Positions 1 to 64,000 of a DNA stretch of 64,000 nucleotides are shown here, piece after piece. The notes under the pieces are model-generated. The model saw nothing but the letters and a program-made list of their open reading frames with translations. It searched no databases and was not told where the DNA came from. A program made the translations under genes and the position numbers. Each line of letters starts with the position of its first letter. Positions within the stretch are counted from its first letter, which is position 1. The DNA is taken from positions 352,001 to 416,000 of the forward strand of contig CM000435.1 of the NCBI GenBank assembly GCA_000165345.1, in the 5' to 3' direction.

Positions 1-797
1 GGAGGAACTCTTTTACATTCTGGAGTCATAGTAAAGTCCATCATTTTACATATGGTTTCAGCATCCTCTTGAGTAACTGTTTCAACAGTAAGTGGATCTC
101 TCAAAGCTAAGATATTTTGTTGACAAACATCATAAACAGTTCGATATTTGACATTAGGAAGCTGGGAAGGTCTAACAAGTTGAACCAATCTACAGATTGA
201 TTGTTGTTCAAGCTTTCCTCTGAACCTGTTTTCAATATCATCAACAAGAACAAAATCTGGCCATGCCAAGTCAGCACATTCATCATGGCCCCATGGTTCT
301 ATATTTGAGCACCAGGTCTCAGTATTTTCAGAATGAATTCCCATATCCAAAAGAACCTGTTCACAAGCCTCCTGACTCCATCCAAAAGTAGAGAACTTTT
401 GGAACATAGTTTCAAAATCCTTAACAGTATACTTGAATGGACTGTTGGAATATTTTGGATCAGATTGGAATCTCCAAGCTGCAATTTCAGCCCATTGTCT
501 GGCTCTTTCAAGAACGGCACTTTCTTTAACTCTTTGGTATCTTCTAGCAATTGGAATATAACCAATAGGAAGTCTATATTCTCTTAAACTGTCTACCCAC
601 TTTTTATGTTCTAATGGACTCATCCATGGACCCGACATATACATATTCGTAACTGCTCCAGTTAAAGCTGCTGAATGTTGTGATGGTGGATGCAACCCCG
701 GAACAACCTGGGTTGGCATATAGAATTGATCAAAGTTCTCTGCAAGGCATGCTCCCACAAATGCCAATGCGGTGCTAATAGTGAATATCAACTTCAT
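1..797 (-). CDS. Partial gene (start codon and N-terminal ~265 aa in window; the 3' end runs off the window start). Secreted protein of unknown family
   Basis: Minus-strand ATG at 797-795, then an uninterrupted reading frame to position 1. The N-terminus MKLIFTISTALAFVGACLA looks like a signal peptide. It is absent from the ORF track only because no stop codon lies inside the window. Confidence 0.5.
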   Translation of the reverse strand, partial: MKLIFTISTALAFVGACLAENFDQFYMPTQVVPGLHPPSQHSAALTGAVTNMYMSGPWMSPLEHKKWVDSLREYRLPIGYIPIARRYQRVKESAVLERARQWAEIAAWRFQSDPKYSNSPFKYTVKDFETMFQKFSTFGWSQEACEQVLLDMGIHSENTETWCSNIEPWGHDECADLAWPDFVLVDDIENRFRGKLEQQSICRLVQLVRPSQLPNVKYRTVYDVCQQNILALRDPLTVETVTQEDAETICKMMDFTMTPECKRVP

Positions 798-1126
798 GAT
801 TGATTCAATAATAATTTAGATTCACAAATTTGCAAAGAGTCTTCAGGTTTCTCAGTTCCGAAGCTTTGAATAATTTTCTATCAATCTTAATAACTTATTT
901 TTTTAATGCTGCTTCTATTTTATTACTCCACTAATAATTCCTTCTTCCAATCAAATCCACTCACTTAAGTCGATTTAATGAAAGATTCACTGCCCTATAA
1001 ATTTCAAGAAAACTCTAAGTTTACTGTCCAACTGTTCCTTTCCTTTATTTTTGCTTTATGGAATTTCCAAGCAGAGAGGAACACGTCCTGGATCTATAAA
1101 CATGTTAGATCTGCCCGCCACTATGC

Positions 1127-1217
1127 CGCATGGGCGCCATATATTTAAGATGGGGCACTTAAATCCGAGTTTGCATGCGCATGTAAGTTTGGCGGACTAA
1201 TGGCCATTTCCCGCCCC
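1127..1217. promoter_or_regulatory. Cluster of E2F-like sites (GGGCGCC, TTTGGCGG, TTTCCCGCC) with GCATGCGCATG
   Basis: Direct reading: tgggcgccat (1131-1140), gcatgcgcatgtaagtttggcgg (about 1173-1194) and atttcccgcccc (1206-1217), in the 1.2-kb ORF-free region upstream of the 2235 gene. Confidence 0.5.
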
Positions 1218-1439
1218 ATAAACATGCAGAGGGTAGTTTGTTTCTTACTTTGTCCTGAATTCCCTCTTTTCCCTCTTTTTGTCATGAATTTCCTTATAGT
1301 AGATCTGTTGAGGGGAGGGTGCTTTGTTTGGATCGCTTGTTCGAGTAGACTTGGATGTCGTCATATTCTTTCTTTTCATTGTTTTGAACTTATTACGTGA
1401 TTCTTTTTCTGTGAGGAAAAGAATTGCTTACAGTTATAA

Positions 1440-2155
1440 ATTCTTTCTATTTATGCTTTAGAAGTGATAGAGAGAGATAAAGAAAGAAAAGAGGATTTCA
1501 GAATTCAATAAAGAATAGGCTAGGCAGAAAATAAAGTTCAGTACAAGGAAATCCAATTAGGCTTTCATATATAGTTGATATTAATTACGGTGTATTATTT
1601 GAATAAAACAAAAAAAAATAACTTTTTCATGCAATTTGATTAAATGACCCTAATTTGTATTAGGATAATAAGAATTCAGCTAAATGAAAAAAAAATCTTA
1701 AAATTTGTTGTGAATATTTTTACATAAATACTACATAAAATTTGGTTAATTCTAACTCCTCCTATTTGAATCGATTTGCTTTAAAGAGAAAAAGAAGCAA
1801 AGTCCTAACCTATTGAATTATTTACTTGGTTAAAAGAAAAGTTTTGTGAAAGTGGGATAGAGAGTGAGTGGAAGAAAAGAAGGAAAGAAAAGAAATAGGG
1901 TCAGTCTGAAAAAGTTGATTATTACCTTTGATCCAGAGTTGAAGGGAATACTTATTAAAAAGAGGAAGAAAAAAAATCTTCAGCTCTTTTGATTATATCA
2001 TATTCTCTGCTTTATAAAGTATTTCACTTAATTTTGTATCCATTGAAAAAGGTTACATATATTAAGAGAAAGAAAGAAAGAGCTGATAGACTTAGGTACT
2101 CTTAAATTAATAAAATAGAGATTTAACATATTAAAGAGAAAGAAGAAAAGCTTTA
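1440..2155. repeat. Three GA-rich (GAGA/GAAA) purine tracts (about 1440-1530, 1841-1905, 2050-2155) in the ORF-free region upstream of the 2235 gene
   Basis: gaagtgatagagagagataaagaaagaaaagagg; gagagtgagtggaagaaaagaaggaaagaaaagaaatagg; aagagaaagaaagaaagagctgat...aaagagaaagaagaaaagc. Confidence 0.6.
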
Positions 2156-2234
2156 AAAGAGCAACTAGTTTTTAGTTATTTAAGAAGAAAAAAGTCCAGG
2201 TTAAGATAATTTCAGCTTAATTGAATTCTGAACA

Positions 2235-3443
2235 ATGCAGCCAATTGGAGCATTTGGGATGGTTCCCCAATTAATAAATCCACCGGTGATGATGGTACCT
2301 GGAAGAAGCTCTGGGAAAGGTTCGAGTGGAAATTGTTGTGGTGGAAGTAATTCTAAAAGAAAAGGTTCCTGTGGTTCATGCGGAAGATGTTTTGGGTCAC
2401 TATTTATTATTCTATTTGCTTTTATATGTACCTCTTGTTGCTATGCTTATCCAATTTATAACTCCTTTACTAACCCAGAATACTTTAAGAAACAGGAGAC
2501 ACCAATTTGGACATGGGAAACGGCTTTTAGTAAAGCAAAAGAAATTGGCTACTCTATGTCATTAACCAAATCTCCAGAAGACGGAAATGGAACTTCTGAA
2601 AATACAGCAAGAAGTAGAGAAATGGATAGAGTTCAGTTCCTTAAATTGAATTCTACGGATGATAATAACAGAAATGCTAGTACATTTATTAACTTGGAGA
2701 ATATTTTAGGTCAGAATTCTTCCAAAATATTCTTCCCTCCATACAATAACACTTATATTTCTAGTCTTCTATATTCTAACCCAGAAAGGAAGCTAAGCAT
2801 AAGAGGAGGAGTAGGAGGATTGAACCTCGTAAAAGACTTAGCTATTGGAGTAAAGACTAAACAGATACCCAATAAATACTTCAACAAGGAGTACTGCGAT
2901 AGAGGAAGAGAAGAAAAATCGGAGGGAGTTTGGAATGAATTTTGCAACTATAAACATAATGTAACTAACTTAGAATGTATTGATATGATGAACGGGCCAG
3001 CAATATGTGTTGGAATTAGAAATCGTAAATATGAAGTGTTTTCAGTTTCAAAGCAATGCAAATTCATTGACCCCGAAATCCCTGTTGAAATCTTTCCAAC
3101 AATATCAGACATTTGCTATAGTGGAAAATACTTGAATAGTTCATTAGCTACATTTAATATTACTAAGCCAATATGTCCTTGCATGATTAGTTCAAGTCCA
3201 GTTGATAATTTAGAATTAAATGAAAATACGACAATAGCAACAACATTAACTGGCAATCAAAAAACAAGGGACTTTATTCTACAAGACAAAGCCAACCCAG
3301 AAACTCAGAAAATGCTCAGAGGGCCTGAAGGAATTTCAGACAGCTCTTCCAATTCTGGTTTAATTCATTCTACCGCCAAAACCCTTAATCATGCTATTCC
3401 GGGGAACAATACAAACTCTACACTAAAAATGCTCAATTCTTAG
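2235..3443 (+). CDS. Hypothetical membrane glycoprotein with a Gly/Cys-rich cytoplasmic N-terminus, one hydrophobic anchor and an N-glycosylation-rich, Cys-containing ectodomain
   Basis: 402-aa ORF. Cys cluster CCGGSNSKRKGSCGSCGRC, then the hydrophobic stretch LFIILFAFICTSCCYAYPIY. Many NxS/T sequons. No recognisable enzymatic motif. Confidence 0.5.
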   Translation: MQPIGAFGMVPQLINPPVMMVPGRSSGKGSSGNCCGGSNSKRKGSCGSCGRCFGSLFIILFAFICTSCCYAYPIYNSFTNPEYFKKQETPIWTWETAFSKAKEIGYSMSLTKSPEDGNGTSENTARSREMDRVQFLKLNSTDDNNRNASTFINLENILGQNSSKIFFPPYNNTYISSLLYSNPERKLSIRGGVGGLNLVKDLAIGVKTKQIPNKYFNKEYCDRGREEKSEGVWNEFCNYKHNVTNLECIDMMNGPAICVGIRNRKYEVFSVSKQCKFIDPEIPVEIFPTISDICYSGKYLNSSLATFNITKPICPCMISSSPVDNLELNENTTIATTLTGNQKTRDFILQDKANPETQKMLRGPEGISDSSSNSGLIHSTAKTLNHAIPGNNTNSTLKMLNS

Positions 3444-3589
3444 AATAGCATTACAAAGGAAAGAAAGAGAGAGCTAATTGATTGAAACACTTTCTGTCAG
3501 TTGATTTATTGTAAATGACGATTATCTTCTCAATTAAATCAGCTCAACTGGTTTTGAAAATGCATCTAACTTTGGCATTATATACATAG

Positions 3590-3612
3590 AAATAATAATA
3601 ATAATAATAATA
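3590..3612. repeat. (AAT)n microsatellite
   Basis: aataataataataataataata read directly. Confidence 0.8.
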
Positions 3613-4799
3613 TACATAGGTTGACTTCTTTTGTTTGTATTTTGATTGAAATTAGTAGGTAAAATGAAATAAATATACATATATATATGCTTAAAAGTCA
3701 GACATTCAAATAATGTTAATCTACCAAAATAGTTAATTTTACAATATGCCAAAAACTAGCAATGACTTCTCCCTTCTTGGCAATTTGAAAACTAAAGTAA
3801 AAATAAATACGGTGTGGCGCCGGCGCTTGATGTGAGGCTCAATAATTAATTCTTTGCATTAATAAAAGAGGGAAAAAAGGAAAATAAAACTTAAGTTACT
3901 GAAAACAACTCAGAAAAAACAGCTGTTAAATGATTTAATGAGAACTATAAGATTAAGAGTTGGCGATTGAGTCTGCCCTTTTTAAAACTGTTCAGAGTTT
4001 AATTTTCTACGAAAAGATGCATGCAATAAATCGCCATACTTGGCGCCCAAAAGGATTGAGTCAAAATAGTTTAATACTGGAATAGAGAATTTTATTATAT
4101 TTCCTATTATGAAACTAGAACGTTAGACATGTGCTTCACGTAATAAAAAAGAAGTCAAACTGTACAAGGTATAATATCTGCTTTTTGCGTCGAGTAGAAA
4201 GGAAGGAGAGACACTTTACTTTTTCTCAAAGATTCTAGAGAACTATATCTTAGTTCAAAAAAATCTATTAAAATAATTCGAACTTTTTTTTTTAGCTATT
4301 GTATAGAATACGTTTGAATGCCACATGGAATCAAATAAAAAGCGTTTTACCGTTTATTGAGTGTAATTTGACTATCAGAGTAAATAATTAGATGTCAGGA
4401 AGTAGTTTACTTGGCTCTACACAACTGCACTCATACTCAGTAATACGCATTACGAATTATCTGAAGTTAAGGGAGTCTTTGCCACCTCCAACTCTAAAGC
4501 TCCTTTTTACCATTCATTAGAAAACTTACAATGGCGTAAAGGATTCGGAAAGCGGCTTCCTCGAAACCTAAAGCCAAAAGTAATCACATTTTTTTAAATT
4601 AGTTTTCGTGATTTGTACAATTACATAAATCTATTGGATTCTACCTCGTTTAGATTTCAGTAAAGTCAACTAAAATTTCCTATAATGATCCTAATTGGAA
4701 ATTTAAACTAGTAATCTACATTTTGTATGCCTTATGAATCCATTAATCTCCTTATCACTTTACATTATTTTATTCCCCTCTTCGTCTTAATTGCCCATA

Positions 4800-4860
4800 C
4801 CCTCACTGGAACGGCTACGTACCGATACTCGGGCGCGCAAATCTTGGCGCCGCGCAGACT
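4800..4860. promoter_or_regulatory. GC-rich island with an E2F-like TTGGCGCCGCGC, upstream of the CRAL-TRIO gene
   Basis: cggctacgtaccgatactcgggcgcgcaaatcttggcgccgcgcagac. A GC-rich, partly palindromic island in otherwise AT-rich DNA, about 140 bp before the ATG at 4985. Confidence 0.5.
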
Positions 4861-4984
4861 ATATGAGGAGCTTAGATAAACTGAATATAGTGTGAAATAA
4901 GACCTGGAGTGAAAATTGGAATTCATAACAACATTGAAAGAGAATAAGGAGAATGCAAGGAGAGATTCAGGATAGGAAGGTTCA

Positions 4985-7900
4985 TTGATGATGACCACAA
5001 GGTACAGTTTTCTTCATGCTCTTATTTGCATTTGGTTATTATTTCGGATTATTTTGGAACCGGTTAATGGCAAAAATGACTCAAAGTTCAAGTTTGGACC
5101 GCAGCATCCTCCTCATGATAGAACAGTTATCACTGACTTTGATAACTATGCGATTCAATATTGTGGTCTAAAGGACTCAGTTTTTAACGTAGCTCATTGT
5201 ATTTTTCATGCATTTGTTGAAATACTTGAAGAAAGGGAGCTCAAATATGAGGATTATGAGAGTGTTATTAATTTGTTACTACAAGGAAAGAATCTAGCAT
5301 CTCACCAGAAGTTAATTTCTTCTACAAATAGTTGTCAAAGTATGGTTGTCCCATATATTAAATTTTCTAAGCCTAAATCTTCAAAATCTATTATGGGAGT
5401 CAAAATTTCTACAAAGATTGAGGATTATTGTAAATTTGCCTTTAGATGTATTAGTAATGGGTCAAATACACTTGTTAAAAGCAAACAGTCTGTTATGCAA
5501 GAACACCTTGGAAAATGGATTGGTACTTCTTTGAAGGAAAATGAGGGTTTTGGCATAGTTATAGCTTCTAGACTTGATTTTCGGATTTCTCAGCTTAAAG
5601 TCCGTTCAAAAGAACCAAATGAACTTTTAAAGATTGGATGCAAACTTGCATCAGAGTCTCCATCAAAGAGAGAGTCTCTTTGTATGGAGATCTTTAACAA
5701 CAAAGAAATTTGTTCTATTGTTGCCCCTTATAAGTTATCATTTAAAGGCTGGTCTCATCCTCCTATAGATCCTATTCAAAATAAGCCTTTCAAGTTTAAT
5801 CCTAAGACTATGATCGATGAGAAAATTAAGAGTATTGTAAATATTCAAGTTAATGAAGAGCTTCCTCCTTACTGTATGCCTCAAGAGATTTTTTCTTATA
5901 AACCTCCTCCAGAAACCTATACTAAAGAAAAGAAGATAATTCATTTTTATACTGATATAAGCCAAACTGAAAAAGCTATTATTGACCAATTTCTAATGCA
6001 TTTTGTGATTAATTATGGTAAAATCCCAAGAGTGATTTTTGATAGAAGATCTAGATATGCAATTGAAGGATGGCTTTCACATAAAAATAAATCTCCAATC
6101 ATCTCAGTACATAACTCCATGTATTCTTTAGGAAGAAAGCTCCATTACAAGGATGCAATGAGTGGAATGTTATATTCAAATTCAGGATATAAAAAAGAAA
6201 CTTATCCTTACAATCTTCCTCAATTTAAAATATTTTCTGTATATTCTGATAAAACACATACTTTTGATATTAGTGACACTAATCCACTGATCTCCACTTG
6301 TTTAAAAGAAGGATGTGCCTATTTTATAGGAAGAAGTGCTTCAATGACTCCAGTTTTAGTCATCAGAGCCTCGACAATAATATCAATAAAGAGTTTTAAA
6401 CAGTCCTCAGCATCTTTCCTTGTCATGTTTTTAATGGAATTTGCGGAAAAGTATTTGTTTTTCCCAGGAAAAGTTGAAACTATTGACATTATTGTTGACT
6501 GTAGAGGTTTCTCGCTTACAAACTTTTCAACTCTATTAAGAATCAAACCAATCCTTCTATATTGGCAGGATGAAGGTATTGTTAATCAATATCCTTTGAG
6601 ATTCAACAACATTTTTATCATTCAACAAAACGATATCTGGACTACCTTGAAAGACATTCTTGGAAGATTCTGGCTAGAAGAAACTGTTAAGAGTGTCCAA
6701 GTCATTAGTAATGTCTCCAATAATCCCAAGGATAATCCAGATCTTAAGCTTCTTTGGAGATACATTTCTCCGCACTTAATTGAAATTGATATAGGAGGTT
6801 CCAGACCCAAGTTGCAAAGTGGTCAATTTTACCCATTTAAGATCTTGCCAGGCCCATATAAGCCTTTCAACACTAATCTACTAGACCCTAAAGTCACTCC
6901 AACTCTTAGTGACTGGCCTAGTCCTGATTTTAATTCACCCAAAAACCTCTACAAGCTCCTTCCAAAGAACTTCTTCCATTCAAGGGAAAAAACCCTGGAT
7001 GGGAATGAGAATGTTGCTCCCATCAACTGGAAGGAATCCAAGCAGCTTTTAAATAGTATTCCAAAGAATCTATGGCCAGAAATGTCAACTCCAACATCAG
7101 AATTTAAATCAGAAGATAACTTAGAAAATAAGGCGGACTCTAAAGGTTCTTTAGTCTCAGAAAACAAAGGAGAAAAGAATGATATTGAAGATCCTCAAGA
7201 TACTCAAAACAGAAATGACACTTCAAAAACAACCATTGATACGGAGAAGCTCACAAAGAGTACCCCTAGAAGTATTAATACTTTAAGCAGCGGAAAAGAT
7301 AGAGATCTACTTCTTCAGTTATTACTTACTCAGAAAATGCTCGGTAATCTCAAAGAGTTCCACTCCCTCCGCCTTGAGAAAATCAAGAACAAGCGTAATT
7401 TGGAAGAACAATGTATTCAACTTGCAACCACACATATTACATTCTTCTCAAAATTGGTCGATAAAGCTCATATTGAAATTTTGAGTAAAGTTGCTAAAAT
7501 GAAGCAAAACAAAAAGGCGCCAAATATGCCGCAAGTTGACAAAAGGTTATCCATTTTTGAAGCTTATAAAGATATTGCTTCAACTTTAAATCTTAGTAGA
7601 GCTAAGAATATGTTATCTGAAAAGAGTTTAAGCTATTTAGAACAAATTGGACGCAAGATTTCAGGAATTGAGACCAAAATCAACAAAGCAAGGCAGGAGA
7701 TTAGAATTCTTTTAAAAGAAGATCCTAGCGTATTGAAAGAAAAAGCTTCATCAGCTTGGAACGAGCTCTTGACCGCTTTAAATGAGCTTGGTGAACTTAG
7801 AAAAGGAATGAGTGATATAGAGATTAAAGAGAAGAAGATAAATATTAGGCTAAGACAAATGTGTGAACAACTTACCTCCTCAATGGGTGTAACAAAGTCA

Positions 7901-8026
7901 TTTTTAGATAGCTACAGTAAATATGACCACTATAGTATGTTCGAGAGTTCTCTTCTTTATAATATGATTAATACAATTATTAAAGGGCAAGAGTATTCTT
8001 TTGAGAACTCAACTAATGGAAAATAA
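4985..8026 (+). CDS. Large protein with a hydrophobic N-terminus, a CRAL-TRIO (Sec14-like) lipid-binding domain and a coiled-coil-rich C-terminal half
   Basis: 1013-aa ORF. The segment IDIIVDCRGFSLTNFS...VNQYPLRFNNIFIIQQ...FWLEETVKSVQV matches the Sec14 core pattern (DLKGxS...YPERxxxxxIINAP). N-terminus MMMTTRYSFLHALICIWLLFRII. An E2F-like TTGGCGCCGCGC site lies about 140 bp upstream. Confidence 0.55.
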   Translation: MMMTTRYSFLHALICIWLLFRIILEPVNGKNDSKFKFGPQHPPHDRTVITDFDNYAIQYCGLKDSVFNVAHCIFHAFVEILEERELKYEDYESVINLLLQGKNLASHQKLISSTNSCQSMVVPYIKFSKPKSSKSIMGVKISTKIEDYCKFAFRCISNGSNTLVKSKQSVMQEHLGKWIGTSLKENEGFGIVIASRLDFRISQLKVRSKEPNELLKIGCKLASESPSKRESLCMEIFNNKEICSIVAPYKLSFKGWSHPPIDPIQNKPFKFNPKTMIDEKIKSIVNIQVNEELPPYCMPQEIFSYKPPPETYTKEKKIIHFYTDISQTEKAIIDQFLMHFVINYGKIPRVIFDRRSRYAIEGWLSHKNKSPIISVHNSMYSLGRKLHYKDAMSGMLYSNSGYKKETYPYNLPQFKIFSVYSDKTHTFDISDTNPLISTCLKEGCAYFIGRSASMTPVLVIRASTIISIKSFKQSSASFLVMFLMEFAEKYLFFPGKVETIDIIVDCRGFSLTNFSTLLRIKPILLYWQDEGIVNQYPLRFNNIFIIQQNDIWTTLKDILGRFWLEETVKSVQVISNVSNNPKDNPDLKLLWRYISPHLIEIDIGGSRPKLQSGQFYPFKILPGPYKPFNTNLLDPKVTPTLSDWPSPDFNSPKNLYKLLPKNFFHSREKTLDGNENVAPINWKESKQLLNSIPKNLWPEMSTPTSEFKSEDNLENKADSKGSLVSENKGEKNDIEDPQDTQNRNDTSKTTIDTEKLTKSTPRSINTLSSGKDRDLLLQLLLTQKMLGNLKEFHSLRLEKIKNKRNLEEQCIQLATTHITFFSKLVDKAHIEILSKVAKMKQNKKAPNMPQVDKRLSIFEAYKDIASTLNLSRAKNMLSEKSLSYLEQIGRKISGIETKINKARQEIRILLKEDPSVLKEKASSAWNELLTALNELGELRKGMSDIEIKEKKINIRLRQMCEQLTSSMGVTKSFLDSYSKYDHYSMFESSLLYNMINTIIKGQEYSFENSTNGK

Positions 8027-8214
8027 TATCATTTTAATATTTGATTGATCTAATCCACATTATATTTAATATTATGCATAAATACTAATTATGGAAATAC
8101 CCCAAGCTTTATTAATTTTGCTACTGTTTATATTTGCAATTATAAGTATATCAAGTGATGGAAAATTACTTTGAAATGTTTATTAAGTACTTAGAACATT
8201 TTTTTTTTTTACAT

Positions 8215-8500
8215 TCACTTAGTTTTTTTAAGTTCTGGGCAATTTTTCAGCTCTTCCTGACTCTCTTCTCTAGCTCTATCCCTCTTCCCTGCTTCTCTAT
8301 TTTCTAAATTACCTGAAATCTAAGGTTAGTGCATGCAAACACCGGTGTACATGCACTTGCAAAAACTTGCAAATTTGCATGCAACTCCAGAAAGTAAATT
8401 GTCCAAATTTATACTTACCTTTAGACCAATTCAAAATATTATTTTCTACAGTTTTTACTATATTAGACAACTCAAACTCAATAACTTCAAATGACAACAT
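8215..8500 (-). CDS. Candidate two-exon micro-gene of about 59 aa (exon 1 8419-8500, intron 8313-8418, exon 2 8215-8312). Product unknown
   Basis: ATG at 8500. Exon 1 (MLSFEVIEFELSNIVKTVENNILNWSK) ends in phase 1 directly at a canonical GTAAGT donor. The in-phase acceptor TTTCAG continues the frame for 31 codons (GNLENREAGKRDRAREESQEELKNCPELKKTK) to a TGA stop. The intron would contain a GCATGCA motif cluster. Confidence 0.3.
8329..8393. promoter_or_regulatory. GCATGCAAACA / CACCGGTG / GCATGCA motif cluster
   Basis: gtgcatgcaaacaccggtgtacatgcacttgcaaaaacttgcaaatttgcatgcaac. It lies between two convergently oriented genes (or inside the candidate micro-gene intron). Confidence 0.4.
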
Positions 8501-8652
8501 TTCAATTCAAAAGATTAAAATACAAAGAACTATATGAATAAATAAACAAGTTAATTAAGACTAGAATCCTGGTAATTTCTGACATAACGATTGAGCGGCA
8601 AACCAATATCTAAAAAAAGAGTATTGAAAGAAATTGAGGTGAACTTTTGAAA

Positions 8653-9234
8653 CTAGTTATTTTCAAATTCACTTTCTATTTGTGAATCGTCAGTCTCCAG
8701 AGATTCAATTTCAAGGGATTCATCATCCTCTTGCTCAACTGCTTGACTATTTGAGGATATATATAAAGAAGTGGTATATACCATAGCCCAGCATTCAGTG
8801 GTTTCAGAAAAATTAGAGTCACTATAATTTCTAGTAATCTCAGAAGCAGCAGTCAATACTTCCTGAGTATCTGGAACAGGATCACTACAAACCTCAACTA
8901 ACTTTTGAATAGATTTATCCATTTGTTCGCCACTACATTCCTTTTCAAAGGATTCCTGTAATGACGCACATGCTTCATAAATTTGCTCTGGATTTTGAAC
9001 TTCCGAAGTTTCATTAGACAAATCAGCCCCCTCAAGTTCAACAACTTTCTCTGATGAAGGCTTTTGGCTTTCTTGATTATTGTCTTCTGCTTGTTTGTGG
9101 TCATTTTCCACAAGCTTAACAATATCTTCACCTTCTATTTCTTCAGCTCGACAAGAAAGAATTAGTAAGCCAAATATGAATACTAAAGTAGCAATGAAGA
9201 ACCACTTGAAACCCTTATTATAAATGTACGGCAT
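8653..9234 (-). CDS. Small acidic secreted protein, hypothetical
   Basis: 193-aa ORF with an N-terminal signal-anchor-like segment (FFIATLVFIFGLLILSC). The remainder is strongly acidic (E/D/S/Q-rich). Confidence 0.45.
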   Translation of the reverse strand: MPYIYNKGFKWFFIATLVFIFGLLILSCRAEEIEGEDIVKLVENDHKQAEDNNQESQKPSSEKVVELEGADLSNETSEVQNPEQIYEACASLQESFEKECSGEQMDKSIQKLVEVCSDPVPDTQEVLTAASEITRNYSDSNFSETTECWAMVYTTSLYISSNSQAVEQEDDESLEIESLETDDSQIESEFENN

Positions 9235-9354
9235 GTTATAATAAGTTAATTAATTCAGATTCCCAACAAAAAATATTTTAAAAAAATTCGGAATTTAATG
9301 TGTGTATAAATGCACCATTCACACAAAGTCAAAAGTAGAATAAAACAGGGATAT

Positions 9355-10434
9355 TTATGCCTCATTTAATAAAGTTGAAGGCTCCAATTTACACTTATTG
9401 ATACGTTGTTCAAGATTGTAAAGTCTCTTAATAGCGGTGTAAAGTTCAGAAATATCATCCCAATTAAAAAAGAAACAAGTAATGCCCGAAGTGACGGTAT
9501 TGAAGCATCTAATAATAGTGGCCCTCCCCCCTATGGTGATGTCTTTTCTAACAATAGCTGGAATTAAAAGTATAGTTGGTAGAAATCCAACAAGACTCCC
9601 CAAGCTTTCGCTGATTAAGCTGTATCTAAAAGAGTACAAATAAATATCACTATGAATCAACTTGAGCTCATCAACAAGAGTATCTTCTATTAGTGACAAG
9701 TTAAGTCTTGGAATACCTTCTTCACCCAAAATAAGCTGTTTTCTAAATTCAGCTTCAACAATCTCCTTTCGCATGATTTTAGAGCTCATTTTCCTGGATG
9801 TGAAATAAACCCCAAGAATCGAAACTGAAATCGATATAGCAAGATAAGAAATAAGAGAATATTCAAATCCACTTGGAAACGGTGGAATTCCTGAAACTTT
9901 CCTACTATGTTCAATCAAAATTGGAATGTGAACCAGACTTCTTGAAATAGAAATCACAACTTTAAAGAAAAGATTCAAAATAAGCTTCAAAACCTGAAGA
10001 GTATCTTCCTGGATTCTTTGAGACACTCCTTCCACTCCTTTAATGAATCTCCAATTATCAAATAAGTATTTTGACTCATAATTACGCCAATTAAGAAGTA
10101 TTACTGTTAGGAAGAAATTACTTAATACTCTAAATACACAGAGGAATATGAGGAATAATGGCAGATTTAGCATTTTTTCCCTTATTTCATCCTCATAACT
10201 CTCCCCAGGTTTTGAGTTGAACGAACTGACCAAAAGATTGTATATTTCAGAGAACCATTTTGTCACTTTCAAATGAAGCTTTGAATATTGCACATTCAGA
10301 ATGATTAACAAGAAACAGTAAAACCAAGTACTTGCAGAGTACCTACTGGAGAAAAGAAATTTCCTAATCATATTTCCATTTTTTTGTCTTAATGGCAACT
10401 TCGATTTACAAAATGTCAAGTCGTATAGCGCCAA
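9355..10434 (-). CDS. Six-TM membrane protein resembling the transmembrane domain of ABCD/SbmA-BacA-type transporters, with no nucleotide-binding domain (paralog A)
   Basis: 359 aa with six hydrophobic helices. The loop after TM2 carries NWRFIKGVEGVSQRIQEDT (compare the ABCD/SbmA N(P)DQR(I/L)T(Q/E)D motif). After TM4 comes EAEFRKQLILGEEGI (compare the ABCD EGE(F/Y)R...SEEIAFY motif). No Walker A/B or ABC signature motifs downstream. Confidence 0.6.
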   Translation of the reverse strand: MALYDLTFCKSKLPLRQKNGNMIRKFLFSSRYSASTWFYCFLLIILNVQYSKLHLKVTKWFSEIYNLLVSSFNSKPGESYEDEIREKMLNLPLFLIFLCVFRVLSNFFLTVILLNWRNYESKYLFDNWRFIKGVEGVSQRIQEDTLQVLKLILNLFFKVVISISRSLVHIPILIEHSRKVSGIPPFPSGFEYSLISYLAISISVSILGVYFTSRKMSSKIMRKEIVEAEFRKQLILGEEGIPRLNLSLIEDTLVDELKLIHSDIYLYSFRYSLISESLGSLVGFLPTILLIPAIVRKDITIGGRATIIRCFNTVTSGITCFFFNWDDISELYTAIKRLYNLEQRINKCKLEPSTLLNEA

Positions 10435-10519
10435 CTATTGTTTCAAGTATGTCTAATCAGTTAACTTCTAGACAAGAGACTACAGAGAGAAGAGATAGAA
10501 GGGTTTTAAAGTAGCAGTA

Positions 10520-11521
10520 ATGATTCTATTCAGTGGCCTCAGCAGAAGATCTCTTATCAAGTTGTTTCTCTTTTTGGCTGCAATTTCCGCATGTTCAGTA
10601 CTTCTGTTGTACTTGGAGTTTTCTGGGAACTCTCAACTTAAAACATTTGGAGATGTGTTACAAGCAGCAGTTAAAGATAGGTCAAGTGTTAGTGCTTCAG
10701 ACCTGTACACTTCGTTTTTTGCATTGATTTCTTACAAGCTAGCCGTTGTATTTTTGAAGTCGGTATCTTCATTTCTGTCCAAGAAGAGTATTTTCTTTTG
10801 GAGACTGCAACTAACAGAGTATTTCTTAGAGAACTGGGAGAATATTTACTTAATTGAGGGAGTGTCTCAGAGGATTCAAGAAGATACTATGAGATATTGT
10901 AGACTTTTTGAGAAGTTTTCAATTTTTGTTGTACAGGATTTATTCAAGCTTTTTATATACTTGCCTTTATTACTTGATCTAAGTAAGCATATAACAAGAA
11001 CATGGTTTATACCCAATACAAGGCATTTATTACTTGTTTTGATTATAATTAACTCCATAATTGGAACTTCCATTATTATTTTCCCAAGTAAATACTTATC
11101 TAGGCTCGTTTATAATATAGATAAGGAAGAAGCTGCATTTAGAAAGAACTTGGTTTTATTTGAACTTGAAGAAAGAGACTTTTCTAACTTCGACTTTGAT
11201 GGGAATTACATTAGTGTGGATAATACTCACAGAAGCTACTACAGAAGGTATTATTTTATTAAAATCCTCCAATTATTGCATTTTCGCCTGTCGATGATCA
11301 CTTATTGGTTGTTTGCTCATCCATCAATGGTACCTCCTTATACTCTAGGTCTTCTTAAACAGACAATGCATGCATTTGATGAAGTCTCATCAGTATTTAA
11401 CTTTGTGGTATCTCATTTCAAAAGCTTAGTAGAGTACATTGCAGTTTTTTTGAGATTAAATTTAATGGTTAAGCAAACTATAAAAGCTAAAGAAACCGAT
11501 AAATCTGGGATTTATCATTAA
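10520..11521 (+). CDS. Six-TM ABCD/SbmA-BacA-like transmembrane-domain protein with no NBD (paralog B). Transcribed divergently from paralog A
   Basis: 333 aa. Motifs shared with paralog A: ENWENIYLIEGVSQRIQEDTMR and EEAAFRKNLVLFELEE. Same helix order. Start codon only 85 bp from the paralog A start, on the opposite strand. Confidence 0.6.
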   Translation: MILFSGLSRRSLIKLFLFLAAISACSVLLLYLEFSGNSQLKTFGDVLQAAVKDRSSVSASDLYTSFFALISYKLAVVFLKSVSSFLSKKSIFFWRLQLTEYFLENWENIYLIEGVSQRIQEDTMRYCRLFEKFSIFVVQDLFKLFIYLPLLLDLSKHITRTWFIPNTRHLLLVLIIINSIIGTSIIIFPSKYLSRLVYNIDKEEAAFRKNLVLFELEERDFSNFDFDGNYISVDNTHRSYYRRYYFIKILQLLHFRLSMITYWLFAHPSMVPPYTLGLLKQTMHAFDEVSSVFNFVVSHFKSLVEYIAVFLRLNLMVKQTIKAKETDKSGIYH

Positions 11522-11647
11522 AACTACATATGGAATATTTTCAAGGAAATGTGGGTATTAATATAAAATCAATTCTAGTTGCTTTTTTTTTTTTAAAAAT
11601 TCTATTAAATTTATTAATTCTAAAGTTGAAGATTCTTTGTATTTTTA

Positions 11648-13840
11648 TTACTGAACTTCAAAGAAGATTGAAATATCATCTGACTCATTTGCAAAGAACT
11701 GAACACAGGAAATATTTCCATCTGGCCCATATCCTCCTTTTGAGATTTTGGTTACCTCCATTTTATCAATAGAAAGAAGCAAAAATTGCCCAAGATCTTT
11801 AACACTAATAACCCCTCTTCCAGAGCTAGAAGTGGCACTACTGATATAATGGCCCTTATAAATTGGCTCATTCTCTTTTATTGCAGAAGTTCTAAATACA
11901 TTAATATTCCCAGAACTGGTGTATTCAATTTGAAAAGAAAAACCTTCCTTTTTTGTATATATATCAACTTTCAACGCGCCATTGGAAAATCCTCCAATGA
12001 AATGAAGTACGCCCCCAACTGGAGAACCAGTGGAAGCTGAAGTAAAACAAAGCCTGTTGCTGTCGCATACAGTAGAAATATAAGAACCTCGGTGTTGCTC
12101 AAGAACGCAACTTTTCCTTATTGGTTGGAATTCCGAAGAAATCTTATCAATATTATCACCGTTAATATTCACAGAATAATCGCCCAATGTTTTACTTACT
12201 TTGGTACTTTTGACATTTTCTAAATTGTTAAAGTAGTTTCTACGTAATCCACCAGCATTTTCATCTTTAAGCACAAAAGTATCATTTTGTGGTATATTTT
12301 CATAATCAACTTTATCAAGATTGGTTAAATTGGTTATCAAAACCGCACTTTTTCCATTTACTCCTACTAAAAACTCGGCAACATCTGCATTGTTATCAAA
12401 GCTAATCATTGTTTTCTTTTTATCTTCAGTGGAATCTGAAGCCACTCTAACAGCTACAAAAGTTTGTCCATGGTTATCTTTTGACTGAGAATTACTTGAC
12501 TTAAGCACAGGAAGTATTCCGTCGATTGAGCATGTTCCACTTCCTGAATAAGAATACCTTGTGCAGGGCCTTGTTGGAAGCACAGTGGATGTAGGTTTAC
12601 GGTGAAGCCCTTCAAAGGTTATTCCATATGGAATTTCCCCATTTGGAATAACGATTGGGTCAAATGCATAGAAGCCATTGACTGATATTGTGACAAACAA
12701 AGAAGTAAAGACTAATTTAATTGCATAACTTTGGAATCCATAGCTTTGTAAAGGGAAATATCCTCCCTTAGATCTTATAATATCAGTGCCGCTTGTCCCT
12801 TTAAGAAACAGTCCATTATCATTAATAATGAGATGGAAAAGAATTAATCCTGAATTTGAATTTAATATCACGTGAGTTGTTGATGGCATCTTTACAGATT
12901 TACTTGATACTGATCCCGGTATTCCCAATAATATTTGGCTACCAGGAATTAAAGTACTTTTTGGGATTATAACATTTGATGAAAGACAAGTCTTTGAGTA
13001 TGGAGATATATTCAAGTTTGATATACTAGAACCAGTTACTGGTACACTTAGAACGCAGTTTTCCATTTCGTTATTTTCTATAAATGGAATTACCGAAATT
13101 CTTACATTTTCAAGTCCAGATGTTTGGATCTTGGAAATTCTAATAGGCTTTTCTGCAAGGTTAATATTTAAAATATTATATACCAAGTTATTTAAAGTGA
13201 AGGAAATTGTTGTATTTGTCAAAACCATTACAAAAGTCATCCTACCAATCCCTAAAGTAGAATTTGTTGCATCATTAGCAATCGTAAAATCATCTTGGCA
13301 CCCTTTCAACTCTAAAGTTGTTATTCCATCATTTACTTGAGTTCCATTCACTAATGAACTTATTTTTACGATCGCACTATTCTCTTTAGAGCCCAACTTG
13401 AATGAAATTAGTTCCGAATCATCTTCTGATTTGAATTCATAACTCATTCCAAATTTGTATGAATCTCCAACAATTGTTGTTGTGAATCTAGACGTAATTG
13501 GAACCAACAACGTGCTATTCGAATTATCACAGTTAATTGGCAAAGTTCTATTAAAGCATGAATCTTCTGTAAAATTCATATTTACTGGGATAATTTCTGG
13601 ATTGCTCAACTTGTTTCCCAAATTCTCTTCTGAGCTTTCAGTAATAGAAGTTGAATTCATTGTTCCATTCGAACTTGCCACCTCCTTGATTGGCTCTGCG
13701 CCACCATTTTTGCTTATGTCGCTATTCAGTGACAGATCAGATTCAATTGTTGTACTGACTTGTTGTGATTTAACCTCTACATTCAAGCAAATCGCTAATA
13801 TCAAAAATCCCAAACCTCTTAAAATTTTTCCCTGGTTCAT
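11648..13840 (-). CDS. Secreted S/T/N-rich glycoprotein, hypothetical
   Basis: 730-aa ORF. Signal peptide MNQGKILRGLGFLILAICLNVEVKS. Numerous NxS/T sequons. No catalytic motif. A promoter-like GCATG/CACGTAAT cluster lies 600-700 bp upstream. Confidence 0.6.
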   Translation of the reverse strand: MNQGKILRGLGFLILAICLNVEVKSQQVSTTIESDLSLNSDISKNGGAEPIKEVASSNGTMNSTSITESSEENLGNKLSNPEIIPVNMNFTEDSCFNRTLPINCDNSNSTLLVPITSRFTTTIVGDSYKFGMSYEFKSEDDSELISFKLGSKENSAIVKISSLVNGTQVNDGITTLELKGCQDDFTIANDATNSTLGIGRMTFVMVLTNTTISFTLNNLVYNILNINLAEKPIRISKIQTSGLENVRISVIPFIENNEMENCVLSVPVTGSSISNLNISPYSKTCLSSNVIIPKSTLIPGSQILLGIPGSVSSKSVKMPSTTHVILNSNSGLILFHLIINDNGLFLKGTSGTDIIRSKGGYFPLQSYGFQSYAIKLVFTSLFVTISVNGFYAFDPIVIPNGEIPYGITFEGLHRKPTSTVLPTRPCTRYSYSGSGTCSIDGILPVLKSSNSQSKDNHGQTFVAVRVASDSTEDKKKTMISFDNNADVAEFLVGVNGKSAVLITNLTNLDKVDYENIPQNDTFVLKDENAGGLRRNYFNNLENVKSTKVSKTLGDYSVNINGDNIDKISSEFQPIRKSCVLEQHRGSYISTVCDSNRLCFTSASTGSPVGGVLHFIGGFSNGALKVDIYTKKEGFSFQIEYTSSGNINVFRTSAIKENEPIYKGHYISSATSSSGRGVISVKDLGQFLLLSIDKMEVTKISKGGYGPDGNISCVQFFANESDDISIFFEVQ

Positions 13841-14457
13841 TTATTTTACCTCTTCCACGAAATCTTAAGTTATTGTTTTATTTGTCTTTACCACAACTTT
13901 ATCTCTCTTGTTTCTTCTTTCTAATATTAATTCTTATTTTTGGATTCAGCTTGGAATAAACCATTTACCCACACGTAATCTTAGAGTGTTATGCGCGCCA
14001 GATTGCATACCGGTATATGTTAATCTTGCATGTATGATTTAAGAAAAGAATAATAATCTTGGTCAAATGGATTCAAATAAATAATCAAAAACTTATATTT
14101 TATTTTATGCTTATTACAATTATCTCTCGCTTTATATTTGAATATTTTGAAGTTTTGATAACTTTAATTACTAGTTATTACATTTTTTATTCAACTTTTT
14201 TAACTCTTTAATAATTAATATTTCTCTAATCAATTTACTTAATTTCCGGATTTAAATGATGAGTTTTAGGTTAAACATGTGGTCAAAAATTGTTCTAATT
14301 TTTTCTTAATCAACAGATTTTATCTAATCAATATTATCTGATCTAGAGCTCAACTCCTTCCAATACTTCCACAAATAATATGCACTTCAGCAGACTCTAA
14401 ACCTCATCTCTACCTTTTTCTTCTAATTATTTTCCTCTCTCCAATCATTTATTGGCC

Positions 14458-14555
14458 TTGCATGTAATACACGTAATGTTTGCATGCTCATTTGCATGTA
14501 TTTGTTTGCATGTGCAAATTGACCACATGCACTGCTGTAACAAATGCCACGTAAC
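14458..14555. promoter_or_regulatory. Dense GCATG x5 plus CACGTAAT/CACGTAAC cluster (likely promoter of the 11648-13840 gene)
   Basis: ttgcatgtaatacacgtaatgtttgcatgctcatttgcatgtatttgtttgcatgtgcaaattgaccacatgcactgctgtaacaaatgccacgtaac. Confidence 0.5.
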
Positions 14556-14908
14556 AATAATCAATTTTCATACTTTAGAATAACAGAGTTCTACTGAAAT
14601 TTTGAAACAAAATTTTTTATTTTTTTTTGAATAGAACAAGTACAATAAAAAATATAAATATACAAAAAATAGTTTAATCACTAACAAGAGCTGGAACTTA
14701 AATTAAGGAGAAGGATGAATAGTTTTTGGAGAGTAATATGATATTTATTAGTTATTATCATTCTGGAGAAGAATCTAATATAAAGAACTAATGTCTCATG
14801 GAATTTTTTAATATTTCAAGGTTAAACGCAATAAATATTTTTCTGATGTTTATAATCAAAACAATTTCATAAGGTTTCATTAATAATCTGATATAAAGTT
14901 GGATTCCT

Positions 14909-16795
14909 TTACTCCAAATTCGTTAAATCACTATTAGAATTATCACAATTTATGTGTGAAGATTGATTTGCAGAAGATTTCGAAGAAGTAGAAGAATAAG
15001 AGGAATTCAAATTCAAGTTATTTTCGCCATCAAGCTTCCAAGAAAGAGCAGACTCAGCAATCTCACGAGTGAGAGATTCCACCCCCGATCCAAGCACTAT
15101 TGATTTCATTCCCAAGACTAATTTGAAAAGTTGTCTTCCAGAAAACCCTTCTGTCTTTCTAGCTAAGACATCCAAAAATGTTTGGTCTAAAGAGGGATGA
15201 ATCTTAATTGAATTATATAATGATGGTAAATTAATAAATTTCCCTGATTCGTAAGAACAATTGAAATTAAGTTCTAGAAATTGCTTAATAAGTTTAAGCC
15301 TTTCATTAAAGCCAGGATTGGGAAATTCAAAAACTTCATCTACCCTATCAATTACAGCACTATCCAAAGTTCCTGGGACATTTGTGGCAAGTAAAATACA
15401 AATATCTTTAGATTCTGTTCCAGTTTGGTGGAGAAAAGCACTGAGCGCATTTCTGGAATTTTCAGATTTACTGGAAGTTGTGGATTCTCTTCCTTTTGAC
15501 AAAAATGCTTCAGCCTCATCAATAAATAGCAGCATTCCCTTATTTGATTTACGAGCCCAATCAAAGACTTTATTTAATTCTGTTACTCCATTTTTTCCTA
15601 GTTTTCCCACATCTCCTCCTGACATTATAGCATAATCCAATCCACTTTCCTTTGCAAGCTTTCTAGCAAACATGGTTTTACCAGTTCCAGGTTTTCCCCA
15701 AAGCAACATATTTCTAAATGGTACATCAAATCTTCTTGAGTTCACCAAAGTATTTACAGTCCAATTTAGTCTATTTTCAAGTTCAGATGGCAATACAATA
15801 TTTTCAAAGACTTTTGGTTTTTTTACTAGTTTATTTCTCAGTCCTAAAAGTCTGAAAGCGATTGCTGGAGAAAAGAAGTTGTTTCTTACTTTTAATCCGT
15901 GTCTTGTTAGAAAACTCATATTGGTTTCCCTGATAAGACTTGGCCTTCCAAAGCTAGTTTCTATCATATTTGCTACTACTCTTGTAGTATTCTTTGCTCC
16001 ATAAATTCCAAAAGCCATTGCTGTTAAGCCTCCAACCAACATTGTAAGCTTTGATTTATCTTGGTATAAAGAGCTCCCCATTTCTCTAATACCTCCAAAA
16101 ATTGTTTTAATTGATTCTAAATGGGTTGTTCTACTTTCTTTTGCTTTGGCTTTAATTTCACCCAATCTTATATCTGCATTCTCTCTCTCAGCTTTAATCC
16201 TTCCAATAGTTTCTTCCCTAATCCTCACTTTAATATTCTCCTGCTGCAGCTTATTCTCATATTCTGATTGCCTTCTTTTCATCTCCAATATTTCTCGTTC
16301 ATTCTTTTTTCTAATCTCTTCCTGTTCCAAAAACTTGTCGTGTTGTTGTTTTAGCATCCTGGCATTCTGGCTTTCTTGTTCTTTCAGCTTTTTGTAGTAT
16401 GCCTCTGTCTCAAGCTTTGCCTTGTATTGGGATGTAGCCCTCTCCTCCTCCTGCTGATGAGTAATTGTTTTTCTTCTCTCATCAGCCTCTATTCGAGTTC
16501 TCTCTAGATTTGCTTTTGACCTATAAGCAGAACTCTGTTCAATATCTCGTTCAAGCTCTTTCTGTTTTGTCTTCTCTTGGAGCTTTATAATTTCAAATGC
16601 TTTTTGCGCATTAGGAGAAGAATCTAATTGTTTCAGAGCTTTTGCTCCTCTCTCCAGAGCTGTTGGGTCAAAGTTTCCATTAATGCTTCCCCCTCCATTC
16701 CCACCCGTATATTTTCCTCCAGAATCTTTATCACCACTTCCAGAATCTGGATTTGGGCTTCCTTGTCTTCCTCCGAATCCACTAAAGAACATCAA
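14909..16795 (-). CDS. ATAD3: ATAD3-family mitochondrial AAA ATPase
   Basis: Gly-rich N-terminus, then NFDPTALERGAKAL (the ATAD3 N-terminal signature). Charged coiled-coil. TM segment LTMLVGGLTAMAFGIYGA. AAA core LLWGKPGTGKTMFARKLA (Walker A) and LLFIDEAEAF (Walker B). An E2F-like TTTGGCGCCAA site sits 40 bp upstream of the ATG. Confidence 0.85.
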   Translation of the reverse strand: MMFFSGFGGRQGSPNPDSGSGDKDSGGKYTGGNGGGSINGNFDPTALERGAKALKQLDSSPNAQKAFEIIKLQEKTKQKELERDIEQSSAYRSKANLERTRIEADERRKTITHQQEEERATSQYKAKLETEAYYKKLKEQESQNARMLKQQHDKFLEQEEIRKKNEREILEMKRRQSEYENKLQQENIKVRIREETIGRIKAERENADIRLGEIKAKAKESRTTHLESIKTIFGGIREMGSSLYQDKSKLTMLVGGLTAMAFGIYGAKNTTRVVANMIETSFGRPSLIRETNMSFLTRHGLKVRNNFFSPAIAFRLLGLRNKLVKKPKVFENIVLPSELENRLNWTVNTLVNSRRFDVPFRNMLLWGKPGTGKTMFARKLAKESGLDYAIMSGGDVGKLGKNGVTELNKVFDWARKSNKGMLLFIDEAEAFLSKGRESTTSSKSENSRNALSAFLHQTGTESKDICILLATNVPGTLDSAVIDRVDEVFEFPNPGFNERLKLIKQFLELNFNCSYESGKFINLPSLYNSIKIHPSLDQTFLDVLARKTEGFSGRQLFKLVLGMKSIVLGSGVESLTREIAESALSWKLDGENNLNLNSSYSSTSSKSSANQSSHINCDNSNSDLTNLE

Positions 16796-16830
16796 AAATC
16801 AATTCCGGACCTTTAACTGTATTCATTGAG

Positions 16831-16841
16831 TTTTGGCGCCA
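16831..16841. promoter_or_regulatory. E2F-like TTTGGCGCCAA, 40 bp upstream of the ATAD3 ATG
   Basis: Exact palindromic core GGCGCC flanked by TTT/AA. Confidence 0.55.
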
Positions 16842-17292
16842 ATATCTATGACTATTAATAGTTTTTTTGTAAAAGGATTTTTGGATTAAATTCTTTTTAT
16901 AAAAATATATTTCAACTTTATTCTTGAACTATTTTAACGAAATCTAGTGGTTAATTAAGTTACTTAAATATTTTTATTCATTTCAAGAACAGGATCTTTA
17001 TTTGAGATTGCAGGTATTTGAACTGGAAAGAGCTTTATAGAACCTTATTTAAATATAAATCTTTAGAAACTCTATGTGTGCAAATATCTAGTTATTTATT
17101 TATAACAACTTTCCACTTACTTTTAGAAAATGGGCTCATGAATTTTCTTCTAATTCTGGATAAATATGGTCAATTCAAATGCAGCATTTTGGCGCCTAAA
17201 CATTTCAATATTCTATAAGAAATTCAAACTGACAAATATTAATCAAGAGGAGTTAACGCAGGTAAATACAAATAGCTAAAGAAGCAGAGATT

Positions 17293-17670
17293 ATGTCAGA
17301 CAGCTCAATCTTGCTTTACGAAAACAAAAGCCAAAGGGAAAGTGGAAGACCTTGGAAAGATACTCCAAATCTAAAATCCAAACTTCAAAAAAGAGTCACT
17401 GGTAAGAAGAAGACTTATGAGGAGAGGATTAGGGAGAAAAAGGAAATTCAAAGAATCAGAGGGATAGAATTGGCTGAAAAAGAGGAGAGAGCTAAAGCAA
17501 GAAAGGAAGCTAAGGAAAGAAAAAGACTAAAACAACAAGCCAAAATGAATAGGGAAATACTTTCTTCGGGAGTACAAGTAATTACAAGGACTGACAAGAT
17601 AAAGAACTGGAACAAGAAGGCAAGAAAGATGCTAAGAAAGGTTTCATTAGAATCTCTGAACTCGAGATAA
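17293..17670 (+). CDS. Cgr1/CCDC86-like nucleolar coiled-coil protein
   Basis: 125-aa Lys/Arg/Glu-rich ORF containing SGRPWKDTPNLKSK, which matches the Cgr1 GRPWK motif, then a basic coiled coil. TTTTGGCGCC lies about 100 bp upstream. Confidence 0.55.
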   Translation: MSDSSILLYENKSQRESGRPWKDTPNLKSKLQKRVTGKKKTYEERIREKKEIQRIRGIELAEKEERAKARKEAKERKRLKQQAKMNREILSSGVQVITRTDKIKNWNKKARKMLRKVSLESLNSR

Positions 17671-17853
17671 CAAAATTAATTAGGCTATTATTTTTTGAAT
17701 TATGTTAAATAAATCAACTAACTTGGATCGACATCTTTTCCTTCAGTACTTTACTTGGATGATTTGGTTTAGGATTAGTAATAGGAAATTGAGATCTCAA
17801 CCTTTTCCTGATCTCAGATTTGATTTTAACCCAACTTAAATGATTTATAAGTA

Positions 17854-19245
17854 TTATTCACTCTTTGCTTTGCTATTGTTCTTTGAAAAGAGTCTTGTGA
17901 ATGACGTGATTATACGTAATATGAAGTATAAGAATACGATGACAATCTGGATACCCCAAATGATTGAGACGATTATTATGCATAATCTACCAAATATCTG
18001 TCTTGCTGATTTTTCAACAATCATTTGAGGAATTTTAGAAATAGCCTCGATATGATTTTCATTACTTTCATTATCAAATTTGAAAATCTTCTTTAGCTTA
18101 ATATCTCCATTCAAATCCCTAATAGTGGCCTTAACTATGATTCCTGAACATTCTTTAGAATCTGTACATAAGTACTCAAAGTCAAGTTTTCCATAGTTTT
18201 CTCTAATAAAGTAATTTGGAGACTTGTCATTCAAAGACCAGCCCGTAAAGATTGGTAATGTTGTAGAAATAACAAAACTATCCAGAATTCGGTCACTTAC
18301 GCTATGAGTCATTCCACTTGAAGTAATTTCAACTAATGACTTCTGAGAATCGTCAGACTCAAAGATTTGACCCCAGTGGACATCCCCTGATAAGAAGAAT
18401 AGTCCTTTTGGTTTTGTCTTCTTAATAAGCGAAAACAATCTTTCTCTAGACTTTGGAAAATGTCCCCAACCTTCAACAATTGGGTATTGTGTGGTAACTT
18501 GTATAGATGAGATAATAATATTAGCAAGAGCCTTAGAGTTACTAAGTTCTTTCTCTAACCAATCCCATTGCTCCTTTCCCAACATATCTCCTTGATATGA
18601 ATGCCCATAGCCAAAAATAGATGCAAAGAAACGAAGAGATGCTGCAAAAATACTGGTAAATGGAGTATCCAAATGAGCGAAAGATAAAATACCATATCTT
18701 TCGTGAACGTAATAATTATCTCTATGATACCTTGTGTCCAAAATAATTACTTTAATTTGCTTTCCAGGAGGACCAAAAGTATGTGATGAGTAAACACCCT
18801 TCCTATTTCTTCTTGGAGAATCCTTAGGAAGAGAAATAAAGTCTAAAAATAGTTGCTGACTCTCGTCTTTAAAAGCAACGTATTTTCCACCATCGTTAAC
18901 ACCATAATCGTGATCGTCCCAAGTACCATCAACAAATAAACCAGTCTTCAAAAGGTCTCTATAAAATGAATTATTACTTTGAACAAGGTATCCCTTACTT
19001 ACACATACTGGAGACCCACATTTAGTATAAACAGAATCTCCCATCCAAAATAAAGCATCTGGTTTGTCAGATTGAATTGCTTTCCAATACTCTTGGCTTA
19101 CATAATTACCTGATTTATCTTGTTTCTGGCCATCCACACAGCTGATAAACACTAAAGATTTCAAAAGTTTCTCAGAGCTGCTGTCTTCTGCAAATACTCC
19201 AATGAATAGATGAAAAGTCAAATATATCCAAAATATGCTCGGCAT
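17854..19245 (-). CDS. Secreted PhoD-like metallophosphatase (calcineurin-like phosphoesterase fold)
   Basis: Motifs FWMGDSVY, WDDHDYGVNDGG, ILDTRYHRD and FLSGDVHWGQIFE. The likely start is the internal Met at 19245 (MPSIFWIYLTFHLFIGVFA, a signal peptide) rather than the ORF-track start at 19320. There is a hydrophobic C-terminal tail. Confidence 0.7.
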   Translation of the reverse strand: MPSIFWIYLTFHLFIGVFAEDSSSEKLLKSLVFISCVDGQKQDKSGNYVSQEYWKAIQSDKPDALFWMGDSVYTKCGSPVCVSKGYLVQSNNSFYRDLLKTGLFVDGTWDDHDYGVNDGGKYVAFKDESQQLFLDFISLPKDSPRRNRKGVYSSHTFGPPGKQIKVIILDTRYHRDNYYVHERYGILSFAHLDTPFTSIFAASLRFFASIFGYGHSYQGDMLGKEQWDWLEKELSNSKALANIIISSIQVTTQYPIVEGWGHFPKSRERLFSLIKKTKPKGLFFLSGDVHWGQIFESDDSQKSLVEITSSGMTHSVSDRILDSFVISTTLPIFTGWSLNDKSPNYFIRENYGKLDFEYLCTDSKECSGIIVKATIRDLNGDIKLKKIFKFDNESNENHIEAISKIPQMIVEKSARQIFGRLCIIIVSIIWGIQIVIVFLYFILRIITSFTRLFSKNNSKAKSE

Positions 19246-19371
19246 TTTGTAACAAGTAACTTTGAGAGTGCTGAAGCCCGCGCAGTTTTTGGCAGGAAGC
19301 TCTGGACGGGATTTACCCACAGTGTGAGGAAGAAATAGAAAAGAAAGAGAGAATAACTCGGGAATTGAACA

Positions 19372-21336
19372 GTGAGCAATATATCGATGGCGATGGATAT
19401 CCTAAAGGCTTGCTTTCGGTTTTCTTTCCTGGGTCTTCGTTCGAATGAGCAATGGCTCGGAGAGCTGTTTAGTCTAAGCTCGGATGATCAACTGGGGTCA
19501 CAAAAGGTAGAGTTGAATTTGGATGGGCAAATATTTGGGGGTTTGAGCGTTAAACAGAGCTTAGCTTTATTGCGAGCTCGTAGTTATTTTGAATCTTTAG
19601 AGTTCACGAGAGCTTTTGGAGTCCTGAACGATGAAATTTCTTTAAATAAATCGGGTATCGCAATGTTCATGAAGAATTATTATCAATTACTTTCATTGGA
19701 ACGACAGAATACAAAGACTGATAGATTGGAGGATCTGGTGGTTCCTCCATCTGAAGCAAGTATGACTTCCTTAAAGTATTCAAAAATAGAAATGGAGGTT
19801 TTAAACTTTTTGACTTGTCTGAACAATTCAAATATGGATGAAAAACCAGAGGTTGTAGGATTATTGGAATGGTTGGTCAGTATTGTTATTTACAGACAGA
19901 ATAGGTATATGGAGGCTCTTGAGTTTCAAATAAATTCTTTAAAGAAGGACCCTTTGAATTGGAGTTGTTGGCAGGATTTGGTGAGAAATTTTATTTCAAA
20001 TGGACAAGGAAACATAGTTTCATCATTTAAGCCATGTGAAGATGTGGAAAAGAGTGATCTCAGCCAGAATGATACATTTCTAAATGAGAATTTGCATAGA
20101 AATCTTGGACTTCAACCCTTTAAAAAGAAGCAGAGTTCTGGATTATCAAGGAGCTTGAGAGATTCATCATTCAAAGACTTTTTGAATTCTCTTGGGCTGA
20201 ATGAAAGCTTGTACGCTCACTTGGCCTATGCTCTTTATCTGGAAACTACTGGGAAATGGAAGGAAGCTCTTTGCGAATATAACCAAATATCCATGGAAGT
20301 AAAAGATAACAGTCCGTATATTGAAAGTAGAATTGCCAGATGTAACAGAGAGCTTGGGGACCTTGAAACTGCATTAAAAGCTCACGATTCCATTCTTAGC
20401 AAAGACAAAGCTTACTTGGGAAATGCCATAGAACTAGCTTCCATATATTCTGAATCAAAGAATATTAAAGAACTAAATCTTCTTGCAAAAAGGTGTGTAG
20501 AGCTCTCCAAATACTCTGTTGATACTTGCGTTGTACTTGGAATCTATCATTGGCTCACTAATGATAAATACAAAGCTCTCAGATTCTACAAGAGAGCTCT
20601 TCTTATGGATTCAAGGTCAAGCCAAACTTGGGTGCTTTGCGGTTATGCTCTTCATGAATTAGGGGATATCAGGAGTTCCCTTTTTGCCTACAGAACCGCC
20701 TTGAATCTCGACTCCTCAAATGTTCAGGCCATTTTTGGAATCGCTCAAATTTATTCCAGACTTAATCTTCACGCTTACTCGATAAAACTTTACGAAAAAG
20801 CTCTAAACCAATCTCCTGGGGATGCTTTCCTTTGGTACAACCATGGAATTTCCTTGGAAAAAGCTGGGAACTACCAGGAGGCTTCTAGAAGCTTCTATAA
20901 GGCTCTTTCTTGTGAATCATCCAAGAATTCAAGCAGTGATTCTGAAATTAAATACATGGGAAAACTTTTAAAGCTTGAAACTGACCAGTGGAACCAGGCT
21001 GGATCTCTATATTGGGCCAGAAAAATTATTATCAAGGCTATAGAACTTGGATTCCTTGAAAAAGCTTCTTCTAAAACAGACTCTACTTTTGACACCAGCT
21101 ACTCGACTTACTCAGATGAAAACGAATTCTTCTCAAATTGGCAAAGACTGAGATGGTCCATAAGAATGATTCCTCAGAAGCTCCCTCTTGACCTAATTAT
21201 TGCTCTTGAATGCGTTCTTCAGTTACATTCTACACCAATAGATGAAAAGAACTCTGTTAAAAGCGAACTACTTGTTGAAAATATAAGGGAACTTTTAAAT
21301 AATCCCAAATCCTTCCAAATTTCCAAAGATTATTAG
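19372..21336 (+). CDS. TPR-repeat protein, probably an anaphase-promoting-complex subunit of the Cdc16/Cdc23/Cdc27 type
   Basis: 654 aa. The C-terminal half holds at least six tandem 34-aa TPR units (for example YKALRFYKRALLMDSRSSQTWVLCGYALHELGD and LWYNHGISLEKAGNYQEASRSFYKAL) after a non-TPR N-terminal region of about 350 aa, as in APC/C TPR subunits. Confidence 0.5.
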   Translation: MSNISMAMDILKACFRFSFLGLRSNEQWLGELFSLSSDDQLGSQKVELNLDGQIFGGLSVKQSLALLRARSYFESLEFTRAFGVLNDEISLNKSGIAMFMKNYYQLLSLERQNTKTDRLEDLVVPPSEASMTSLKYSKIEMEVLNFLTCLNNSNMDEKPEVVGLLEWLVSIVIYRQNRYMEALEFQINSLKKDPLNWSCWQDLVRNFISNGQGNIVSSFKPCEDVEKSDLSQNDTFLNENLHRNLGLQPFKKKQSSGLSRSLRDSSFKDFLNSLGLNESLYAHLAYALYLETTGKWKEALCEYNQISMEVKDNSPYIESRIARCNRELGDLETALKAHDSILSKDKAYLGNAIELASIYSESKNIKELNLLAKRCVELSKYSVDTCVVLGIYHWLTNDKYKALRFYKRALLMDSRSSQTWVLCGYALHELGDIRSSLFAYRTALNLDSSNVQAIFGIAQIYSRLNLHAYSIKLYEKALNQSPGDAFLWYNHGISLEKAGNYQEASRSFYKALSCESSKNSSSDSEIKYMGKLLKLETDQWNQAGSLYWARKIIIKAIELGFLEKASSKTDSTFDTSYSTYSDENEFFSNWQRLRWSIRMIPQKLPLDLIIALECVLQLHSTPIDEKNSVKSELLVENIRELLNNPKSFQISKDY

Positions 21337-21630
21337 CTTTTCTATATTTATATGTACATATATAATTACAACTTGACCTTTGTCTCTTGCTTTTTTGCAT
21401 TTATTGCTTCCTCCTTCCCCCCACATGCGAATTCTACTTACATTACGTGTCATCACTTGAAAGTGCATGATTTACGCGCCATATTTACCAACATTTCTAT
21501 TTACCGTTTTTTATTCTCGAAGCACAAATATTAATTTTTTTTTGAGATATCAAAAAAGTTATAGATAGTAAAACTCTGAGTGAAGATGTAAAACCAAGCT
21601 TCAAATTCAAAACTTTCGATTTGATTTGCC

Positions 21631-22740
21631 ATGAGATTTGTTTTTACTAGCGATTATAATGATGATAATTCATTATCCCATAGCTCCTATCTAAATAGGC
21701 CAAATGCATATGGATACTCAAGAAAAGAGTTCAAAGCTCGTTCACTGGAACATTCAAGCAAGACTGCAAAGAGGATTCTTAGTCATATCATTCCTGAGCT
21801 AAGTATTTCCCAATTTAATGAGTCTGTGCGTATTTTTAATGCATATTTGGAGTCCTACAAAAATACACCAAAAAGCATCCCTAGAATAGAATCTCTGATA
21901 TCAGCATCCGCATACATATCAGTTAGAAAGGATGGTGGATACCTTTCACTACTAGATATTGCATCCAGGCTTAAATCCAAAAATTATAGAAGCTTTGCTA
22001 GCCTAATTAAACGAATTTGTACTCGTCTAAGAATTAAGAATCTTCCAAATCCTTCCATTGAAGAGTCTCTAAACCACCTATGTTATAAAGTTGAAAAGTT
22101 TCTCAAAGAAAAGACGATTCAGAATGCAAATGAGCAATACCAAAAGGAAACTATAATTTTCCAAAACCCGGAGAAAGAAACTGATGATATCAGAAATTTA
22201 ATGCTAGATTCTTTAATTAAAGACTCATCCATTGATTTGGAATCCAAAAAGTTGAGAAATTACAATTCAAATCCTGGTTCTTTTTTAAACTCTATGAAAC
22301 ACCTCAAAACTAAAACCGAGGCGAAAACCTCTTTAGATTCTCTCATTAAGGCCAAAAACTTTTCTTTACTTATTCTCAAAACGATTGCCCTTGATCAAGA
22401 TCATGCTTCTTTAAATAACCATGATGACATCCTTAATCCATTATGGCTTTCTAATGGGGTTTCTAGTACTCCCATAATTTCTGCATCATTATACTTTTCG
22501 TTCAAATTATATTGTAGAAATATCTCTTTTAATGATTTACTTAAAGCTACTGGAGTCAGCAAATCATCTATAATCAAAGCCAGAAGATCTCTTTCTCACA
22601 AGCTTAGACTCATTTCTCAGAAACTCTTTCCTGGATGGCTTAGTTCTGATATGCTAAATTGTAATTCTGAATTACCTCCCACTATAATCGAATCACTTAC
22701 TAAATTAATTCAGTCTTACTATTCAAATCTTAAAACATAA
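21631..22740 (+). CDS. Hypothetical protein, possibly a cyclin-fold/TFIIB-core-like repeat protein
   Basis: 369-aa ORF. The segment IESLISASAYISVRKDGGYLSLLDIASRLKSKNYRSFASLIKRICTRLRI follows the TFIIB/cyclin repeat pattern (R..E.L.AA.LY.A.R....S..DIA...K...R.F..I...L). No N-terminal zinc ribbon. CACGTAAT and GCGCGCC motifs lie upstream. Confidence 0.35.
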   Translation: MRFVFTSDYNDDNSLSHSSYLNRPNAYGYSRKEFKARSLEHSSKTAKRILSHIIPELSISQFNESVRIFNAYLESYKNTPKSIPRIESLISASAYISVRKDGGYLSLLDIASRLKSKNYRSFASLIKRICTRLRIKNLPNPSIEESLNHLCYKVEKFLKEKTIQNANEQYQKETIIFQNPEKETDDIRNLMLDSLIKDSSIDLESKKLRNYNSNPGSFLNSMKHLKTKTEAKTSLDSLIKAKNFSLLILKTIALDQDHASLNNHDDILNPLWLSNGVSSTPIISASLYFSFKLYCRNISFNDLLKATGVSKSSIIKARRSLSHKLRLISQKLFPGWLSSDMLNCNSELPPTIIESLTKLIQSYYSNLKT

Positions 22741-23156
22741 TTATACCTAGTACTAATACTCTTTCTTCTACAAAATCTAAAATGGTCTCATATATTTATC
22801 TCTTAATCCATTATCACCTACTCTATCCCTTTCTCGCCCTCTTCTCTTTCCTAGTATTTTCTCCTACCTTCAGTTTCGTTACCTAACTCTTTAACAACAC
22901 AATACGCAAGATCAAGTTCTAAAACATCCTCCAAATCCACAATCTAATGAAATATTAACTTAAAGATATATGGTCAACTTAGAGAAAAAAAAAAGCATGA
23001 TGAAAACATATAGTTAATTCTCCTGACACTAGAATAAACAGAAATCTATTTTTCTATCTCCTGCACTAGCTTAATACTTCAATATTGAACCTTTCGCAAC
23101 TTCATATCATAGAGCAGAGAGTCGTTCCTGAAATTTTTGTGAGACTCGAAAAGATA

Positions 23157-23405
23157 TCAGTCATTCTTACGTCTGAAAGAGCAACCATCAGTAAGTTTGC
23201 ATCTTCCACCTGTTGGCTGACATAATGGAGCAGAACAGTTTCCACAAAATACAACACTCTGAGCATGACTGAAAACTGTTGTAATCTGAAGACAACCTGG
23301 ACATCTCACATCCATAAAGAAGCTGTTTGGACTTTGAATCAAACGCTTTAACTTATGTTTCTGAGCTTCAACTCTGGGATCTGGGTTCAATAAATTGATA
23401 TCCAT
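23157..23405 (-). CDS. RPS27: 40S ribosomal protein S27 (eS27), C4 zinc-finger type
   Basis: 82 aa: ...[61 protein letters not shown]. This matches eS27 ([29 protein letters not shown]...C.GC...LCQPTGGK..LTEGCSFRRK) almost position for position. E2F-like TTAGGCGGG and TTCCCGCCAA sites lie 170-220 bp upstream. Confidence 0.85.
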
Positions 23406-23650
23406 TATTAACTTAATTCAAACTAAACAGCTCTAAATCTTAATTACTCTTGTACTTTTACCGTTTGTTCCTTCCTGTGTCCCAAACTTTTTGTCTGAGG
23501 TCTCAAATTTTTTGTTGCATACCCTCTTTTATATATTATTTATATATATATATATTTTATATAATAACATTTAGGCGGGTGTCTCCTTTTGCCTGCCCAG
23601 ACTCTTTTGATGTCTCGCACAGGTTCCCGCCAATTCCTCTGAGAATAATA

Positions 23651-24685
23651 TTAATCAATATTAGCCCTGAAAACTCTATAGTGATGATTTAATTCAGAAA
23701 CGCAATGTAATTTGTGGTTACTTCCAAGAAATCCTCTTTCTTTATCTTTGTGCATATAAAATACTTTTGAAATTCTGGAGTGCACTAATGCCATTGAGCA
23801 TGAAATGCAGGGCTCATGTGAGAGATATGCGATTCCATTCGTGCATAAATATTGATCTTTTAATTCTGAATCTGAAAGTATTTGATCTTCAGAAATATTA
23901 TATTTAGACTTTATTTCAATCAAGTGATCTTTGTGATCCTCATTGTTTTGGCTTCCCTGATTTTCATCTTGTATTTTAGAATCTAGTAAATTAGTCATTT
24001 TTGGCATTGATAAAGATGATGAGCATACGCGCTTACTAAAGTTATCAACGGCTTTCATAACGGAATGCATCCAAGGATAATCTGAATTCCTATTATCCTC
24101 TCCAATAGCAACAATTTTTCCCTTTAAAGTTATTACACATCCTCTTGGGGGATTTCCAATAGACTGTGCAAACTCTCCAACCTTACAAGCAAGTTTTACA
24201 AACTTATCAGATTCATGTTGTACTTGATCTGATAGTACTTCTGGAGTAAATCTTGGCTTTAAAAATGATAAAGGCCAAATTTTTGAAAGTTGGGAAAACT
24301 TTTCCCTAGTTAATGGAGGATTCTTTGGAACCTCTATTACATTCCAAATTTTATCAATATGGTTTTCTTTTAAATAATTATCAGCTTCAACAGGCAAACA
24401 CTCTTGTGTTTCACCTATTAAAATCTCTACTCTGATATCATTTGAACTGCTTGAGAAATTTCTCAATTCCAAGTCATTCTCTTTAATAACTACTTTACGC
24501 ATTCTTTTTATGTGAGGGAATCTCTTTGTAAACTGGTCATTATTAACAAATCTTGAAAATTCATTAGCTAATTTCATTGGAAGTTTTAAACTGTAAAACT
24601 TCATAAATTCAGGATCATCATAGAATGAGTCTGGAAGTACCTCTTCATACAACACAGATCCATCATTCTCATCTTTATTCGACAT
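23651..24685 (-). CDS. tRNA adenosine-34 deaminase non-catalytic subunit (Tad3/ADAT3-like), CDA-fold
   Basis: C-terminal deaminase fold. HSVMKAV replaces the catalytic HAE (Glu changed to Val, as in Tad3), followed by the PCxxC zinc motif (SHEPCISCSMAL). The N-terminal region of about 200 aa is typical of Tad3. Confidence 0.55.
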   Translation of the reverse strand: MSNKDENDGSVLYEEVLPDSFYDDPEFMKFYSLKLPMKLANEFSRFVNNDQFTKRFPHIKRMRKVVIKENDLELRNFSSSSNDIRVEILIGETQECLPVEADNYLKENHIDKIWNVIEVPKNPPLTREKFSQLSKIWPLSFLKPRFTPEVLSDQVQHESDKFVKLACKVGEFAQSIGNPPRGCVITLKGKIVAIGEDNRNSDYPWMHSVMKAVDNFSKRVCSSSLSMPKMTNLLDSKIQDENQGSQNNEDHKDHLIEIKSKYNISEDQILSDSELKDQYLCTNGIAYLSHEPCISCSMALVHSRISKVFYMHKDKERGFLGSNHKLHCVSELNHHYRVFRANID

Positions 24686-24706
24686 GTTTTACTTTTCTTT
24701 TCCTTG

Positions 24707-26212
24707 TTATTCTTGAGTTTGCGCGCCAGTCAAAAGCTTACAAATATCTAAAGCTGTCAATAATGCGGTAACTTGATTAGTTTTCTTATCAACCAGAATC
24801 AAACATTGATCTTCTGATAATAAAATATGAGAAATTGCACCACTCAAACATATATCAACCAAAAATGATGAGTTGCAACCATCATTTTCTGTGTTATCCT
24901 TAACTTGGTTTTCTTCCTTAAATTCTTTTTCATCCCCAATCTTTCTTGTATCGATTTTTGATGTTGAAATATCACTATTATTGTTATATTCAAAACAACC
25001 TTTTCCACAATTCAACCCTGATAGCTGAATCACTGTGTTTCCCAGTGTGTCATAAGCTTCTTTATTATATATATTGAAAATATTCTCAATTGAATCTTCC
25101 ATTAGTGCTTTTTCTTGATTAGAAACGCATCTTGCAAGATACATACAACACTTTTCCATAGTTAAAACTGTTCCTGTAAATGTATTGTCTTCTTCAAACA
25201 CGATTGGAATATGAGTCAATCCTTCCTTTAAAAACATTTCCAGAGCTAATCTTAATGGAGAACTTGCTTTTAAAGATTTGGGGACTTTTTTCCCCATTCC
25301 TAGATGTTTTAATACTTTATTGTGAAATACCCTACCAAAAACACTCCCTTGAGGGGTCATATCACAATCGGGATCATCCTTTTCTGCAGCAGTTGCTACC
25401 TCATCTTCTGGTTGAAATTTTTCTTTAGGGATACTTCCTGAACAAATTTGTAAATTCTGTACTAGGTCAGAAAGAATAGTTAGAGGTGAAAAATAACATA
25501 TAGGATATAATCCCATTGATTTAGATCCCAATTCTTCTTTAAAAGATTTAGACTCTGATAAATCATTTCTATCTTCAATAACCCATGTTCCCAAATCATT
25601 ATAATTAAACTCTTGATCTTTTAATTTAATTCTCTTGTAATTAGATTCCAAATCCAAACAAAGCTTTAATCCCTCATATAATGTTTCTGACATAGTAATT
25701 AGCTTTTTGGAAAGAGCTTCATTTGTATCCAAAACTTTCTTTAACCAATGCTTTATACTGCATTTTGAAAGTTCTTCTAATGTTTTGAATGGAAAATTAT
25801 CATCTATTTCTTCACTATTTTCATTTTTGACAAGAATATATAGTATATAAAAAATTAATAATGCGTCAAAGCAAGTAAAAGATCCAATAAAGCAATCTTC
25901 CAATTCATCATATACCAAAAGAGATTTTTTCTTATCCTCCAGTAAAAAACTGAGAGTAATTAATAAAGGTAGATTTGAGCTTACTGCAATAATTTTTGAA
26001 TTTTCTGGAACTGCTTCATGTATAAATCTAGACTCTAGGAAAAGTTTTAACTGATTTTGAGCTAGAATTAATAATTGCAGAAAGTGAGCTTCACTCAATT
26101 TAGAATATTCTTTAGGATCCAAGTCTTGATCAACCAAAATTGAGATTTCCAAATATTCAGACTTCTCAGGAAGGGAATAGCGCTCAAAAGTTTGTAAGAA
26201 GTCTTTGAGCAT
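24707..26212 (-). CDS. Hypothetical 501-aa protein
   Basis: Long ORF with no recognisable catalytic motif. The stop codon is only 21 bp from the Tad3 start codon. Confidence 0.45.
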   Translation of the reverse strand: MLKDFLQTFERYSLPEKSEYLEISILVDQDLDPKEYSKLSEAHFLQLLILAQNQLKLFLESRFIHEAVPENSKIIAVSSNLPLLITLSFLLEDKKKSLLVYDELEDCFIGSFTCFDALLIFYILYILVKNENSEEIDDNFPFKTLEELSKCSIKHWLKKVLDTNEALSKKLITMSETLYEGLKLCLDLESNYKRIKLKDQEFNYNDLGTWVIEDRNDLSESKSFKEELGSKSMGLYPICYFSPLTILSDLVQNLQICSGSIPKEKFQPEDEVATAAEKDDPDCDMTPQGSVFGRVFHNKVLKHLGMGKKVPKSLKASSPLRLALEMFLKEGLTHIPIVFEEDNTFTGTVLTMEKCCMYLARCVSNQEKALMEDSIENIFNIYNKEAYDTLGNTVIQLSGLNCGKGCFEYNNNSDISTSKIDTRKIGDEKEFKEENQVKDNTENDGCNSSFLVDICLSGAISHILLSEDQCLILVDKKTNQVTALLTALDICKLLTGAQTQE

Positions 26213-26390
26213 TATAAATTTTGATATATTTTATGTATAAATCATTTAATACGTTTAGGTTTCTTTTCGTTCTTTGGAGCATATTTTTGTGCAATTCCCT
26301 CTATGTATTGGAGGTAAAAAAAGTCCCGGCACAAAAAATAACCAAAATTATTAAAAAAAATAAATCAATTTTTTAATTCTTTTGTGAATT

Positions 26391-28172
26391 ATGTCTACAA
26401 AAAATCCCATATTATTTTCTGCTCTCTGTGTTGTGAAAGGATCCATTTCAACTTTGTTTGGACTATCTGGTAAAGTTTCCAAGCTTAAATTCAAGAATGA
26501 AAAGGTATCTTTTAACTATTCTCTTTCAAAGGAGATTGAAATGAATGATGATACGTTAGAGGAACTTAACAATATTATTAGTTATAAAATAAAAGAGAAC
26601 TCCTTTTTCCAAGTCTTCAAAATCCTCAGCAAAGAAGCCGCCTCGATTTATGGTAGTGAACATCTTGAAAGTGATCAAGCTATTCCGGATGATATTGAGC
26701 TCCGTATTGTAACATTGCGCAATTTTTATTTGTCTGCAACTAGAAACCCAGTATTAAGGAATACAAAGGATATTGGAAATGTTTTAATTGAAAATATTTC
26801 TTTAGATCATGAGAATTCTGCTTTACTAGTAAACTTCAAGGTTGAGAATCCTTTAGTAAGAGCTTCAGAGGAGAATTTTAAAGACCTTTGCTGTGAGGAA
26901 TATTCAATCCAAGATATTAAGGATGGAAAGTTCATTGTTCCAAGCTTAGAGGACTCTTTACCCATTTCAATAAACCTGGATATTATTGGAGATGAACTGG
27001 TAAATCCTTGGGAAGTTAAGGCTGACAATGCTTACGGAATAGATTACAATAAGCTAATCGATAAATTTGGATGCAAATTGATTACCAAAGATATGATTGA
27101 GAGAATGGAAAGATTGACAGGTCAAAAAGCTCATCATTTCTTTAGAAGAAACATCTTTCTTTCTCATCGTGATTTTGAGAAGATATTAGATGTATACGAG
27201 AAGGGTGAGCTATTTTATTTGTACACTGGAAGAGGTCCATCGTCTGAATCATTGCATGTAGGGCATCTAGTCCCATTCCTTTTTACTAAATATCTTCAAG
27301 ACACATTTAAAGTTCCATTAGTAATCCAACTGACTGATGATGAAAAGTTTATATTCAAGAGCAACTTGACGCTTGAAGAAACTCATAATTACGCATATGA
27401 GAATATGAAAGATATCATTGCATGTGGATTCGACCCAGAATTGACTTTCATTTTCACAAATCTTGAGTACATTGCAGAACTATATCCAGATATTTTGAGA
27501 ATTGAAAAGAAAATATCTTGTTCGCAAATCAAGTCCATTTTTGGATTTAAGGACTCTTGCAATGTTGGAAAGTTTGCTTTCCCAGCAGTTCAAGCTGCTC
27601 CAGCCTTTTCAAGTTCATTCCCACATATATTTGGTGGAAGAACTGATATTCATTGTTTGGTGCCCCATGCGATTGATCAGGATCCATACTTTAGAATGGT
27701 CAGAGACGTTGCCCCAAGGCTTGGATATCTAAAGCCTTCATCAATCCACTCTATTTTCCTCCCATCGCTTCAGGGTTCTCAAACCAAGATGAGTGCAAGT
27801 GTCCAAAACTCGTCTATTTTTGTAAATGATAATGAGGAATCCATTCGAAATAAAATTATGAAATATGCATTTTCTGGAGGTCAAGCTACAGAAGAAGAAC
27901 AACGTAGACTTGGAGCAAATCTTGATGTTGATGTCTCATGGCAATACCTCCGTTTCCTTATGGAGGATGATGAAAAGCTTGAAGAGATCGGCAAGAAGTA
28001 CTCATCTGGAGAAATGCTTTCCGGCGAAATTAAATCGATTCTTGTGCAAGAATTGGTTAAATTAACTAAGAACCATCAAAAGAATAGAGAGGCAATCAAT
28101 GATGATGTTATTGCCAAATTTACAAATAAAAGCCGAGAACAACTTTTGAAACTTTTCATTAACAAAAAGTAA
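26391..28172 (+). CDS. Cytoplasmic tryptophanyl-tRNA synthetase with an N-terminal extension of about 200 aa
   Basis: Class I HIGH-type motif GRGPSSESLHVGHLVPF. KMSKS-type motif KMSASVQNS. Typical TrpRS core blocks (AFPAVQAAPAFSSSFP, DQDPYFRMVRDVAPRLG). Confidence 0.9.
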   Translation: MSTKNPILFSALCVVKGSISTLFGLSGKVSKLKFKNEKVSFNYSLSKEIEMNDDTLEELNNIISYKIKENSFFQVFKILSKEAASIYGSEHLESDQAIPDDIELRIVTLRNFYLSATRNPVLRNTKDIGNVLIENISLDHENSALLVNFKVENPLVRASEENFKDLCCEEYSIQDIKDGKFIVPSLEDSLPISINLDIIGDELVNPWEVKADNAYGIDYNKLIDKFGCKLITKDMIERMERLTGQKAHHFFRRNIFLSHRDFEKILDVYEKGELFYLYTGRGPSSESLHVGHLVPFLFTKYLQDTFKVPLVIQLTDDEKFIFKSNLTLEETHNYAYENMKDIIACGFDPELTFIFTNLEYIAELYPDILRIEKKISCSQIKSIFGFKDSCNVGKFAFPAVQAAPAFSSSFPHIFGGRTDIHCLVPHAIDQDPYFRMVRDVAPRLGYLKPSSIHSIFLPSLQGSQTKMSASVQNSSIFVNDNEESIRNKIMKYAFSGGQATEEEQRRLGANLDVDVSWQYLRFLMEDDEKLEEIGKKYSSGEMLSGEIKSILVQELVKLTKNHQKNREAINDDVIAKFTNKSREQLLKLFINKK

Positions 28173-28310
28173 TTTGTTTGGTTTCAAATCAATCCTGTAG
28201 TGATTTATTTTTGTTAATATTTTAATTTAATAAGTTTGGAAATTTTTATTTAATTCCCTAGTCTATTAATTAATATATATTTTTTGCCTATTTGCAATAT
28301 TTTACCTGTC

Positions 28311-28400
28311 CACATTACGTGTAAGTAAGTAATGTACATGCATGCATGCGAATGCAAGGTGTTGCAAGCATTTGCATGTGAAGTTGAAATATGTACGTAA
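28311..28400. promoter_or_regulatory. GCATGCATGC / ATTACGTG / GCATGTG cluster upstream of PPIP5K
   Basis: cacattacgtgtaagtaagtaatgtacatgcatgcatgcgaatgcaaggtgttgcaagcatttgcatgtg. Confidence 0.5.
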
Positions 28401-28443
28401 GCTTTACTTATTATAGAACGAAGGAACGTTACTTCCAAAAAAT

Positions 28444-31400
28444 TTGAGAAAATTTTTTTTGATTATGAGTAAATTTTATATATTAGGAAATGGAAAATAT
28501 ACTTTGGGAGTTTGTGCGATGGAAAACAAAGTAGAAAGTCCCCCAATGAAGAGTATTTTAAATAGAATAACAGAGACAGGAGAATTTACAATAATAGTAT
28601 TTATGCAGGACATGATATTGAATGAAGATATATTAAATTGGCCTAAAGTAGACTGTTTGATTTCATTTTATTCCACTGGATTTCCATTAAATAAAGCAAT
28701 TTCATATGCAAAATTAAAAAAACCAATAATATTAAATGATTTAGAAAAGCAAATTCTTATGAGAAGTAGATTGGAAATATATAATGTTTTGGACAAGTGG
28801 AAAATACCAAGACCGGAGTGCATAATAATAAATCATAGTGAACTATCTGAAGAGAATCATGATATATTTTATGAGGAGTACGACTTCATTACATATAAAG
28901 GGCACAAAATACAGAAACCCTTCATTGAAAAGCCAATATTTTCTGATAACCACGATAATTGGATATACTACCCAGAGAATAGTGGAGGGGGATGTAAGAA
29001 ATTGTTTAGAAAAATTGGGGATAGAAGTAGTGAATATGACCCAAGTTTATGGAAGATCAGAAAGGATGGGACATACATTTATGAAAAGTTCTTACCTACA
29101 TTTGGAACCGATATTAAAGTATATACAGTCGGTCCAATGTTTGCTCATGCCGAAGCAAGAAAGTCTCCTTGTTTGGATGGAAAAGTACAGAGAACTGAAA
29201 AAGGAAAGGAAGTCCGATACTCTGTTATGTTAAGTTACGAGGAAAAGTTAATAGCTCACCAGATTGTTAAAGCATTTAATCAAACAATCTGTGGTTTCGA
29301 TATCCTAAGAACTGTCACTGGAAAATCAGTTGTATGTGATGTAAATGGATTTAGTTTTGTTAAAGGAAATGAAAAATATTATAATGATTGTGCTCAAATT
29401 ATTACATCATTATTTATTAAAAAGCTCTTTAAAAAGAATAAAATCATACCAATGATCAAATTTGAAAAGAAAAAAAATATGATTTCACTAACAAAAAAAT
29501 TCAACGAGAAAAACTCTGAAATTCAAGATGATTCCAAATTTAACAGTAATGTGAAACAGGAACAACAAAAAGATGAGCTTAGCACAGTTATTGTGATAAT
29601 GAGACACGGGGTCAGAAAGCCCAAGCTAAAGTTGAAGTTTGAAACTCAAGACCACAGAATTATTTCGTTGATTTCAGATGGGAAAGAAGAAACAAGGCTC
29701 AAATCTCCAGAAGAGCTTTCTCTTTTATTGGTAAAAAATACACTTATCTTGGAAAATTTATTCATGTATCTTGAAGATCATTCAAAAATTTTGTCAGATA
29801 ATGAAATCCATACAATATGTAAAGTTTTAAATAATCATCTAAAATTACAGGCATTTCTGGGTGATGGAAAAGGATTTTCTGGGGTAAATAGGAAGGTACA
29901 ATTAAAACAAATTGTACATGCAGAAAACAGTTTAAACAATAAAAAAACAGTATTGTTGGTAGCAAAGTGGGGAGGAGAACTCACTAGAATAGGATGCGAA
30001 CAGGCTGAGGAACTTGGGAAACATTTGAGAGCTACATTATATCCAGGTGACTCGGAGGGATTGCTAAGACTTCATTCTACCTTTAGACACGATTTAAAGA
30101 TTTACTCAAGTGACGAAGGCCGATGTCAGGTAACAAGTGCAGCTTTTACAAAAGGGTTTTTAGATTTGGAGGGAGATTTGGCTCCAATTTTAGTTCAGTT
30201 GGTCATTCGAGATTCTTTTGCTCGAAATTTATTAGATGATCCGCATCTAACTATAGAAAGGAAGAAATGCAAGGAAATTATTGAAGAATTGTTAAATATT
30301 GATAAGGTTGTAGGATATGAAGAAATTTTAGAGGTTTGGAAGAACTACAAATCTGATTTGAAAGAAGACTTTCCATCAGAACAAGTTATAAGAACTTTAA
30401 TGTCTTGTGGAAATCCCTATTCTACTTTGAAAAAATTACATATGCTCATGAAAGAATTGGTGATGAAAATTCATATAGATCAAGATGAAGAAAATAATAT
30501 TGTAATTTATCAAGGCTTTAGACAAAGTTTGGATTCGTTATTTAAAGTTCATAGTTCTGAGAAAAATGATGGTTTTCCTGTATCTCAAGAGATGATGCAA
30601 CGTTGGAACCAATTAACTACATCATTTTTTAATGAAGAAACTCAAAAATTTCTGACTGCAAAGATTCCAGATATAGTGGATAATGCAATGTATGATATAT
30701 ATTACAATGTTAACTTTATTAAGAATGAGGTTTCTTTACTACTTTATGAAATCTACGAGACAGTGGTTCCAGTTGGCGAATTTGTAAGTTTGTTTCAATA
30801 TGGATTATCAGGAGACCAAAAAGTAAGTATAGGGAAAGCTATTACAGAGAATTTGATAGAAAAGCTACTACAGGATGTCAAATATTCGTATTTAAAAAAA
30901 TTACAATGCGAAAATAATGAGAGGAAAGAAAACGAAAATCAAGACAAAACTGCAGGATTTAATTTTAAGAATGGTAAAAAAATATTTAATAAGGCAGTTG
31001 CAAGCAAGAAAAATGGTTCTTTCAATTTCCATAAAGTTCATCCAGAAGAACATATTCGACTTAAAGAAGAGGAGGCAAAAGCTTTTGGAATTAAGTCACC
31101 TTGGAGGATAGTTAGAAGTAGATTTTACGTAACTTCAGCATCACATATTCAATCATTAGCAAATATATTTTCCTCAATGTATAAGAAACAAATATCTCTC
31201 AATGACAAAACCAGTTTATTGGATTTGGAAAATACTTTTTCAGAACTCAATTACTTGAGCCATTTAGTAATTCGGGTATGGGAAAGCAAATCAGTTTCAG
31301 AATCTAATCAAGATAGATTTAAGTTGGAGATGTTTGTAAGTAAGGGTGTAAAAAACAAAATAGGTCATATTTTTACTACTGGAATTGAAGCAGATAATCA

Positions 31401-31509
31401 AATCACAAGTCAAAGAATAAGTGAGTTGTTTCCCTTAAAGAAAGTTACATTAAAGAACTTTAATATCACTGAGTTTGAAAACAAAATCAGAGAATTAATA
31501 AAAGATTAA
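28444..31509 (+). CDS. Diphosphoinositol-pentakisphosphate kinase (PPIP5K/Vip1): N-terminal ATP-grasp kinase domain plus C-terminal histidine-acid-phosphatase domain
   Basis: N-terminus LGVCAMENKVESPPMKSILNRI (the Vip1 signature). RimK-like ATP-grasp segments. Histidine-phosphatase RHG motif VIMRHGVRKPK. The start may be the Met at 28465 (MSKFYILG). A GCATGCATGC/CACGTAAT promoter cluster lies at 28311-28400. Confidence 0.85.
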   Translation: MRKFFLIMSKFYILGNGKYTLGVCAMENKVESPPMKSILNRITETGEFTIIVFMQDMILNEDILNWPKVDCLISFYSTGFPLNKAISYAKLKKPIILNDLEKQILMRSRLEIYNVLDKWKIPRPECIIINHSELSEENHDIFYEEYDFITYKGHKIQKPFIEKPIFSDNHDNWIYYPENSGGGCKKLFRKIGDRSSEYDPSLWKIRKDGTYIYEKFLPTFGTDIKVYTVGPMFAHAEARKSPCLDGKVQRTEKGKEVRYSVMLSYEEKLIAHQIVKAFNQTICGFDILRTVTGKSVVCDVNGFSFVKGNEKYYNDCAQIITSLFIKKLFKKNKIIPMIKFEKKKNMISLTKKFNEKNSEIQDDSKFNSNVKQEQQKDELSTVIVIMRHGVRKPKLKLKFETQDHRIISLISDGKEETRLKSPEELSLLLVKNTLILENLFMYLEDHSKILSDNEIHTICKVLNNHLKLQAFLGDGKGFSGVNRKVQLKQIVHAENSLNNKKTVLLVAKWGGELTRIGCEQAEELGKHLRATLYPGDSEGLLRLHSTFRHDLKIYSSDEGRCQVTSAAFTKGFLDLEGDLAPILVQLVIRDSFARNLLDDPHLTIERKKCKEIIEELLNIDKVVGYEEILEVWKNYKSDLKEDFPSEQVIRTLMSCGNPYSTLKKLHMLMKELVMKIHIDQDEENNIVIYQGFRQSLDSLFKVHSSEKNDGFPVSQEMMQRWNQLTTSFFNEETQKFLTAKIPDIVDNAMYDIYYNVNFIKNEVSLLLYEIYETVVPVGEFVSLFQYGLSGDQKVSIGKAITENLIEKLLQDVKYSYLKKLQCENNERKENENQDKTAGFNFKNGKKIFNKAVASKKNGSFNFHKVHPEEHIRLKEEEAKAFGIKSPWRIVRSRFYVTSASHIQSLANIFSSMYKKQISLNDKTSLLDLENTFSELNYLSHLVIRVWESKSVSESNQDRFKLEMFVSKGVKNKIGHIFTTGIEADNQITSQRISELFPLKKVTLKNFNITEFENKIRELIKD

Positions 31510-31578
31510 TATTGAATTCTTATTATTAACTTGGGATTATTATTGACAAAATATAGGTGAAAGTTAATAATCATTAAA

Positions 31579-34374
31579 TTAAGTCCTACAAATTAAATTA
31601 CACCAATATGGACATCTTGGAGTATTATTATCCACAATTGCATTTGCTCCAATATAACCATTCATTTTTTGATAATTTGGTTGTTGGTATTGAGGAAATT
31701 GATTGTGATTATTCATGTATTGGTAATTACTTCTATTATAATTATTACCAGAAAAGTTTCCAAAATGTGGATCATAATGCATATTTAAGTATGGTCCAGG
31801 GAAACATGGAACAAATCCTCCACATGCTCCATTCATTCTGGCTATTGGACCACCAACTTCAAGGGAAGGATAAATTTCATTTCCTGAATCAAAATTATTA
31901 GGTCCATTTTGGTTGAGATGATACTTGTGATTGGTTGCGTTAACTTTGCCGTTATTATCATCATTATTGAAGGAATTTTGGTTAGCTTTTCCATTTGGAG
32001 ATTTCTTTTTTATTAATTTGGTATTTTTTTTGTTTGGATTATTTTGAAATAAACTGCTACTTGACTTGGCTGCATTCAGTATAACATTGGATTTATTTTC
32101 TGCTACAAAGTCTCTGGTTGCAGCTCTGGAATGATGGTTGCCTTGAAACTTTGTTCTTCCTCTAGATCCCTCCTCAATGTTTGGGCTCAATCTTTCTGAG
32201 CTTGAGTTTGGCTTTAATCCAACTTTTGATAATGGAGATTTGCTGGTAATTGAGTTATTGCTATTAATACTGCTAAAGCTTCCAATACTTGAAGACAAGT
32301 TTTTATCTCTGTAATATTTATCCTGTAGTTCACACAAAGATGGTATTTCTTCAATACTTTTGGTATTTTTTTCACAATGGAAATTAGAAAGTTGATTTTC
32401 TTGAACAGGGACAGAAATTGATCTCTTTGATTCAATTCTGCTTAATGGTTTGAATTTAAAAGATTCATTATATGATTGGACAATTTTTTGTATTGGGGGC
32501 TTTCTAGTGACAAAATTAGTTTGTTCTTCTTCTTGGGAAAGCATTTCATCTCTCAAAAGTGGCAGATCAGTATTTGGTAATTTTCCAGAGTTATTTTTAT
32601 TAAAAGTCACTTCATAGCTATCATGGTTATTTTGTTCAAATCTATGTTCATCTTCACTAAAAAATATACTGGCTTCGTTATCATTTTGGGATTTATGTTG
32701 GTAATAAGTTGATTGAAAGTCTTTTTTTAGATTTTCAACTTGATTCAAATCTTCGTTCAGTTCATCTTGATCTTGTTTGATTTGTATCTTTTTATAAAGC
32801 AGTTCCAGATTATCAAGTTTGTCTTGAAGGCCTTTAATGAGTACCCCTTCCATGGATGAAATCACATCTTCCTTTTCCTTCAAGCACTGGTCTAAGGCTA
32901 AGTTTGTATTTGAAAGTTCCAAGCTAAGTCTAGAAAGAGCTTGAAAAAGTTGGGATTTTGGGTCCAGATCTTCCTTTTGGCTCTTTTGTTCATTTTTAAC
33001 TTTGGTTTCATCCTTATCTAAATAATCATTAGTATGGTCATATTCGCCTATATTTTCATCTTGAGCTCCACTTTTACTTTGATCTTGACTTTTACTTTTA
33101 TTCTGACCTTCAAGATGGATATGATTGGTTTCTTTATAATTATTATCAAAAACATGTTCAAACTTCTGATTTGAGTTTAATTCATGAGATACATTTTTAG
33201 GATTGGAACTTTTTGGAGATTTGGATATCTTGGCTTGGTCTATTGAAGATAATTTGTCTGTCAAATTACAAACAGTTTTAGACTTCAAATCTTTCGATAA
33301 AACTGCAGATTCTGCTTCTTTACCTGATCCATGAATGAGAAGATACATATTACGTGAATCATTTTTTGGACTTACATAGTTATTTTTCAAAGGAACTTTC
33401 TCACGCAGTTCGTTAATAAAAAGACTTTTTTGGATTATAACTTTATTTCTATCGTAGGGATTATTTGGTGATTCTTGAGATTTGCACAAACAAGGACTCA
33501 AAGTGAGATTTTTAAAGGTTTTTACAATTTCGCATTGGATAGATTCAATCTTGGAAGCGTGGTCAATCTCATCTTGTATCTTTTTGGAAATCATCTCAGA
33601 GTTTCTAAATTGGTCAAAATCACTATCTTTTGGAGAATCACTAACATCTTTCTCCTCACTACTATCATTAAATTGAGGAAATAAATCATGGTAATATTCT
33701 GGAAAATCTTCATTGGATCTAAATTTTTTATTATATTCATAATCACTTTTATTACCTTTTAAATTGGAACTTTTAAAATATTTTTTTCTTATGTTGGATT
33801 TAAGTTCTTTTCCATTATATTTGCTCCCAACAGAAACTCCCATTGGCCCAGAGTTTGGTGAAGAACATTTGTCTAGATCTTGAGATAAAAGTTTTTCAAT
33901 CTTTCCAATTTCTGGATTTTTTTCGACTGTAATGGTTTCATTACTATTTGCTTCAACATTATCATTATCATTCTTAATGGGCAATTCTGGAACCGTCTTC
34001 TTAACAAGTAATGCATCCTTTACATGACTGACGTTATATTTATGGCGCTCACTTGATAAAATTGAATTACTCTTGAGATCTCTTACCCGATTTTCCATAG
34101 AATTATTGGCTTTATTCTTATTCTTAATGATATCAGAAATACTGTTGGTTATACTTCTTGCCAAATCATCAGAAATGACTAATTGTTTCTGAGGTGCAAT
34201 TTGCAGGTTAGTGGGAGATTTTTCATTTGTGGTGTTTACCCAACGAACAACTTCGTCAGATTCCACTACATTTAATGATGTTGCTACTTCTTCATTTCCA
34301 AATTTTGCGTCATTCAAAGTCATATATAGTGGGATCTGCGATTTTGGTGCTCGAAGGATCACTTTAACCTTCAT
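31579..34374 (-). CDS. Hypothetical 931-aa low-complexity (N/S/K-rich) protein
   Basis: Uninterrupted ORF. Compact N-terminal domain of about 90 aa, then a long low-complexity body. The C-terminus is ...CPYWCNLICRT. No known motif recognised. Confidence 0.45.
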   Translation of the reverse strand: MKVKVILRAPKSQIPLYMTLNDAKFGNEEVATSLNVVESDEVVRWVNTTNEKSPTNLQIAPQKQLVISDDLARSITNSISDIIKNKNKANNSMENRVRDLKSNSILSSERHKYNVSHVKDALLVKKTVPELPIKNDNDNVEANSNETITVEKNPEIGKIEKLLSQDLDKCSSPNSGPMGVSVGSKYNGKELKSNIRKKYFKSSNLKGNKSDYEYNKKFRSNEDFPEYYHDLFPQFNDSSEEKDVSDSPKDSDFDQFRNSEMISKKIQDEIDHASKIESIQCEIVKTFKNLTLSPCLCKSQESPNNPYDRNKVIIQKSLFINELREKVPLKNNYVSPKNDSRNMYLLIHGSGKEAESAVLSKDLKSKTVCNLTDKLSSIDQAKISKSPKSSNPKNVSHELNSNQKFEHVFDNNYKETNHIHLEGQNKSKSQDQSKSGAQDENIGEYDHTNDYLDKDETKVKNEQKSQKEDLDPKSQLFQALSRLSLELSNTNLALDQCLKEKEDVISSMEGVLIKGLQDKLDNLELLYKKIQIKQDQDELNEDLNQVENLKKDFQSTYYQHKSQNDNEASIFFSEDEHRFEQNNHDSYEVTFNKNNSGKLPNTDLPLLRDEMLSQEEEQTNFVTRKPPIQKIVQSYNESFKFKPLSRIESKRSISVPVQENQLSNFHCEKNTKSIEEIPSLCELQDKYYRDKNLSSSIGSFSSINSNNSITSKSPLSKVGLKPNSSSERLSPNIEEGSRGRTKFQGNHHSRAATRDFVAENKSNVILNAAKSSSSLFQNNPNKKNTKLIKKKSPNGKANQNSFNNDDNNGKVNATNHKYHLNQNGPNNFDSGNEIYPSLEVGGPIARMNGACGGFVPCFPGPYLNMHYDPHFGNFSGNNYNRSNYQYMNNHNQFPQYQQPNYQKMNGYIGANAIVDNNTPRCPYWCNLICRT

Positions 34375-34624
34375 AATTCTTTTTTGTATTTATTCTTCCT
34401 CTTCTTTACCTTTCCTCCACCTTTTTTTTAAAATTCAACTGTTTCGTTGAAATTTGAAAAATTAATTAATTTTCAAGCATTGAAAATTTATTAATTTTTC
34501 TATTTAACTACTTCTTTCAATTTCAAAGAATTGTCTTTGAAAACTTTTGTGTGTTTTACATATCAATGTTTTTTTGTTATCTATTCACATTTTCCTACAT
34601 TATTCTAGTCAAGGCATACAATAC

Positions 34625-34646
34625 TTTTGGCGGGAATATTGGCGCC
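34625..34646. promoter_or_regulatory. Tandem E2F-like sites TTTTGGCGGGAA plus TTGGCGCC, upstream of the 31579-34374 gene
   Basis: acttttggcgggaatattggcgccatga. Together with the GCATGT/GCATGC x6 run at 34837-34870, it lies about 250-500 bp upstream of the ATG at 34374. Confidence 0.5.
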
Positions 34647-34880
34647 ATGATGCACACTAAATTAAAAGTAGGTAAGGTATTATTTAACAAGGAAATTTTT
34701 GACAAGAAGAGAATAGGAAGGTTTTGAGGTGAAGAAGAAAGAAATAATAATAGTGGAGAGGAGTAGATATTTAATTATGGGTGGAGTAGATTAAATTGGT
34801 AAGAAATGATATAGTTTAGAGCAGTAATAAAAAGCTGCATGTATGTATGTATGCATGCATGCATGCAAATAATAGTATTG

Positions 34881-36167
34881 TTAAATTAGGAAAGGCTTTC
34901 TTTGATTTTTATTTTTTGAATTTTTCCTGTCATTAATAATTTTGGTACACTAATAAGTAATAGATATTGTAGGAAGGTAGCAAAAACATAAGTTAGGGTG
35001 AAATGAGGAGAAAAGAAAGGATTAGACTTACTTGTTGAAGTTTAGTTCTAACCTCAATATTTTGAGGTTCTATTGTTGCAGCTTTGTATAGGTCTATTCT
35101 GGCTTCATCCGGATCATCGAGTTTGAGATATGATGATGCTCTAAGATAGAGAGCTTTGACATTATTCTAAAAAAAGTTGAGTTTTATGAATTGTTAAGTA
35201 TATATTTGAGTAAGACTTACTTTGTCTAATTTCAGGGTTTCTGTACAGTATTTAAGAACGGATTTGTACTCTTGAAGTTTGATCATACAGCTAGATGAGT
35301 AATAAATAATTTAAGTAATATGAAAAAAAGGTTAACTTACTTAGAGATATTAAGGAGTACAGAAATTTTGATAGGTTTTGAGTCATTTTGTTGTTCAGAG
35401 GTCCATTCTTCAAAGTTATCGAGATATTGGATAGAGTTTTCATAGTGAATCTTTGCAGTTTGATAATCTCCAAGGTTGTAATAATGGTTTCCAAGATTCT
35501 TAGAATCCAGAGAGAGTTGCATTCTTTGTATTGGAGAAGTAAAGACTTTTTTTGTGCTTGTGACAATATCTGGAACCTGATCCTTTTTGGTTATAGAAAG
35601 GAGTTCGACTATGATCTGGATGATTTTAAAAGGTGAGTAGTAATTATAATAGATTATAGCAATAAGGTTATTGTGGAGGAAAAATTCACTCCAAAATCAT
35701 CTCTCAAAGTAACTTACTTGAAAATTCTTAAGACAACTTTCCTCATGTTTACTTGAATCTGAGCCAATTTCTGTGCTAAAAGATGATATCTCTGAAACAA
35801 AATTTGGATCTGAGTTTTCCAAGTTTGTAATACATATAGATTCTCCTACATTGATTCCACATATCTTCTGCTCAATCTGTGGGTCAACTACACCAGATCC
35901 AATTACAAAGCTATATTCAATCTCATTTCGAACTTAAGTAGGAAAAATGGTATTGAATACAAAATAACAAAATGAGATTAATTGTTTGGAAAAGAGAATG
36001 AGTAAAAATCTTTGTAATAAATATGAACCTCCAGAGCTTTTACATTTAAACTTACCATTTGGAATTTCGGAAATGAGTGGATGATCTTTCAGAATGGTCT
36101 TGTACTTAATATTTACCAAGTCCCCAGTCTCAGGCATCCCATTATTAGGATTCTGCTCTAAAGTCAT
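34881..36167 (-). CDS. FKBP-like domain plus TPR-domain protein (FKBP35/FKBP38-type), six exons
   Basis: Minus-strand exons: 36056-36167, 35718-35932, 35341-35614, 35221-35290, 35032-35166, 34881-34949. All five donors are GTAAGT (seen as ACTTAC on the plus strand) and all junctions keep the frame. Exons 1-2 encode GDLVNIKYKTILKD...FVIGSGVVDPQIEQKICGINVGESICITN (FKBP pattern). Exons 3-5 encode TPR repeats (LGNHYYNLGDYQTAKIHYENSIQYL...). Exon coordinates may be off by 1-2 nt. Confidence 0.55.
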
Positions 36168-36354
36168 TTATCCCAAGAATCAAGTAAAATCAGTGTGTGT
36201 GCGTATATTTGTACCACTCTCCGCAATTTATCCTACTTCTACACTTCTAAACTAGTCTTTTCTGTATTTTTTTCCCCAGTTATTCTTCCCTTTATAAAAT
36301 TCTTTTACCGTTACTTTTTATTTGTTTTCACGCATTGCCCGCCTGGTCAAATCT

Positions 36355-36364
36355 TTTGGCGGGT
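36355..36364. promoter_or_regulatory. E2F-like TTTTGGCGGG in the 280-bp divergent spacer between the FKBP-TPR gene and NOB1
   Basis: atcttttggcgggttc. Confidence 0.5.
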
Positions 36365-36446
36365 TCTTTGTGGAGGCAAATTATCAAAAAAAGACTAGAG
36401 GATCTTAGGAGCAAAGATAGAAGCGGAGAGAAGAGAATTTGAAGGA

Positions 36447-37661
36447 ATGGGTAGATATATAATATTGGATACAGGCGCTATATTGCGACTAGGGAAACAT
36501 GACTTTATGGACGATGTTTTGTTAACGGTACCTTCAGTAATTCGAGAGGTAAAGGATAAAAAGGCATTGGAGAAGATGTTTTACTTGCAAGATAGGATTC
36601 AGGTAATGGAGCCTTCAGAACAGGATTGCGGTTTTGTGAAGAAGTTTTCTAAAGAGACTGGCGATTTTGGGTTTCTTTCAGAGACAGACTTTCAAGTAAT
36701 TGCATTAACCTTGTCTTACCACAAGAAGTATGATGAAATTTCAAAGCTTAACAGTAAGCCTAGAGAGATTAGTCTTGTTACCAAGTCTGAAGAGGTGGGA
36801 AGTTGCGAGAAAGGGATGGATAAGGACTTACAGGAGGTAGAAATGGAGACTGGTGAGCAGAAAGAACAAAGCACAGAAGATGAGGATGACTGGGAGACTG
36901 CTAATGGACAAAGCAGCAGAAGAGAGGAAGTTCAGTCAGGGGAAGATGAGGAAGAGGAGGAGGAGTGTGAGGAAGAGGAGTGCGAGGAGGATGAGGATGT
37001 CTCCAAGGGACTGGAAGATGATGTGTTTTCTGGAGGATGGATTACCAAGGCAAATATTACAAGTGTTATGGGAGGTTTATCTTCTGGATCCCAGAGCCAC
37101 TTTGTGGTAGCATGTATGACCACTGACTATTCTATGCAGAATGTATTACTCCAGATGGGTTTGAATCTTGTAGAGATACATGGGTTATCGGTTAAAACTA
37201 TTAAGAGGTGGGGGCTTCTTTGCTGTGGATGTTATACTTATGAGAGAGATACAAGCCGAAAGTTTTGTGGAAAGTGCGGAAATGCTACTTTAGATAGAGT
37301 TCCAATTAAAGTTTCTTCTGATGGAACAATTGAATTAGACTGCTATAGAAAGAAAGTGAACCTAAGAGGAACTATTTACTCTATTCCTAAGCCAAGAAGA
37401 GGTGTTAGAAATCAAGAAATCATTTTGGCAGAGGATCAACTTATGATGGGAGGAAGACAAAGGTTACTAAATCATCAAAGAAAGAAATGGGAGAAGGCTT
37501 GCAAGGAAAGGGACCCTTTTTCTAATAGTGGAGCTGATCTTGAAAGCAGTTGGGGGAAGCAGTTTGGAAGTTTTAGGTACCCCGAAATAAAAATTGGAAT
37601 GGGAAGAGGAAACCCAAATTCTAATAGTTGGCAGAAGAAACGTAGTGGTAAGAAAAAATGA
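36447..37661 (+). CDS. NOB1: 20S pre-rRNA D-site endonuclease NOB1 (PIN domain plus zinc ribbon)
   Basis: N-terminal PIN domain (MGRYIILDTGAILR). Acidic insert. C-terminal zinc ribbon CCGCYTYERDTSRKFCGKCGN. TTTTGGCGGG lies about 85 bp upstream in the divergent spacer shared with the FKBP-TPR gene. Confidence 0.8.
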   Translation: MGRYIILDTGAILRLGKHDFMDDVLLTVPSVIREVKDKKALEKMFYLQDRIQVMEPSEQDCGFVKKFSKETGDFGFLSETDFQVIALTLSYHKKYDEISKLNSKPREISLVTKSEEVGSCEKGMDKDLQEVEMETGEQKEQSTEDEDDWETANGQSSRREEVQSGEDEEEEEECEEEECEEDEDVSKGLEDDVFSGGWITKANITSVMGGLSSGSQSHFVVACMTTDYSMQNVLLQMGLNLVEIHGLSVKTIKRWGLLCCGCYTYERDTSRKFCGKCGNATLDRVPIKVSSDGTIELDCYRKKVNLRGTIYSIPKPRRGVRNQEIILAEDQLMMGGRQRLLNHQRKKWEKACKERDPFSNSGADLESSWGKQFGSFRYPEIKIGMGRGNPNSNSWQKKRSGKKK

Positions 37662-37977
37662 AAATTTTTCATTTTTCTCAGACTCGACTCAATATATTAA
37701 TCATTATGTTTTCACTGCTATTACCAGAATCCAAGGCTTAAGATAACTAAGGTTGTTTCTCAATTTTGACTCGAATATTATCAGAGAGTTTAATAGGTAC
37801 GGATTTGGAATTAGACATTTAAGACACTGTTTTTTCCTAATTTTTATTAAAGAGAAGAGCTAGAACATAAATCAAATATGCTTATAATCATAATCAAACA
37901 AAAGCCAATCTAGAATAAATATTAGCATTTTTTTCAACCCAAACTTAATTACTCTAAACTTAATTTTCCTCGTTCTA

Positions 37978-38204
37978 TATATGCATGCAAACATTAACCC
38001 GCCAAACCCCCAACCAAACTTTGACTTATAAATTCTTCAGATTTGCATGTAACCAGTTTTACCACGTGTACTAAAAACTTCTTTAAATCAACCCCTCACC
38101 CTATAATGGTCTACCGCCCATTATGTAATTAATTCATTTTTTTTACTTTTATTGCATTTTTAAATAAGTTGGAGGCATACAAATTAGAGCACTTTGGCGC
38201 CAAT
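37978..38204. promoter_or_regulatory. AspRS upstream region: GCATGCAAACA, TGCATGTAACCAGTTTTACCACGTG and TTTGGCGCCAA
   Basis: atgcatgcaaacatt... (37981), tttgcatgtaaccagttttaccacgtgtac (38042-38071), actttggcgccaatt (38191-38205). Confidence 0.55.
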
Positions 38205-38383
38205 TACAAAAAGTAAATGTGATGTTAACAAATTAAAGATGGACGCGTCTAAGATAAAGACGAGAATAAATAAAGTTTGAAAAGGATTTCTATAAGAATA
38301 ATTTAGGATAAAGTTTTTGTGAGAATTGGATTCATAAGTATCAGTTTGGAGTTAAGATAGATAATTTACTGGAAAATAATTAA

Positions 38384-40595
38384 ATGACTACAGAACCAGA
38401 GGTAAAAGAACAAGTCCTTTCAAAAAAGGCATTGAAAAAGCAAGAAAAACAAGCACTTAAAGAAGCTAAAAAGGCAGAGGCAAAGAGCAATCAGCAGCAA
38501 CAACAGCAATCAGTTCATTGGAGTTCAGTTATTGTACATTCAACTGAGGCATCTCCATATGGAGTAATTCCTTTTAATTGCAAAATTGAGAACAGGACTT
38601 TTTCAAAGATTAAGGAATTGAATTCTAACCAGAAAGGTGAGAAAATCTGGTTAAGAGGTAGAATTACGGAGTCCAGATGTAAAGGATCTTTAGGATTTGT
38701 ACTGCTCAGACAAACTTTCTATAGACTACAATTAGTTGTTGATGCTAATAATGGTAGTTCTAAGGAAATGATTAAATGGCTTGGATGCCTTCCAATTGAG
38801 AGTATGATCGATGTATATGGCACTATAGTAGTTCCAGAAACTCCAGTGGTTTCATCAACACAAGATATAGAGGTTTTAGTTGAAAGAGTTTACTGTGTCT
38901 CATCGGCTTGCAGTGAATTACCTTTCCAATTAAAAGATGCTAATAGGGTTGAAACTGAGGATGAGGATTCCACAATTATTAAAGTTCTACAAGATGTCAG
39001 ACTGGACAACAGAGTATTGGACTTGAGAACTTATTTGAGTCAGGCAATATTCAGAATTCAATCGGAAGTATGCAGATTGCTTAGGGAATTCCTCATAGAA
39101 AGAGAATTCATTGAGATTCATACTCCCAAACTTTTACCAGGTGCTTCCGAAAGTGGTGCCACTGTATTCAAAGTAGACTACTTCTCAAATACAGCTTGCT
39201 TAGCACAGTCACCTCAACTCCATAAACAAATGTCAATTTGTGGAGATTTAGAAAGAGTCTTTGAAATTGGTCCTGTTTTCAGAGCAGAAAATTCAAATAC
39301 TCACAGACATTTATGTGAGTTTGTTGGAGTTGATATTGAAATGAACATTGAAAATACTTATCATGAGTTGGTTGACGTTTTCGACGCTATGTTTAGACAT
39401 ATATTCCAAGGAATCAATACTCATTGCAAGAATGAATTACTTATTGTCTCGGAATATAATCCATTTACTCCTTTCGTCATTTCAGAAAAGACTCCACGTC
39501 TTACTTTTGAAGAAGGATGTAATCTCCTTAAGGAGGCAGGCGCTGAAATTCCAGAAGATCTGTCTGATTTTGATATTTCCACAGAGCAGGAAAGATTACT
39601 TGGTAAGTTCCATACTAAGAATTTTCTAGTAAGATTGAAAAGGGCAGGATTTGAGAAGAGCGGACATAATTTTAAATGTTATTGGACTTGAATTTCAAAT
39701 CCGTAGTTCTTTCTCATTCCTTTTGCTTATTTCATCTTACTATGATATTATTATCTATCAATTGATAATATTATAAACCTTTTTGAATATATTTAATTAT
39801 AACTAACCTAAATCATTAATTTCCTATTTAGGTTCTATTGTCAAGGAAAAATACAACTCAGATTTCTATATGATGCTTAAATATCCACTCAAAGTGAGAC
39901 CTTTTTACACAATGCCTGACTTTGATGAACCAGAGGTAAGTTAATCTTTTATTTTGCCTCCCAAGAAATATAGAAAGCTTGAAAGTATAAAATAGAGAGA
40001 AGAAACAAGGGGATTTAGGGATTTTAAGGGAAAATTGAAGATTTGCTTTCTTATTGAGGGATGATGATTGTTCATTCACCCATAGCCTGTAAACTCAAAC
40101 GTGTATTTGCACATGCGTGTAGATACAGCTACGTTTGAACCCTTGATGACAACTTTTCATGCATCACCAACTGACCTCAATATAGCTCTTCCCCATTTTC
40201 CTATACTTCCTCTACCCGCTTTTCCTCCCTTTTACTTCTCTTAGGAGCAATATAGACAGCTTGGGAGGCGTTCCCGCTTTTACATGCAAATAATTACCGC
40301 CAATTTCCCCACATTTTAGAAATGGTCCAATTCTTTTGACTTCTTTATGAGAGGAGAAGAAATATTAAGTGGAGCACAGAGAGTACATGATTACGATTTA
40401 TTAGTAAAAAGGTGCCAAGAGTGCGGTGTTTCAGAACATTCACTTAGAGACTACTTGAACTCATTCAAGCTCGGCGCTCCTCCCCATGGTGGATGTGGAA
40501 TTGGGCTTGAAAGAGTCATTATGCTCTTTTTGAATCTTGGAAATATCAGGAAGTCTTCAATGTTTCCTCGTGATCCAAAGAGACTTAGTCCATAA
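38384..40595 (+). CDS. Cytoplasmic aspartyl-tRNA synthetase, three exons
   Basis: Exons 38384-39602, 39832-39935 and 40320-40595. The first donor is G|GTAAGT; the second follows ..DFDEPE. Class II motifs [25 protein letters not shown] and [36 protein letters not shown]. Exon 2 ([29 protein letters not shown]) and the exon 3 start ([21 protein letters not shown]) restore collinearity with eukaryotic AspRS. TTTGGCGCCAA lies about 190 bp upstream. Confidence 0.85.
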
Positions 40596-40939
40596 AGTCT
40601 TATTTTATTTGACTCTAATTATGGTTATGCTGGACTGTACACCAATATTGCATACTCATTATTTAGTACATATACATTACTAGATTAAATATCTATTTAT
40701 GATTCTATATTAAAATATTAGTGAGCTTTATATAACACATCATTATCACTCTAAAAGTTTTCTCTAAACAAAGGCAAATTTTTTCTCTGGCATTTTCGTC
40801 GCCTTAATGTCTTTCTGTTATTTTATTACAAGATAAAAATATTTACCCGTAGCTCAAACTTTATTCTCTCTATTGTATGCAGAGACACAGACGTATGACC
40901 CCGCCTGGCACGAAGTTAATAGAAATGTAATAATATAAA

Positions 40940-41090
40940 AAAAGAGGTAAAAAGGGTACCCAGACATAATATATATTAAATAGGAGTAAAGTGAAATTAA
41001 ATAGTAAAGTTTAATGGCCAAATAAGAGGCAAAAAAAAGTTAAATTAAATATATAACAAAAGGGGGTAAAAAGAGGTAAAATAGAGAAAA
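40940..41090. repeat. Degenerate purine-rich GGTAAAA/GAGGTAAAA repeats upstream of the 41422 gene
   Basis: gaggtaaaaagggtacc, ggagtaaagtgaaattaaatagtaaag, gggggtaaaaagaggtaaaatagag. Confidence 0.5.
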
Positions 41091-41421
41091 AACGTTTGTA
41101 TAGACTGGACTATAATATGATCACAGGTACCTGCGGGGAATTAAAATAATTAAGTGACTAGAAAAGGTTTATGACTCTTATGTACAAGAAAGGAGAAAAA
41201 TTCGTTTTAAGAAATAAATTGTTAAGAGGAAGAGGAATTTGGTAGAGTTGAGTTTCCAAGTGATATTTAAACTTAATTGGGAGGCTGATTGGAATAGATA
41301 TTTAATAAATAAATAGAGAGAAATAGAGAAGAAAGGAGAGAGAAAGAAATAATAAATTAAGAAGTTTTGAATTCAAGGTGAAAGAAAGGTAAAAAACTTA
41401 ACGAGTTGAATAGTAAATAAT

Positions 41422-43944
41422 ATGGAAGAAGGATATGATTGGGACCAAATTAGCAGCTTCCAAATAGTGGATGGAATGAATATTTCAAGTTCATCATTAT
41501 TGGATGATGAGCTATTGATAACGTCGCCAGATTCATCAAATAATGGTAATAGTGTTTCATTGGAGCAAAGAGAATTCTCCAGACCAATTTGTTCGCCTCT
41601 TTCACAGTTTTTGGTAGGCTCTGACGGATCTAATTCAAAAAATGTAGGTCAGAAACATTTTTCACAACACCAACATACTAATAGTGCCGGTGGTGCTGGT
41701 GGAAGTAACTTTAACTTAAATAACAGCCATTCTTCAATTGTTGGTGAGTCTCAGCATTATGGATTACAATCTGGGTTAACAAACTCTGGAAATAATATTA
41801 GAGATAACTCAATATATAATACTGGATATCAATTTAATGATACTGAAAAGATTTCCACAACTGAAAAGGAATTTACTAAACGTAAACGTCCATATAGTAA
41901 TAATAGTAACAACAATATCAATGTTGGTAGTAACTCATCCAATAGAATTGGTAACTGTACTCAAAATAGTTTATCTGGAATTACCAGATCTGTTATGGGT
42001 ATTGGCGGAATTGGAGCAGGAGTTACAAATAACTCATTAACTAAGACTCCTAGCAAGACTCGTACCAGAAAAGTGCGAGAAAGTTCGGATGATTTTGGAA
42101 ATTCTTCAAGCGGACCGTCAGTTCATTCAAAGTCTGGCTACTCTTCAAATTCATCAGGAGAAAGTTGTTCTTTTGGCTCATCTTCAAATGTTTCTGAAGA
42201 CCTTAATTCTGTTAAGTATTATGAAGGATTTAAGCTACCTCTCGGAGACCTTGGAAGAAAAATGCTTCTTAAGAAATTGCGTGAAATACATACTCAAAAC
42301 CCAACGAAAATGGAGAAAGCTCTTACTGACCATGGACTTTCTTATACAAGAATTAGATTCGCAAGTGTCCAACAACTTTTCAAAATCTCTTATGTATGCG
42401 ATGTATTTGACTATGCTCTGAGCATACATTGTGAATTTGGAAGGCCAAGACATAGAGATTCTTCCAAAAGTGTCCAACTCTCCTCTGTAAATTCAAATTC
42501 AAATATGATGCAACAACAATCGCACTCAAATATATCATCCAGAAGAGTATTAGATTCTCAACAACATAACAATGGACTCGGTGGAGGAGCTGCAGTACAA
42601 GGAGGTATTTCTGAAAAATTTGAATCGCATTCTTCTATCGGCAATACAAATGGAGGAGTTATTCCAAGAGGACAAGGTCTTTTGGATGATTCTTCAAAAG
42701 TATTAGGAAAACTTGAGACTGATTTAGATACTTACACACCAGAAACATCCCCGTGTAGTCATCGATCATATTCCTCCAGTAAAAGTCTTTATTCAAAGGA
42801 TTCGAGCTTGATTTCTAATACACCATTAAACAAGATTGAACATGATATTACTTCACCAATTTCAATATTCTCCACTACAAGTGGTTCACCAGCCTCACAA
42901 AGAAAAAGAAGAGGATCTGCAAAGTCAAGTTATAATTTCTCACCTCCCCCTATTCCCGTTACAAACTCTCCAATACAATCAGGAGACCCAAAAGATATAT
43001 CTTCCTTGAATCCAGAGCTCTCTAACTTTATGAATAACCAGAACCTAATTAATTATAACATAATTCAAGGTAATGTATCCAATAATAATATGAATGGAAA
43101 CTCATCTGTTTCAGGATTTAGTACACAAAGTGATGTTTGTACCAGCCATTTTCCTGATCATCAGCAGCAACTTCACCATAATATTGGCCATTATAACAAT
43201 ATAAATAACCACATTCAAAATGGAGGCCGAGCTCCTCACCATCCTCCTCCTTCGTACCATAAGAAACACGAAGAACATGAACCTTTGGATTCGATGATTT
43301 CTATGAATAGCGGCTCAGATAGTGTTCTACAAAAGCCAGCAAAAAGACAAAAGATTAGGTCCAAAAAGAAGAATGCTTTGGCAGATATTAGAAGTGAGCC
43401 TCCAACACAGGCAACTTATTCTTATTCCAGCTCAACTCAGCCTGGAATAAATAATGGCTCGAGTATATTTGTCTGCGGAGATATTGATGAGATTTACTGT
43501 ACCTCAACAATTAACACTGAAGTTACCCCCTTTTACCAACCAGAATCGGAGATTGCTCACCTTGGTGAATTCGAGACATCTCATCATAGTCATAATTATC
43601 ATAACCATCACCAAGATTCAATCCATTTTATTTCTTCAACTGAATCACATGACCAGAATATTCCAATTTGTTCAGCATTTGGATCACCCTTTGATTCTTC
43701 TTTAATTATTAGCTCTTCCCTGGATACTGAAAGCTCCCAAAATTCTGGAATTATTACATGTGATAGCCCAACATCATTTTACCTGTATTCACAACCAAAT
43801 ATCTCTTCCAATTATGATGAATATATGGATTCTTCTTGTCTCAATGGATTCCTTACTCAGGGCTTAAATTCTATAGAAATGCTTAATTCGAGCGAGCTAG
43901 AAATGGACAACTTTGACATTGGATGTCCTTTAATTTCAATTTAA
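41422..43944 (+). CDS. Hypothetical S/N/G-rich low-complexity protein of 840 aa with one ordered central region. Possibly nuclear
   Basis: Long ORF dominated by Ser/Asn/Gly/His runs. The only ordered block is around VKYYEGFKLPLGDLGRKMLLKKLREIH...YALSIHCEFGRPRHRD. No confident domain call. Confidence 0.45.
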   Translation: MEEGYDWDQISSFQIVDGMNISSSSLLDDELLITSPDSSNNGNSVSLEQREFSRPICSPLSQFLVGSDGSNSKNVGQKHFSQHQHTNSAGGAGGSNFNLNNSHSSIVGESQHYGLQSGLTNSGNNIRDNSIYNTGYQFNDTEKISTTEKEFTKRKRPYSNNSNNNINVGSNSSNRIGNCTQNSLSGITRSVMGIGGIGAGVTNNSLTKTPSKTRTRKVRESSDDFGNSSSGPSVHSKSGYSSNSSGESCSFGSSSNVSEDLNSVKYYEGFKLPLGDLGRKMLLKKLREIHTQNPTKMEKALTDHGLSYTRIRFASVQQLFKISYVCDVFDYALSIHCEFGRPRHRDSSKSVQLSSVNSNSNMMQQQSHSNISSRRVLDSQQHNNGLGGGAAVQGGISEKFESHSSIGNTNGGVIPRGQGLLDDSSKVLGKLETDLDTYTPETSPCSHRSYSSSKSLYSKDSSLISNTPLNKIEHDITSPISIFSTTSGSPASQRKRRGSAKSSYNFSPPPIPVTNSPIQSGDPKDISSLNPELSNFMNNQNLINYNIIQGNVSNNNMNGNSSVSGFSTQSDVCTSHFPDHQQQLHHNIGHYNNINNHIQNGGRAPHHPPPSYHKKHEEHEPLDSMISMNSGSDSVLQKPAKRQKIRSKKKNALADIRSEPPTQATYSYSSSTQPGINNGSSIFVCGDIDEIYCTSTINTEVTPFYQPESEIAHLGEFETSHHSHNYHNHHQDSIHFISSTESHDQNIPICSAFGSPFDSSLIISSSLDTESSQNSGIITCDSPTSFYLYSQPNISSNYDEYMDSSCLNGFLTQGLNSIEMLNSSELEMDNFDIGCPLISI

Positions 43945-44622
43945 CAAAGTTCATTAACTTCTCAAAAACCGTCTGTCGTTTTGATAGACATTAATTATTA
44001 CTGCAATACTCTTTTGGTAATAATGATAACCTTTTATATCCAGTTTAATCTTAACTTCGAATACTTCTTCCTCATCCAAATCAAATTAATAGTTTTTAAG
44101 CTTTTGAGATAAATAATTTATGTACATATTTCTATATTCATTACGTCATCCCGATTATTATAATGCTTTTGAAAATATTATATATTTTAATATTCAAGTT
44201 TTGGAGCAATATAAGCACTAATTTGCTGTTATTTGCTTGCGCTCTTTTCCATTGAGAGGAAACTTGAAGCTTTGAAATTTTGGTCTCCACAATTATTTAA
44301 CGATTCAGTTGCTTTGGAAGAGTTAATTAACCCTCTTCGAGGGTCAACTAATTGCAGAAAATTTCTCTTTGCCTCTGCAAAATAAAAAAAAACAAAGGCC
44401 AACACATTTTTTTGCTATTTTTTATTTTTCTCTCTTTTTTTTCATTTTTATATGTAAAATATTCATTTTTGTGAATTTTAAGCATTCCCAATTCTTAAAT
44501 TGAACGTTATTGCTTTTTAATATTTTTTTCAAGGTTTTAAGTTAAAGGGGGATACAAACCAAAGATTAAATTGTAAATCAATATTAATTTATGCTTAAAA
44601 TCGACATAGTGGAAACAAAACT

Positions 44623-45402
44623 ATGTCTGATTCACAGAAACTGGATTCCAGGTACCTGAAAATACTGATTTCAGCAATTCTAATCATTGGTCCTTGTATT
44701 CTGTACTTTATTTCAACATCAAAATGGCTTTTTATGCAACATAATTACTTGTTAATTACCTTGAGTTATATACTTTTCATAATTATGACAACTTCCATGG
44801 TATTTACGTTTTTGAAAAATCCTGGAGTAATAATATCACAATCCAAGCTCAGCAATCCACCTTGCTCCATAGATTTACAGATTAATGCACAGATTGTTAA
44901 AGTCAAGTTCTGCTCTAATTGCAAAATTATCAGACCCCCACGAACTGTTCATTGTAATATCTGCAATCATTGCGTAGATAGGTTTGATCATCATTGTCCC
45001 TGGGTAGGAACATGTATCGGTGCAGGAAACTACAAATTGTTTATGTTATTCATCTCAACACTATTTTTACTTGAACTAGCCATGCTTTTGGGGTCATGCA
45101 AAATGGTAAACCATTTTACTTACGAAGCCTCGCATATACTAAATCTGGGAAATTCTACCAAAATCTTTGTTCACACAATGAATCACTCTGCTGGAGCGGC
45201 TGTAGTTATTGGGTTTGCTTGTTTTACCATCCTATTTTCACTTTCTCTCCTTATATTCCACTTGTATATTGGCGCCATGAACAAAACTACTTATGAAGAA
45301 ATTAAAAAACTTTATAGTGAGACTTCAAATCCATGGTATTCTGGAATTTCGAGGAATATAGCTGAGTTGTTTCTAAGTCCATCTCCAAAATTTAATTATT
45401 AG
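44623..45402 (+). CDS. DHHC-type protein S-palmitoyltransferase
   Basis: Four TM segments flank the DHHC cysteine-rich domain [44 protein letters not shown]. Confidence 0.85.
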
Positions 45403-45598
45403 TGCGATGATTTGCATTAACTTTAAGTATTCTCATCAAATTGGTTGTTTAAATCAGCGCCAGACTCATCCATTTTAAGCTATTAACAGGTACTTTCATT
45501 CAAAAAGAACATATTTTAATCTTTTTTTTTCTTTAATTAAGATTTTATACTCCATTGAGAAAATTATTAATCAACCATAATAAATCATTATCAACCTT

Positions 45599-45985
45599 GT
45601 GATGGAAACCTCTTATAATGAAGAAACTGGAGAAAAAAACCTTCTTCAACTAAATCTTGCAAACCGAGTTTCTGAAAAACTTGCAAAGACTGGACTTTGG
45701 AAAAATATTAATGTAAAATGGTCACACAATATTCATTTACATATTGTTACTGCTGTTCAAATCTTATTTTCTTCCAAACAGTATCTCAAACTTTCTACCT
45801 TTATTCCTCTCAGCGATTTAGACCATATTGATTCCTCTTTTTTTGAAAATTTGCAACAAGACTCAAAAATCATTCTGCCTTATATCAACTCAAAAATTAG
45901 TCACCATTATGTTCTTGCTATTGTTAGTAGTGATGACGAACTTATACTTCAATCAGTTAACTTTGATCTTAAGAAAATTGTTTGA
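45599..45985 (+). CDS. Hypothetical small protein (128 aa)
   Basis: ORF only. Weak resemblance to a longin/sedlin-like fold at the C-terminus (HHYVLAIVSSDDELILQSV). Coding status uncertain. Confidence 0.3.
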   Translation: MMETSYNEETGEKNLLQLNLANRVSEKLAKTGLWKNINVKWSHNIHLHIVTAVQILFSSKQYLKLSTFIPLSDLDHIDSSFFENLQQDSKIILPYINSKISHHYVLAIVSSDDELILQSVNFDLKKIV

Positions 45986-46073
45986 TCCCAATTTTTTTAT
46001 TCAATTACTTTAAAATTTATTATGTTTTGCCGTTTTTTTAAAAAATTTGCACAATCATATTATAATATTCTTC

Positions 46074-46186
46074 CACATGCAAAACATACTTGCATTACCG
46101 GTACTAAAATTATTCACTGTTAACATTTTCATCCACATGGAAAAAAGTAATTATTGCATGCAATATAAAAATAAATACACGTAATG
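46074..46186. promoter_or_regulatory. CATGCAAAACA / ACCGGT / TTGCATGCAA / CACGTAAT cluster between convergent genes
   Basis: ccacatgcaaaacatacttgcattaccggtact...attattgcatgcaatataaaaataaatacacgtaatgac. Confidence 0.4.
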
Positions 46187-46296
46187 ACAGCCAAAATATA
46201 TTCAAAAAAAAGAAACTAAGGAATAAAGATTTTTCTTATATATAATTTAATTAAAAGTTTATAGCAGGGCTAGTAGTAGTTAAGGTTCAAGTTAAA

Positions 46297-46620
46297 TTAC
46301 TTTACATTTGCTAATTTTAGAATTGCTTCCTCATTCTTAAGCTCTAAATCTCTAGTGATGTACTCGAAGTCTCGTTTAATGTCGAAATTATAATCTCTTT
46401 CCAATGGAACCTGTTGAAAAGCAATGATTTAAAATAAATAGTTGAAAAAAAAAATCAAAAAGGTTCATCAATAACTTACCACGTCGTTAAGCTCGCAATC
46501 AATCTTCTCTTCCTGAATCTTCAACAACACCTTCTGAAACTTGGTTGTGGATTCCTCAGAAGTCATGAAACACCTACTTCTTGGCTTATAATTTTTAAAA
46601 ACCAAGTTTTCTTCTTTCAT
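46297..46620 (-). CDS. CCDC12-like small spliceosome-associated protein, two exons
   Basis: Exon 1 46480-46620 and exon 2 46297-46410, with a 69-nt intron and a GTAAGT donor. The product MKEENLVFKNYKP...ELNDVVPLERDYNFDIKRDFEYITRDLELKNEEAILKLANVK matches CCDC12 blocks (RNYVP ... LAPRKPDWDLKRDVAKKLEKL). TTGGCGCCAAAT lies 50 bp upstream. Confidence 0.5.
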
Positions 46621-46665
46621 CTTTTACTTTAATTTTTCCCACCCTAAAAATTCTGCAAATCAGAG

Positions 46666-46677
46666 TTGGCGCCAAAT
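46666..46677. promoter_or_regulatory. E2F-like TTGGCGCCAAAT in the divergent spacer between the CCDC12-like gene and RNase Z
   Basis: Exact match to cagagttggcgccaaatatg. Confidence 0.55.
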
Positions 46678-46813
46678 ATGCCTAAGGTCTAAATATACAT
46701 TTTTTTTTTAATAATTAGTCAAAGAAAAAAAAAGAATATCTTCCTTGGTTTCAGTTTCCCATTCATAAAAAATCAAGGAAAAATTGGTGATAATTACATA
46801 TCTCATTTGACTA

Positions 46814-49279
46814 ATGTCTGAGATACACTTCCAACGTATTGGGTCCAAACATCTTCTCTCCCCTCCATCTTTAGTACTTACATATAATGGAAATAAGTGT
46901 TTAATTAATGTTGGTGAAAATGTACAAAGATACTGCTTTGAACATAAAATCAGGCTTTCTAGATTAAGAAATATTCTTCTAACTAATATATCTGTTGAAA
47001 CTATTGGAGGTCTTCCAGGTCTTCTTCTTACATTAATAGGAGTTGGGGTTCAAAAGCTCAGAATTGTGGGGCCAGAACCCATAACTCGTTACTTAATTAT
47101 GTTTGGATATATAATTAGAACTCAGAAAAAGTATGAAAACTCTATAAACACTGTTGTATCTATTAATTCACAAGAATTTCTGGATAACTTTGATGGGATA
47201 AAATCCGATCTAGAAATTGAGATTATTGAGTTAATGCCATCTTCTTCTTCTGAGCCACTCAAACTTGAATTAGATCATGAACTTTTTCTTGAATGCTATC
47301 TAAATCATTCCTTTTCAGGATCTCAGACTTGTTTGGATTTTGAACATAATCAAATTCCAAACTCCAAAAAAAGATGTACCGAAAACTATTTATCTTGTTT
47401 ATCAAATCTATCCATATTGTACATGTTTGAGTTTCCAGAAAAAAGAGGAAAGTTTGATGTTATTAAAGCTAAAGAACTTGGTATTCCTCCAGGTCCTCTA
47501 TATTCCAAACTAAAGAATGGAGAAAGCGTACAAATTTCTGAATCAAGAATTATCCAGCCTAGTGATGTTTGCTCTCCCCCCATCAAGCTACCCTGGTCAA
47601 TCATTTTTCATACCCTAGATCCAACCGAGTTTGACTTCTTCTACTTTAGAATCTCTCAAATTCTCAAATTAAAAGGATTTGATTTAACTGAAACAGCTCA
47701 AAATTCTAGTAATTGCTCAAGTGAACAATACGAATCTTGTTCAAACTTTTATATATTCGAATTCCAAGCTTGTTTTGACTCTTTTTTAGACTTTAATAAC
47801 AATTTCTTAAAGCTTGATTCTTGCTTTATCCAAAATAAGTGTTATCTATCTAAAGGAACTATTAATGTTATAAGGCTAAATGAAAGATTAAATTTACTCA
47901 AAGATCAAGAAATTAACCCTTTTGTGACTTCTCAATTTCTTCAAGAGTTCCTAAGCCATATCTCCCCCAATCTATTTCCTTTACCATCAGCTAAAGTTGA
48001 TGAGTTTACTTGGAACCAACAGTTTTTCATATCATCAAACCAAAAATCTCTTCAAAATACTAACTCCATTGCAAATATACACAAAAAAAAAGCAAAGTTT
48101 GCTCCAATTTCACAAGAATCCGATGATCAAATCTTATTCCTAAAACAAGAATTTCAAGATATTTTTTCCAATTATATAGAAAACAATGAAAAAACACTTT
48201 TTCCTCTTTTATATGTTCTTGGAACAGGATCTGCAATTCCCTCGCCATATAGAAATGTCTCTGGTTACCTTTTACGTCTCGACGATAATACGAGCATGAT
48301 GCTAGACTGTGGGGAAGGCTCTATGTCCCAGCTTTTCATTCTTTGCAAGTTTGATTTTGACTTATTTTCAAAAATTATTGCTTCAATTAAGATCATTTTT
48401 ATTTCTCATCCCCATGAAGACCATTTTTTGGGTATTTTCAACCTTTTAAAACTAAAAAACTCTATCAATATTCAACAAAAAGTTGAAAATAGCTCTGAAT
48501 TAGTCAAAAATGACAATTTCTATCACATAAAATATGATGAAAACCTCCAAAGAGTCCAAGAAGTTTATTTTAATAATGAAATTAAAAGCAAGGATTTTAA
48601 GAACTTGTTAATTATTGGACCAAGAAAGGTAGAAAAGTTATACAATTTATTCCAAGAGAAAATTATACAAGACAAAGGAAATAGAATTAGAAATTGCGAA
48701 ATTTCTTTTATAGCTATAGAAAAGAGAATTAATAAAAGCTTTGATAAAATATCAGATCAAAGCAAACTGGTATTAGATGATTTCTTCTTAAAGCTTGAAC
48801 AATTCCCTGTTAAACATATAAAATCTTCTTATGGAGTAAAAGTAACATTTAAGCTTGAAAATAGTTTGAAAATTAGGGATGGTTATTCATTATTCAAAAT
48901 TGTATTTTCAGGAGATACTGCTACTCCATGTACATCTTTGGAATATGCATCAAAAGACTGTGATATCTTAATACATGAAGCAACTTTTGAGGATAGTTTA
49001 TCCAAAGATGCTCAAGAAAAGAATCATTCAACCATTTCTGGAGCAATAGGAACAGCTTATAATAGTTTAGCAAAGTTCCTTTTACTAACTCACTTTAGTC
49101 AAAGATACTTTAGCATGCCAAAAGTTGAAATGAAGAATGAGGATTTAAAGAGATACTTTTTAAATAACACGCTCTGTATGATGGATTTAATGATAATACC
49201 TTTAAAAATGGTGGGGAAATTAATAGAAAGATTCCACAATTTGAATGATTTAATTAGAGATTATTTGCCACAAGTTTAA
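46814..49279 (+). CDS. tRNA 3'-processing endonuclease RNase Z, long form (ELAC2-like)
   Basis: N-terminal pseudo-domain plus C-terminal metallo-beta-lactamase domain. Motifs LGTGSAIPSPYRNVSGYLL, HxHxDH (FISHPHEDHFLGI) and THFSQRY. Confidence 0.8.
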   Translation: MSEIHFQRIGSKHLLSPPSLVLTYNGNKCLINVGENVQRYCFEHKIRLSRLRNILLTNISVETIGGLPGLLLTLIGVGVQKLRIVGPEPITRYLIMFGYIIRTQKKYENSINTVVSINSQEFLDNFDGIKSDLEIEIIELMPSSSSEPLKLELDHELFLECYLNHSFSGSQTCLDFEHNQIPNSKKRCTENYLSCLSNLSILYMFEFPEKRGKFDVIKAKELGIPPGPLYSKLKNGESVQISESRIIQPSDVCSPPIKLPWSIIFHTLDPTEFDFFYFRISQILKLKGFDLTETAQNSSNCSSEQYESCSNFYIFEFQACFDSFLDFNNNFLKLDSCFIQNKCYLSKGTINVIRLNERLNLLKDQEINPFVTSQFLQEFLSHISPNLFPLPSAKVDEFTWNQQFFISSNQKSLQNTNSIANIHKKKAKFAPISQESDDQILFLKQEFQDIFSNYIENNEKTLFPLLYVLGTGSAIPSPYRNVSGYLLRLDDNTSMMLDCGEGSMSQLFILCKFDFDLFSKIIASIKIIFISHPHEDHFLGIFNLLKLKNSINIQQKVENSSELVKNDNFYHIKYDENLQRVQEVYFNNEIKSKDFKNLLIIGPRKVEKLYNLFQEKIIQDKGNRIRNCEISFIAIEKRINKSFDKISDQSKLVLDDFFLKLEQFPVKHIKSSYGVKVTFKLENSLKIRDGYSLFKIVFSGDTATPCTSLEYASKDCDILIHEATFEDSLSKDAQEKNHSTISGAIGTAYNSLAKFLLLTHFSQRYFSMPKVEMKNEDLKRYFLNNTLCMMDLMIIPLKMVGKLIERFHNLNDLIRDYLPQV

Positions 49280-52200
49280 ACAAACCAAAACACAATCTTT
49301 ATTTTTCTTTGAATCATCGCTTTCAACAATCATACAATCCCAGACATCATAATCTTCAATGATAATTCTTCGGATAAATCCGTTATGTGTTTTTTCTCCA
49401 AGATTATAACTAACTTTAAAGCTGCTTTTTTCTGTAATTTCTTTAATTGATGACTTGAAAATATCCTCTCTAATGATATAAAATGGAGTAGTAGGTCTAA
49501 AATTAAAGATTTCAAAACTCCTTCTTTGCAAATGGCTTAATCTTCCAGCAGGAAGTCCATTATTTTGAGTAATCAAGTCTAATGGTAGGATTAGTGATAT
49601 ATATCTTGTCTCATTTTGAGATTCTTGATCGTAACTTAAGTTCTTTTTAATAAATGTCTCACGGGACTCAGCAATAGTAAAAGTAGAATCTGCAATCATA
49701 GCATCCCTGTAGGAGTTTGACAGGTTATTATTTTTGATTCTATTAGAAGTTCTTTTTCTCGAAAAGTGTTCAATATTGAGATGCTGAATGTTTTCAAAGC
49801 TTTCCTTCAAATTATCTACTAACTCAACAAGCTCATCTGTACAAGATGAATTTAAACGAGGAGTAACCTGGCAATTAATTAAAATGAAAGGGTAAATAGT
49901 GACTTCATTATCTTCTTGGGTGTTGTTGTTAGAGTCAATTTCAGCTGACTGATTATTATTGGCTAGATTCCCTACATTGTAACATATATTCATAACTTTG
50001 ATTTTCTCAATATTTGCCATATGAGCAGGTATTTCAGTGAATTTTTCAATAAATCTAAGCATTGCACCATTTACTTTTCTATTTTTTGTTAAAATTGAAT
50101 TCATCCAAGAAAGATTAACCAAGAAATGCCCAGATTTGAAATAATAGAATTGATCCATTTGATCTGGAATTTGTTTCTCAATATAATCAAGTTTTTTTTC
50201 ATAATTCTTTCCAATAATGGAAATAAACTCTTCTTTATTATAGACAAAACCACTTCTAGAAGTAAGAATTGAGTCTTGGTTAAAGCCTGATAGTTCATAA
50301 CTTATACTTCCTCCAGTAGAAATAGTAATCAAATCACTAGGAACAATACTTTGCATCCATATTTTCAAATAAGCAGCAATGATTGAGATTCTCTTATTGA
50401 AAGAGGATGTAATAATATCTCCCAAAGGAATTTGAGTTTCTCCTTCAGGAGGATGAATACCACCTAAAGCATCCAACTCCCGTATCCACAAAGAATGCTT
50501 CTGAGATGTTTGTTTATCTAATTGAATGCCAAATGTTTCAAGAGAATCCATTGTAGTTTCGCAAATTTGCTTAATCAAAATAGTTATTTGCTTGAAGGTT
50601 TCTTGTGATGAATAGTATGTAACATCCACTCCTTTAGTAAATTGGCCAAATACTTGAGTAGATAGAGCAAAGATTTTGTCTAAGATTGAAAAATGAGTTT
50701 GAGTGTCATTATTGGCGCAAACAACCATAGGAAGGGTGATTTTAAGATAAATAGTTGTGATTTCCTTTATTATGTTTATGACAGAGAAATAAAAGAACTG
50801 TTTTTCTTGATCAATCCTGAGCAGTGATATGTTAAAAGGAACAAAAACTGGCTTGTTATTGCCAATACATTCTTGTACATATTTAGCAGAATTGAATGTT
50901 TCATGCTCAAACTCTTTTCCATTGAATGCGCTTTTTAGCTTAAGTTTCAGTTGGAACTCACAAAAATGATCTTCACAAAGAGAATTGATCAATGTTTCTA
51001 TCTCTTTCTTCTTACTCACAAACTTATAGTTTGGCTCGGTAGATTTAACCACAGGCTTTGATGAGATTGTTGCTGAGGTTGAATTCAATCTCAAAAAGTT
51101 TTGAATTTCAGCAACTTCTGGAGTAGAAACCAAATTATAAGGTAAGTTTCCTTCAGCTGATAAAGTACATAGAGGATTTGTGCAAGGAGTGGAATGAGAG
51201 ATATATTTATTGTTAAGACCTTCCATACAACTTGAAACAATAATGACCGATTTATATAATGTATTTTGTGTATTTATATTATTAAACAAAAAGTACTTGT
51301 TAGAGAATCGATCCACACCAATAAAATTATCATTTCTCCCAATGTTGATCTTCTTTTTCTGACTATTAAATGCATTATCAATGAATTCTTTGCCTATCTT
51401 TCCACTTCCAAGAGTATCAATCGACCAATTTAGAATTTCAAAGAACGATTCACTATTTAAAGCGCATAAGGAGTTGTTTTTGTCTTGTTTTTTTGATTGA
51501 GACGGTGAGTTTTGATTTGGTGTAATATCGCAAGATTCCATTTTTGTTTCTTCTACTATTAACTGTTCCCCACTATTATAATCATCAAAAGTACTTTCGT
51601 CCAAATAGTCACTAAGTTCATTCATACTAGACTCGTTCATCTTTGCAAGGAGCAAATCCAAAATTACAGGCCAAGATACGCAATCAATAGAGGATTTATT
51701 GATACTTAAAGTATCCAAAAGTTTAAGTTTGATTTCAGAACTCTTTAAATCAGACTCTGAATCAGAATGCTCGGAGTCATTTCTAAATGAAGAGTAACTT
51801 CTTTTGATGCTTGGACTGGTTTTTACTGTTTGGCTGGAATCTTCTGTATTATTTTTCTTTAAGTTAAAAACTTTCTCAGAAATGGCATTAACAAGGCACT
51901 TAATTGTCGAAAATAATGTGTTTTGAGGAAAAGCCTGAACTACTTTAATCAAACTACAAAGTCCTTCTTGACTAATTAAACCAGAAGCTCTTTCTTCTCT
52001 TAATTTTCCAATAACTTTGTTCAGTTCCAAATATACTTGATTTAAAATTTCCAGTGAAATGCATTTTGATTTTTCCAGAACAAAACTCTTTGATTGGAAT
52101 GACTGAATACTAAGTAGTGAACTTGAATAAATCGGTAATTCTAAGAAATCACCAAATGAGTGACAGAAGTCCGAAATCTTGAGTATTTTCTGACAAGTCC

Positions 52201-53626
52201 CGAAGCTATCAGTGAAGTCCTTGAACTTGACTAAAGCAAATTTAAGAGAATCTTCACCCTTATTAACAGAACTTCGTCTTCTCTTTAAATTATTAGCAGT
52301 TGTAGCACATGTTACTGAACTTGCTTGTAGCTTATTACTAGTGAAAATCTTCTCTGAAAGTTCATTGTTCTGTAACAAGCTATTAATATTTGAGCTTATA
52401 TAGCTTTCATCCAAAGTAGGGTCTTCACTTAATATCATTTTTGTGAGTTTATTTTTCATTGACGTAATTATCTGAAGTCCCAAAGTTTTGGATAGATTAT
52501 ACTTTTTCGAGTAAGTTTGTAAATAAAACTCAATGAAGGGAAACATCAACAAAACCTCTTTCTCAGATAATCCAGCAACAAATAAAGGCTCACCCCATGC
52601 AGTTGTAGACTGATCCACAGAAGGATTTGTATCCTTGCAAGCTTTCTTAGTTGGACTTGAAGTCTCGCTAGCAGGCTCTGGGCTCATTTCAGGAATCTGT
52701 TCGGAAGTTTGCTCCTCAGTTTGCTGCTTTGAAACTGGTTTATTAGATGATTTGTCAACCAATTTCCCAGTAACCTGATCAAGGAAAGTCTTGTATCCAA
52801 TTCTATTTGAGTTTGGAGAAAGTAAAGTCTTAATAAGTCTTGAAATAACTTCAAACTTGACCTTTGCAGATGAAAATAACTTGACGTATTTGCTTGCTGG
52901 CCAACACAGCCTATAGCAAGTTTTTGTGCTTCTATTTTCAGACATACTATTGACCCATATATGTGGTGTATCAAACAGATTACCTCCAAATTCAATAGTC
53001 CAAGAATGTATTTTACAAGTAATCTGGAAAGTCTTCAAGTCTCCCTGCTTTAAAATTGACTTTGGCATTTCCTTCATCTTTTTTGGCTTGTAACTTCCCC
53101 CACCTTTTTGGCGAATTCTCTGTAACTTCCTAAAGTTGTCTTTAAGAATATTAGTCTTTTCTTTCTCATAATTTAAAATATATTCAAAAGGGATCAAAGT
53201 ACCAACAAGAGTTAGTTCTTCAAAACTTTGATCATCTTGTGATTTCTCTGTGGCTCCCATATAATTCGAATCAACATTCACTTCAGGATCTGCTGCCTTT
53301 ACAAAAGAATCAAGGGTTCCCTCCTCATTCATAAAATAAATACTTTCAAATTTATTTGGTAAACAGTCTAAGGGCATCATCCTGGAAAGTTTGTTATTGT
53401 ATATCGAAAACTCTGCAATGTATCTATAAGTAATACCATAGTCTCCGCTCAATGTTACCTCTTCTGGAATATCATCTTCAGATGTTAACTCATGTTTAAG
53501 CTTAAAGGCTCCTCCCTCACTTGTATTACTTGACAAACTTGAACGCTTCTTTTTGTTGAAATTCTTACTATTGCTACTACTACTACTAGTATTATTCTCA
53601 TTCAAATTCGAATTTAAGCATGCCAT
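49250..53626 (-). CDS. Hypothetical large protein (1458 aa)
   Basis: Uninterrupted ORF. An in-frame TAA lies about 25 codons upstream of MACLN, so this Met is the likely start. The 3' end overlaps the RNase Z stop by 30 bp (convergent). The short stretch RKLQRIRQKGGGSYKPKKMKEMP faintly resembles the TAF1 segment just before its zinc knuckle, but no knuckle is present. Confidence 0.5.
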   Translation of the reverse strand: MACLNSNLNENNTSSSSSNSKNFNKKKRSSLSSNTSEGGAFKLKHELTSEDDIPEEVTLSGDYGITYRYIAEFSIYNNKLSRMMPLDCLPNKFESIYFMNEEGTLDSFVKAADPEVNVDSNYMGATEKSQDDQSFEELTLVGTLIPFEYILNYEKEKTNILKDNFRKLQRIRQKGGGSYKPKKMKEMPKSILKQGDLKTFQITCKIHSWTIEFGGNLFDTPHIWVNSMSENRSTKTCYRLCWPASKYVKLFSSAKVKFEVISRLIKTLLSPNSNRIGYKTFLDQVTGKLVDKSSNKPVSKQQTEEQTSEQIPEMSPEPASETSSPTKKACKDTNPSVDQSTTAWGEPLFVAGLSEKEVLLMFPFIEFYLQTYSKKYNLSKTLGLQIITSMKNKLTKMILSEDPTLDESYISSNINSLLQNNELSEKIFTSNKLQASSVTCATTANNLKRRRSSVNKGEDSLKFALVKFKDFTDSFGTCQKILKISDFCHSFGDFLELPIYSSSLLSIQSFQSKSFVLEKSKCISLEILNQVYLELNKVIGKLREERASGLISQEGLCSLIKVVQAFPQNTLFSTIKCLVNAISEKVFNLKKNNTEDSSQTVKTSPSIKRSYSSFRNDSEHSDSESDLKSSEIKLKLLDTLSINKSSIDCVSWPVILDLLLAKMNESSMNELSDYLDESTFDDYNSGEQLIVEETKMESCDITPNQNSPSQSKKQDKNNSLCALNSESFFEILNWSIDTLGSGKIGKEFIDNAFNSQKKKINIGRNDNFIGVDRFSNKYFLFNNINTQNTLYKSVIIVSSCMEGLNNKYISHSTPCTNPLCTLSAEGNLPYNLVSTPEVAEIQNFLRLNSTSATISSKPVVKSTEPNYKFVSKKKEIETLINSLCEDHFCEFQLKLKLKSAFNGKEFEHETFNSAKYVQECIGNNKPVFVPFNISLLRIDQEKQFFYFSVINIIKEITTIYLKITLPMVVCANNDTQTHFSILDKIFALSTQVFGQFTKGVDVTYYSSQETFKQITILIKQICETTMDSLETFGIQLDKQTSQKHSLWIRELDALGGIHPPEGETQIPLGDIITSSFNKRISIIAAYLKIWMQSIVPSDLITISTGGSISYELSGFNQDSILTSRSGFVYNKEEFISIIGKNYEKKLDYIEKQIPDQMDQFYYFKSGHFLVNLSWMNSILTKNRKVNGAMLRFIEKFTEIPAHMANIEKIKVMNICYNVGNLANNNQSAEIDSNNNTQEDNEVTIYPFILINCQVTPRLNSSCTDELVELVDNLKESFENIQHLNIEHFSRKRTSNRIKNNNLSNSYRDAMIADSTFTIAESRETFIKKNLSYDQESQNETRYISLILPLDLITQNNGLPAGRLSHLQRRSFEIFNFRPTTPFYIIREDIFKSSIKEITEKSSFKVSYNLGEKTHNGFIRRIIIEDYDVWDCMIVESDDSKKNKDCVLVCLNLWQIISN

Positions 53627-54397
53627 ATTTACATCTTCCCCATAGCTGTTATTTTCATAATAGATCTGGTTGTTGTATAANNTGCCCGAACTAAATTATT
53701 TCATTGAAGTNNTTCTCATTTTCTCGAGGGAAAACGTAATCAGGAATAGCATCCTCCTCCATTCTAAACTGGTTATCTTTCTTCATTATAAATAGGATCG
53801 GAAAGCTTCATAGAAATCTCAAAAGAATCCATCGTACTGCCACAATCAATATTTGAAGACATTTTCCCCCATCAACCTTTTAACCTCTATTAATATTAAT
53901 TAATAAATGTGAATATTAATTAAATTTCAGCTTCTATAAAGGCTATACTATTCTTAATACCAAAATACTTTGTACTTCGTTTCTTATATGCTTTTTACTA
54001 AGATCCCAAAAACATACATATGCATTTATAAATGTATATTTAATGTTAATTAAAACTATACTTCAATTCCATCAACACCAATAATTTTGAGGAGTAACTA
54101 GATTTAACACAAAATTTAAATTGTGAAGAATCTAACTAAGTCTGTGTTTTTACTCCTTATTTTTTCTTGGTTCTCAAAAAACTTTAATCCATATACCTTT
54201 GACTTTTTTGCCAAGCAACCTATTCTCCTCCCACGGCGCTTACATGACTAGACAAACTTAAATAGTAAGTAATATTCAAATTAACTTGATATTGTTCTTT
54301 TTTTTAAAAAAAAAAAAAAAAGGATATAATTACCTCTTTCAAAAACTTATTTTTTTAAAAATTTTGCACCTATGTTTCATAGCTACTTTAATTACAC

Positions 54398-54437
54398 TAC
54401 GTGGAACCAGTTACATGCATGCAAACACGTGTTGAGT
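54398..54437. promoter_or_regulatory. ACGTGGAACCAGTTACATGCATGCAAACACGTG composite element
   Basis: It shares ACCAGTT plus GCATGCAAACA plus CACGTG with the AspRS upstream element. About 800 bp upstream of the 1458-aa gene. Confidence 0.5.
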
Positions 54438-54526
54438 TTTTTTACCATATTCCGAGCATTCATGTGGACAAACAACGTTAGAGTAAAAGAATAATAGTAA
54501 TTTAAATTTAAACAATATTATTTTCT

Positions 54527-55561
54527 TATGGAATCCAATTGATTTCAGGGCGTCGAGTTTTTCTTAGGAATTCATTGCATTTGTTGAAATGATCACAGCC
54601 TAGATTCATTTTTTTAGTTAAAATAGGTATTTGAAAGTATATTATAAGTTAGCCTTTTGATAACTTTTGTTATATTATAAAGGAAAACTCACCCATAAAC
54701 TTCTTTTGTGATAATGGAGAGGGATGAGCTGATTCTAGCACCAAATGTTTCTTTTTGCAAACGCTCGCGGCCTTAGCTTGGGCGGACCTCCCCCAAAGCA
54801 TAAATACTATAGGTCTTTCTAATTTATTAATTTTTGATATAACCATGGATGTAAAGATATCCCNACCCTGAACGATAAAAAAAAGTTAGTAGAAAATTTC
54901 AGTATTCAATAAATTTGTTNGNTTTCTAAACACTGTAGTTATTACTGTCAAACTTACATAAGTCTTNGTGGGACATTGGCTTCCCTTCTTCTACAGAAAG
55001 TAAAGAGTTTAGAAGGAATACTCCCTGTTCAGCCCACGATGATAGGTCTCCATGACCAGGATTACCTTTACCTATTTCTTTATAAATATTTCTTAAACTA
55101 GGAGGAACTGGAACGCCCTTCGGAACTGAGAAACTAAGTCCCATTGCCTGTCCAGGTTGGTGATATGGGTCTTGACCCAAGATTACCACTGAAATCTTGT
55201 TCAATGGAGTAGCTTTGAAACAACTAAACATTTTGTCACTGGGTGGGTACACTTTAGCATAATTCCTTCTTTCTTGAACCTTTTTCATACACTTCACAAA
55301 ATAGGGCTTCCTTAATTCATCTTTAAGGGCCTCAAACCACTCATCTCCAAAGTATTCCCTCAACTCCGACTCACTCGGATAGTACTCTTGATTCTCTTCC
55401 TCAGCCTCCTTACTTGATTTAATTTCTGTTTCTTTAACGCATATTCTCCTATTCTTCACTGCTGAATCTCTATTCAAGTCACTCCCACACTCAATACTGT
55501 CCTTGCAAATGTTTTCTGCACTCCTTTTATTCAAATAAGACAGTATTGACGTTTGACTCAT
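54527..55561 (-). CDS. UNG: Uracil-DNA glycosylase (family 1 UNG), multi-exon. The model is disturbed by ambiguous bases
   Basis: Motifs KVYPPSDKMFSCF, VVILGQDPYHQPGQAMGLSFSV and GVFLLNSLLSV. After four n positions (54884-54967) and a GTAAGT donor near 54935, the frame resumes (DIFTSMVISKINKLERPIVFMLWGRSAQ...LESAHPSPLS). A final GTGAGT intron (about 54600-54690) precedes the last exon GCDHFNKCNEFLRK...INWIP, which ends at the stop codon at 54527-54529. TTGGCGCCGAAA lies about 45 bp upstream. Confidence 0.65.
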
Positions 55562-55603
55562 ATTTCTCTATATATTTATTTACATGTATTAAAAAATAAT
55601 TTG

Positions 55604-55615
55604 TTGGCGCCGAAA
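55604..55615. promoter_or_regulatory. E2F-like TTGGCGCCGAAA, about 45 bp upstream of UNG
   Basis: ttgttggcgccgaaatg. Confidence 0.5.
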
Positions 55616-55840
55616 TGTCGTTCCCTATAATTTAAAAGGCATGAAAAGGAAACACAAGCATGAGGGGAGGGGATAGAGAAGATGGGAAAAACTAATTAAG
55701 ATTTCTATAATAATACTTGGATACTTTCTTCCGTAATCTCCGCCGCTTTTATTCCAAAAAAAAAGTTATTAATGGAATATCAGCAAGGGTGAGAACGAAA
55801 AGAATATGATAGTCTATTATTAAGGAAAAGATGCAACAAC

Positions 55841-56509
55841 TTATTCCATGTCAGCATTTTCGAAGTGAGTCAACTCCTCATTGTGTAGACATGCAATTGG
55901 TTTTATTTCAAACTTTACTGAGGGAATTTCAAGATGTTTAAGTAACAAATATTGGTATTTATTCAAAGGGTTGCCTTTCTCGCATATGATAACTTTTCCC
56001 TGATCAGAGCCAAGAAGAGTTGGCTTAAGCTGAGGAAATTGCTTTCTCATATAAAATTCTGCATTTTTGTATAAACATTCTAACTCTGTGTTTGGTTCAA
56101 CAACGCAAGTAATGTCAGATAGTGAACCTTCTCTACCAAATTCCATCGTAGAACTTTCTTCCAGTACCTTGTTTAAGTTACTAGGAGCCAAGTCTGTAAA
56201 TATAAGACCTCTTTCCCCGCGAAGAAAAGAAGAGATTTTATGAGCATTCTTTGCAGACTCTGAATCTGAGTCTGCACCAAATGCGACCTGAAGAAGTTTG
56301 TTTTTCCCAACTAATAACTTTCCAGGTTCAAGCCTAACTCTAAGTTGTTTTAAAGCAGCATTTCTTTGGTTCTTCAGCTTAACAACATAAATAAACTTGA
56401 ATTTACCAATGTACTCATGTACGTTTTCGATTATTTCTGACTTGTCCTTTCTCTTCTTCTTCAGATCCTTGGTCATAAGGACCTTCTTTACTCTCTTTGA
56501 TTTTGCCAT
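55841..56509 (-). CDS. MRT4: mRNA turnover protein 4 / ribosome assembly factor Mrt4 (uL10-like)
   Basis: MAKSKRVKKVLMTKDLKKKRKDKSEIIENVHEYIGKFKFIYVVKLKNQRNAALKQLR... matches Mrt4 (SKRSKLVTLAQTDKKGRENKE..IFD.VRE). 222 aa. TTGGCGCCAAAT lies about 110 bp upstream. Confidence 0.75.
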   Translation of the reverse strand: MAKSKRVKKVLMTKDLKKKRKDKSEIIENVHEYIGKFKFIYVVKLKNQRNAALKQLRVRLEPGKLLVGKNKLLQVAFGADSDSESAKNAHKISSFLRGERGLIFTDLAPSNLNKVLEESSTMEFGREGSLSDITCVVEPNTELECLYKNAEFYMRKQFPQLKPTLLGSDQGKVIICEKGNPLNKYQYLLLKHLEIPSVKFEIKPIACLHNEELTHFENADME

Positions 56510-56603
56510 CTTCTTTTAACCTACTTTCTTTTTTCCTCCCTAGACAAGAAAATAAATTTTTCTTTTATTTTAATCAATTCGTGACTATTACCCATTTATC
56601 TAC

Positions 56604-56626
56604 ATACCGGCGCATTGGCGCCAAAT
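56604..56626. promoter_or_regulatory. ATACCGGCGCATTGGCGCCAAAT element upstream of Mrt4
   Basis: ACCGG-containing element next to the E2F-like TTGGCGCCAAAT. Confidence 0.5.
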
Positions 56627-56796
56627 GTGTCTACCTTAAGAAAATTAAATGTAGTCTGGCATGCGAAAATAATAGCCTAGAAAAAAAAGAAAGAAAAATG
56701 ATAAGTAAAGGATGTAATTGTTAATTAAGTAGCTTACTATAGGTTTTAGAGCATTTAGTTGACTAATGTGTATCCCTGATTGTGTGAAACTAGAGA

Positions 56797-59700
56797 TTAG
56801 GAATGTTTAGAATGAGCGAGTTGATCGGGAGAGACCAAAACTAGCATCTCTTTAAGAAGCTTATGAATTTTTTCTGCAGAGCTTGACTGAATGCTATACA
56901 TCGAAGTAAGAGAATTTACCAGAGAATTAATAATATGGAAGTTGCAGAAAATGGCATTATGAACATCATCTGGAATGCTACTACCAGCATTGTCGTTTCT
57001 GCAAAGCTCAAACAGTGACACTACATAAGCTTCAATAATTTTTGGTAAGAATCCCACATTTGAAGAGTTTATTCCACTCTCCGACTTTGGGATGAAGTTC
57101 TTTGATTCTATATATTCTTTAGCTGAGCGATAGAAACCCTTTTGAATCAAAACAAATGCATGCACAATCTCATTCAAATATCTAACTTCATCCAACTTTG
57201 TCTGAACTGCAAGACCTTGTTGTAAATAAGAAGAATCTGTAAAAACTTTGTTTATGATGGTCTGTAATTTGTCAAAGAAAAGTTGTTGTCTCGTATTGAG
57301 AGTTGTAAAAGAATAACAAACTGGAAGTCTCAAGCAATCTAAAATTGTGTCCAAGACCTCCTCCAAGAGGTTTGCTTCCATGAAAAATAGAATTGAAGTA
57401 ATATAATGGCCCCTATTTTTAGCTAATCTTGCTATAATACTGTTTATTTCTTCACATATTTCAGAGTATTCACTTGTATTCATACTCTCATATGTATCAA
57501 ACTTAACAAAAGACTTTCCTTGTTCAATATAAGTATGGAAACTAGCACTATCAGTGTAATCATCTTCAACAATATCATGTAATAGACTGAACTCTACATA
57601 ATCCTGTAATATCTTTGTTCTCATTGATTCTGGGAAAAGCCTTGCAAGCTTTGCAACAAAAGGGAAGGGAATATTAAAGTTTTTAATTGATTTCTCAAGA
57701 ACTTCATAAAGGCTTAAAACCCTATCTTCTGGCTCAATCTTGTCAGAAAATGAAGAGAAGACCCCAAATTGATCATTTTCTATTTTTTTCCAAAGTGGAA
57801 TTAAACCAGCAACTGCTAAGTAAAGAACCCACTGAAGTTGTATGATTTTTAATTCATGATGACAAGAATAAATCCACCTCATTGCCTCCCCAAAATGTAA
57901 AGTGTAGCACATTAGTCTTGCCATATTGAGATTTGTCTGTTCTTTTACCATTCTATCATTCTGATTTAACTCATTCTTATCTTCTTGTCTAGATATAGTT
58001 CTTTCATGTAAATGAGAATTCTGGCTACGATTTAAGCTTAACTTAGTGCTTCCTGCATGAGCATCTCCTCTTCTGGATGTATGAGTCAATAAGAAGGGGC
58101 TAACCTCTTCTTGAGAGTGAATGGATAAATCCCGGCTTGATGATTCTCCTCCATAGGAAAATTGGTCTACCTGGTTTCGAAGTCTATTATACAAAGTATT
58201 TAATTCCTTTGCTGATTCATTGTCATCATTAGTCTTAAGGATAATATGAAGTTGATACCAAATATAATCTTCCATATTTGTATTAGGAAGAAGTTTCATC
58301 ACATTCAAAGACTGAGATGAAACGTTAATTATACTGAAAATAACTTGATAATAGGCTTGTTCTCTAAAGTCTGCATCCTGGCTTGGTTTTGAGTAAAACA
58401 TAGAATTCAACTCTCTATATTCTCTGCTAGAGTAAAGGTCTCTATTAAAGTCAAATTGTACGCATTGCTTAATCCAATTCTCCTCACCTTGAACAATATC
58501 ATCATATGTTTGAGAAATTAAGAGTGAACTACTTGTTGAAAGAAGTATTGCTGCTAAACATTTACATACCAAGGAGAAATGTTGAGGTATATGAGAGAAT
58601 TTGGATGCCATATCCCAAAGTATTTGACCAGACCCAATTCTAAATGCCCAGTAAGCCAAAAACCAATAGTGAACTTGTTCGCATGGGAAATTCATATTGT
58701 AATTGATATTTCGTTGGTCTGTTGACTCACTTATGAACAACTTTCTACAAAAATTGGTAAAGTTCTTTAAGGAAATAAGTACACTACTTCCTACTCCTGA
58801 GCCATATCTGTTTCCTAAGAAAATGTTAGAATTGTGATACAAAACATTATCAACAGCAGAAACTTCTAAAGCTCGAATTGAATTAGAAATCATCTGACGA
58901 GTTGTATAATTGTTCTTTGAGGAATTGCCAACTAATAGTGTCAAAAGTCTCCATAGTAATGAAATTTCCTCCTTGTATTCAACAGGAGCCAATAGAGAAC
59001 CCATTTCTTGAATCAACTGGATACGAGAATTGAAGGAAGAAAGACACATTTTCTGAATAGATACATATTTGTCAGAAGCTAAATCAGAAACAGTAACATT
59101 TGGAATAATCTCAGAAAGAACATAATAGTACTCATTAATAGAGTCTTCAGTTCTTCTAGATCCTCCAACTCCTTGCTCTTGTATTGTTTCAAAGTGTGGT
59201 TTTCTAGGATTAAGTAAAAGTCCAAATTCTGATTTGGTTGATAGATGAGAATTATCATTACAATATCCTGATACTATATCCTGTTTTTGACCATCAAGGA
59301 TCTTGGATTTTCTTTCATTCCATTCTGTGAAAAATAAATCAAAGACTTCTGAATAATAAATCTGGAAAATAGACGTAGTAGATTCATCTATCAAGTATGA
59401 AAGAAAATTTGAATAGCTAGTTTGAAGATACTTTGGCAGTCCTCCTGATCCTAACTCACTATAGTTGTCTTTATCCTGCCCACAGCCTCCTCTATGAGGG
59501 GCCCTTTTGAAATTAAAAGCTTCTGCTAAGTATCTCCTTTTAGAGTCATAACTTTCCAGTCTAGAGCTAAGATATTGGATTGAACGCTCAAGAGTTGTAA
59601 TTCCCAAGTCATTTACTATTCCCTTCCCACTACTTGCTCGTTTTGACACACCAAAATACCCCGGCTCTTTTTGCTTACTTCCAAGAGAATCCCTTGAAAC

Positions 59701-59805
59701 ATCCAAAAGCTCTTTAATTCCACTCCAAACCACAGGCTTTAGTATTGGAACTGTCCTATATGCTCTTTCTAGGGAGGAATTTATGTCCATTGAAAAGTTT
59801 GACAT
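56797..59805 (-). CDS. Hypothetical 1002-aa alpha-helical protein (nucleoporin-like or scaffold-like?)
   Basis: Uninterrupted ORF. No catalytic motif. TTGGCGCCCAAG lies about 65 bp upstream. Confidence 0.45.
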   Translation of the reverse strand: MSNFSMDINSSLERAYRTVPILKPVVWSGIKELLDVSRDSLGSKQKEPGYFGVSKRASSGKGIVNDLGITTLERSIQYLSSRLESYDSKRRYLAEAFNFKRAPHRGGCGQDKDNYSELGSGGLPKYLQTSYSNFLSYLIDESTTSIFQIYYSEVFDLFFTEWNERKSKILDGQKQDIVSGYCNDNSHLSTKSEFGLLLNPRKPHFETIQEQGVGGSRRTEDSINEYYYVLSEIIPNVTVSDLASDKYVSIQKMCLSSFNSRIQLIQEMGSLLAPVEYKEEISLLWRLLTLLVGNSSKNNYTTRQMISNSIRALEVSAVDNVLYHNSNIFLGNRYGSGVGSSVLISLKNFTNFCRKLFISESTDQRNINYNMNFPCEQVHYWFLAYWAFRIGSGQILWDMASKFSHIPQHFSLVCKCLAAILLSTSSSLLISQTYDDIVQGEENWIKQCVQFDFNRDLYSSREYRELNSMFYSKPSQDADFREQAYYQVIFSIINVSSQSLNVMKLLPNTNMEDYIWYQLHIILKTNDDNESAKELNTLYNRLRNQVDQFSYGGESSSRDLSIHSQEEVSPFLLTHTSRRGDAHAGSTKLSLNRSQNSHLHERTISRQEDKNELNQNDRMVKEQTNLNMARLMCYTLHFGEAMRWIYSCHHELKIIQLQWVLYLAVAGLIPLWKKIENDQFGVFSSFSDKIEPEDRVLSLYEVLEKSIKNFNIPFPFVAKLARLFPESMRTKILQDYVEFSLLHDIVEDDYTDSASFHTYIEQGKSFVKFDTYESMNTSEYSEICEEINSIIARLAKNRGHYITSILFFMEANLLEEVLDTILDCLRLPVCYSFTTLNTRQQLFFDKLQTIINKVFTDSSYLQQGLAVQTKLDEVRYLNEIVHAFVLIQKGFYRSAKEYIESKNFIPKSESGINSSNVGFLPKIIEAYVVSLFELCRNDNAGSSIPDDVHNAIFCNFHIINSLVNSLTSMYSIQSSSAEKIHKLLKEMLVLVSPDQLAHSKHS

Positions 59806-59870
59806 TTTTTCCCCCTTACACTTTTTTTTCGCTATTTTTCAGTTCCAGCCTTAAAAACCCTATACATGAG

Positions 59871-59878
59871 TTGGCGCC
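59871..59878. promoter_or_regulatory. E2F-like TTGGCGCC, about 65 bp upstream of the 1002-aa gene
   Basis: gagttggcgcccaag. Confidence 0.5.
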
Positions 59879-60386
59879 CAAGTGTGGTGCTGATGGGATT
59901 AAGAAAATAATAATTAAATATTCAAAAAGCGAGAAGGAAAAAAAAACAAGGAGCTAAAATATAGAAAATCCTTTTCAAAAATTTTCTTGATGCCTCACTA
60001 ATGGACTAGTTTTATAAGTTGAGAGTCTCGCTAGTATTTACTCCGAGTTGAATCATAAGTTTCTATACAAAATATCTTGCTTATTTTACCTACAAAAGTT
60101 AACTTGGCTATCCTATTCTGTCAACATGCATGAAAAATACGCCGGTATTCAACTTGGCAAAAAATTAATTTTTTTAAATTCGAAAATTGTTAAAAAACAT
60201 TGTGGCGCTAAAACAAGTAGTGTCTAATAGTCAAAAGAGATTATTTTAAAATAAAGAAAAGGCAAAGAAGATTTTCCGGTTAAGTTTGGAGAACGAAAAT
60301 AGAGAAAATACCAGTCTTTAGGAGATCATACTAAGATACTTAAGGTTCTGGTTAATATTTTGAGTAATTATCCACTTTTGTTATAA

Positions 60387-60857
60387 GTGTTATATATATT
60401 TATATATATGTCAAAAGCAAAACGAGAGAGAGCAATAGTATATGTAGGCCATATTCCATTTGGATTATTTGAGCCTCAACTCAAAGAATACTTTTCTCAG
60501 TTTGGTAAGATTTTGAGGATTAAGCTGAGCAGGTCCAAGAAGAATGGTCACTCGAGAGGATATGCATTTATTGAATTTGAATCAATGGAAGTGGCTCAGA
60601 TTGCAGCCTCAACTATGAACAATTATATTATTTTTAAGAGAAGTCTCAAATGTCACGTGCTTCCTAAAGAAAGCATTCACCCATACATTTTTATTAGGTC
60701 AAAGAAGAAGAATTCTTCTGAATCTAATAATGCCTTAACTGAAGATGAAAAACAAGCAAAGATTGATAAGTCTGTTCTTTCTAAGAAAAAGAAGCTACTT
60801 AAAATCAATAAAATTCTTGAAAATAATAATATAAATTACAAGCTTCCTTCTGTGTAG
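60387..60857 (+). CDS. Nop15/NIFK-like nucleolar RRM protein
   Basis: Single RRM (IVYVGHIPFGLFEPQLKEYFSQFGKILRIKLSRSKKNGHSRGYAFIEFESMEVAQIA) followed by a Lys-rich tail. The architecture matches Nop15/NIFK. Confidence 0.65.
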   Translation: MLYIFIYMSKAKRERAIVYVGHIPFGLFEPQLKEYFSQFGKILRIKLSRSKKNGHSRGYAFIEFESMEVAQIAASTMNNYIIFKRSLKCHVLPKESIHPYIFIRSKKKNSSESNNALTEDEKQAKIDKSVLSKKKKLLKINKILENNNINYKLPSV

Positions 60858-61104
60858 TTTTGTTATTTTATATCGTTTTTTTTATATATCTTTTTTTTCT
60901 AATTTATTATTTTTTTTTTTTCCTTTCCCATCTTGCATTTCTTTTTTCTTTCCCATCCAACTCTCTTATTCCTAATTCTTTCTTCCCAGCTCTTTCCTAC
61001 TTCTCTTTTATCCAGATTTAAGCTCTTTCTATCTCGAGCTCTCTGATTATCCAAACCAAAACTTATCCTTTATTTTTCCTCTTGAATTTATGTGGGTTTC
61101 CAAA

Positions 61105-61131
61105 CTGTATATACCGGTGTTTTGGCGCCAA
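61105..61131. promoter_or_regulatory. ATACCGGTG plus TTTTGGCGCCAA element upstream of the NSUN2-like gene
   Basis: tatataccggtgttttggcgccaacatc. Confidence 0.5.
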
Positions 61132-61178
61132 CATCTGGTGTAAAAATAGACCAAGGAAAAGTGGGTTTATTGGTCAAA

Positions 61179-63227
61179 ATGGTGAAGGAAGAAAGTAACA
61201 AAAGAAAAAGAGACAACTCCAGGAGATCTGAGTTAGAAAATGTCTCTGTTGAAGGAGAACTTAAGAACAACGACTCATTTACTCCTTTTGAAAAGTCCAA
61301 TCCAATATTTGAGAATTACTATAGATTACAACAAATATGTACTGAAAATGAGTTCCAAGATTTCATTCATTCTCTTTCTTCTCAGCTTCCAACAACTCTA
61401 AGAGTTAATATTTCCCACCCATTGCACTCATTATTAGAGTTTCTTCTCAACGCTGAAACAGAAAAATTATATAATAATAATGCTATTTTCAACTTGAAAA
61501 GACTAAGTAAGAATTGTAAGTTATATTTGATAACTGAATATTCCAGAAAAATGCTCAAGAAAGAGTCTCAGCTAGCTAAGCTACACAGCTTCATAGTTTC
61601 TCAAGATGAGTTTGGAACCCTATCAAGTCAGGAACTTGTTTCCATGTTGCCTTGTATATGTCTTGATCCCAAACCAGGCCACTTCGTTCTAGATTTGTGT
61701 TCTGCTCCTGGAAGCAAATCTACTCAAATCTTAGATATGATTCTCTCATCAAGAGATGACCAACTTGGGATAGCATGCAAAAAAGGTTTATTAATTTGTA
61801 ATGATGTAAGCTCAAAAAGATTGGATACGCTCTCATCTCGTCTAAGTAGAATACCATCTCCCAATGTTCTAATCACTTGTATAGATGCATCTTTTTTTCC
61901 AACTTTTAAACCAAGTAAAACTACTATTACTTCTCCTTTCCAGTTTGACAGAATACTTGTAGATTCTATTTGTTCTGGTGATGGGACACTCAGAAAAAAT
62001 CCCGATATATGGACAATATGGAAGCCTGAAAAAGCTTTAAGCCTCCATAAAAAGCAAGTTTCCTTGCTTTCCAGAGCATTTAAACTACTAAAGAATGGAG
62101 GAAAACTTGTTTACTCAACATGCAGCCTAAATCCCATAGAGAATGAAGCAGTTATCTCTACTCTATTACGAAAGTTCCCCGATGCAAAACTTATAAGTCC
62201 AACAAACCTGGATGAAAGAGAATTTGAAATTTCTAAGGGTCTTAGGACATGGGGAGTTCATTTTGAACTAAAAGAACAAAACAAACTTCAACTTTTTGAT
62301 ACTTTAGATGAAGTCCCAGATACTCCTTTTAAGGAAAAGCTTACAGAAAGTATGTTCCCTGATAAAGAATGGTACGAGTCTGACAATTTCATGAGATGTT
62401 TTAGAGTATTACCCCATAGAAACGATACTGGAGGGTTCTTTTTTGCAGTTGTTCAAAAAAATGGACCTGATGAAATACCTCAAATCGAACAAAGATCAGA
62501 ATCCTCATCATGCAAATATGAGACAGTTGAAACAAAGGATTTGGAACCTATATTAAGCTTTTATGGGCTTGATAATCAGAATATACAAGGAAAACTTATG
62601 AAAGGTATTGAAAATTTTCCATCCAAAATTAAGAATCATTTAAATAGTATAAATTCTATAGAAAAATCATCTTTTGTAAAAAGAAAGTCTCATGATAAAA
62701 CTATTTATCTCATTGGGGAAGATGTCTCAAAGCTTATTATGAATTATAATCTAGAATTAGATCTTAGATCAGTAGGTATCAGAGCATTTGAGTATCTTAA
62801 AGGTAAAATTTCTGGAGATGGAAGATGCAAATGGAGAATTAACCAGAATTCATCCAGTTATTTAGTTAGATTAATGAAAAGAAGACTAATCTTTGTGAGT
62901 ATCTCATTACTAGATTTACTTGATGATGAAAATAAATTCATTGGAGGTAAAGAAATTTTGGATCTTGAAAAGAAAGGAGAACTTCTTGGGTTGAAAGAAC
63001 TTTGTTCTGGAATATCACAGGAGAAGAAATTAGAAAGTGGTGGAATTTTAGTAGTAATTTTACCTCCAAGTATTATAAATTATGGAGGAAACAGTAAAGT
63101 AAATCCAAACTTTAAAGAATTAGACCAAGGAGTCCCTCTCTCGGGAATTCTATATGAAGATTCAGGAATAAATTTTTTCGTTTCAAAGAATGAAATAAAA
63201 TCTATTAAAGAGTTAATATTAATTTAA
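61179..63227 (+). CDS. NOL1/NOP2/Sun-family tRNA (cytosine-5) methyltransferase (NSUN2/Trm4-like)
   Basis: SAM-binding motif DLCSAPGSKSTQ. Catalytic Cys motifs (DRILVDSICSGDGTLRKNPD and VYSTCSLNPIENEAV). The start is set at the Met at 61179 because the TTTTGGCGCCAA motif at 61120 falls inside the longer ORF-track ORF (61092). Confidence 0.75.
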   Translation: MVKEESNKRKRDNSRRSELENVSVEGELKNNDSFTPFEKSNPIFENYYRLQQICTENEFQDFIHSLSSQLPTTLRVNISHPLHSLLEFLLNAETEKLYNNNAIFNLKRLSKNCKLYLITEYSRKMLKKESQLAKLHSFIVSQDEFGTLSSQELVSMLPCICLDPKPGHFVLDLCSAPGSKSTQILDMILSSRDDQLGIACKKGLLICNDVSSKRLDTLSSRLSRIPSPNVLITCIDASFFPTFKPSKTTITSPFQFDRILVDSICSGDGTLRKNPDIWTIWKPEKALSLHKKQVSLLSRAFKLLKNGGKLVYSTCSLNPIENEAVISTLLRKFPDAKLISPTNLDEREFEISKGLRTWGVHFELKEQNKLQLFDTLDEVPDTPFKEKLTESMFPDKEWYESDNFMRCFRVLPHRNDTGGFFFAVVQKNGPDEIPQIEQRSESSSCKYETVETKDLEPILSFYGLDNQNIQGKLMKGIENFPSKIKNHLNSINSIEKSSFVKRKSHDKTIYLIGEDVSKLIMNYNLELDLRSVGIRAFEYLKGKISGDGRCKWRINQNSSSYLVRLMKRRLIFVSISLLDLLDDENKFIGGKEILDLEKKGELLGLKELCSGISQEKKLESGGILVVILPPSIINYGGNSKVNPNFKELDQGVPLSGILYEDSGINFFVSKNEIKSIKELILI

Positions 63228-63310
63228 GAAAGTAGTTAAGTATTTAAGTAAATATAATATAGAATAGGATAGAATACTAAGCCTAATATATAATATTAAG
63301 CGTGAGACAT

Positions 63311-64000
63311 CTAAAATCCCATACCTCCAAACATCTTCTGAAAATCTGGAGAACCCTGGAACTTATCCATTTCCCTCATCATATTCATCATATTTTGAGC
63401 TCCTCCCATATGTTTAAATATTCTGGGGTCAATAGCCTTTTGCATCTTTTGTATGAGTTGAGTAGGATTCTTCATAATAGATGACATATCCAATCCTCCT
63501 TTCTTTCCTAAACCAAGCTTACCAATCTGTCCAACCATCTTGGAGAACATTTTATGCTGAGAAAGAAGTTCTTGAACATCTTGATTAGAAGTTCCACTTC
63601 CCCTGGAAATACGCTCTACTCTGGAAGCATTAATCGTCTTTTCATTATCTAATTCACTTTCTGTCATAGAATCCATAATGACCATGAATTTCTTAAGCCT
63701 TTCTATACCCGCCTGTTCATCTTCTTTTGCAAGGATATTTGGACCCATTCCAGGAATCATAGACAAAAGAGCACTTGGAGAACCCATATTCAACATATTC
63801 TGGAACTGTTCGTACATATCTCTCAAAGTAAATATACCTTGAACAAGCCTATTAACCATATCTGGCTGTCTATCTAAGGGAACAACTTCGTTAATCTTAG
63901 CCATTAAACCACTAATATCTCCAAGTCCAAGTAATCTGGAAACGAATCCTTTGGTTTCAAAAGGTTCAAACTCATCAAAATGCTCTCCAGTTCCAATAAA
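63311..64000 (-). CDS. SRP54: Signal recognition particle 54 kDa protein, C-terminal part (the gene continues past the window end)
   Basis: The Met-rich M-domain (MGSPSALLSMIPGMGPN..., GGMGF C-terminus) and the preceding G-domain end (FVSRLLGLGDISGL) run in frame to position 64000 with no start codon in the window. Confidence 0.8.
   Translation of the reverse strand, partial: FIGTGEHFDEFEPFETKGFVSRLLGLGDISGLMAKINEVVPLDRQPDMVNRLVQGIFTLRDMYEQFQNMLNMGSPSALLSMIPGMGPNILAKEDEQAGIERLKKFMVIMDSMTESELDNEKTINASRVERISRGSGTSNQDVQELLSQHKMFSKMVGQIGKLGLGKKGGLDMSSIMKNPTQLIQKMQKAIDPRIFKHMGGAQNMMNMMREMDKFQGSPDFQKMFGGMGF

Follow-up and report, generated by a model that had tools for sequence, protein, structure and literature searches.

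A conserved palindrome-rich core in the intron of a Cryptosporidium micro-gene as a candidate cis-regulatory module

A small spliced gene on chromosome 7 of Cryptosporidium parvum, which encodes a protein of 59 aa, carries in its only intron a palindrome-rich core of 60 nt that stands out as exceptional when species are compared. This core is best explained, with a probability that we put at roughly 0.55, as an intron-embedded cis-regulatory module that serves the conserved micro-gene beside its E2F promoter. The gene is already annotated as a hypothetical protein, so the gene call itself adds nothing new; the conserved core is the new point. All positions given below refer to the window, that is, the whole stretch of 64,000 nucleotides that was analysed (Table 1).

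Table 1. Features of the micro-gene, its upstream region and its intron, in window positions
Feature	Position	Strand	Description
Candidate promoter block	8590..8602	-	E2F-type TTTGCCGC (8602-8595), then CAAT-box-like TCAAT (8594-8590)
Exon 1	8419..8500	-	ATG, 27 codons and 1 nt; read and translated directly
Exon 1 product			MLSFEVIEFELSNIVKTVENNILNWSK(G); acidic amphipathic N-terminal helix, conserved
Intron	8313..8418	-	Single, phase-1, 106 nt; GTAAGT donor, TTTCAG acceptor; read directly
Conserved intron core	8325..8384		60-nt palindrome-rich module
Core blocks, gene-sense order			TTGCATGCA (8384-8376), TTTGCAAG (8374-8367), TTTTTGCAAG (8366-8357), GTGCATG (8356-8350), CACCGGTG (8347-8340), TTTGCATGCA (8339-8330), then the branch site
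CTAAC branch-like site in intron	8329-8325	-	Read directly
Exon 2	8215..8312	-	Includes TGA stop (8217-8215); translation read directly
Exon 2 product			(G)NLENREAGKRDRAREESQEELKNCPELKKTK; weakly conserved mixed-charge tail with a conserved KR.R patch and C-terminal LK

The layout proposed by an earlier sequence-only reading of this region holds up well. The micro-gene is flanked by two convergent genes, namely a CRAL/TRIO gene on the plus strand that ends at 8026 and a gene of 193 aa on the minus strand that ends at 8653. From the minus-strand ATG at 8500, 27 codons and one nucleotide run to 8419 and abut the GTAAGT donor (8418-8413); beyond the intron of 106 nt (8418-8313) the acceptor restores the frame, and a split Gly codon and 31 further codons complete the 59 aa. 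Start, stop and canonical splice signals are all present. That reading had also called the gene unannotated, and here it was mistaken. The identical 59-aa product has been deposited as WRK33302.1 (cpbgf_7001365) and QOY40449.1 (CPATCC_0007100), and CP141124.1 calls the gene at exactly the same coordinates (8500-8215, equal to 3735-4020 of L001), as a hypothetical protein of the cgd7_1365 type (UniRef A0A7S7RF34). Annotated orthologues are found in C. hominis UdeA01 (LN877953.1, 92% identical) and C. meleagridis (cmbei_7001365, 86%). The deposited gene ranges for 59 aa, which are 286 nt in C. parvum BGF, 286 nt in C. hominis and 276 nt in C. meleagridis, imply the same intron boundaries and the same two-exon layout in these genomes. 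RNA-seq and Iso-seq informed the curation of both the CpBGF and the IOWA-ATCC annotation, as is stated for the annotations as a whole (PMC12179316). The micro-gene has no EAK accession in the 2004 Iowa II protein set, in which the neighbouring gene has one, and no call for it is included in the annotations deposited for chipmunk genotype I, C. ubiquitum, C. canis, C. felis, C. ryanae and C. bovis. No mention of cgd7_1365 or cpbgf_7001365 was found in the literature searched. What the comparative work adds is evidence that the gene is real, spliced and genus-restricted, and that at least six other Cryptosporidium species have deposited annotations in which it was overlooked.

Orthologues were rebuilt in 12 Cryptosporidium species, comprising 11 modelled species and L016, which was read by eye. 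Conservation of the reading frame in related species, on which the sequence-only reading had made its gene depend, was confirmed: the spliced frame is intact throughout despite variable intron lengths (96, 106, 107, 117, 121, 264 and 278 nt) that differ modulo 3, and the phase-1 donor is constant in 10 of 10 modelled intron-bearing species and in L016. The peptide encoded by exon 1 can be recognised in every orthologue, that of the intronless C. andersoni included, and gene order around the locus is identical in all species. Pairwise dN/dS values (Nei-Gojobori) are mostly 0.09-0.2 in exon 1, with a full range of 0.09-0.44, and 0.3-0.6 in exon 2. The variable sites of exon 1 favour third codon positions (22 versus 14 and 10 at the other positions), and the exon 2 indels between species are all multiples of 3. 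With dN/dS below 1, these comparisons indicate that purifying selection acts on the 59-aa protein.

Alternative gene models were tried and rejected. An unspliced read-through ORF (63 aa, 8309-8500) was rejected because the C. hominis intron opens GGT AAG TAA, which is an immediate stop, and because it is also thrown out of frame by indels in other species. An alternative acceptor, the AG of TGCAAG located 53 nt into the intron, gives tails that are in different frames and unrelated between species. The possibility that there is no gene at all, only a chance ORF with chance splice signals that public models have over-predicted, is close to refuted. A two-exon model as good as this one appears in 20 of 2000 Markov-1 simulated spacers (~1%), the product lacks Pfam, PDB or out-of-genus homologues, and five of the six substitutions between C. 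parvum and C. hominis are non-synonymous, although with only six changes this pair is uninformative. Set against these points are the genus-wide conservation of the exon 1 peptide even where the intron is missing, the spliced frame kept across introns of unequal length, dN/dS of 0.1-0.4 at informative distances together with the in-frame indels, and the conserved E2F and CAAT promoter upstream. Comparative support for the two-exon model is strong and indicates that it is right in every coordinate; on this evidence the locus is a genuine, independently conserved, spliced, genus-restricted protein-coding gene.

The product is a protein of ~7 kDa that had been described as basic, which is incorrect given a pI of 5.46 and a net charge of -1. 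Its N-terminal helix contains an invariant Trp and is modelled by AlphaFold2 at residues 12-26 with a pLDDT of ~89, and a helix at residues 33-50 is predicted at low confidence (pLDDT ~57). Peptides of the 59-aa product include MLSFEVIEFELSNIVK and TVENNILNWSK, as well as TVENNILNWSKGNLENR, which spans the junction. Pfam gave no match for the 11 orthologues, and PDB gave none by sequence or profile search, nor by Foldseek on the AlphaFold2 model. A word search of 5.8 billion proteins and an exhaustive HMMER search of 1.84 billion proteins returned nothing genuine outside Cryptosporidium; two HMMER matches from outside the genus (P0020 and P0021) are tandem-repeat translations in which a stretch of 17-24 residues is matched repeatedly, and they were discarded. 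The search for relatives that the sequence-only reading had proposed recovered Cryptosporidium orthologues and no homologue in other organisms. From the conserved helix we infer the function of the protein, in that the helix may dock onto a partner protein. Centrin-binding and Atg8-interacting motifs, APC13 and CDC26 were considered as parallels for this helix and are not claimed, as we take such patterns to be generic for amphipathic helices.

Upstream of the start codon, the micro-gene appears to have a normal Cryptosporidium promoter, with an E2F-type site and a CAAT box ~100 nt before the ATG, two motif classes known from the literature (PMC3734150, PMC12246861). The E2F-type site TTTGCCGC lies ~101 nt before the ATG; the pattern TTSSCGC occurs 25 times in the window versus 3.3 expected, with one copy at 8595-8601. 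An E2F-type site, with a consensus of the TTTSSCGC type, is found at -55 to -133 in 11 of 11 species, and L016 is the twelfth with the site. Its variants across species (TTTGCCGC, TTGGCGC, TTTCCCGC and TTGGCGCCAA) differ only at the degenerate S positions, and the combination of E2F-type site and CAAT box is conserved across all species at the micro-gene.

The intron contains the motif cluster that had been noticed before: TGCATGCA at 8330-8337 and 8376-8383, CACCGGTG at 8340-8347 and CATGCAC at 8350-8356. In total, the core holds two copies of TGCATGCA, one GTGCATG half-site, two TGCAAG and one CACCGGTG, and its composite form can be written as TGCAAGTGCATG-N(3-5)-CCGGYGTTTGCATGCA. The TGCATGCA motif is AP2_1, to which the ApiAP2 domains of both cgd2_3490 and cgd1_3520 bind in vitro (PMC3734150, PMC4117751). 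Both copies in the core match the AP2_1 palindromic consensus [T/C]GCATGC[A/G] exactly. To our knowledge, no factor has been assigned to CACCGGTG or TGCAAG. GCATGCA occurs 28 times in the 64-kb window versus 3.7 expected (~7-fold), mostly in non-coding sequence, and CACCGGTG occurs twice versus 0.03 expected. Parts of the core recur elsewhere: the same vocabulary (TGCATGCATGC, two TGCAAG and TTTGCATG) is found at 28339-28376 in an ordinary upstream promoter, 90-125 nt before the ATG, and a near-copy of the CCGGTG-TTTGCATGCA block lies in another intergenic region (54416-54432). A second copy of the whole core was not detected by an nhmmer profile in the window and all loci, which returned only weak similarity to ordinary TGCATGCA promoters.

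Comparison of the ORF with the motif cluster, which the sequence-only reading had suggested, showed that the core is more constrained than the coding sequence. Core identity to C. parvum is 77% in C. canis, 82% in the Logan species and 77% in C. felis, with a range of 77-86% from C. parvum to C. felis, versus 61-72% for exon 1, 35-50% for exon 2, 21-31% for the 5' half of the intron and 18-38% for the flanks in the same three species. Those distances are great enough to saturate synonymous sites (pS 0.7-0.85) and to leave the flanks unalignable, and within ~9 kb of synteny to these species the core is the sole non-coding blastn match and has the highest identity among the matches. Its conserved blocks alternate with short, variable spacers, with the overall spacing nearly fixed. 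The 3' TGCATGCA is intact in eight of the nine core-bearing species, among which L016 is the ninth, and reads ACATGCA in C. ubiquitum. Such near-fixed spacing and very high identity are stronger than is usual for a cluster of sites, and an RNA-level element also fits them. The coding gene and the motif cluster had been offered as alternatives; the coding gene stands, and the either/or is a false dichotomy, because the cluster is independently under stronger constraint. The accompanying remark that the spacer is unlikely to be inert was correct.

The core is missing at the locus in three species, C. ryanae, C. bovis and C. andersoni. In all nine core-bearing species (eight plus L016, read by eye) GCATGC occurs only in the intron, where the AP2_1 sites lie at +113 to +175 from the ATG and not upstream; in all three coreless species it occurs only upstream of the ATG, at -21, -21 and -94. 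One could suppose that the core belongs to the convergent CRAL/TRIO gene and is read on the plus strand as a distal 3'-UTR or termination element, since it lies ~300 nt past the CRAL/TRIO stop on the sense strand and this gene order is shared by all species. This is very improbable: such a 3' UTR would have to extend across all of exon 2, conservation is lacking in the 190 nt that separate the CRAL/TRIO stop from that of the micro-gene, and the core is missing from the three coreless species, in which CRAL/TRIO is conserved.

The motifs of the core also invite the view that it is an internal, possibly bidirectional, promoter of a separate non-coding transcript, which would run antisense to the CRAL/TRIO 3' end or to exon 1 and the 193-aa gene, much as many C. 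parvum lncRNAs are antisense to the 3' ends of genes. AP2_1, in the form BGCATGCAH, is one of the two leading motifs in the 100 nt that precede C. parvum lncRNAs, which are mostly antisense, start near gene 3' ends and often share bidirectional promoters (PMC7840661). Furthermore, the core motifs are palindromic and therefore orientation-free, and their order and vocabulary are as in a normal upstream promoter. We nevertheless regard such a promoter as unlikely, while giving it real weight. Beyond the core, only the micro-gene's own exons are conserved downstream, on either strand, and GCATGC, when it is not intronic, stays at the 5' region of the micro-gene, which ties the motif to the micro-gene and not to its neighbours. 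In addition, 12 probes (7975-8690) had no match among the lncRNAs of Li et al. 2021 up to about Cp_lnc_354 of 396, a weak negative. The CpBGF annotation contains 766 lncRNAs.

A role at the RNA level, either as an intron-derived small RNA or as a splicing-control element with UGCAUG-type sites or a hairpin near the branch point, strikes us as slightly less probable still. Conservation above that of the host exons and nearly fixed spacing are typical of intron-hosted RNA genes, the core adjoins the branch site, and small RNAs, reported from 23 C. parvum introns by Li et al. 2022 (PMC9465071), have been suggested there to keep introns alive in this intron-poor genome. Folding predicts hairpins in which 97.5% of cells pair, and there is a single compensatory pair; however, such pairing is a trivial consequence of repeated palindromes, 175 of 500 shuffles reached the covariation score with most pairs never varying, the fold z-score is -1.07, and C. 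hominis, chipmunk genotype I and C. felis have stem mismatches without compensation. The intron has no Rfam match even at E up to 10, and reading of the sequence revealed no C/D or H/ACA boxes. Single-sequence folding, RNAalifold, the pair-count test and the Rfam scan gave no support for RNA structure. Because every block is palindromic, hairpins form automatically, and the structure tests cannot decide against an RNA role. In C. ryanae and C. bovis, which lack the element, an intron at the same position is spliced, so the core is not needed for splicing as such.

We return to the cis-regulatory module as the preferred reading. The core would work at the DNA level as a binding platform for ApiAP2-type factors, and the palindromic form of its blocks is expected for dimeric DNA-binding factors. 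We infer that such factors bind there and that the micro-gene is their target; the core may supplement the E2F promoter of the same gene with stage-specific control and may have taken over the role of the upstream GCATGC site of C. ryanae, C. bovis and C. andersoni. A more tentative suggestion, to which we give a little less than even odds, is that the intron is retained because it houses the palindromic module, an AP2-type element having moved from upstream into the intron in the C. felis-to-C. parvum ancestor. Two published observations speak against the regulatory reading: the described AP2_1 sites are upstream of genes and not intronic (PMC3734150), and sporozoite ATAC-seq peaks are without AP2 motifs (PMC11761812).

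Very little is known experimentally about cis-regulation in Cryptosporidium, and the core is short, sharply bounded and built around the best-characterised ApiAP2 motif in an unusual place. If this suggestion of a relocated element is true, the core would be the first case described in Cryptosporidium of a conserved cis-regulatory module within an intron, whether enhancer or internal promoter, and TGCAAG-GTGCATG-CCGGTG-TGCATGCA would be a defined composite site for finding unknown partner factors. As a test case, the core may help to show whether AP2 sites can act when they lie downstream of the ATG, and by which proteins TGCAAG and CACCGGTG are recognised. It may also help to show whether regulatory content is what keeps some of the introns, roughly 1,400 in C. 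parvum, in so compact a genome.

Among known systems, the small ncRNAs that C. parvum introns host (Li et al. 2022, PMC9465071) resemble the core as short conserved elements in rare introns and as a possible reason for intron retention, and they differ in that the core shows no structural covariation, snoRNA boxes or Rfam match. The annotated cpbgf_7001365 / CPATCC_0007100 is the same gene as the micro-gene, with no difference. A further parallel is the apicomplexan intron of the Plasmodium falciparum var genes, which has promoter and regulatory function and influences its host gene; var introns, in contrast, are ~1 kb long and AT-rich, belong to a multigene family under epigenetic silencing and are not made of TGCATGCA palindromes. 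There is also a likeness to AP2_1, the upstream motif of Cryptosporidium and other Apicomplexa that the ApiAP2 domains of cgd2_3490, cgd1_3520 and PF14_0633 bind; it is seen in the two exact octamers and the half-site of the core and in their co-occurrence with an E2F site, a pairing described for many promoters in the literature. Unlike AP2_1 sites, which are normally upstream, those of the core lie 113-175 nt downstream of the ATG within an intron, set among TGCAAG repeats and CACCGGTG in a fixed layout of 60 nt that is conserved far beyond the ordinary promoters of the same region.

The two-exon minus-strand micro-gene that a sequence-only reading had placed between two convergent genes of Cryptosporidium parvum is recovered from the sequence exactly as proposed in its exons, GTAAGT donor, 106-nt intron and 59-aa product (MLSFEVIEFELSNIVKTVENNILNWSKGNLENREAGKRDRAREESQEELKNCPELKKTK). 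A CTAAC branch-like site lies 12 nt before the TTTCAG acceptor. A pI of 5.46 and a net charge of -1 contradict the description of this product as a basic protein. In the same window, two adjacent divergent genes at 9355-10434 (-) and 10520-11521 (+) are both SbmA/BacA-like (PF05992; E = 2e-38 and 5e-49), a family best known from bacterial peptide transporters.

Features of the micro-gene, its spacer and its intron core (window positions)
Feature	Position	Strand	Remark
Spacer with micro-gene	8027-8652		between two convergent genes
CRAL/TRIO gene, 1013 aa	stop at 8026	+	spacer neighbour
Secreted-protein gene, 193 aa	stop at 8653	-	spacer neighbour
Putative E2F-type site and CAAT-like box, TTTGCCGC-TCAAT	8602-8590	-	about 100 nt before ATG
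Exon 1	ATG at 8500	-	27 codons and one base; in-frame stop two codons upstream of ATG
Donor GTAAGT	8418-8413	-	read from sequence
Intron	8418-8313	-	106 nt
TGCATGCA	8330-8337 and 8376-8383		intron core
CACCGGTG	8340-8347		intron core
CATGCAC	8350-8356		intron core
Exon 2	8312-8215	-	completes split Gly codon, then 31 codons and TGA

The micro-gene is the annotated hypothetical protein cpbgf_7001365. Database entries WRK33302.1 (cpbgf_7001365) and QOY40449.1 (CPATCC_0007100) carry its 59-aa sequence, and CP141124.1, the CpBGF telomere-to-telomere assembly, calls a gene with a 59-residue product at exactly these coordinates; the 193-aa neighbour protein matches the C. parvum chromosome 7 assemblies residue for residue. 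Annotated 59-aa orthologues are 92% identical in C. hominis and 86% in C. meleagridis; the two genes span 286 and 276 nt, which implies introns of 106 and 96 nt. The micro-gene lacks a 2004 Iowa II accession while the neighbouring gene has one, and the final 5 of its identifier fits a later insertion between cgd7_1360 and cgd7_1370 (for the naming scheme see PMC12179316). The label "unannotated" is therefore true of the oldest annotation only and wrong for these later ones. The gene call is correct yet already public, and hence ordinary, and no published mention of the gene was found in the literature searched.

Through the CRAL/TRIO neighbour, syntenic loci were fetched from eight species beyond C. 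parvum, C. hominis and C. meleagridis, namely chipmunk genotype I, C. ubiquitum, C. canis, C. felis, C. ryanae, C. bovis, C. andersoni and a species from a public sequencing run (L015); a further Cryptosporidium species (L016) was added later. In all species compared the peptide of exon 1 can be recognised, with E19, I22, W25 and one Arg invariant. Wherever the intron occurs, its donor is GT[AG]AGT, in phase 1 and identically placed. Intron lengths (106, 106, 96, 106, 106, 107, 121, 117, 278, 264 and 106 nt in 11 species) differ modulo 3, yet the predicted splicing yields a related exon 2 frame (...KR.R...LK...) each time. Reading straight on through the intron was rejected as a coding model, since in C. 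hominis it meets a stop at once. Nei-Gojobori dN/dS is mostly 0.09-0.2 in exon 1, where most variation falls at third codon positions, and 0.3-0.6 in exon 2, where all indels between species are multiples of three. Together, the peptide, the donor phase, the restored frame, dN/dS below 1 and the indel pattern show the conservation of reading frame on which the sequence-only reading had made its gene depend. A two-exon model comparable to the micro-gene appears in 1% of simulated spacers, and that there is no gene here at all is very improbable.

The orthologue of the gastric species C. andersoni (L014 5615-5824, -) is intronless and longer, a continuous 69-aa ORF whose version of the exon 1 peptide is MESWDYIEIDVGDFVKDIERDILAWLDG, and that assembly lists it as a gene. 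In the seven records from chipmunk genotype I, C. ubiquitum, C. canis, C. felis, C. ryanae, C. bovis and one further species (L008-L013 and L015), the orthologue is present and intact yet uncalled in every one.

The N-terminal half of the protein is acidic and amphipathic, and its tail is mixed-charge and fast-evolving. AlphaFold2 predicts a confident helix at residues 12-26 (pLDDT about 89) and, with low confidence, a second at residues 33-50. Relatives outside Cryptosporidium were found neither in Pfam, PDB sequences and Foldseek against PDB, nor among 5.8 billion proteins searched twice (once with an 11-species profile), nor among 1.84 billion representatives searched exhaustively with HMMER. 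We infer that the protein docks to a partner through the conserved predicted helix.

What goes beyond the existing annotation is the conserved module within the intron. The motif cluster is present as first described, with two TGCATGCA, one CACCGGTG and CATGCAC. A 60-nt stretch in the 3' part of the intron (8384-8325), which we call the core, aligns nearly gap-free across nine species, C. parvum to C. felis; in gene sense the order is GCATGCA, a 4-7 nt spacer, TGCAAR, TTTYTGCAAGTGCATG, a 3-5 nt spacer, CCGGYGTTTGCATGCA and the branch site. At distances where synonymous sites are saturated (pS 0.7-0.85), identity to C. parvum in C. canis, L015 and C. felis is 77%, 82% and 77% in the core, 72%, 66% and 61% in exon 1, 44%, 50% and 35% in exon 2, 31%, 21% and 31% in the 5' half of the intron, and 18-38% in the flanks. 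By blastn, the core is the only non-coding segment aligning to these three species in about 9 kb of synteny, and also the highest-identity match (79-86%). A core profile search found no second copy within the window and nothing in the C. ryanae, C. bovis or C. andersoni loci; C. ryanae (278 nt) and C. bovis (264 nt) keep the intron without the conserved core. In L016 (1583-1688, Logan run SRR31861040), a 106-nt intron conserves the core with CCGGCG replacing CCGGTG, so the T of CCGGTG is not invariant.

By its sequence, TGCATGCA is the ApiAP2-class motif AP2_1, to which the ApiAP2 domains of the C. parvum proteins cgd2_3490 and cgd1_3520 bind in vitro (PMC3734150, PMC4117751). The core motif fits this class in sequence, enrichment and conservation but does not lie upstream of the gene. 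Within the window, GCATGCA occurs 28 times against 3.7 expected, and CACCGGTG twice against 0.03. The second CACCGGTG (2281-2288) lies 46 nt inside an ORF at 2235-3443 (+), with GCATGC absent nearby, and three overlapping TGCATGCA octamers (ATGCATGCATGCATGCA) occupy an intergenic position at 34852-34867. The core vocabulary recurs in the same order (ACATGCATGCATGC, GAATGCAAGG, TGTTGCAAGC, ATTTGCATG) at 28339-28376 (+), where it makes up an ordinary upstream region 90-125 nt ahead of the ATG that opens a 1014-aa ORF at 28465; this shared vocabulary suggests that TGCAAG is a recurrent partner motif of AP2_1. In addition, ACACGTGTTTGCATGCA at 54416-54432 (-) is a two-mismatch copy of the core block ACCGGTGTTTGCATGCA, with CACGTG replacing CACCGGTG, and lies in the spacer that separates a uracil-DNA-glycosylase-like gene from a 1458-aa gene. 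Several N characters at about 53680-54990, some inside that multi-exon uracil-DNA-glycosylase-like gene, indicate that the window comes from a draft-quality assembly.

AP2_1 is among the top motifs upstream of C. parvum antisense lncRNAs (PMC7840661), as would suit a core serving as internal or bidirectional promoter of a non-coding transcript, but 12 locus probes had no match in part of the C. parvum lncRNA set, and we consider such a role unlikely. That the core works as RNA, either as a small RNA derived from the intron (with a precedent in PMC9465071) or as a splicing-control element, is slightly less likely still. All conserved core blocks are palindromes or repeats of one (TGCATGCA, TTGCAA, CACCGGTG), so hairpin predictions arise automatically; in the predicted structure a single compensatory pair stands beside uncompensated mismatches in three species, its covariation score is equalled in 175 of 500 shuffles, the single-sequence folding z-score is -1.07, and an Rfam scan of the intron gave no match.

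In each of the nine core-bearing species GCATGC is confined to the intron, at +113 to +175 (eight computed, L016 by eye), and in each of the three that lack the core it is confined to the upstream side, at -21, -21 and -94; in C. andersoni, GTGCATGCAC stands 94 nt before the ATG. This either-intron-or-upstream pattern ties the motif to the micro-gene and reads as turnover or relocation of a putative binding site. That the core is instead a 3' element of the CRAL/TRIO gene has very little probability.

Upstream, an E2F-type site lies at -55 to -133 in every species compared, its variants (TTTGCCGC, TTGGCGC, TTTCCCGC, TTGGCGCCAA) differ only at degenerate positions, and CCAAT or TCAAT usually follows; TTSSCGC is enriched about 7-fold in the window. 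Both E2F and CAAT-box belong to the promoter motifs known to be over-represented in C. parvum (PMC3734150, PMC12246861). The site is only about 50 nt beyond the stop of the upstream same-strand gene, and spacers inside C. parvum polycistrons also typically hold E2F sites (PMC11761812). The reading we favour, with a probability of roughly 0.55, is that an E2F/CAAT promoter would drive the micro-gene while the intron core would be a DNA-level platform for ApiAP2-type factors modulating the same gene. The main facts least well explained by such a site-cluster model are the near-fixed spacing and extreme identity of the core.

The conserved intronic module is of modest interest in that it puts a known motif class into an unusual position, an instance undescribed as far as we found. 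Its nearest functional analogy is regulatory activity in apicomplexan introns such as the P. falciparum var intron, which differs from the micro-gene intron in size, composition and context.

Follow-up and report, generated by a model that had tools for sequence, protein, structure and literature searches.

Three groups of promoter-type motifs in a 64-kb window of C. parvum chromosome 7 (the window being the whole stretch of 64,000 nucleotides that was analysed) are most likely protein-binding stretches of DNA that selection has preserved and that are of one kind with the usual promoters of this compact genome. The initial annotation had drawn attention to these motifs as lying where no promoter is expected; the odd positions are real and the elements are under selection, but the location given for one group, cluster 1, was misassigned. 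We further propose, with a probability of roughly 45%, that the clusters start unannotated antisense or non-coding transcripts, for which transcription factor binding, initiation and direction are all predicted from the DNA. The TGCATGCA-type promoter motif itself is already known, and these placements are a fresh example of it.

The AP2_1 motif (BGCATGCAH), a binding site of the AP2 protein cgd2_3490, is enriched in the regions preceding C. parvum genes (PMC3734150, PMC12246861). The clusters match this BGCATGCAH / TGCATGCA consensus above chance. Across the window TGCATGCA occurs 12 times (0.68 expected), GCATGC 20 times (4.8 expected) and ACACGTAAT five times (0.16 expected), and the TGCATGCA sites lie mostly 120–650 nt upstream of a start codon. 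The modules combine AP2_1 sites (TGCATGCA and its relatives) with ACACGT(AAT), CCACATG and ACCGGT, and with E2F/DP1 sites in the AspRS intron.

Cluster 1 had been assigned to a spacer separating two convergent 3' ends; it is in fact located in intron 8313-8418 of a 59-aa gene on the minus strand. The spacer at 8027-8652 contains a small spliced gene, which is missing from older gene sets.

8215..8500, minus strand: 59-aa two-exon micro-gene (CPATCC_0007100 / cpbgf_7001365), from the NCBI gene call and cross-species alignment; exon 1 8500-8419, intron 8418-8313, exon 2 8312-8215, all on the minus strand.
8327..8383, no strand assigned: conserved intron core of cluster 1, from motif scan and four-species alignment; TGCATGCA 8330-8337, ACACCGGTGT 8339-8348, ACATGCA 8349-8355, CTTGCAA 8356-8362 and 8366-8372, TGCATGCA 8376-8383.

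The start codon of the micro-gene, its GTRAGT donor and TTTCAG acceptor, the intron phase and an ORF of 58–59 aa are kept in four Cryptosporidium species, and its upstream spacer measures 152 nt. Its single intron, of 106 nt, has cluster 1 (8329-8393) as its conserved core, and intron lengths of 106, 106, 106 and 121 nt across species are arranged around this motif core. In the core (8327-8376), 37 of 50 columns (74%) are invariant in the four species, compared with five of 36 in the remainder of the intron, 40–57% in the micro-gene exons and 14–27% in the flanking non-coding DNA. Three distinct AP2_1-like sites fall within 120 nt, a density that ranks second in the window; only 4 of 300 shuffles had three or more such sites in any 120-nt span. 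Two controls behaved as expected: synonymous changes have removed an in-CDS TGCATGCA (11367) from the most distant species available for that locus, and AspRS intron 1 is without conservation.

For cluster 3, the reported location between two convergent 3' ends was verified, with the plus-strand gene on its left ending at 45985 and the minus-strand gene on its right at 46297.

45602..45985, plus strand: 127-aa protein-coding gene (CPATCC_0007310, UniProt Q5CYP2), to the left of cluster 3.
46072..46186, no strand assigned: cluster 3 composite element in a 311-nt convergent spacer, from motif scan and five-species alignment; TCCACATG 46072-46079, CTTGCAT 46089-46095, ACCGGTAC 46097-46104, TCCACATG 46132-46139, TTGCATGCAA 46154-46163, ACACGTAAT 46177-46185.
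46297..46620, minus strand: 84-aa cwf18-family gene (CPATCC_0007320), to the right of cluster 3.

Both neighbours are correctly oriented, contrary to an earlier suggestion that the gene models might be reversed. The open reading frame at 45599-45985, singled out for checking, is a real gene: the 127-aa protein is conserved in five species, nucleotide differences at codon positions 1, 2 and 3 (14, 13, 35 and 23, 13, 42) show third-position bias, and the gene appears in an mRNA expression-cluster table (Li et al. 2021, PMC7840661). The cwf18 gene has a 69-nt GT-AG intron (46479-46411) on the minus strand and a Pfam cwf18 match of E = 3e-4, which lies under the curated Pfam cut-off. Within cluster 3, four ordered blocks, CCGGTAC, TCCACAT, GCATGCAA and ACACGTAAT, are invariant or near-invariant in five species, with spacing that differs by up to 7 nt, and 42% of the core is invariant as against 14–15% in the flanks. 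ACCGGT is also present. The number of AP2_1-like sites in cluster 3 (two) is not significant against shuffles. An AATAAA lies inside the cluster, at 46171-46176, and the 127-aa mRNA may therefore run through it. Because the clusters are conserved across species, we conclude that they represent real regulatory DNA.

The third site, AspRS intron 2, appears to be mostly the host of an snR55-like snoRNA, accompanied by a small E2F/AP2 promoter-type module.

39936..40319, plus strand: AspRS intron 2, 384 nt, from the solved exon structure and alignment.
40055..40179, plus strand: snR55/Z10-like C/D box snoRNA, from alignment and a weak Rfam match; terminal stem TGAGG/CCTCA, C box AUGAUGA 40061-40067, C' box UGAUGA 40144-40149, guide 40151-40170, D box CUGA 40171-40174.
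40271..40314, no strand assigned: promoter-like module at the 3' end of the intron, in four of five species; TTCCCGC 40271-40277, ACATGCAA 40282-40289, E2F/DP1-type TTACCGCCAAT 40295-40305, CCCCACAT 40307-40314.

The arms of the intron form a long stem with the snoRNA at its tip (−93 kcal/mol, z = −3.5). The C/D boxes and terminal stem, in the layout GAGG-GAUGAUGA ... CUGA-CCUC, are invariant in five species, and 73 of 124 columns of the snoRNA are invariant, compared with 1–5% for the intron arms. Its match to RF00472 is weak (19.8 bits, E = 1.1, below the gathering score of 50 bits), and nothing in Rfam reached its gathering threshold, but the guide and D box, CAUGCAUCACCAaCUGA, equal the snR55 family consensus at 16 of 17 positions. 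The conserved 18S GGUGGUGCAUGG segment is a candidate target of this guide. A motif set had been reported inside this intron, and CATGCA and E2F-like words are indeed present; the CATGCA at 40158, however, is part of the snoRNA guide and CACATGCG belongs to the snoRNA body. Only the last ∼45 nt (40271-40314) are promoter-like, a conserved E2F, CATGCA and CCCCACAT module adjoining the 3' splice site. The E2F site reads TTACCGCCAAT, TTACCGCCAAT, TTCCCGCCATT and CTGGCGCCAAT in four species, all fitting TTSSCGCCWAA despite the changes; the C. felis intron is shorter and has other GC-rich E2F-like words.

Comparison with canonical promoters in the window suggests that clusters 1 and 3 share their architecture, both having a module order like that of the PPIP5K promoter. 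Read on the minus strand, cluster 1 can be aligned to the sequence upstream of PPIP5K in the arrangement TGCATGC-AA-TGCAAG-TT-TTGCAAG-TGCATGT, with a score of 37, where the best of 200 shuffles reached 27. The pair ACACCGGTGT-TTGCATGCA has a counterpart, ACACGTGT-TTGCATGCA, in front of the 1536-aa gene, the 13-mer AATACACGTAATG recurs in the 14466 promoter cluster, and ACACGTAAT is found with an AP2 site, 13–14 nt apart, in the PPIP5K promoter, the promoter of the 369-aa gene and cluster 3. The cluster 3 score of 31 is not above its best shuffle (32). Scores for the two strands are close (37 versus 31 for cluster 1, 31 versus 23 for cluster 3); most of the cluster motifs are palindromic, and the direction call rests on this small gap, which weighs against our proposal.

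We propose that transcription not captured by the protein-coding models starts at these modules, which would work much like promoters, and that the resulting RNA would be mainly antisense or non-coding, beginning just past a gene's 3' end. Cluster 1, acting on the minus strand, would give an RNA starting in exon 2 of the micro-gene and running antisense into the 3' end of the CRAL-TRIO gene; cluster 3, also on the minus strand, would give a transcript antisense to the 127-aa gene. C. parvum has 396 described lncRNAs, for the most part antisense and biased towards 3' ends, with E2F/DP1, ApiAP2 (ANTTGCATGYA) and TTGTCCACATK motifs at most 100 nt upstream; CCACATG paired with TGCATGCA is found upstream of Cp_lnc_311 and Cp_lnc_54, and all three motif types of the AspRS module are listed upstream of lncRNAs in table S3 of the same study (Li et al. 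2021, PMC7840661). E2F, ApiAP2 or CCACAT motifs are likewise present at the sites described here. One published lncRNA maps to these loci.

38398..40708, minus strand: antisense lncRNA Cp_lnc_327 (CPATCC_0007283), from the PMC7840661 DataSheet_1 sequence mapped to the window.

Cp_lnc_327 spans the entire AspRS gene including its introns. Its start at 40708 lies ∼400 nt before the AspRS intron module, which thus lies within this transcript instead of being its mapped promoter, a point against the start-region proposal. The catalogue argues against it in the same way, since no lncRNA in it starts 100 nt or less from clusters 1 or 3 or from the intron module. In its ordered lncRNA table none falls between CPATCC_0007003 and 0007283 or between 0007293 and 0007353, and there are no entries at CPATCC_0007090-7110 or 7310-7320; its FASTA file contains none of 12 k-mers drawn from the two strands near clusters 1 and 3, and a primer sequence and Cp_lnc_327, the positive controls, were both recovered from it (Li et al. 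2021). Sporozoite open chromatin, in which E2F motifs are reportedly abundant and AP2 motifs absent, is also adverse (PMC11761812). The earlier expectation of unannotated transcription units is borne out in part, by the spliced micro-gene, the AspRS snoRNA and antisense Cp_lnc_327, but not by catalogued starts at clusters 1 and 3.

The same absence of a published lncRNA at clusters 1 and 3 favours another explanation, which we regard as rather unlikely but the best of the alternatives, in which the clusters are position-flexible modules serving neighbouring protein-coding genes and start no transcripts themselves. Cluster 1 would then be an intronic enhancer of the micro-gene, or of a dicistron of 193-aa and 59-aa genes, and cluster 3 a remote module upstream of RNase Z, whose start codon is ∼650 nt to the right, with cwf18 nested between on the other strand. 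Consistent with this, other AP2 clusters in the window lie 400–650 nt from the presumed start codon (AspRS 400 nt, 931-aa gene 480 nt, 1536-aa gene 556 nt, RPLP0 650 nt), the GCATGC, ACACGT and TCCACAT trio is also kept upstream of the 1536-aa gene, the micro-gene intron keeps its length around the motif core, and polycistronic transcripts are known in C. parvum. Yet the 193-nt divergent spacer between RNase Z and cwf18 already has a conserved E2F site, TTGGCGCCAAA (46667-46677), common to both genes; the only start codon in the right orientation within 2 kb of cluster 1 is that of its host micro-gene; and enhancer-like action, at a distance or from introns, is not known from Cryptosporidium.

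A role as DNA other than a promoter is improbable. Through the factors bound there, or through a patch free of nucleosomes, the clusters would separate converging polymerases as roadblock terminators or insulators, or would serve as replication origins. Cluster 3 does lie midway between two 3' ends, in a spacer whose 311 nt exceed most convergent spacers in the window (from overlap to 188 nt, with one other of 416 nt), and several AP2 clusters are nearer to the preceding gene's stop codon than to the start codon that follows (14 nt past the TPR gene, 112 nt past UDG). Only one of the eight convergent junctions in the window has such a cluster, however, and one gene pair even overlaps by 30 nt, so a cluster is not generally required there. 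The motif content and order are those of canonical promoters, and AP2_1 sites are not known to have such a role.

Slightly less probable still are RNA-level elements: UGCAUG-type motifs bound by RNA-binding proteins would control splicing or mRNA stability through the intron at cluster 1 or an extended 3' UTR at cluster 3, or else the conserved intron core would be one of the intermediate-size intronic ncRNAs of C. parvum. Cluster 1 is transcribed within its intron, the AATAAA inside cluster 3 is compatible with such a UTR, and 23 intronic ncRNAs, suggested to keep introns in place, are described in C. parvum (Li et al. 2022). Against this, the consensus fold of cluster 3 (−0.34 kcal/mol, zero covariation) gives no conserved RNA fold; at cluster 1 one of 15 pairs covaries, and as most pairs never vary this result speaks neither way. 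Moreover, the same blocks occupy non-transcribed positions at canonical promoters, and the motif is absent from the other introns of the window.

Functionless chance grouping of an abundant palindromic word has almost nothing to recommend it, since, although shuffles often match cluster 3, which has only two AP2_1 hexamers per 120 nt, and the CATGCA at 40158 is coincidental as regards promoters, it is contradicted by cross-species conservation, the clusters being kept in four to five species, unlike their flanks and the decaying in-CDS control site, and cluster 1 has two TGCATGCA sites within 54 nt when 0.68 are expected per 64 kb.

Several known systems resemble the elements described here. 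Plasmodium falciparum var gene introns contain a bidirectional promoter, thought to yield sense and antisense non-coding RNA. Cluster 1, with its putative activity, would likewise be a promoter-type element in a conserved apicomplexan intron, although its 59-aa host gene is single-copy and belongs to no variant antigen family, and the sequences are unrelated. The AspRS snoRNA shares with snR55/Z10 (RF00472) the C, D and C' boxes, the terminal stem, the sense intronic position and the guide with its D box, but differs in its 5' half and first guide, the element here being 125 nt long. The upstream regions of C. parvum lncRNAs (PMC7840661) have the same E2F/DP1 (TTSSCGCCWAA), ApiAP2 (ANTTGCATGYA) and TTGTCCACATK motifs and the same placement just past mRNA 3' ends, whereas the present sites are without a catalogued start within 100 nt. 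Unlike the C. parvum AP2_1 upstream clusters (Oberstaller 2013, PMC3734150), one of our sites is intronic and one lies between 3' ends, with binding putative; clusters 1 and 3 are not within ∼1 kb upstream of an appropriately stranded gene start, cluster 3 being so only if RNase Z (∼650 nt, across cwf18) is counted. The core motif and its relatives ACATGY, WATTGCA and HTGCACH are nonetheless the same, and in both cases they form clusters, are enriched in non-coding DNA and have E2F-like sites alongside. Comparable elements elsewhere are the AP2-Sp/AP2-EXP sites of Plasmodium and the TRP-2 motif of Toxoplasma.

The promoter-type motif clusters of this region are real, constrained modules at sites where, by the coding map, no promoter is required. 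The initial annotation had described them as lying in two convergent 3' spacers and an intron; that observation and its interpretation both hold in part, and the placement of the first cluster does not. Proteins encoded in the window match C. parvum chromosome 7 exactly (GCA_035232765.1, CP141124.1), and the gene calls of that assembly supply the gene map used throughout; positions in CP141124.1 (C. parvum BGF) equal window positions plus 392,890. G+C content is ∼30-36%, and neither an Rfam scan at the gathering threshold nor a tRNA scan of the entire window gave matches. Local alignments and motif maps were used for cross-species comparison, as whole-spacer alignment of five species put short motifs out of register; C. 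canis was left out of the locus comparison because its contig stops 554 nt upstream of RNase Z. The map is corrected at three points: the first "spacer" holds a conserved spliced micro-gene, the 127-residue open reading frame is coding, and intron 2 of AspRS hosts a snoRNA.

Cluster 3 (46074-46186) does lie in a convergent spacer, between two verified genes: that for the 127-residue protein on the left (+) and, on the right, one at 46297-46620 (-) that encodes an 84-residue cwf18-family protein and contains a 69-nt GT-AG intron. The reading frame at 45599-45985, flagged initially for a check of its coding status, is a real gene (45602-45985) by protein conservation in five species (38-80% identity, indels in frame) and by codon-position bias, with nucleotide differences at positions 1, 2 and 3 numbering 14, 13, 35 and 23, 13, 42. 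Its protein has a weak, sub-threshold DUF3978 match only in Pfam (E = 0.03). Mis-oriented neighbouring gene models, one of the explanations first offered, are rejected on the same protein conservation and codon-position bias, together with the Pfam cwf18 match and splice-site conservation. The C. felis model of RNase Z, the gene beyond cwf18 (isoform X2; L019 9774-10093, -), has a first exon that overlaps the opposite-strand cwf18 gene; this exon probably reflects misannotation of that assembly, and the apparent 488-nt C. felis spacer was rejected as an artefact of the overlap.

Within the 311-nt spacer four blocks are kept, in this order, in five species including C. felis:
CCGGTAC.AAA
TCCACAT
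GCATG[CT]AA
ACACGTAAT
Invariant columns make up 42% of the core, compared with 14-15% of the flanks, which are presumably 3' UTRs. Block spacing differs by up to 7 nt between species, and the consensus fold (-0.34 kcal/mol, no covariation) led us to reject a structured RNA here. Because the spacing varies and no RNA fold is conserved, the pattern marks protein-binding sites rather than a structured RNA.

Cluster 1 (8329-8393) lies between convergent 3' ends in older gene sets only. Current annotations make it the core of the 106-nt intron of a two-exon gene for a 59-residue protein without a Pfam match (CPATCC_0007100 / cpbgf_7001365; 8215-8500, -). We compared this micro-gene with its counterparts in chipmunk genotype I, C. 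ubiquitum and a more G+C-rich Cryptosporidium (SRR31860986). All four species keep the start codon, the GTRAGT donor, the TTTCAG acceptor, the phase of the intron and a reading frame of 58-59 residues; their introns measure 106, 106, 106 and 121 nt. In the four-species alignment 74% of columns are invariant in the intron core (8327-8376), against 14% in the rest of the intron, 24-27% in the flanking spacers and 40-57% in the gene's own exons. Consensus folding gave only palindrome-derived hairpins, with covariation at one of 15 pairs and no variation at all in most of the others; a structured RNA gains no support at cluster 1, but with so many invariable pairs the test does not speak against one either.

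The third site is intron 2 of AspRS, whose gene structure was solved here:
38384-39602, +, exon 1
39832-39935, +, exon 2
40320-40595, +, exon 3
40055-40179, +, snR55/Z10-like C/D box snoRNA with terminal stem TGAGG/CCTCA, C, C' and D boxes and two guides
This 384-nt intron forms a long stem (z = -3.5) with the snoRNA at its tip; in one example of arm pairing, GCCTCCCAAG near 39958 pairs with CTTGGGAGGC at 40260. Across five species 59% of snoRNA columns are invariant, against 1-5% in the intron arms. The best Rfam match is weak (snR55/Z10, 19.8 bits, E = 1.1); the guide and D box (CAUGCAUCACCAaCUGA) agree with the family consensus at 16 of 17 positions, and the guide may pair with the conserved 18S GGUGGUGCAUGG segment. 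The snoRNA probably explains the retention of this unusually long intron, and intronic snoRNAs are on record for C. parvum (PMC9465071). CATGCA at 40158 falls within a guide of the conserved snoRNA and is therefore not a promoter word. The last ∼45 nt contrast with this: four of five species retain TTCCCGC, ACATGCAA, an E2F/DP1 site and CCCCACAT, the E2F site changing in sequence between species but always within TTSSCGCCWAA. No conservation was found in AspRS intron 1, which therefore makes a useful control.

Counts over the window set these words in context. The principal one, TGCATGCA, occurs 12 times (0.68 expected) and is the well-known ApiAP2 element AP2_1 (BGCATGCAH), which is over-represented upstream of C. 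parvum genes and is an in vitro target of the AP2 protein cgd2_3490 (PMC3734150; PMC12246861). Most AP2_1 sites in the window belong to tandem spacers, where a start codon follows 120-650 nt downstream. GCATGC (20 seen, 4.8 expected), ACCGGT (6, 1.7), TCCACATG (5, 1.4), CTTGCAW (35, 21) and ACACGTAAT (5, 0.16) also exceed expectation. All copies of the last stand within ∼50 nt of an AP2_1-like site:
13971, ACACGTAAT
14469, ACACGTAAT
21442, ACACGTAAT
28314, ACACGTAAT
46177, ACACGTAAT
This enrichment and constant proximity, with the spacing fixed at 13-14 nt in three of the five cases, suggest a composite AP2 + ACGT-core element that is unnamed in the published motif lists compared. One TGCATGCA, at 11367-11374 inside an SbmA/BacA-like gene and near a convergent 3' end, was considered as a fourth 3'-end case and rejected. 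It codes for M-H-A-F, and synonymous changes have removed it in the distant, G+C-rich species (SRR31860986), so it is a coding coincidence and a useful negative control.

Both clusters appear to resemble canonical promoters beyond their word content. Read on the - strand, cluster 1 aligns with the region upstream of PPIP5K (TGCATGC-AA-TGCAAG-TT-TTGCAAG-TGCATGT) at a score of 37, the best of 200 shuffles reaching 27, and its ACACCGGTGT-TTGCATGCA arrangement parallels ACACGTGT-TTGCATGCA upstream of the gene for a 1536-residue protein. In the promoters of PPIP5K and of a 369-residue protein, ATTACGTGT stands 13-14 nt ahead of the AP2 site in the gene direction; cluster 3, read on the - strand, contains this pair 14 nt apart. 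A longer block there (ATATTTT..CTGT..CATTACGTGTA) also aligns with PPIP5K, at a score of 31, below the best shuffle (32). The 13-mer AATACACGTAATG also occurs in the promoter cluster at 14466. These parallels weakly favour leftward (-) output from both clusters, in antisense orientation to CRAL-TRIO and the 127-residue gene at their 3' ends; this call is tentative (37 vs 31 for cluster 1, 31 vs 23 for cluster 3) because the main words are palindromic. Motif order (CCACATG, GCATGC, ACACGT) was discarded as a guide to direction, since order and orientation differ between the promoters of the 730- and 1536-residue genes.

Such output has precedent: 396 C. parvum lncRNAs, most of them antisense and with a bias towards 3' ends, were catalogued by Li et al. 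(2021), with E2F/DP1, ApiAP2 and TTGTCCACATK motifs ≤100 nt upstream (PMC7840661). K-mer look-ups in their FASTA file, reliable because it is unwrapped, recovered a positive control and placed three lncRNAs in the window:
40708 to 38398, -, Cp_lnc_327, antisense to all of AspRS
44588 leftwards, -, Cp_lnc_328, starting 35 nt from the DHHC start codon
55666 rightwards, +, Cp_lnc_305, starting 62 nt from a conserved E2F site in the UDG/RPLP0 spacer
The 35-nt interval suggests that Cp_lnc_328 and DHHC share a bidirectional promoter. None of the catalogued lncRNAs starts at cluster 1 or 3: the ordered table passes from CPATCC_0007003 to 0007283 and from 0007293 to 0007353, and twelve k-mers around the clusters, on both strands, are missing from the file, although + strand RNA from either cluster would fuse with the downstream same-strand mRNA in short-read assembly and low-abundance or late-stage RNAs could escape. 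The initial proposal of unannotated transcription units is right in part, for the spliced micro-gene, the intron 2 snoRNA and antisense Cp_lnc_327, but not for catalogued lncRNA starts at these two clusters. In sporozoites, Xiao et al. (2025) report ATAC peaks in which E2F motifs abound and AP2 motifs are missing (PMC11761812), so the AP2-type modules are probably active at other stages.

Two other intervals deserve record. Between AspRS and the gene for an 840-residue protein, a ∼200-nt block (41058-41262, +) is near-invariant in five Cryptosporidium species and better conserved than the adjacent coding sequence; it has no open reading frame in any frame, no significant Rfam match and a weak consensus fold, and contains TGATCACAGGTACCTGCGGGGAA, similar to Li et al.'s motif 4. 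The block could represent an ncRNA missing from the annotation, or else the 840-residue gene may have a leader or promoter here under exceptional constraint. In the 1.5-kb gap between the gene for a 402-residue protein and CRAL-TRIO (∼3938-4568, +), a RanBP2-type zinc-finger gene of 364-377 residues is annotated in chipmunk genotype I and C. ubiquitum. C. parvum retains fragmentary similarity (31-50% identity) over three reading frames and no + strand reading frame >50 residues, which suggests that the gene has decayed or been lost. TGCATGCA at 4018 and an E2F site at 4042 lie inside this relic.

We favour, at a probability of about 0.45, the reading that the clusters start unannotated antisense or non-coding RNA, a process documented genome-wide in C. 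parvum. The main rival, in which the clusters regulate adjacent genes from atypical sites, is less likely yet the closest competitor; cluster 1 would be an intronic enhancer of the micro-gene, or cluster 3 a distal RNase Z module acting across the nested cwf18 gene. Both this and antisense initiation are more likely than the rest: roadblock, insulator or origin roles are quite unlikely, RNA-level roles slightly more so, and chance grouping of words kept across species is very improbable.

Motifs, factor families and phenomenon are all already known. Gene regulation in Cryptosporidium is nevertheless poorly understood, and to our knowledge very few of its cis-elements have been tested. Cluster 1 (57 nt) and cluster 3 (115 nt) are short elements with sharp boundaries and cross-species conservation, and no protein-coding promoter is needed there; they are therefore clean test cases for AP2_1 clusters acting alone, whether as antisense RNA start, enhancer or boundary. 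Of the elements described, the conserved module inside the intron holds the most interest. A bolder and rather improbable extension is that the micro-gene intron has been kept across the genus for its ∼60-nt AP2-site module, acting as an embedded promoter or silencer, and that with the cluster 3 composite it defines a class of conserved 3'-end and intronic start elements whose antisense RNAs would control neighbours (CRAL-TRIO, the 127-residue gene) at particular life-cycle stages. For such a putative embedded promoter or silencer, the var-intron promoter is the system for comparison.

What the first reader, a model, noticed from the sequence alone, without database searches (positions are those of the whole stretch)
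14458..54437. Recurring composite intergenic element: GCATGCAAACA + ACCAGTT + CACGTG/CACGTAAT + ACCGGT
The same short words keep appearing together in spacers. GCATGCAAACA occurs at 8333, 37983 and 54416, with a variant at 46076. ACCAGTT sits immediately next to a GCATG at 38051 and 54407. The ACCGGT palindrome occurs at 8345, 13994, 46106 and 61114. The octamer CACGTAAT occurs exactly seven times on either strand (1392, 4137, 13972, 14470, 21443, 28315, 46178), every time in non-coding DNA, against about two expected for this base composition. This looks like a combinatorial promoter code with two or three cooperating factors, richer than the known GCATGCA and E2F motifs alone.
Basis: seen in the sequence. 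Interest (0 to 1): 0.55.

Follow-up and report, generated by a model that had tools for sequence, protein, structure and literature searches.

The report
Conserved ACGT-core promoter motif beside TGCATGCA
In this stretch of Cryptosporidium parvum chromosome 7, the spacers between genes carry small clusters of conserved protein-binding words: the known TGCATGCA and E2F sites plus a barely described third word, ATTACGTGT. That third word is kept at the same places in at least four other Cryptosporidium species and probably marks the binding site of an unidentified regulator.

Summary
The window is C. parvum chromosome 7 (about cgd7_1340-1650).

Real parts:
- CACGTAAT (= ATTACGTG) occurs 8 times against 0.47 expected. 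Seven copies lie in the 26% of the window that is non-coding.
- It is the best non-E2F, non-TGCATGCA, non-poly(A) 8-mer.
- Its core [T/C]ACGTG lies within 30 bp of a TGCATG in 8 of 11 spacer sites (0.9 expected).
- ACGTG-N9-19-GCATG occurs 5 times against 0.04 expected.

Conservation:
- The same word sits at orthologous positions in chipmunk genotype I, C. ubiquitum, C. canis and partly C. felis.
- TTACGTGT is the top word in an unbiased 8-mer footprint screen.
- 84% of ACGT-motif positions are identical in two other species, against a 33% background. This equals E2F sites (80%).
- ACCGGT is weakly enriched but conserved (79%).

Not real:
- ACCAGTT is not enriched in spacers (4 spacer, 8 coding copies) and not conserved (14%).
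- CACGTG alone is not enriched.
- The "AAACA" tail of GCATGCAAACA is mostly a linker to the next motif.

Best reading: compact cis-regulatory modules combining ApiAP2 (TGCATGCA), E2F and an unassigned ACGT-core site, possibly for a bZIP. Main-text motif catalogues omit it; only a supplementary FIRE hexamer hints at it. It is a new member of a known kind.

The parts
14459..14554 (-). Distal module upstream of cgd7_1400 (ORF 11648-13840, minus strand). It holds ATTACGTGT (14469-14477, minus), TTACGTGG (14547-14554, minus) and five or six TGCATG/GCATGC/CATGCA sites, including GCATGCAAAC abutting ATTACGTG.
   Evidence: Sequence. TTACGTGGCAT is kept in C. ubiquitum, C. canis and C. felis. ACGTG-N17-GCATG was hit, and the orthologous composites in L009, L010 and L011.
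13972..14032 (-). Proximal module about 130-190 bp upstream of the cgd7_1400 ATG. It holds ATTACGTGT(GGGTAAAT) at 13971-13979, E2F-like GCGCGCC at 13993-13999, ACCGGT at 14009-14014 and CATGCA at 14027-14032.
   Evidence: The whole block 'ACCGGT.TGCAATC.AGCGCGCA...AAGATTACGTGTGGGTAAAT' is kept in C. ubiquitum and C. canis. The instances are fully conserved.
21442..21480 (+). Module about 150-190 bp upstream of cgd7_1450 (ORF 21631-22740). It reads ATTACGTGT (21442-21450), a 13-nt spacer (15 nt from the ACGTG core to GCATG), TGCATG (21464-21469), a 5-nt spacer, then the E2F-like CGCGCC (21475-21480).
   Evidence: The arrangement and the 15-nt ACGTG-to-GCATG gap are the same in C. ubiquitum and in C. 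canis, where the site reads TTACGTGT. C. felis has TGACGTAAT on the other side of the E2F site.
28314..28349 (+). Module about 120-150 bp upstream of the PPIP5K-like ORF (28465-31509). It reads ATTACGTGT (28314-28322) followed by CATGCATGCATGC (28337-28349).
   Evidence: 'TGTCCACATTACGTGT' is kept in chipmunk genotype I, C. ubiquitum and C. canis, in each case followed within 12-18 nt by a TGCATG site. C. felis has CCACATGACGTTT.
37982..38203 (+). Promoter region of the Asp/Asn-tRNA synthetase gene (ATG 38384). It holds TGCATGCAAACA (37982-37993), TGCATG (38044-38049), a non-conserved ACCAGTT (38052-38058), CACGTGT (38063-38069) and the E2F site TTGGCGCCAA (38194-38203).
   Evidence: TGCATG(CA)-N11-15-CACGTGTA is kept in chipmunk genotype I and C. 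canis; C. ubiquitum has CACGTATA. Neither ACCAGTT nor the AAACA tail is kept.
46073..46185 (-). Block B. It holds CCACATGCA (46073-46081), (A)CCGGTACTAAA (46097-46107), TCCACATG (46132-46139), TGCATGCA (46155-46162), a 15-nt spacer and CACGTAAT (46178-46185; the motif reads ATTACGTGT on the minus strand).
   Evidence: The motif cores are invariant in a five-species alignment that includes C. felis; C. ubiquitum has lost the CACG. The block lies in a convergent spacer between the stop of the 127-aa gene (45985) and the stop of cwf18 (about 46298). No conserved RNA fold.
54398..54467 (.). Module about 770-840 bp upstream of the 1458-aa ORF (49250-53626, minus strand). It holds TACGTGG (54398-54404), a non-conserved ACCAGTT (54406-54412), CATGCATGCA (54414-54423), the palindrome ACACGTGT (54424-54431) and CCACATG (54461-54467).
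   Evidence: 'TTGTCCACATG...ACACGTGT-T-TGCATG(CA)' is kept in C. canis and in a further Cryptosporidium sp. (L013). The TACGTGG and ACCAGTT part is not kept.
8330..8383 (.). Block G. It reads TGCATGCA (8330-8337), AAC, ACCGGT (8341-8346), CATGCA (8350-8355) and TGCATGCA (8376-8383).
   Evidence: Kept in C. ubiquitum and C. canis; C. felis has ACCGGC. The block lies inside the 106-nt intron of a conserved small two-exon minus-strand gene.
1392..1399 (+). A single ATTACGTG(A) site in the divergent spacer 816-2234. It is 170 bp from the nearest GCATGC.
   Evidence: No orthologous sequence was obtained, so its status is open.
4137..4144 (-). A single ATTACGTG(A) site (CACGTAAT on the plus strand) in spacer 3444-4987. 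It is 117 bp from TGCATGCA at 4018 and from the E2F site at 4040.
   Evidence: The C. parvum spacer is 1544 bp against 426 bp in C. ubiquitum, so this part cannot be aligned.
61113..61131 (+). ACCGGT (61113-61118), a 3-nt spacer, then TTTGGCGCCAA (61121-61131), just upstream of the RsmB-like methylase ORF (ATG 61179).
   Evidence: The E2F site is kept. ACCGGT is only partly kept: ACCGGC in C. canis and absent in L013.

Best explanation
The recurring words are transcription-factor binding sites packed into short, evolutionarily conserved cis-regulatory modules in the compact intergenic DNA of Cryptosporidium parvum.

Each module combines two known site types with a third, distinct site. The known types are ApiAP2 'AP2_1' sites (TGCATGCA and half-variants such as TGCATGT and CCACATG) and, in several modules, E2F/DP sites (TTGGCGCC, GCGCGCC). 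The third site has an ACGT core. Its consensus is A-T-[T/C]-ACGTG-T, that is ATTACGTGT, with the palindromic variant ACACGTGT/CACGTGT. ACCGGT is probably a fourth, rarer site.

The ACGT-core site usually lies 10-18 nt (mode 15) from a TGCATG, or directly beside it (2-6 nt). This fits two proteins bound close together.

Inferred, not shown: the ACGT-core site is read by a sequence-specific dimeric factor. The most likely candidate is the single non-CCAAT bZIP listed for C. parvum. It would act together with a TGCATGCA-binding ApiAP2 to set the expression of the adjacent gene, or of an antisense transcript where the module lies in a convergent spacer.

ACCAGTT and the exact GCATGCAAACA 11-mer are not elements in their own right.

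My confidence that these are conserved functional cis-regulatory sites with a distinct ACGT-core member is about 0.7. My confidence that the reader of the site is a bZIP is about 0.35.
For: Shown in the window:
1. CACGTAAT occurs 8 times against 0.47 expected. Seven copies are in 16.5 kb of spacers and one in 47.5 kb of ORFs.
2. It ranks 11th of all 8-mers in spacers. Every word above it is E2F, TGCATGCA-family or poly(A). The Bonferroni-corrected P is 3e-5 under an order-1 model and 0.02 under an order-3 model.
3. The core ACACGT/ACGTGT occurs 10 times in spacers and 0 times in ORFs.

Replicated in syntenic loci of other species:
- C. ubiquitum: 4 non-coding and 1 coding copy (0.11-0.14 expected).
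- C. canis: 5 and 0 (0.16-0.21 expected).
- Chipmunk genotype I: 2 and 0.

Conservation:
- In an unbiased screen of C. parvum spacer 8-mers kept on the same strand in the orthologous spacer of both C. ubiquitum and C. canis (background 5.5%), TTACGTGT was the top word with 3 spacers. TGGCGCCA and TGCATGCA had 2 each.
- In MAFFT alignments of 18 spacers (9,902 positions), 33% of positions are identical in both other species. The values for motif positions are 84% for the ACGT motif, 80% for E2F, 79% for ACCGGT, 62% for TGCATG and 14% for ACCAGTT.
- Per instance, TTACGTG is fully conserved in 4 of 6 cases against a 4.4% background (P = 5e-5). ACGTGT is fully conserved in 5 of 8 cases (P = 2e-5).

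Co-occurrence:
- 8 of 11 spacer [T/C]ACGTG sites lie within 30 bp of TGCATG/GCATGC. Random placement gives 0.9, and no permutation out of 20,000 reached 8.
- ACGTG-N9-19-GCATG occurs 5 times against 0.04 expected. It recurs at the orthologous places in seven loci of four species.
- The gaps cluster at 10-18 nt.

- The site has an ACGT core with hybrid half-sites (TTAC|GT, ACAC|GT) and a fully palindromic variant, ACACGTGT.
- At two of the orthologous places C. felis has CRE-like TGACGTAAT and ATGACGTT instead.
- Oberstaller 2013, Table 2, lists one 'other' bZIP in C. parvum.

Independent genome-wide hint: FIRE reported CACGTA/TACGTG in 4 expression clusters. Two of them (39 and 42) also carry the CATGCA motif (Supplementary Table S3 of PMC3734150).
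Against: - There are no binding, expression or transcription-start data for these sites.
- Enrichment was measured on 64 kb plus about 190 kb of syntenic loci, not on the whole genome.
- Positions within one motif are not independent, so the Fisher P values overstate significance. The per-instance tests are the safer numbers.
- Block B lies in a convergent spacer and block G in an intron, so not every module is a classical upstream promoter.
- Two ATTACGTGA sites (1392 and 4137) are far from any TGCATG and could not be checked in other species.
- The motif is absent from the syntenic loci of C. bovis and C. muris, where TGCATGCA and TTGGCGCC are also not enriched.
- ATAC-seq peaks of sporozoites were reported to be enriched only for E2F and poly-T motifs (bioRxiv 10.1101/2025.01.17.633476).
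- The gap to TGCATG is constrained but not fixed. It ranges from 12 to 18 nt at one orthologous site, and the order of the two sites differs between loci (spacer C against A, B and F).
- The bZIP assignment rests on resemblance only. About a third of the C. parvum AP2 domains gave no PBM motif and remain candidates.
Confidence: 0.7

Rival explanations
1. The ACGT-core site is read by an ApiAP2 protein rather than a bZIP. The modules would then be pure AP2-plus-E2F arrays, with two different AP2 specificities side by side.
For: ApiAP2 is the dominant DNA-binding family in the phylum. Several predicted C. parvum AP2 domains (cgd6_5320 D1-D4, cgd4_1110 D2, cgd6_1140) gave no PBM motif, and 5 of the 15 domains with a motif bind something other than TGCAT, CACACA or the G-box; the main text does not spell those motifs out (PMC4117751). 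7 of 9 orientable sites point towards the downstream gene (my tabulation), which suits a monomeric, asymmetric reader.
Against: The main text of the PBM paper contains no ACGT-containing motif string, and none of its supplementary files is held as text here. The palindromic variant ACACGTGT and the C. felis CRE-like replacements TGACGTAAT and ATGACGT are more typical of a dimeric bZIP.
Confidence: 0.25
2. [quoted passage not shown] That is how the FIRE hexamer was filed in 2013.
For: In Supplementary Table S3 of PMC3734150, CACGTA/TACGTG is listed under Motif 2. One instance overlaps a G-rich word: ATTACGTGTGGGTAAAT at 13963-13979.
Against: None of the 12 oriented C. parvum instances contains a GGGG run, and only one carries GTGGG. 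The conserved core is ACGTG with A-T-T on the 5' side. This has no similarity to G[T/C]GGGG.
Confidence: 0.07
3. The words act at the RNA level, as UTR or intron elements bound by an RNA-binding protein or forming a structure, rather than as DNA sites.
For: There is an orientation bias towards the downstream gene (7 of 9). One block lies in an intron and one in a 3'-3' spacer that is probably transcribed.
Against: Both strands are used. Palindromic variants exist. The partner words TGCATGCA and E2F are established DNA sites. Block B has no conserved secondary structure (consensus energy -0.16 kcal/mol). The window has no Rfam match at gathering thresholds.
Confidence: 0.08
4. The pattern is chance or a composition artefact of AT-rich spacers, or the relic of a dispersed repeat or mobile element.
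For: The words are short. ACCAGTT, CACGTG and the exact 11-mer do behave like chance or lineage-specific matches.
Against: 0 of 100 shuffles reached the observed CACGTAAT count. The word survives Bonferroni correction over all 8-mers. It is replicated in other species and conserved at orthologous positions. No repeat family covers the modules, and similarity between modules does not extend beyond the 6-10 nt words.
Confidence: 0.03
5. CACGTAAT marks 5' splice donors (CAC|GTAAT) of unannotated first introns.
For: GTAAT and GTAAGT resemble the donor consensus. At 28314 the word is followed by GTAAGTAAGT. Some 'spacers' do hide introns.
Against: The strand is wrong for the downstream gene at all five sites whose nearest downstream gene is clear (13972, 14470, 21442, 28314 and 4137). 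The GTAAGT at 28322 is not kept in other species, whereas ATTACGTGT is.
Confidence: 0.02

Closest known systems
AP2_1 motif (BGCATGCAH / TGCATGCA) of Cryptosporidium and other Apicomplexa, bound in vitro by the AP2 domain of cgd2_3490 and three further C. parvum AP2 proteins (PMC3734150; PMC4117751)
   Same: The TGCATGCA, GCATGC and TGCATG components of every module are this motif. It is strongly enriched in spacers (10 copies against 0.1-1.0 expected) and partly conserved.
   Different: It does not account for the ACGT-core word or for ACCGGT. The AAAC(A) tail is not conserved. In 3 of 5 cases it is simply the linker to the next site: AAAC-ATTACGTG, AA-ACACGTGT and AAAC-ACCGGT.
E2F/DP sites (TTGGCGCC, TTTGGCGGGAAA), the most abundant upstream motif of C. 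parvum (PMC3734150; PMC12246861)
   Same: E2F or E2F-like sites are present in modules E-proximal, F, C and U. They are enriched and conserved to the same degree as the ACGT-core word.
   Different: In this window E2F sites do not cluster with TGCATG (1 of 13 within 30 bp, P = 0.67), whereas the ACGT-core word does.
FIRE hexamer CACGTA/TACGTG in Supplementary Table S3 of Oberstaller et al. 2013 (clusters 39, 42, 45 and 83; Z = 6; robustness 6/10)
   Same: It has the same core hexamer, was found genome-wide upstream of co-expressed genes, and two of the four clusters also carry the CATGCA motif.
   Different: It was filed under the G-box-like 'Motif 2'. It is not among the 25 consensus motifs of Table 1 or the motif families of the 2025 review. 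The extended consensus ATTACGTGT/ACACGTGT, the pairing with TGCATG and the cross-species conservation are not described there.
ACGT-core elements read by bZIP dimers: plant G-box/ABRE (CACGTG, ACGTGT/G), CRE (TGACGTCA), PAR/E4BP4 sites (TTACGTAA) and UPRE-type sites (TGACGTG). This comparison is from general knowledge, not tested here.
   Same: The site has an ACGT core, hybrid half-sites TTAC|GT and ACAC|GT, a palindromic variant ACACGTGT, and CRE-like replacements in C. felis. It would work like a hybrid A/G-box.
   Different: No bZIP was examined. Binding is untested. Most instances are asymmetric, and the flanking A-T at positions -2 and -1 is unusually fixed.
E-box or hypoxia-response element (CACGTG; TACGTG) read by bHLH and bHLH-PAS proteins. 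This comparison is from general knowledge.
   Same: TACGTG and CACGTG are the cores of these elements.
   Different: CACGTG itself is not enriched. As far as I know, apicomplexans have no bHLH factors; this was not tested here.

Membership tests
AP2_1 (TGCATGCA) ApiAP2 binding motif | Palindromic GCATGC core, over-represented in non-coding DNA of C. parvum | tested here: met
   TGCATGCA occurs 10 times in spacers against 0.12-0.94 expected and 2 times in ORFs. GCATGC occurs 14 times against 1.0-3.6 expected.
AP2_1 (TGCATGCA) ApiAP2 binding motif | Bound by AP2 domains (cgd2_3490 and others) in protein-binding microarrays | not testable with these tools
   Taken from the literature only (PMC4117751).
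E2F/DP site | TTGGCGCC or [C/G]GCGC[G/C] core enriched upstream of genes | tested here: met
   TTGGCGCC occurs 16 times in spacers against 0.06-2.7 expected. Conservation is 80% of positions.
bZIP-type ACGT-core element (for the ATTACGTGT / ACACGTGT word) | Invariant ACGT core flanked by two half-sites | tested here: met
   ACGTG is invariant in 12 of 12 oriented spacer instances. The half-sites are TTAC or CAC on the 5' side and GT(G/T) on the 3' side.
bZIP-type ACGT-core element (for the ATTACGTGT / ACACGTGT word) | Dyad symmetry, or a hybrid of known half-sites | tested here: inconclusive
   The palindrome ACACGTGT at 54424 is conserved in three species. Most sites are the asymmetric ATTACGTGT. 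C. felis has TGACGTAAT and ATGACGTT at two orthologous places.
bZIP-type ACGT-core element (for the ATTACGTGT / ACACGTGT word) | Bound by a bZIP dimer encoded in the same genome | not testable with these tools
   The literature lists one non-CCAAT bZIP in C. parvum (PMC3734150, Table 2). No binding data exist there, and the protein is not in this window.
G-box-like Motif 2 of Oberstaller 2013 (DTGTGGGG; G[T/C]GGGG) | A run of at least four G (or C) after TGT | tested here: not met
   None of the 12 instances has GGGG. Only 13971-13979 continues into GTGGGTAA.
Canonical E-box (CACGTG) | The CACGTG hexamer is itself the enriched, conserved word | tested here: not met
   CACGTG occurs twice in spacers and twice in ORFs against 0.4-1.0 expected. 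Position 0 of the motif is T in 9 of 12 instances.
Dispersed repeat or mobile-element relic | Similarity between copies that extends well beyond the short words | tested here: not met
   No repeat family covers the modules. The spacers between ACGTG and GCATG are unrelated in sequence.
Structured non-coding RNA gene (for blocks B and G) | A match to an Rfam family, or a conserved fold with covariation | tested here: not met
   Rfam gave 0 hits at gathering thresholds. RNAalifold on the five-species block B alignment gave -0.16 kcal/mol and one compensatory pair. Block G was not folded.

The most novel reading that the evidence does not exclude
An unassigned DNA-binding factor, perhaps the orphan bZIP of Cryptosporidium, reads ATTACGTGT/ACACGTGT. 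It acts as an obligate partner of a TGCATGCA-binding ApiAP2 and binds 10-18 nt away, about 20 bp centre to centre. Together they form a composite enhancer that is specific to the intestinal Cryptosporidium clade (C. parvum through C. felis) and absent from the C. bovis and C. muris lineages. The same composite also fires antisense or non-coding transcripts from convergent spacers and introns. This would add a third regulatory axis to what is currently described as an E2F-plus-AP2 system.
Probability: 0.25. Interest if true: 0.65.

Novelty: new member of a known kind. Interest (0 to 1): 0.5.

Why it matters
Gene regulation in Cryptosporidium, a leading cause of childhood diarrhoea, is currently described almost entirely in terms of E2F/DP and ApiAP2 sites. 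The published lists contain several 'unknown' motifs but no ACGT-core word (PMC3734150 Table 1; PMC12246861 Table 3).

In this window ATTACGTGT/ACACGTGT is as conserved as E2F sites and is tied physically to TGCATGCA. That points to a concrete, testable partner factor. It also gives short, defined sequences to mutate with the existing CRISPR and reporter tools.

If the pattern holds genome-wide, it would improve promoter models and help assign a function to one of the few non-AP2 transcription factors. It could also explain why AP2_1 sites alone predict expression poorly.

The work trims the original claim as well. ACCAGTT and the 11-mer GCATGCAAACA should not be pursued.

Tried and rejected
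- Splice-donor reading of CAC|GTAAT. Rejected because the strand is wrong at the five sites with a clear downstream gene and the GTAAGT at 28322 is not conserved.
- Non-coding RNA gene for the very conserved block B. Rfam gave 0 hits and there is no conserved fold.
- Dispersed repeat or mobile element. No repeat family covers the modules.
- ACCAGTT as a motif. It has 8 of 12 copies in ORFs, 14% positional conservation and 0 of 3 instances conserved. I noted that AACCAGTT and AACTGGTT are one transition away from AACCGGTT, but this stays speculation.
- CACGTG as an independent E-box. It is not enriched and is better seen as the C-variant of [T/C]ACGTG.
- GCATGCAAACA as an extended AP2 site. It is enriched (4 copies against 0.03 expected) but 0 of 4 instances are conserved as a 10-mer.
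- Link between the ACGT word and E2F sites. None was found (2 of 11 within 60 bp, P = 0.59).
- Expression clusters. I tried to place the genes downstream of the sites in the 2013 clusters. The held supplement is truncated, and cgd7_1400, cgd7_1500 and cgd7_1540 were not found. cgd7_1450 is in cluster 22 and none is in clusters 39 or 42.
- Literature searches for CACGTAAT, TACGTG or ACGTGT together with Cryptosporidium returned only PCR-primer papers.
- No supplementary files of the PBM paper are held as text.
- Pfam on the small intron-containing gene and on neighbouring unknown ORFs gave nothing useful.

Full report
**Source and annotation.** The window has 32.8% G+C. The ORF at 36447-37661 is 100% identical to the ART-4/NOB1 protein of Cryptosporidium parvum, and orthologues exist in nine other Cryptosporidium species. 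Gene names in the supplement of Oberstaller et al. 2013 fix the place on chromosome 7: cgd7_1410 (AAA/ATAD3, 14909-16792), cgd7_1450, cgd7_1460 (RPS27), cgd7_1490 (TrpRS), cgd7_1530 (ART-4), cgd7_1560 (DHHC) and cgd7_1630 (SUN-family methylase). Using ATG-started ORFs, 16.5 kb (26%) of the window is non-coding. Some 'spacers' hide small or spliced genes, as described below.

**Checking the observation.** All the words exist, with small coordinate errors.
- GCATGCAAACA is at 8331, 37983 and 54417, plus a missed minus-strand copy at 14477. That is 4 copies against 0.03 expected.
- ACCAGTT is at 38052 and 54406 beside GCATG. It occurs 12 times in all against 6.75 expected, and 8 copies are in ORFs.
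- ACCGGT is at 8341, 14009, 46097 and 61113, plus 2282 and 5059 in ORFs. That is 6 copies against 1.68 expected.
- CACGTAAT occurs 8 times, not 7. The extra copy (33349) is inside an ORF. The expectation is 0.47, not about 2.
- CACGTG occurs twice in spacers and twice in ORFs, and is not enriched.

**Is it more than chance?** I ranked every 6-, 7- and 8-mer in the spacers against order-1 and order-3 Markov expectations. ATTACGTG has 7 spacer copies against 0.18 and 0.47 expected. It ranks 11th of all 8-mers, and every word above it belongs to the E2F family, the TGCATGCA family or poly(A). It survives Bonferroni correction over 32,896 words (3e-5 and 0.02). Its core ACACGT/ACGTGT occurs 10 times in spacers and never in 47.5 kb of ORFs. 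ACCGGT is marginal (4 copies against 0.6-0.8 expected, rank 68 of 6-mers). ACCAGTT is unremarkable (rank 520).

**Related sequences.** I fetched syntenic loci of about 21 kb around three anchor genes:
- NOB1, in C. ubiquitum, chipmunk genotype I, C. felis, C. canis, C. bovis and C. muris.
- cgd7_1400, in C. ubiquitum, C. canis and C. felis.
- Mrt4, in C. canis and an unnamed Cryptosporidium sp. from a public read set.

Gene order is conserved. The enrichment of ATTACGTG in non-coding DNA is repeated in C. ubiquitum (4 non-coding and 1 coding copy; 0.11-0.14 expected), C. canis (5 and 0; 0.16-0.21 expected) and chipmunk genotype I (2 and 0). C. felis has one copy. C. bovis and C. muris have none, and these two also lack TTGGCGCC and nearly lack TGCATGCA in these loci.

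**Conservation at orthologous positions.** Reading the spacers side by side shows the word kept in place while the surrounding DNA drifts:
- 'TGTCCACATTACGTGT' lies upstream of the PPIP5K gene (28314) in four species.
- 'TTACATTACGTGTCA-N-AAGTGCATGATTTGCGCGCC' lies upstream of cgd7_1450 (21442) in C. parvum and C. ubiquitum. C. canis keeps the same arrangement with TTACGTGT.
- 'ACCGGT.TGCAATC.AGCGCGCA...AAGATTACGTGTGGGTAAAT' lies upstream of cgd7_1400 (13972) in three species.
- 'TTACGTGGCAT' (14548) is present in four species.
- 'TGCATGCA-N15-CACGTAAT' (46155-46185) is present in four of five species, including C. felis with 45% G+C.
- 'TGCATG(CA)-N11-15-CACGTGTA' lies upstream of the Asp/Asn-tRNA synthetase gene (38063) in C. 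parvum, chipmunk genotype I and C. canis. C. ubiquitum has CACGTATA.
- 'ACACGTGT-T-TGCATG(CA)' (54416-54431, read on the minus strand) is present in three species.

**Quantifying the conservation.**
- Unbiased screen. I took C. parvum spacer 8-mers retained on the same strand in the orthologous spacer of both C. ubiquitum and C. canis (background 5.5%). TTACGTGT came first with three spacers, ahead of TGGCGCCA and TGCATGCA with two each.
- Per position. In MAFFT alignments of 18 spacers (9,902 C. parvum positions, two other species each), 33% of positions are identical in both. The figures are 84% for ACGT-motif positions, 88% for ATTACGTG, 80% for E2F, 79% for ACCGGT, 74% for CCACATG, 62% for TGCATG/GCATGC and 14% for ACCAGTT. 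Positions within one site are not independent.
- Per instance. TTACGTG is fully conserved in 4 of 6 instances against a 4.4% background (P = 5e-5). ACGTGT gives 5 of 8 (P = 2e-5), GGCGCC 5 of 7, ACCGGT 2 of 4 (P = 0.016), ACCAGTT 0 of 3 and GCATGCAAAC 0 of 4.

**Co-occurrence and spacing.** Of 11 spacer [T/C]ACGTG sites, 8 lie within 30 bp of a TGCATG/GCATGC. Random placement within the spacers gives 0.9, and none of 20,000 permutations reached 8. ACCGGT gives 3 of 4 (P = 0.002). E2F sites show no such association. The pattern ACGTG-N9-19-GCATG occurs 5 times against 0.04 expected, and the opposite order occurs once, at the palindromic CACGTG of 38063. The same composite is found at the orthologous places in seven loci of four other species and not in C. 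bovis or C. muris. The gaps fall in two groups, 10-18 nt (mode 15) and 2-6 nt. The gap is identical (15 nt) in three species at 21445 and varies from 12 to 18 nt at 28317.

**Anatomy of the word.** Twelve oriented C. parvum spacer instances give A (11 of 12), T (8 of 12), T or C (9 and 3), ACGTG (invariant) and T (8 of 12). The consensus is ATTACGTGT, with the variant (A)CACGTGT, whose full form ACACGTGT is a perfect palindrome.

These are AAAC-ATTACGTG at 14470, AA-ACACGTGT at 54424 and AAAC-ACCGGT at 8341.

The two copies are reverse complements of each other, and both lie between ACGTGG and ACATGC. Neither is kept in any other species examined.

**What is known.** TGCATGCA (AP2_1) and E2F are well documented. 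The 25 consensus motifs of Oberstaller et al. 2013 (Table 1) and the motif table of a 2025 review contain no ACGT-core word. The main text of the ApiAP2 PBM paper has none either. Full-text searches for the word together with Cryptosporidium returned only primer sequences.

Supplementary Table S3 of the 2013 paper does list a FIRE hexamer CACGTA/TACGTG for clusters 39, 42, 45 and 83 (Z = 6, robustness 6 of 10), filed under the G-box-like Motif 2. Clusters 39 and 42 also carry the CATGCA motif. The core hexamer was therefore seen genome-wide but never treated as a separate element. That observation is independent support for a link with AP2_1.

The same paper lists one bZIP that is not a CCAAT-binding factor. 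Sporozoite ATAC-seq peaks were reported to be enriched only for E2F and poly-T motifs. Antisense lncRNAs start near the 3' ends of genes and carry E2F or AP2_1 motifs upstream (PMC7840661).

**Most likely mechanism.**
- Shown: a distinct, enriched, conserved ACGT-core word that is physically tied to TGCATG sites in short conserved modules, mostly 120-320 bp upstream of a start codon. Some lie 630-840 bp upstream.
- Inferred: these are transcription-factor binding sites. The ACGT-core word is read by a dimeric factor of the bZIP type. The grounds are the ACGT core, the hybrid half-sites TTAC|GT and ACAC|GT, the palindromic variant, and the CRE-like TGACGTAAT and ATGACGTT found at two orthologous places in C. 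felis. The constrained distance to TGCATG would reflect joint occupancy with a TGCATGCA-binding ApiAP2.
- An ApiAP2 of still unknown specificity is the main alternative reader.

**Open points.**
- Block B (46073-46185) lies between the stop of the 127-aa gene cgd7_1570 and the stop of a cwf18 orthologue on the other strand. It is therefore not an upstream region of either neighbour. It has no conserved RNA fold and no Rfam hit. A promoter for an antisense transcript, or a distal element of the tRNase Z gene 630 bp away, would explain it.
- Block G (8330-8383) lies in the 106-nt intron of a conserved, apparently unannotated 59-aa gene.
- The ATTACGTGA sites at 1392 and 4137 could not be checked in other species.
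- All enrichment figures come from one 64-kb window and its syntenic counterparts.

**Verdict.** The valuable core is the ACGT-core motif ATTACGTGT/ACACGTGT and its pairing with TGCATGCA. ACCGGT is a plausible minor partner. ACCAGTT, CACGTG as such and the 11-mer should be dropped. This is a new, or at least never properly described, member of a known kind of element: a promoter-type binding motif. Interest is moderate.

Noticed in passing
window 8215-8500 (minus strand): A conserved small two-exon gene that ORF scanning missed. The ATG is at 8500, exon 1 is 8500-8419, the 106-nt intron is 8418-8313 (GTAAGT...TTTCAG), and exon 2 runs to about 8215. The product is 59 aa (MLSFEVIEFELSNIVKTVENNILNWSKGNLENRE...). 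Exon 1 and the donor are kept in C. ubiquitum, C. canis and C. felis. There is no Pfam hit. The TGCATGCA/ACCGGT block lies inside its intron.
   Followed up: partly
window about 46298-46620 (minus strand): A cwf18 orthologue of about 84 aa with one intron lies in what ORF scanning called a spacer. It is annotated in C. ubiquitum (L003 19681-20000). An E2F site at 46666-46675 lies between its ATG and the tRNase Z ATG (46814), which looks like a bidirectional promoter.
   Followed up: partly
L007 (C. bovis) and L008 (C. muris), whole loci: The syntenic loci of these two species have no TTGGCGCC, no ATTACGTG and 0-1 TGCATGCA in non-coding DNA. The five species from C. parvum to C. felis are rich in all three. 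The upstream motif vocabulary may differ between Cryptosporidium lineages.
   Followed up: no
window 14523, 21421, 46073, 46133, 54461 and others: CCACATG is another enriched spacer word (7 copies against 0.5 expected). It is conserved at 74% of positions and often lies a few tens of bp from the ACGT-core site, for example TGTCCACATTACGTGT and TTGTCCACATG. It may be an AP2_1-like half-variant.
   Followed up: partly
window 13963-13971 and 19313-19321: TGTGGGTAA is kept in both C. ubiquitum and C. canis in two different spacers. In one of them it directly abuts ATTACGTG. It may be related to the published G-box-like motif.
   Followed up: no
window 53627-54925: The uracil-DNA glycosylase gene (ORF 54926-55561, minus strand) continues through an intron into this 'spacer'. 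The coding-like sequence is conserved in L013. Eight N bases lie here, at 53681, 53682, 53711, 53712, 54864, 54920, 54922 and 54967.
   Followed up: no
window 38051-38058 and 54405-54412: AACTGGTT and AACCAGTT are reverse complements of each other. Both lie between ACGTGG and ACATGC, only in C. parvum. They are one transition away from AACCGGTT, which contains ACCGGT.
   Followed up: partly
window 34852-34867: A (TGCA)4 run gives three overlapping TGCATGCA sites just 3' of a spliced TPR gene that ORF scanning missed. The gene is annotated in C. ubiquitum, C. canis and C. felis. TGCATGCA is present at the equivalent place in C. ubiquitum, chipmunk genotype I and C. canis.
   Followed up: no
window 9355-10371 (minus strand) and 10520-11521 (plus strand): A divergent pair of SbmA/BacA-like membrane protein genes (Pfam PF05992, E = 2e-38 and 5e-49) is separated by only 148 bp.
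   Followed up: no
window 49250-49279: The tRNase Z-like ORF (46814-49279, plus strand) and the 1458-aa ORF (49250-53626, minus strand) overlap by 30 bp at their 3' ends.
   Followed up: no
window 3444-4987: This spacer is 1544 bp in C. parvum but 426 bp in C. ubiquitum. The extra part carries its own cluster of E2F sites (3818, 4040), TGCATGCA (4018) and CACGTAAT (4137). That suggests an unannotated transcript or a lineage-specific insertion.
   Followed up: no
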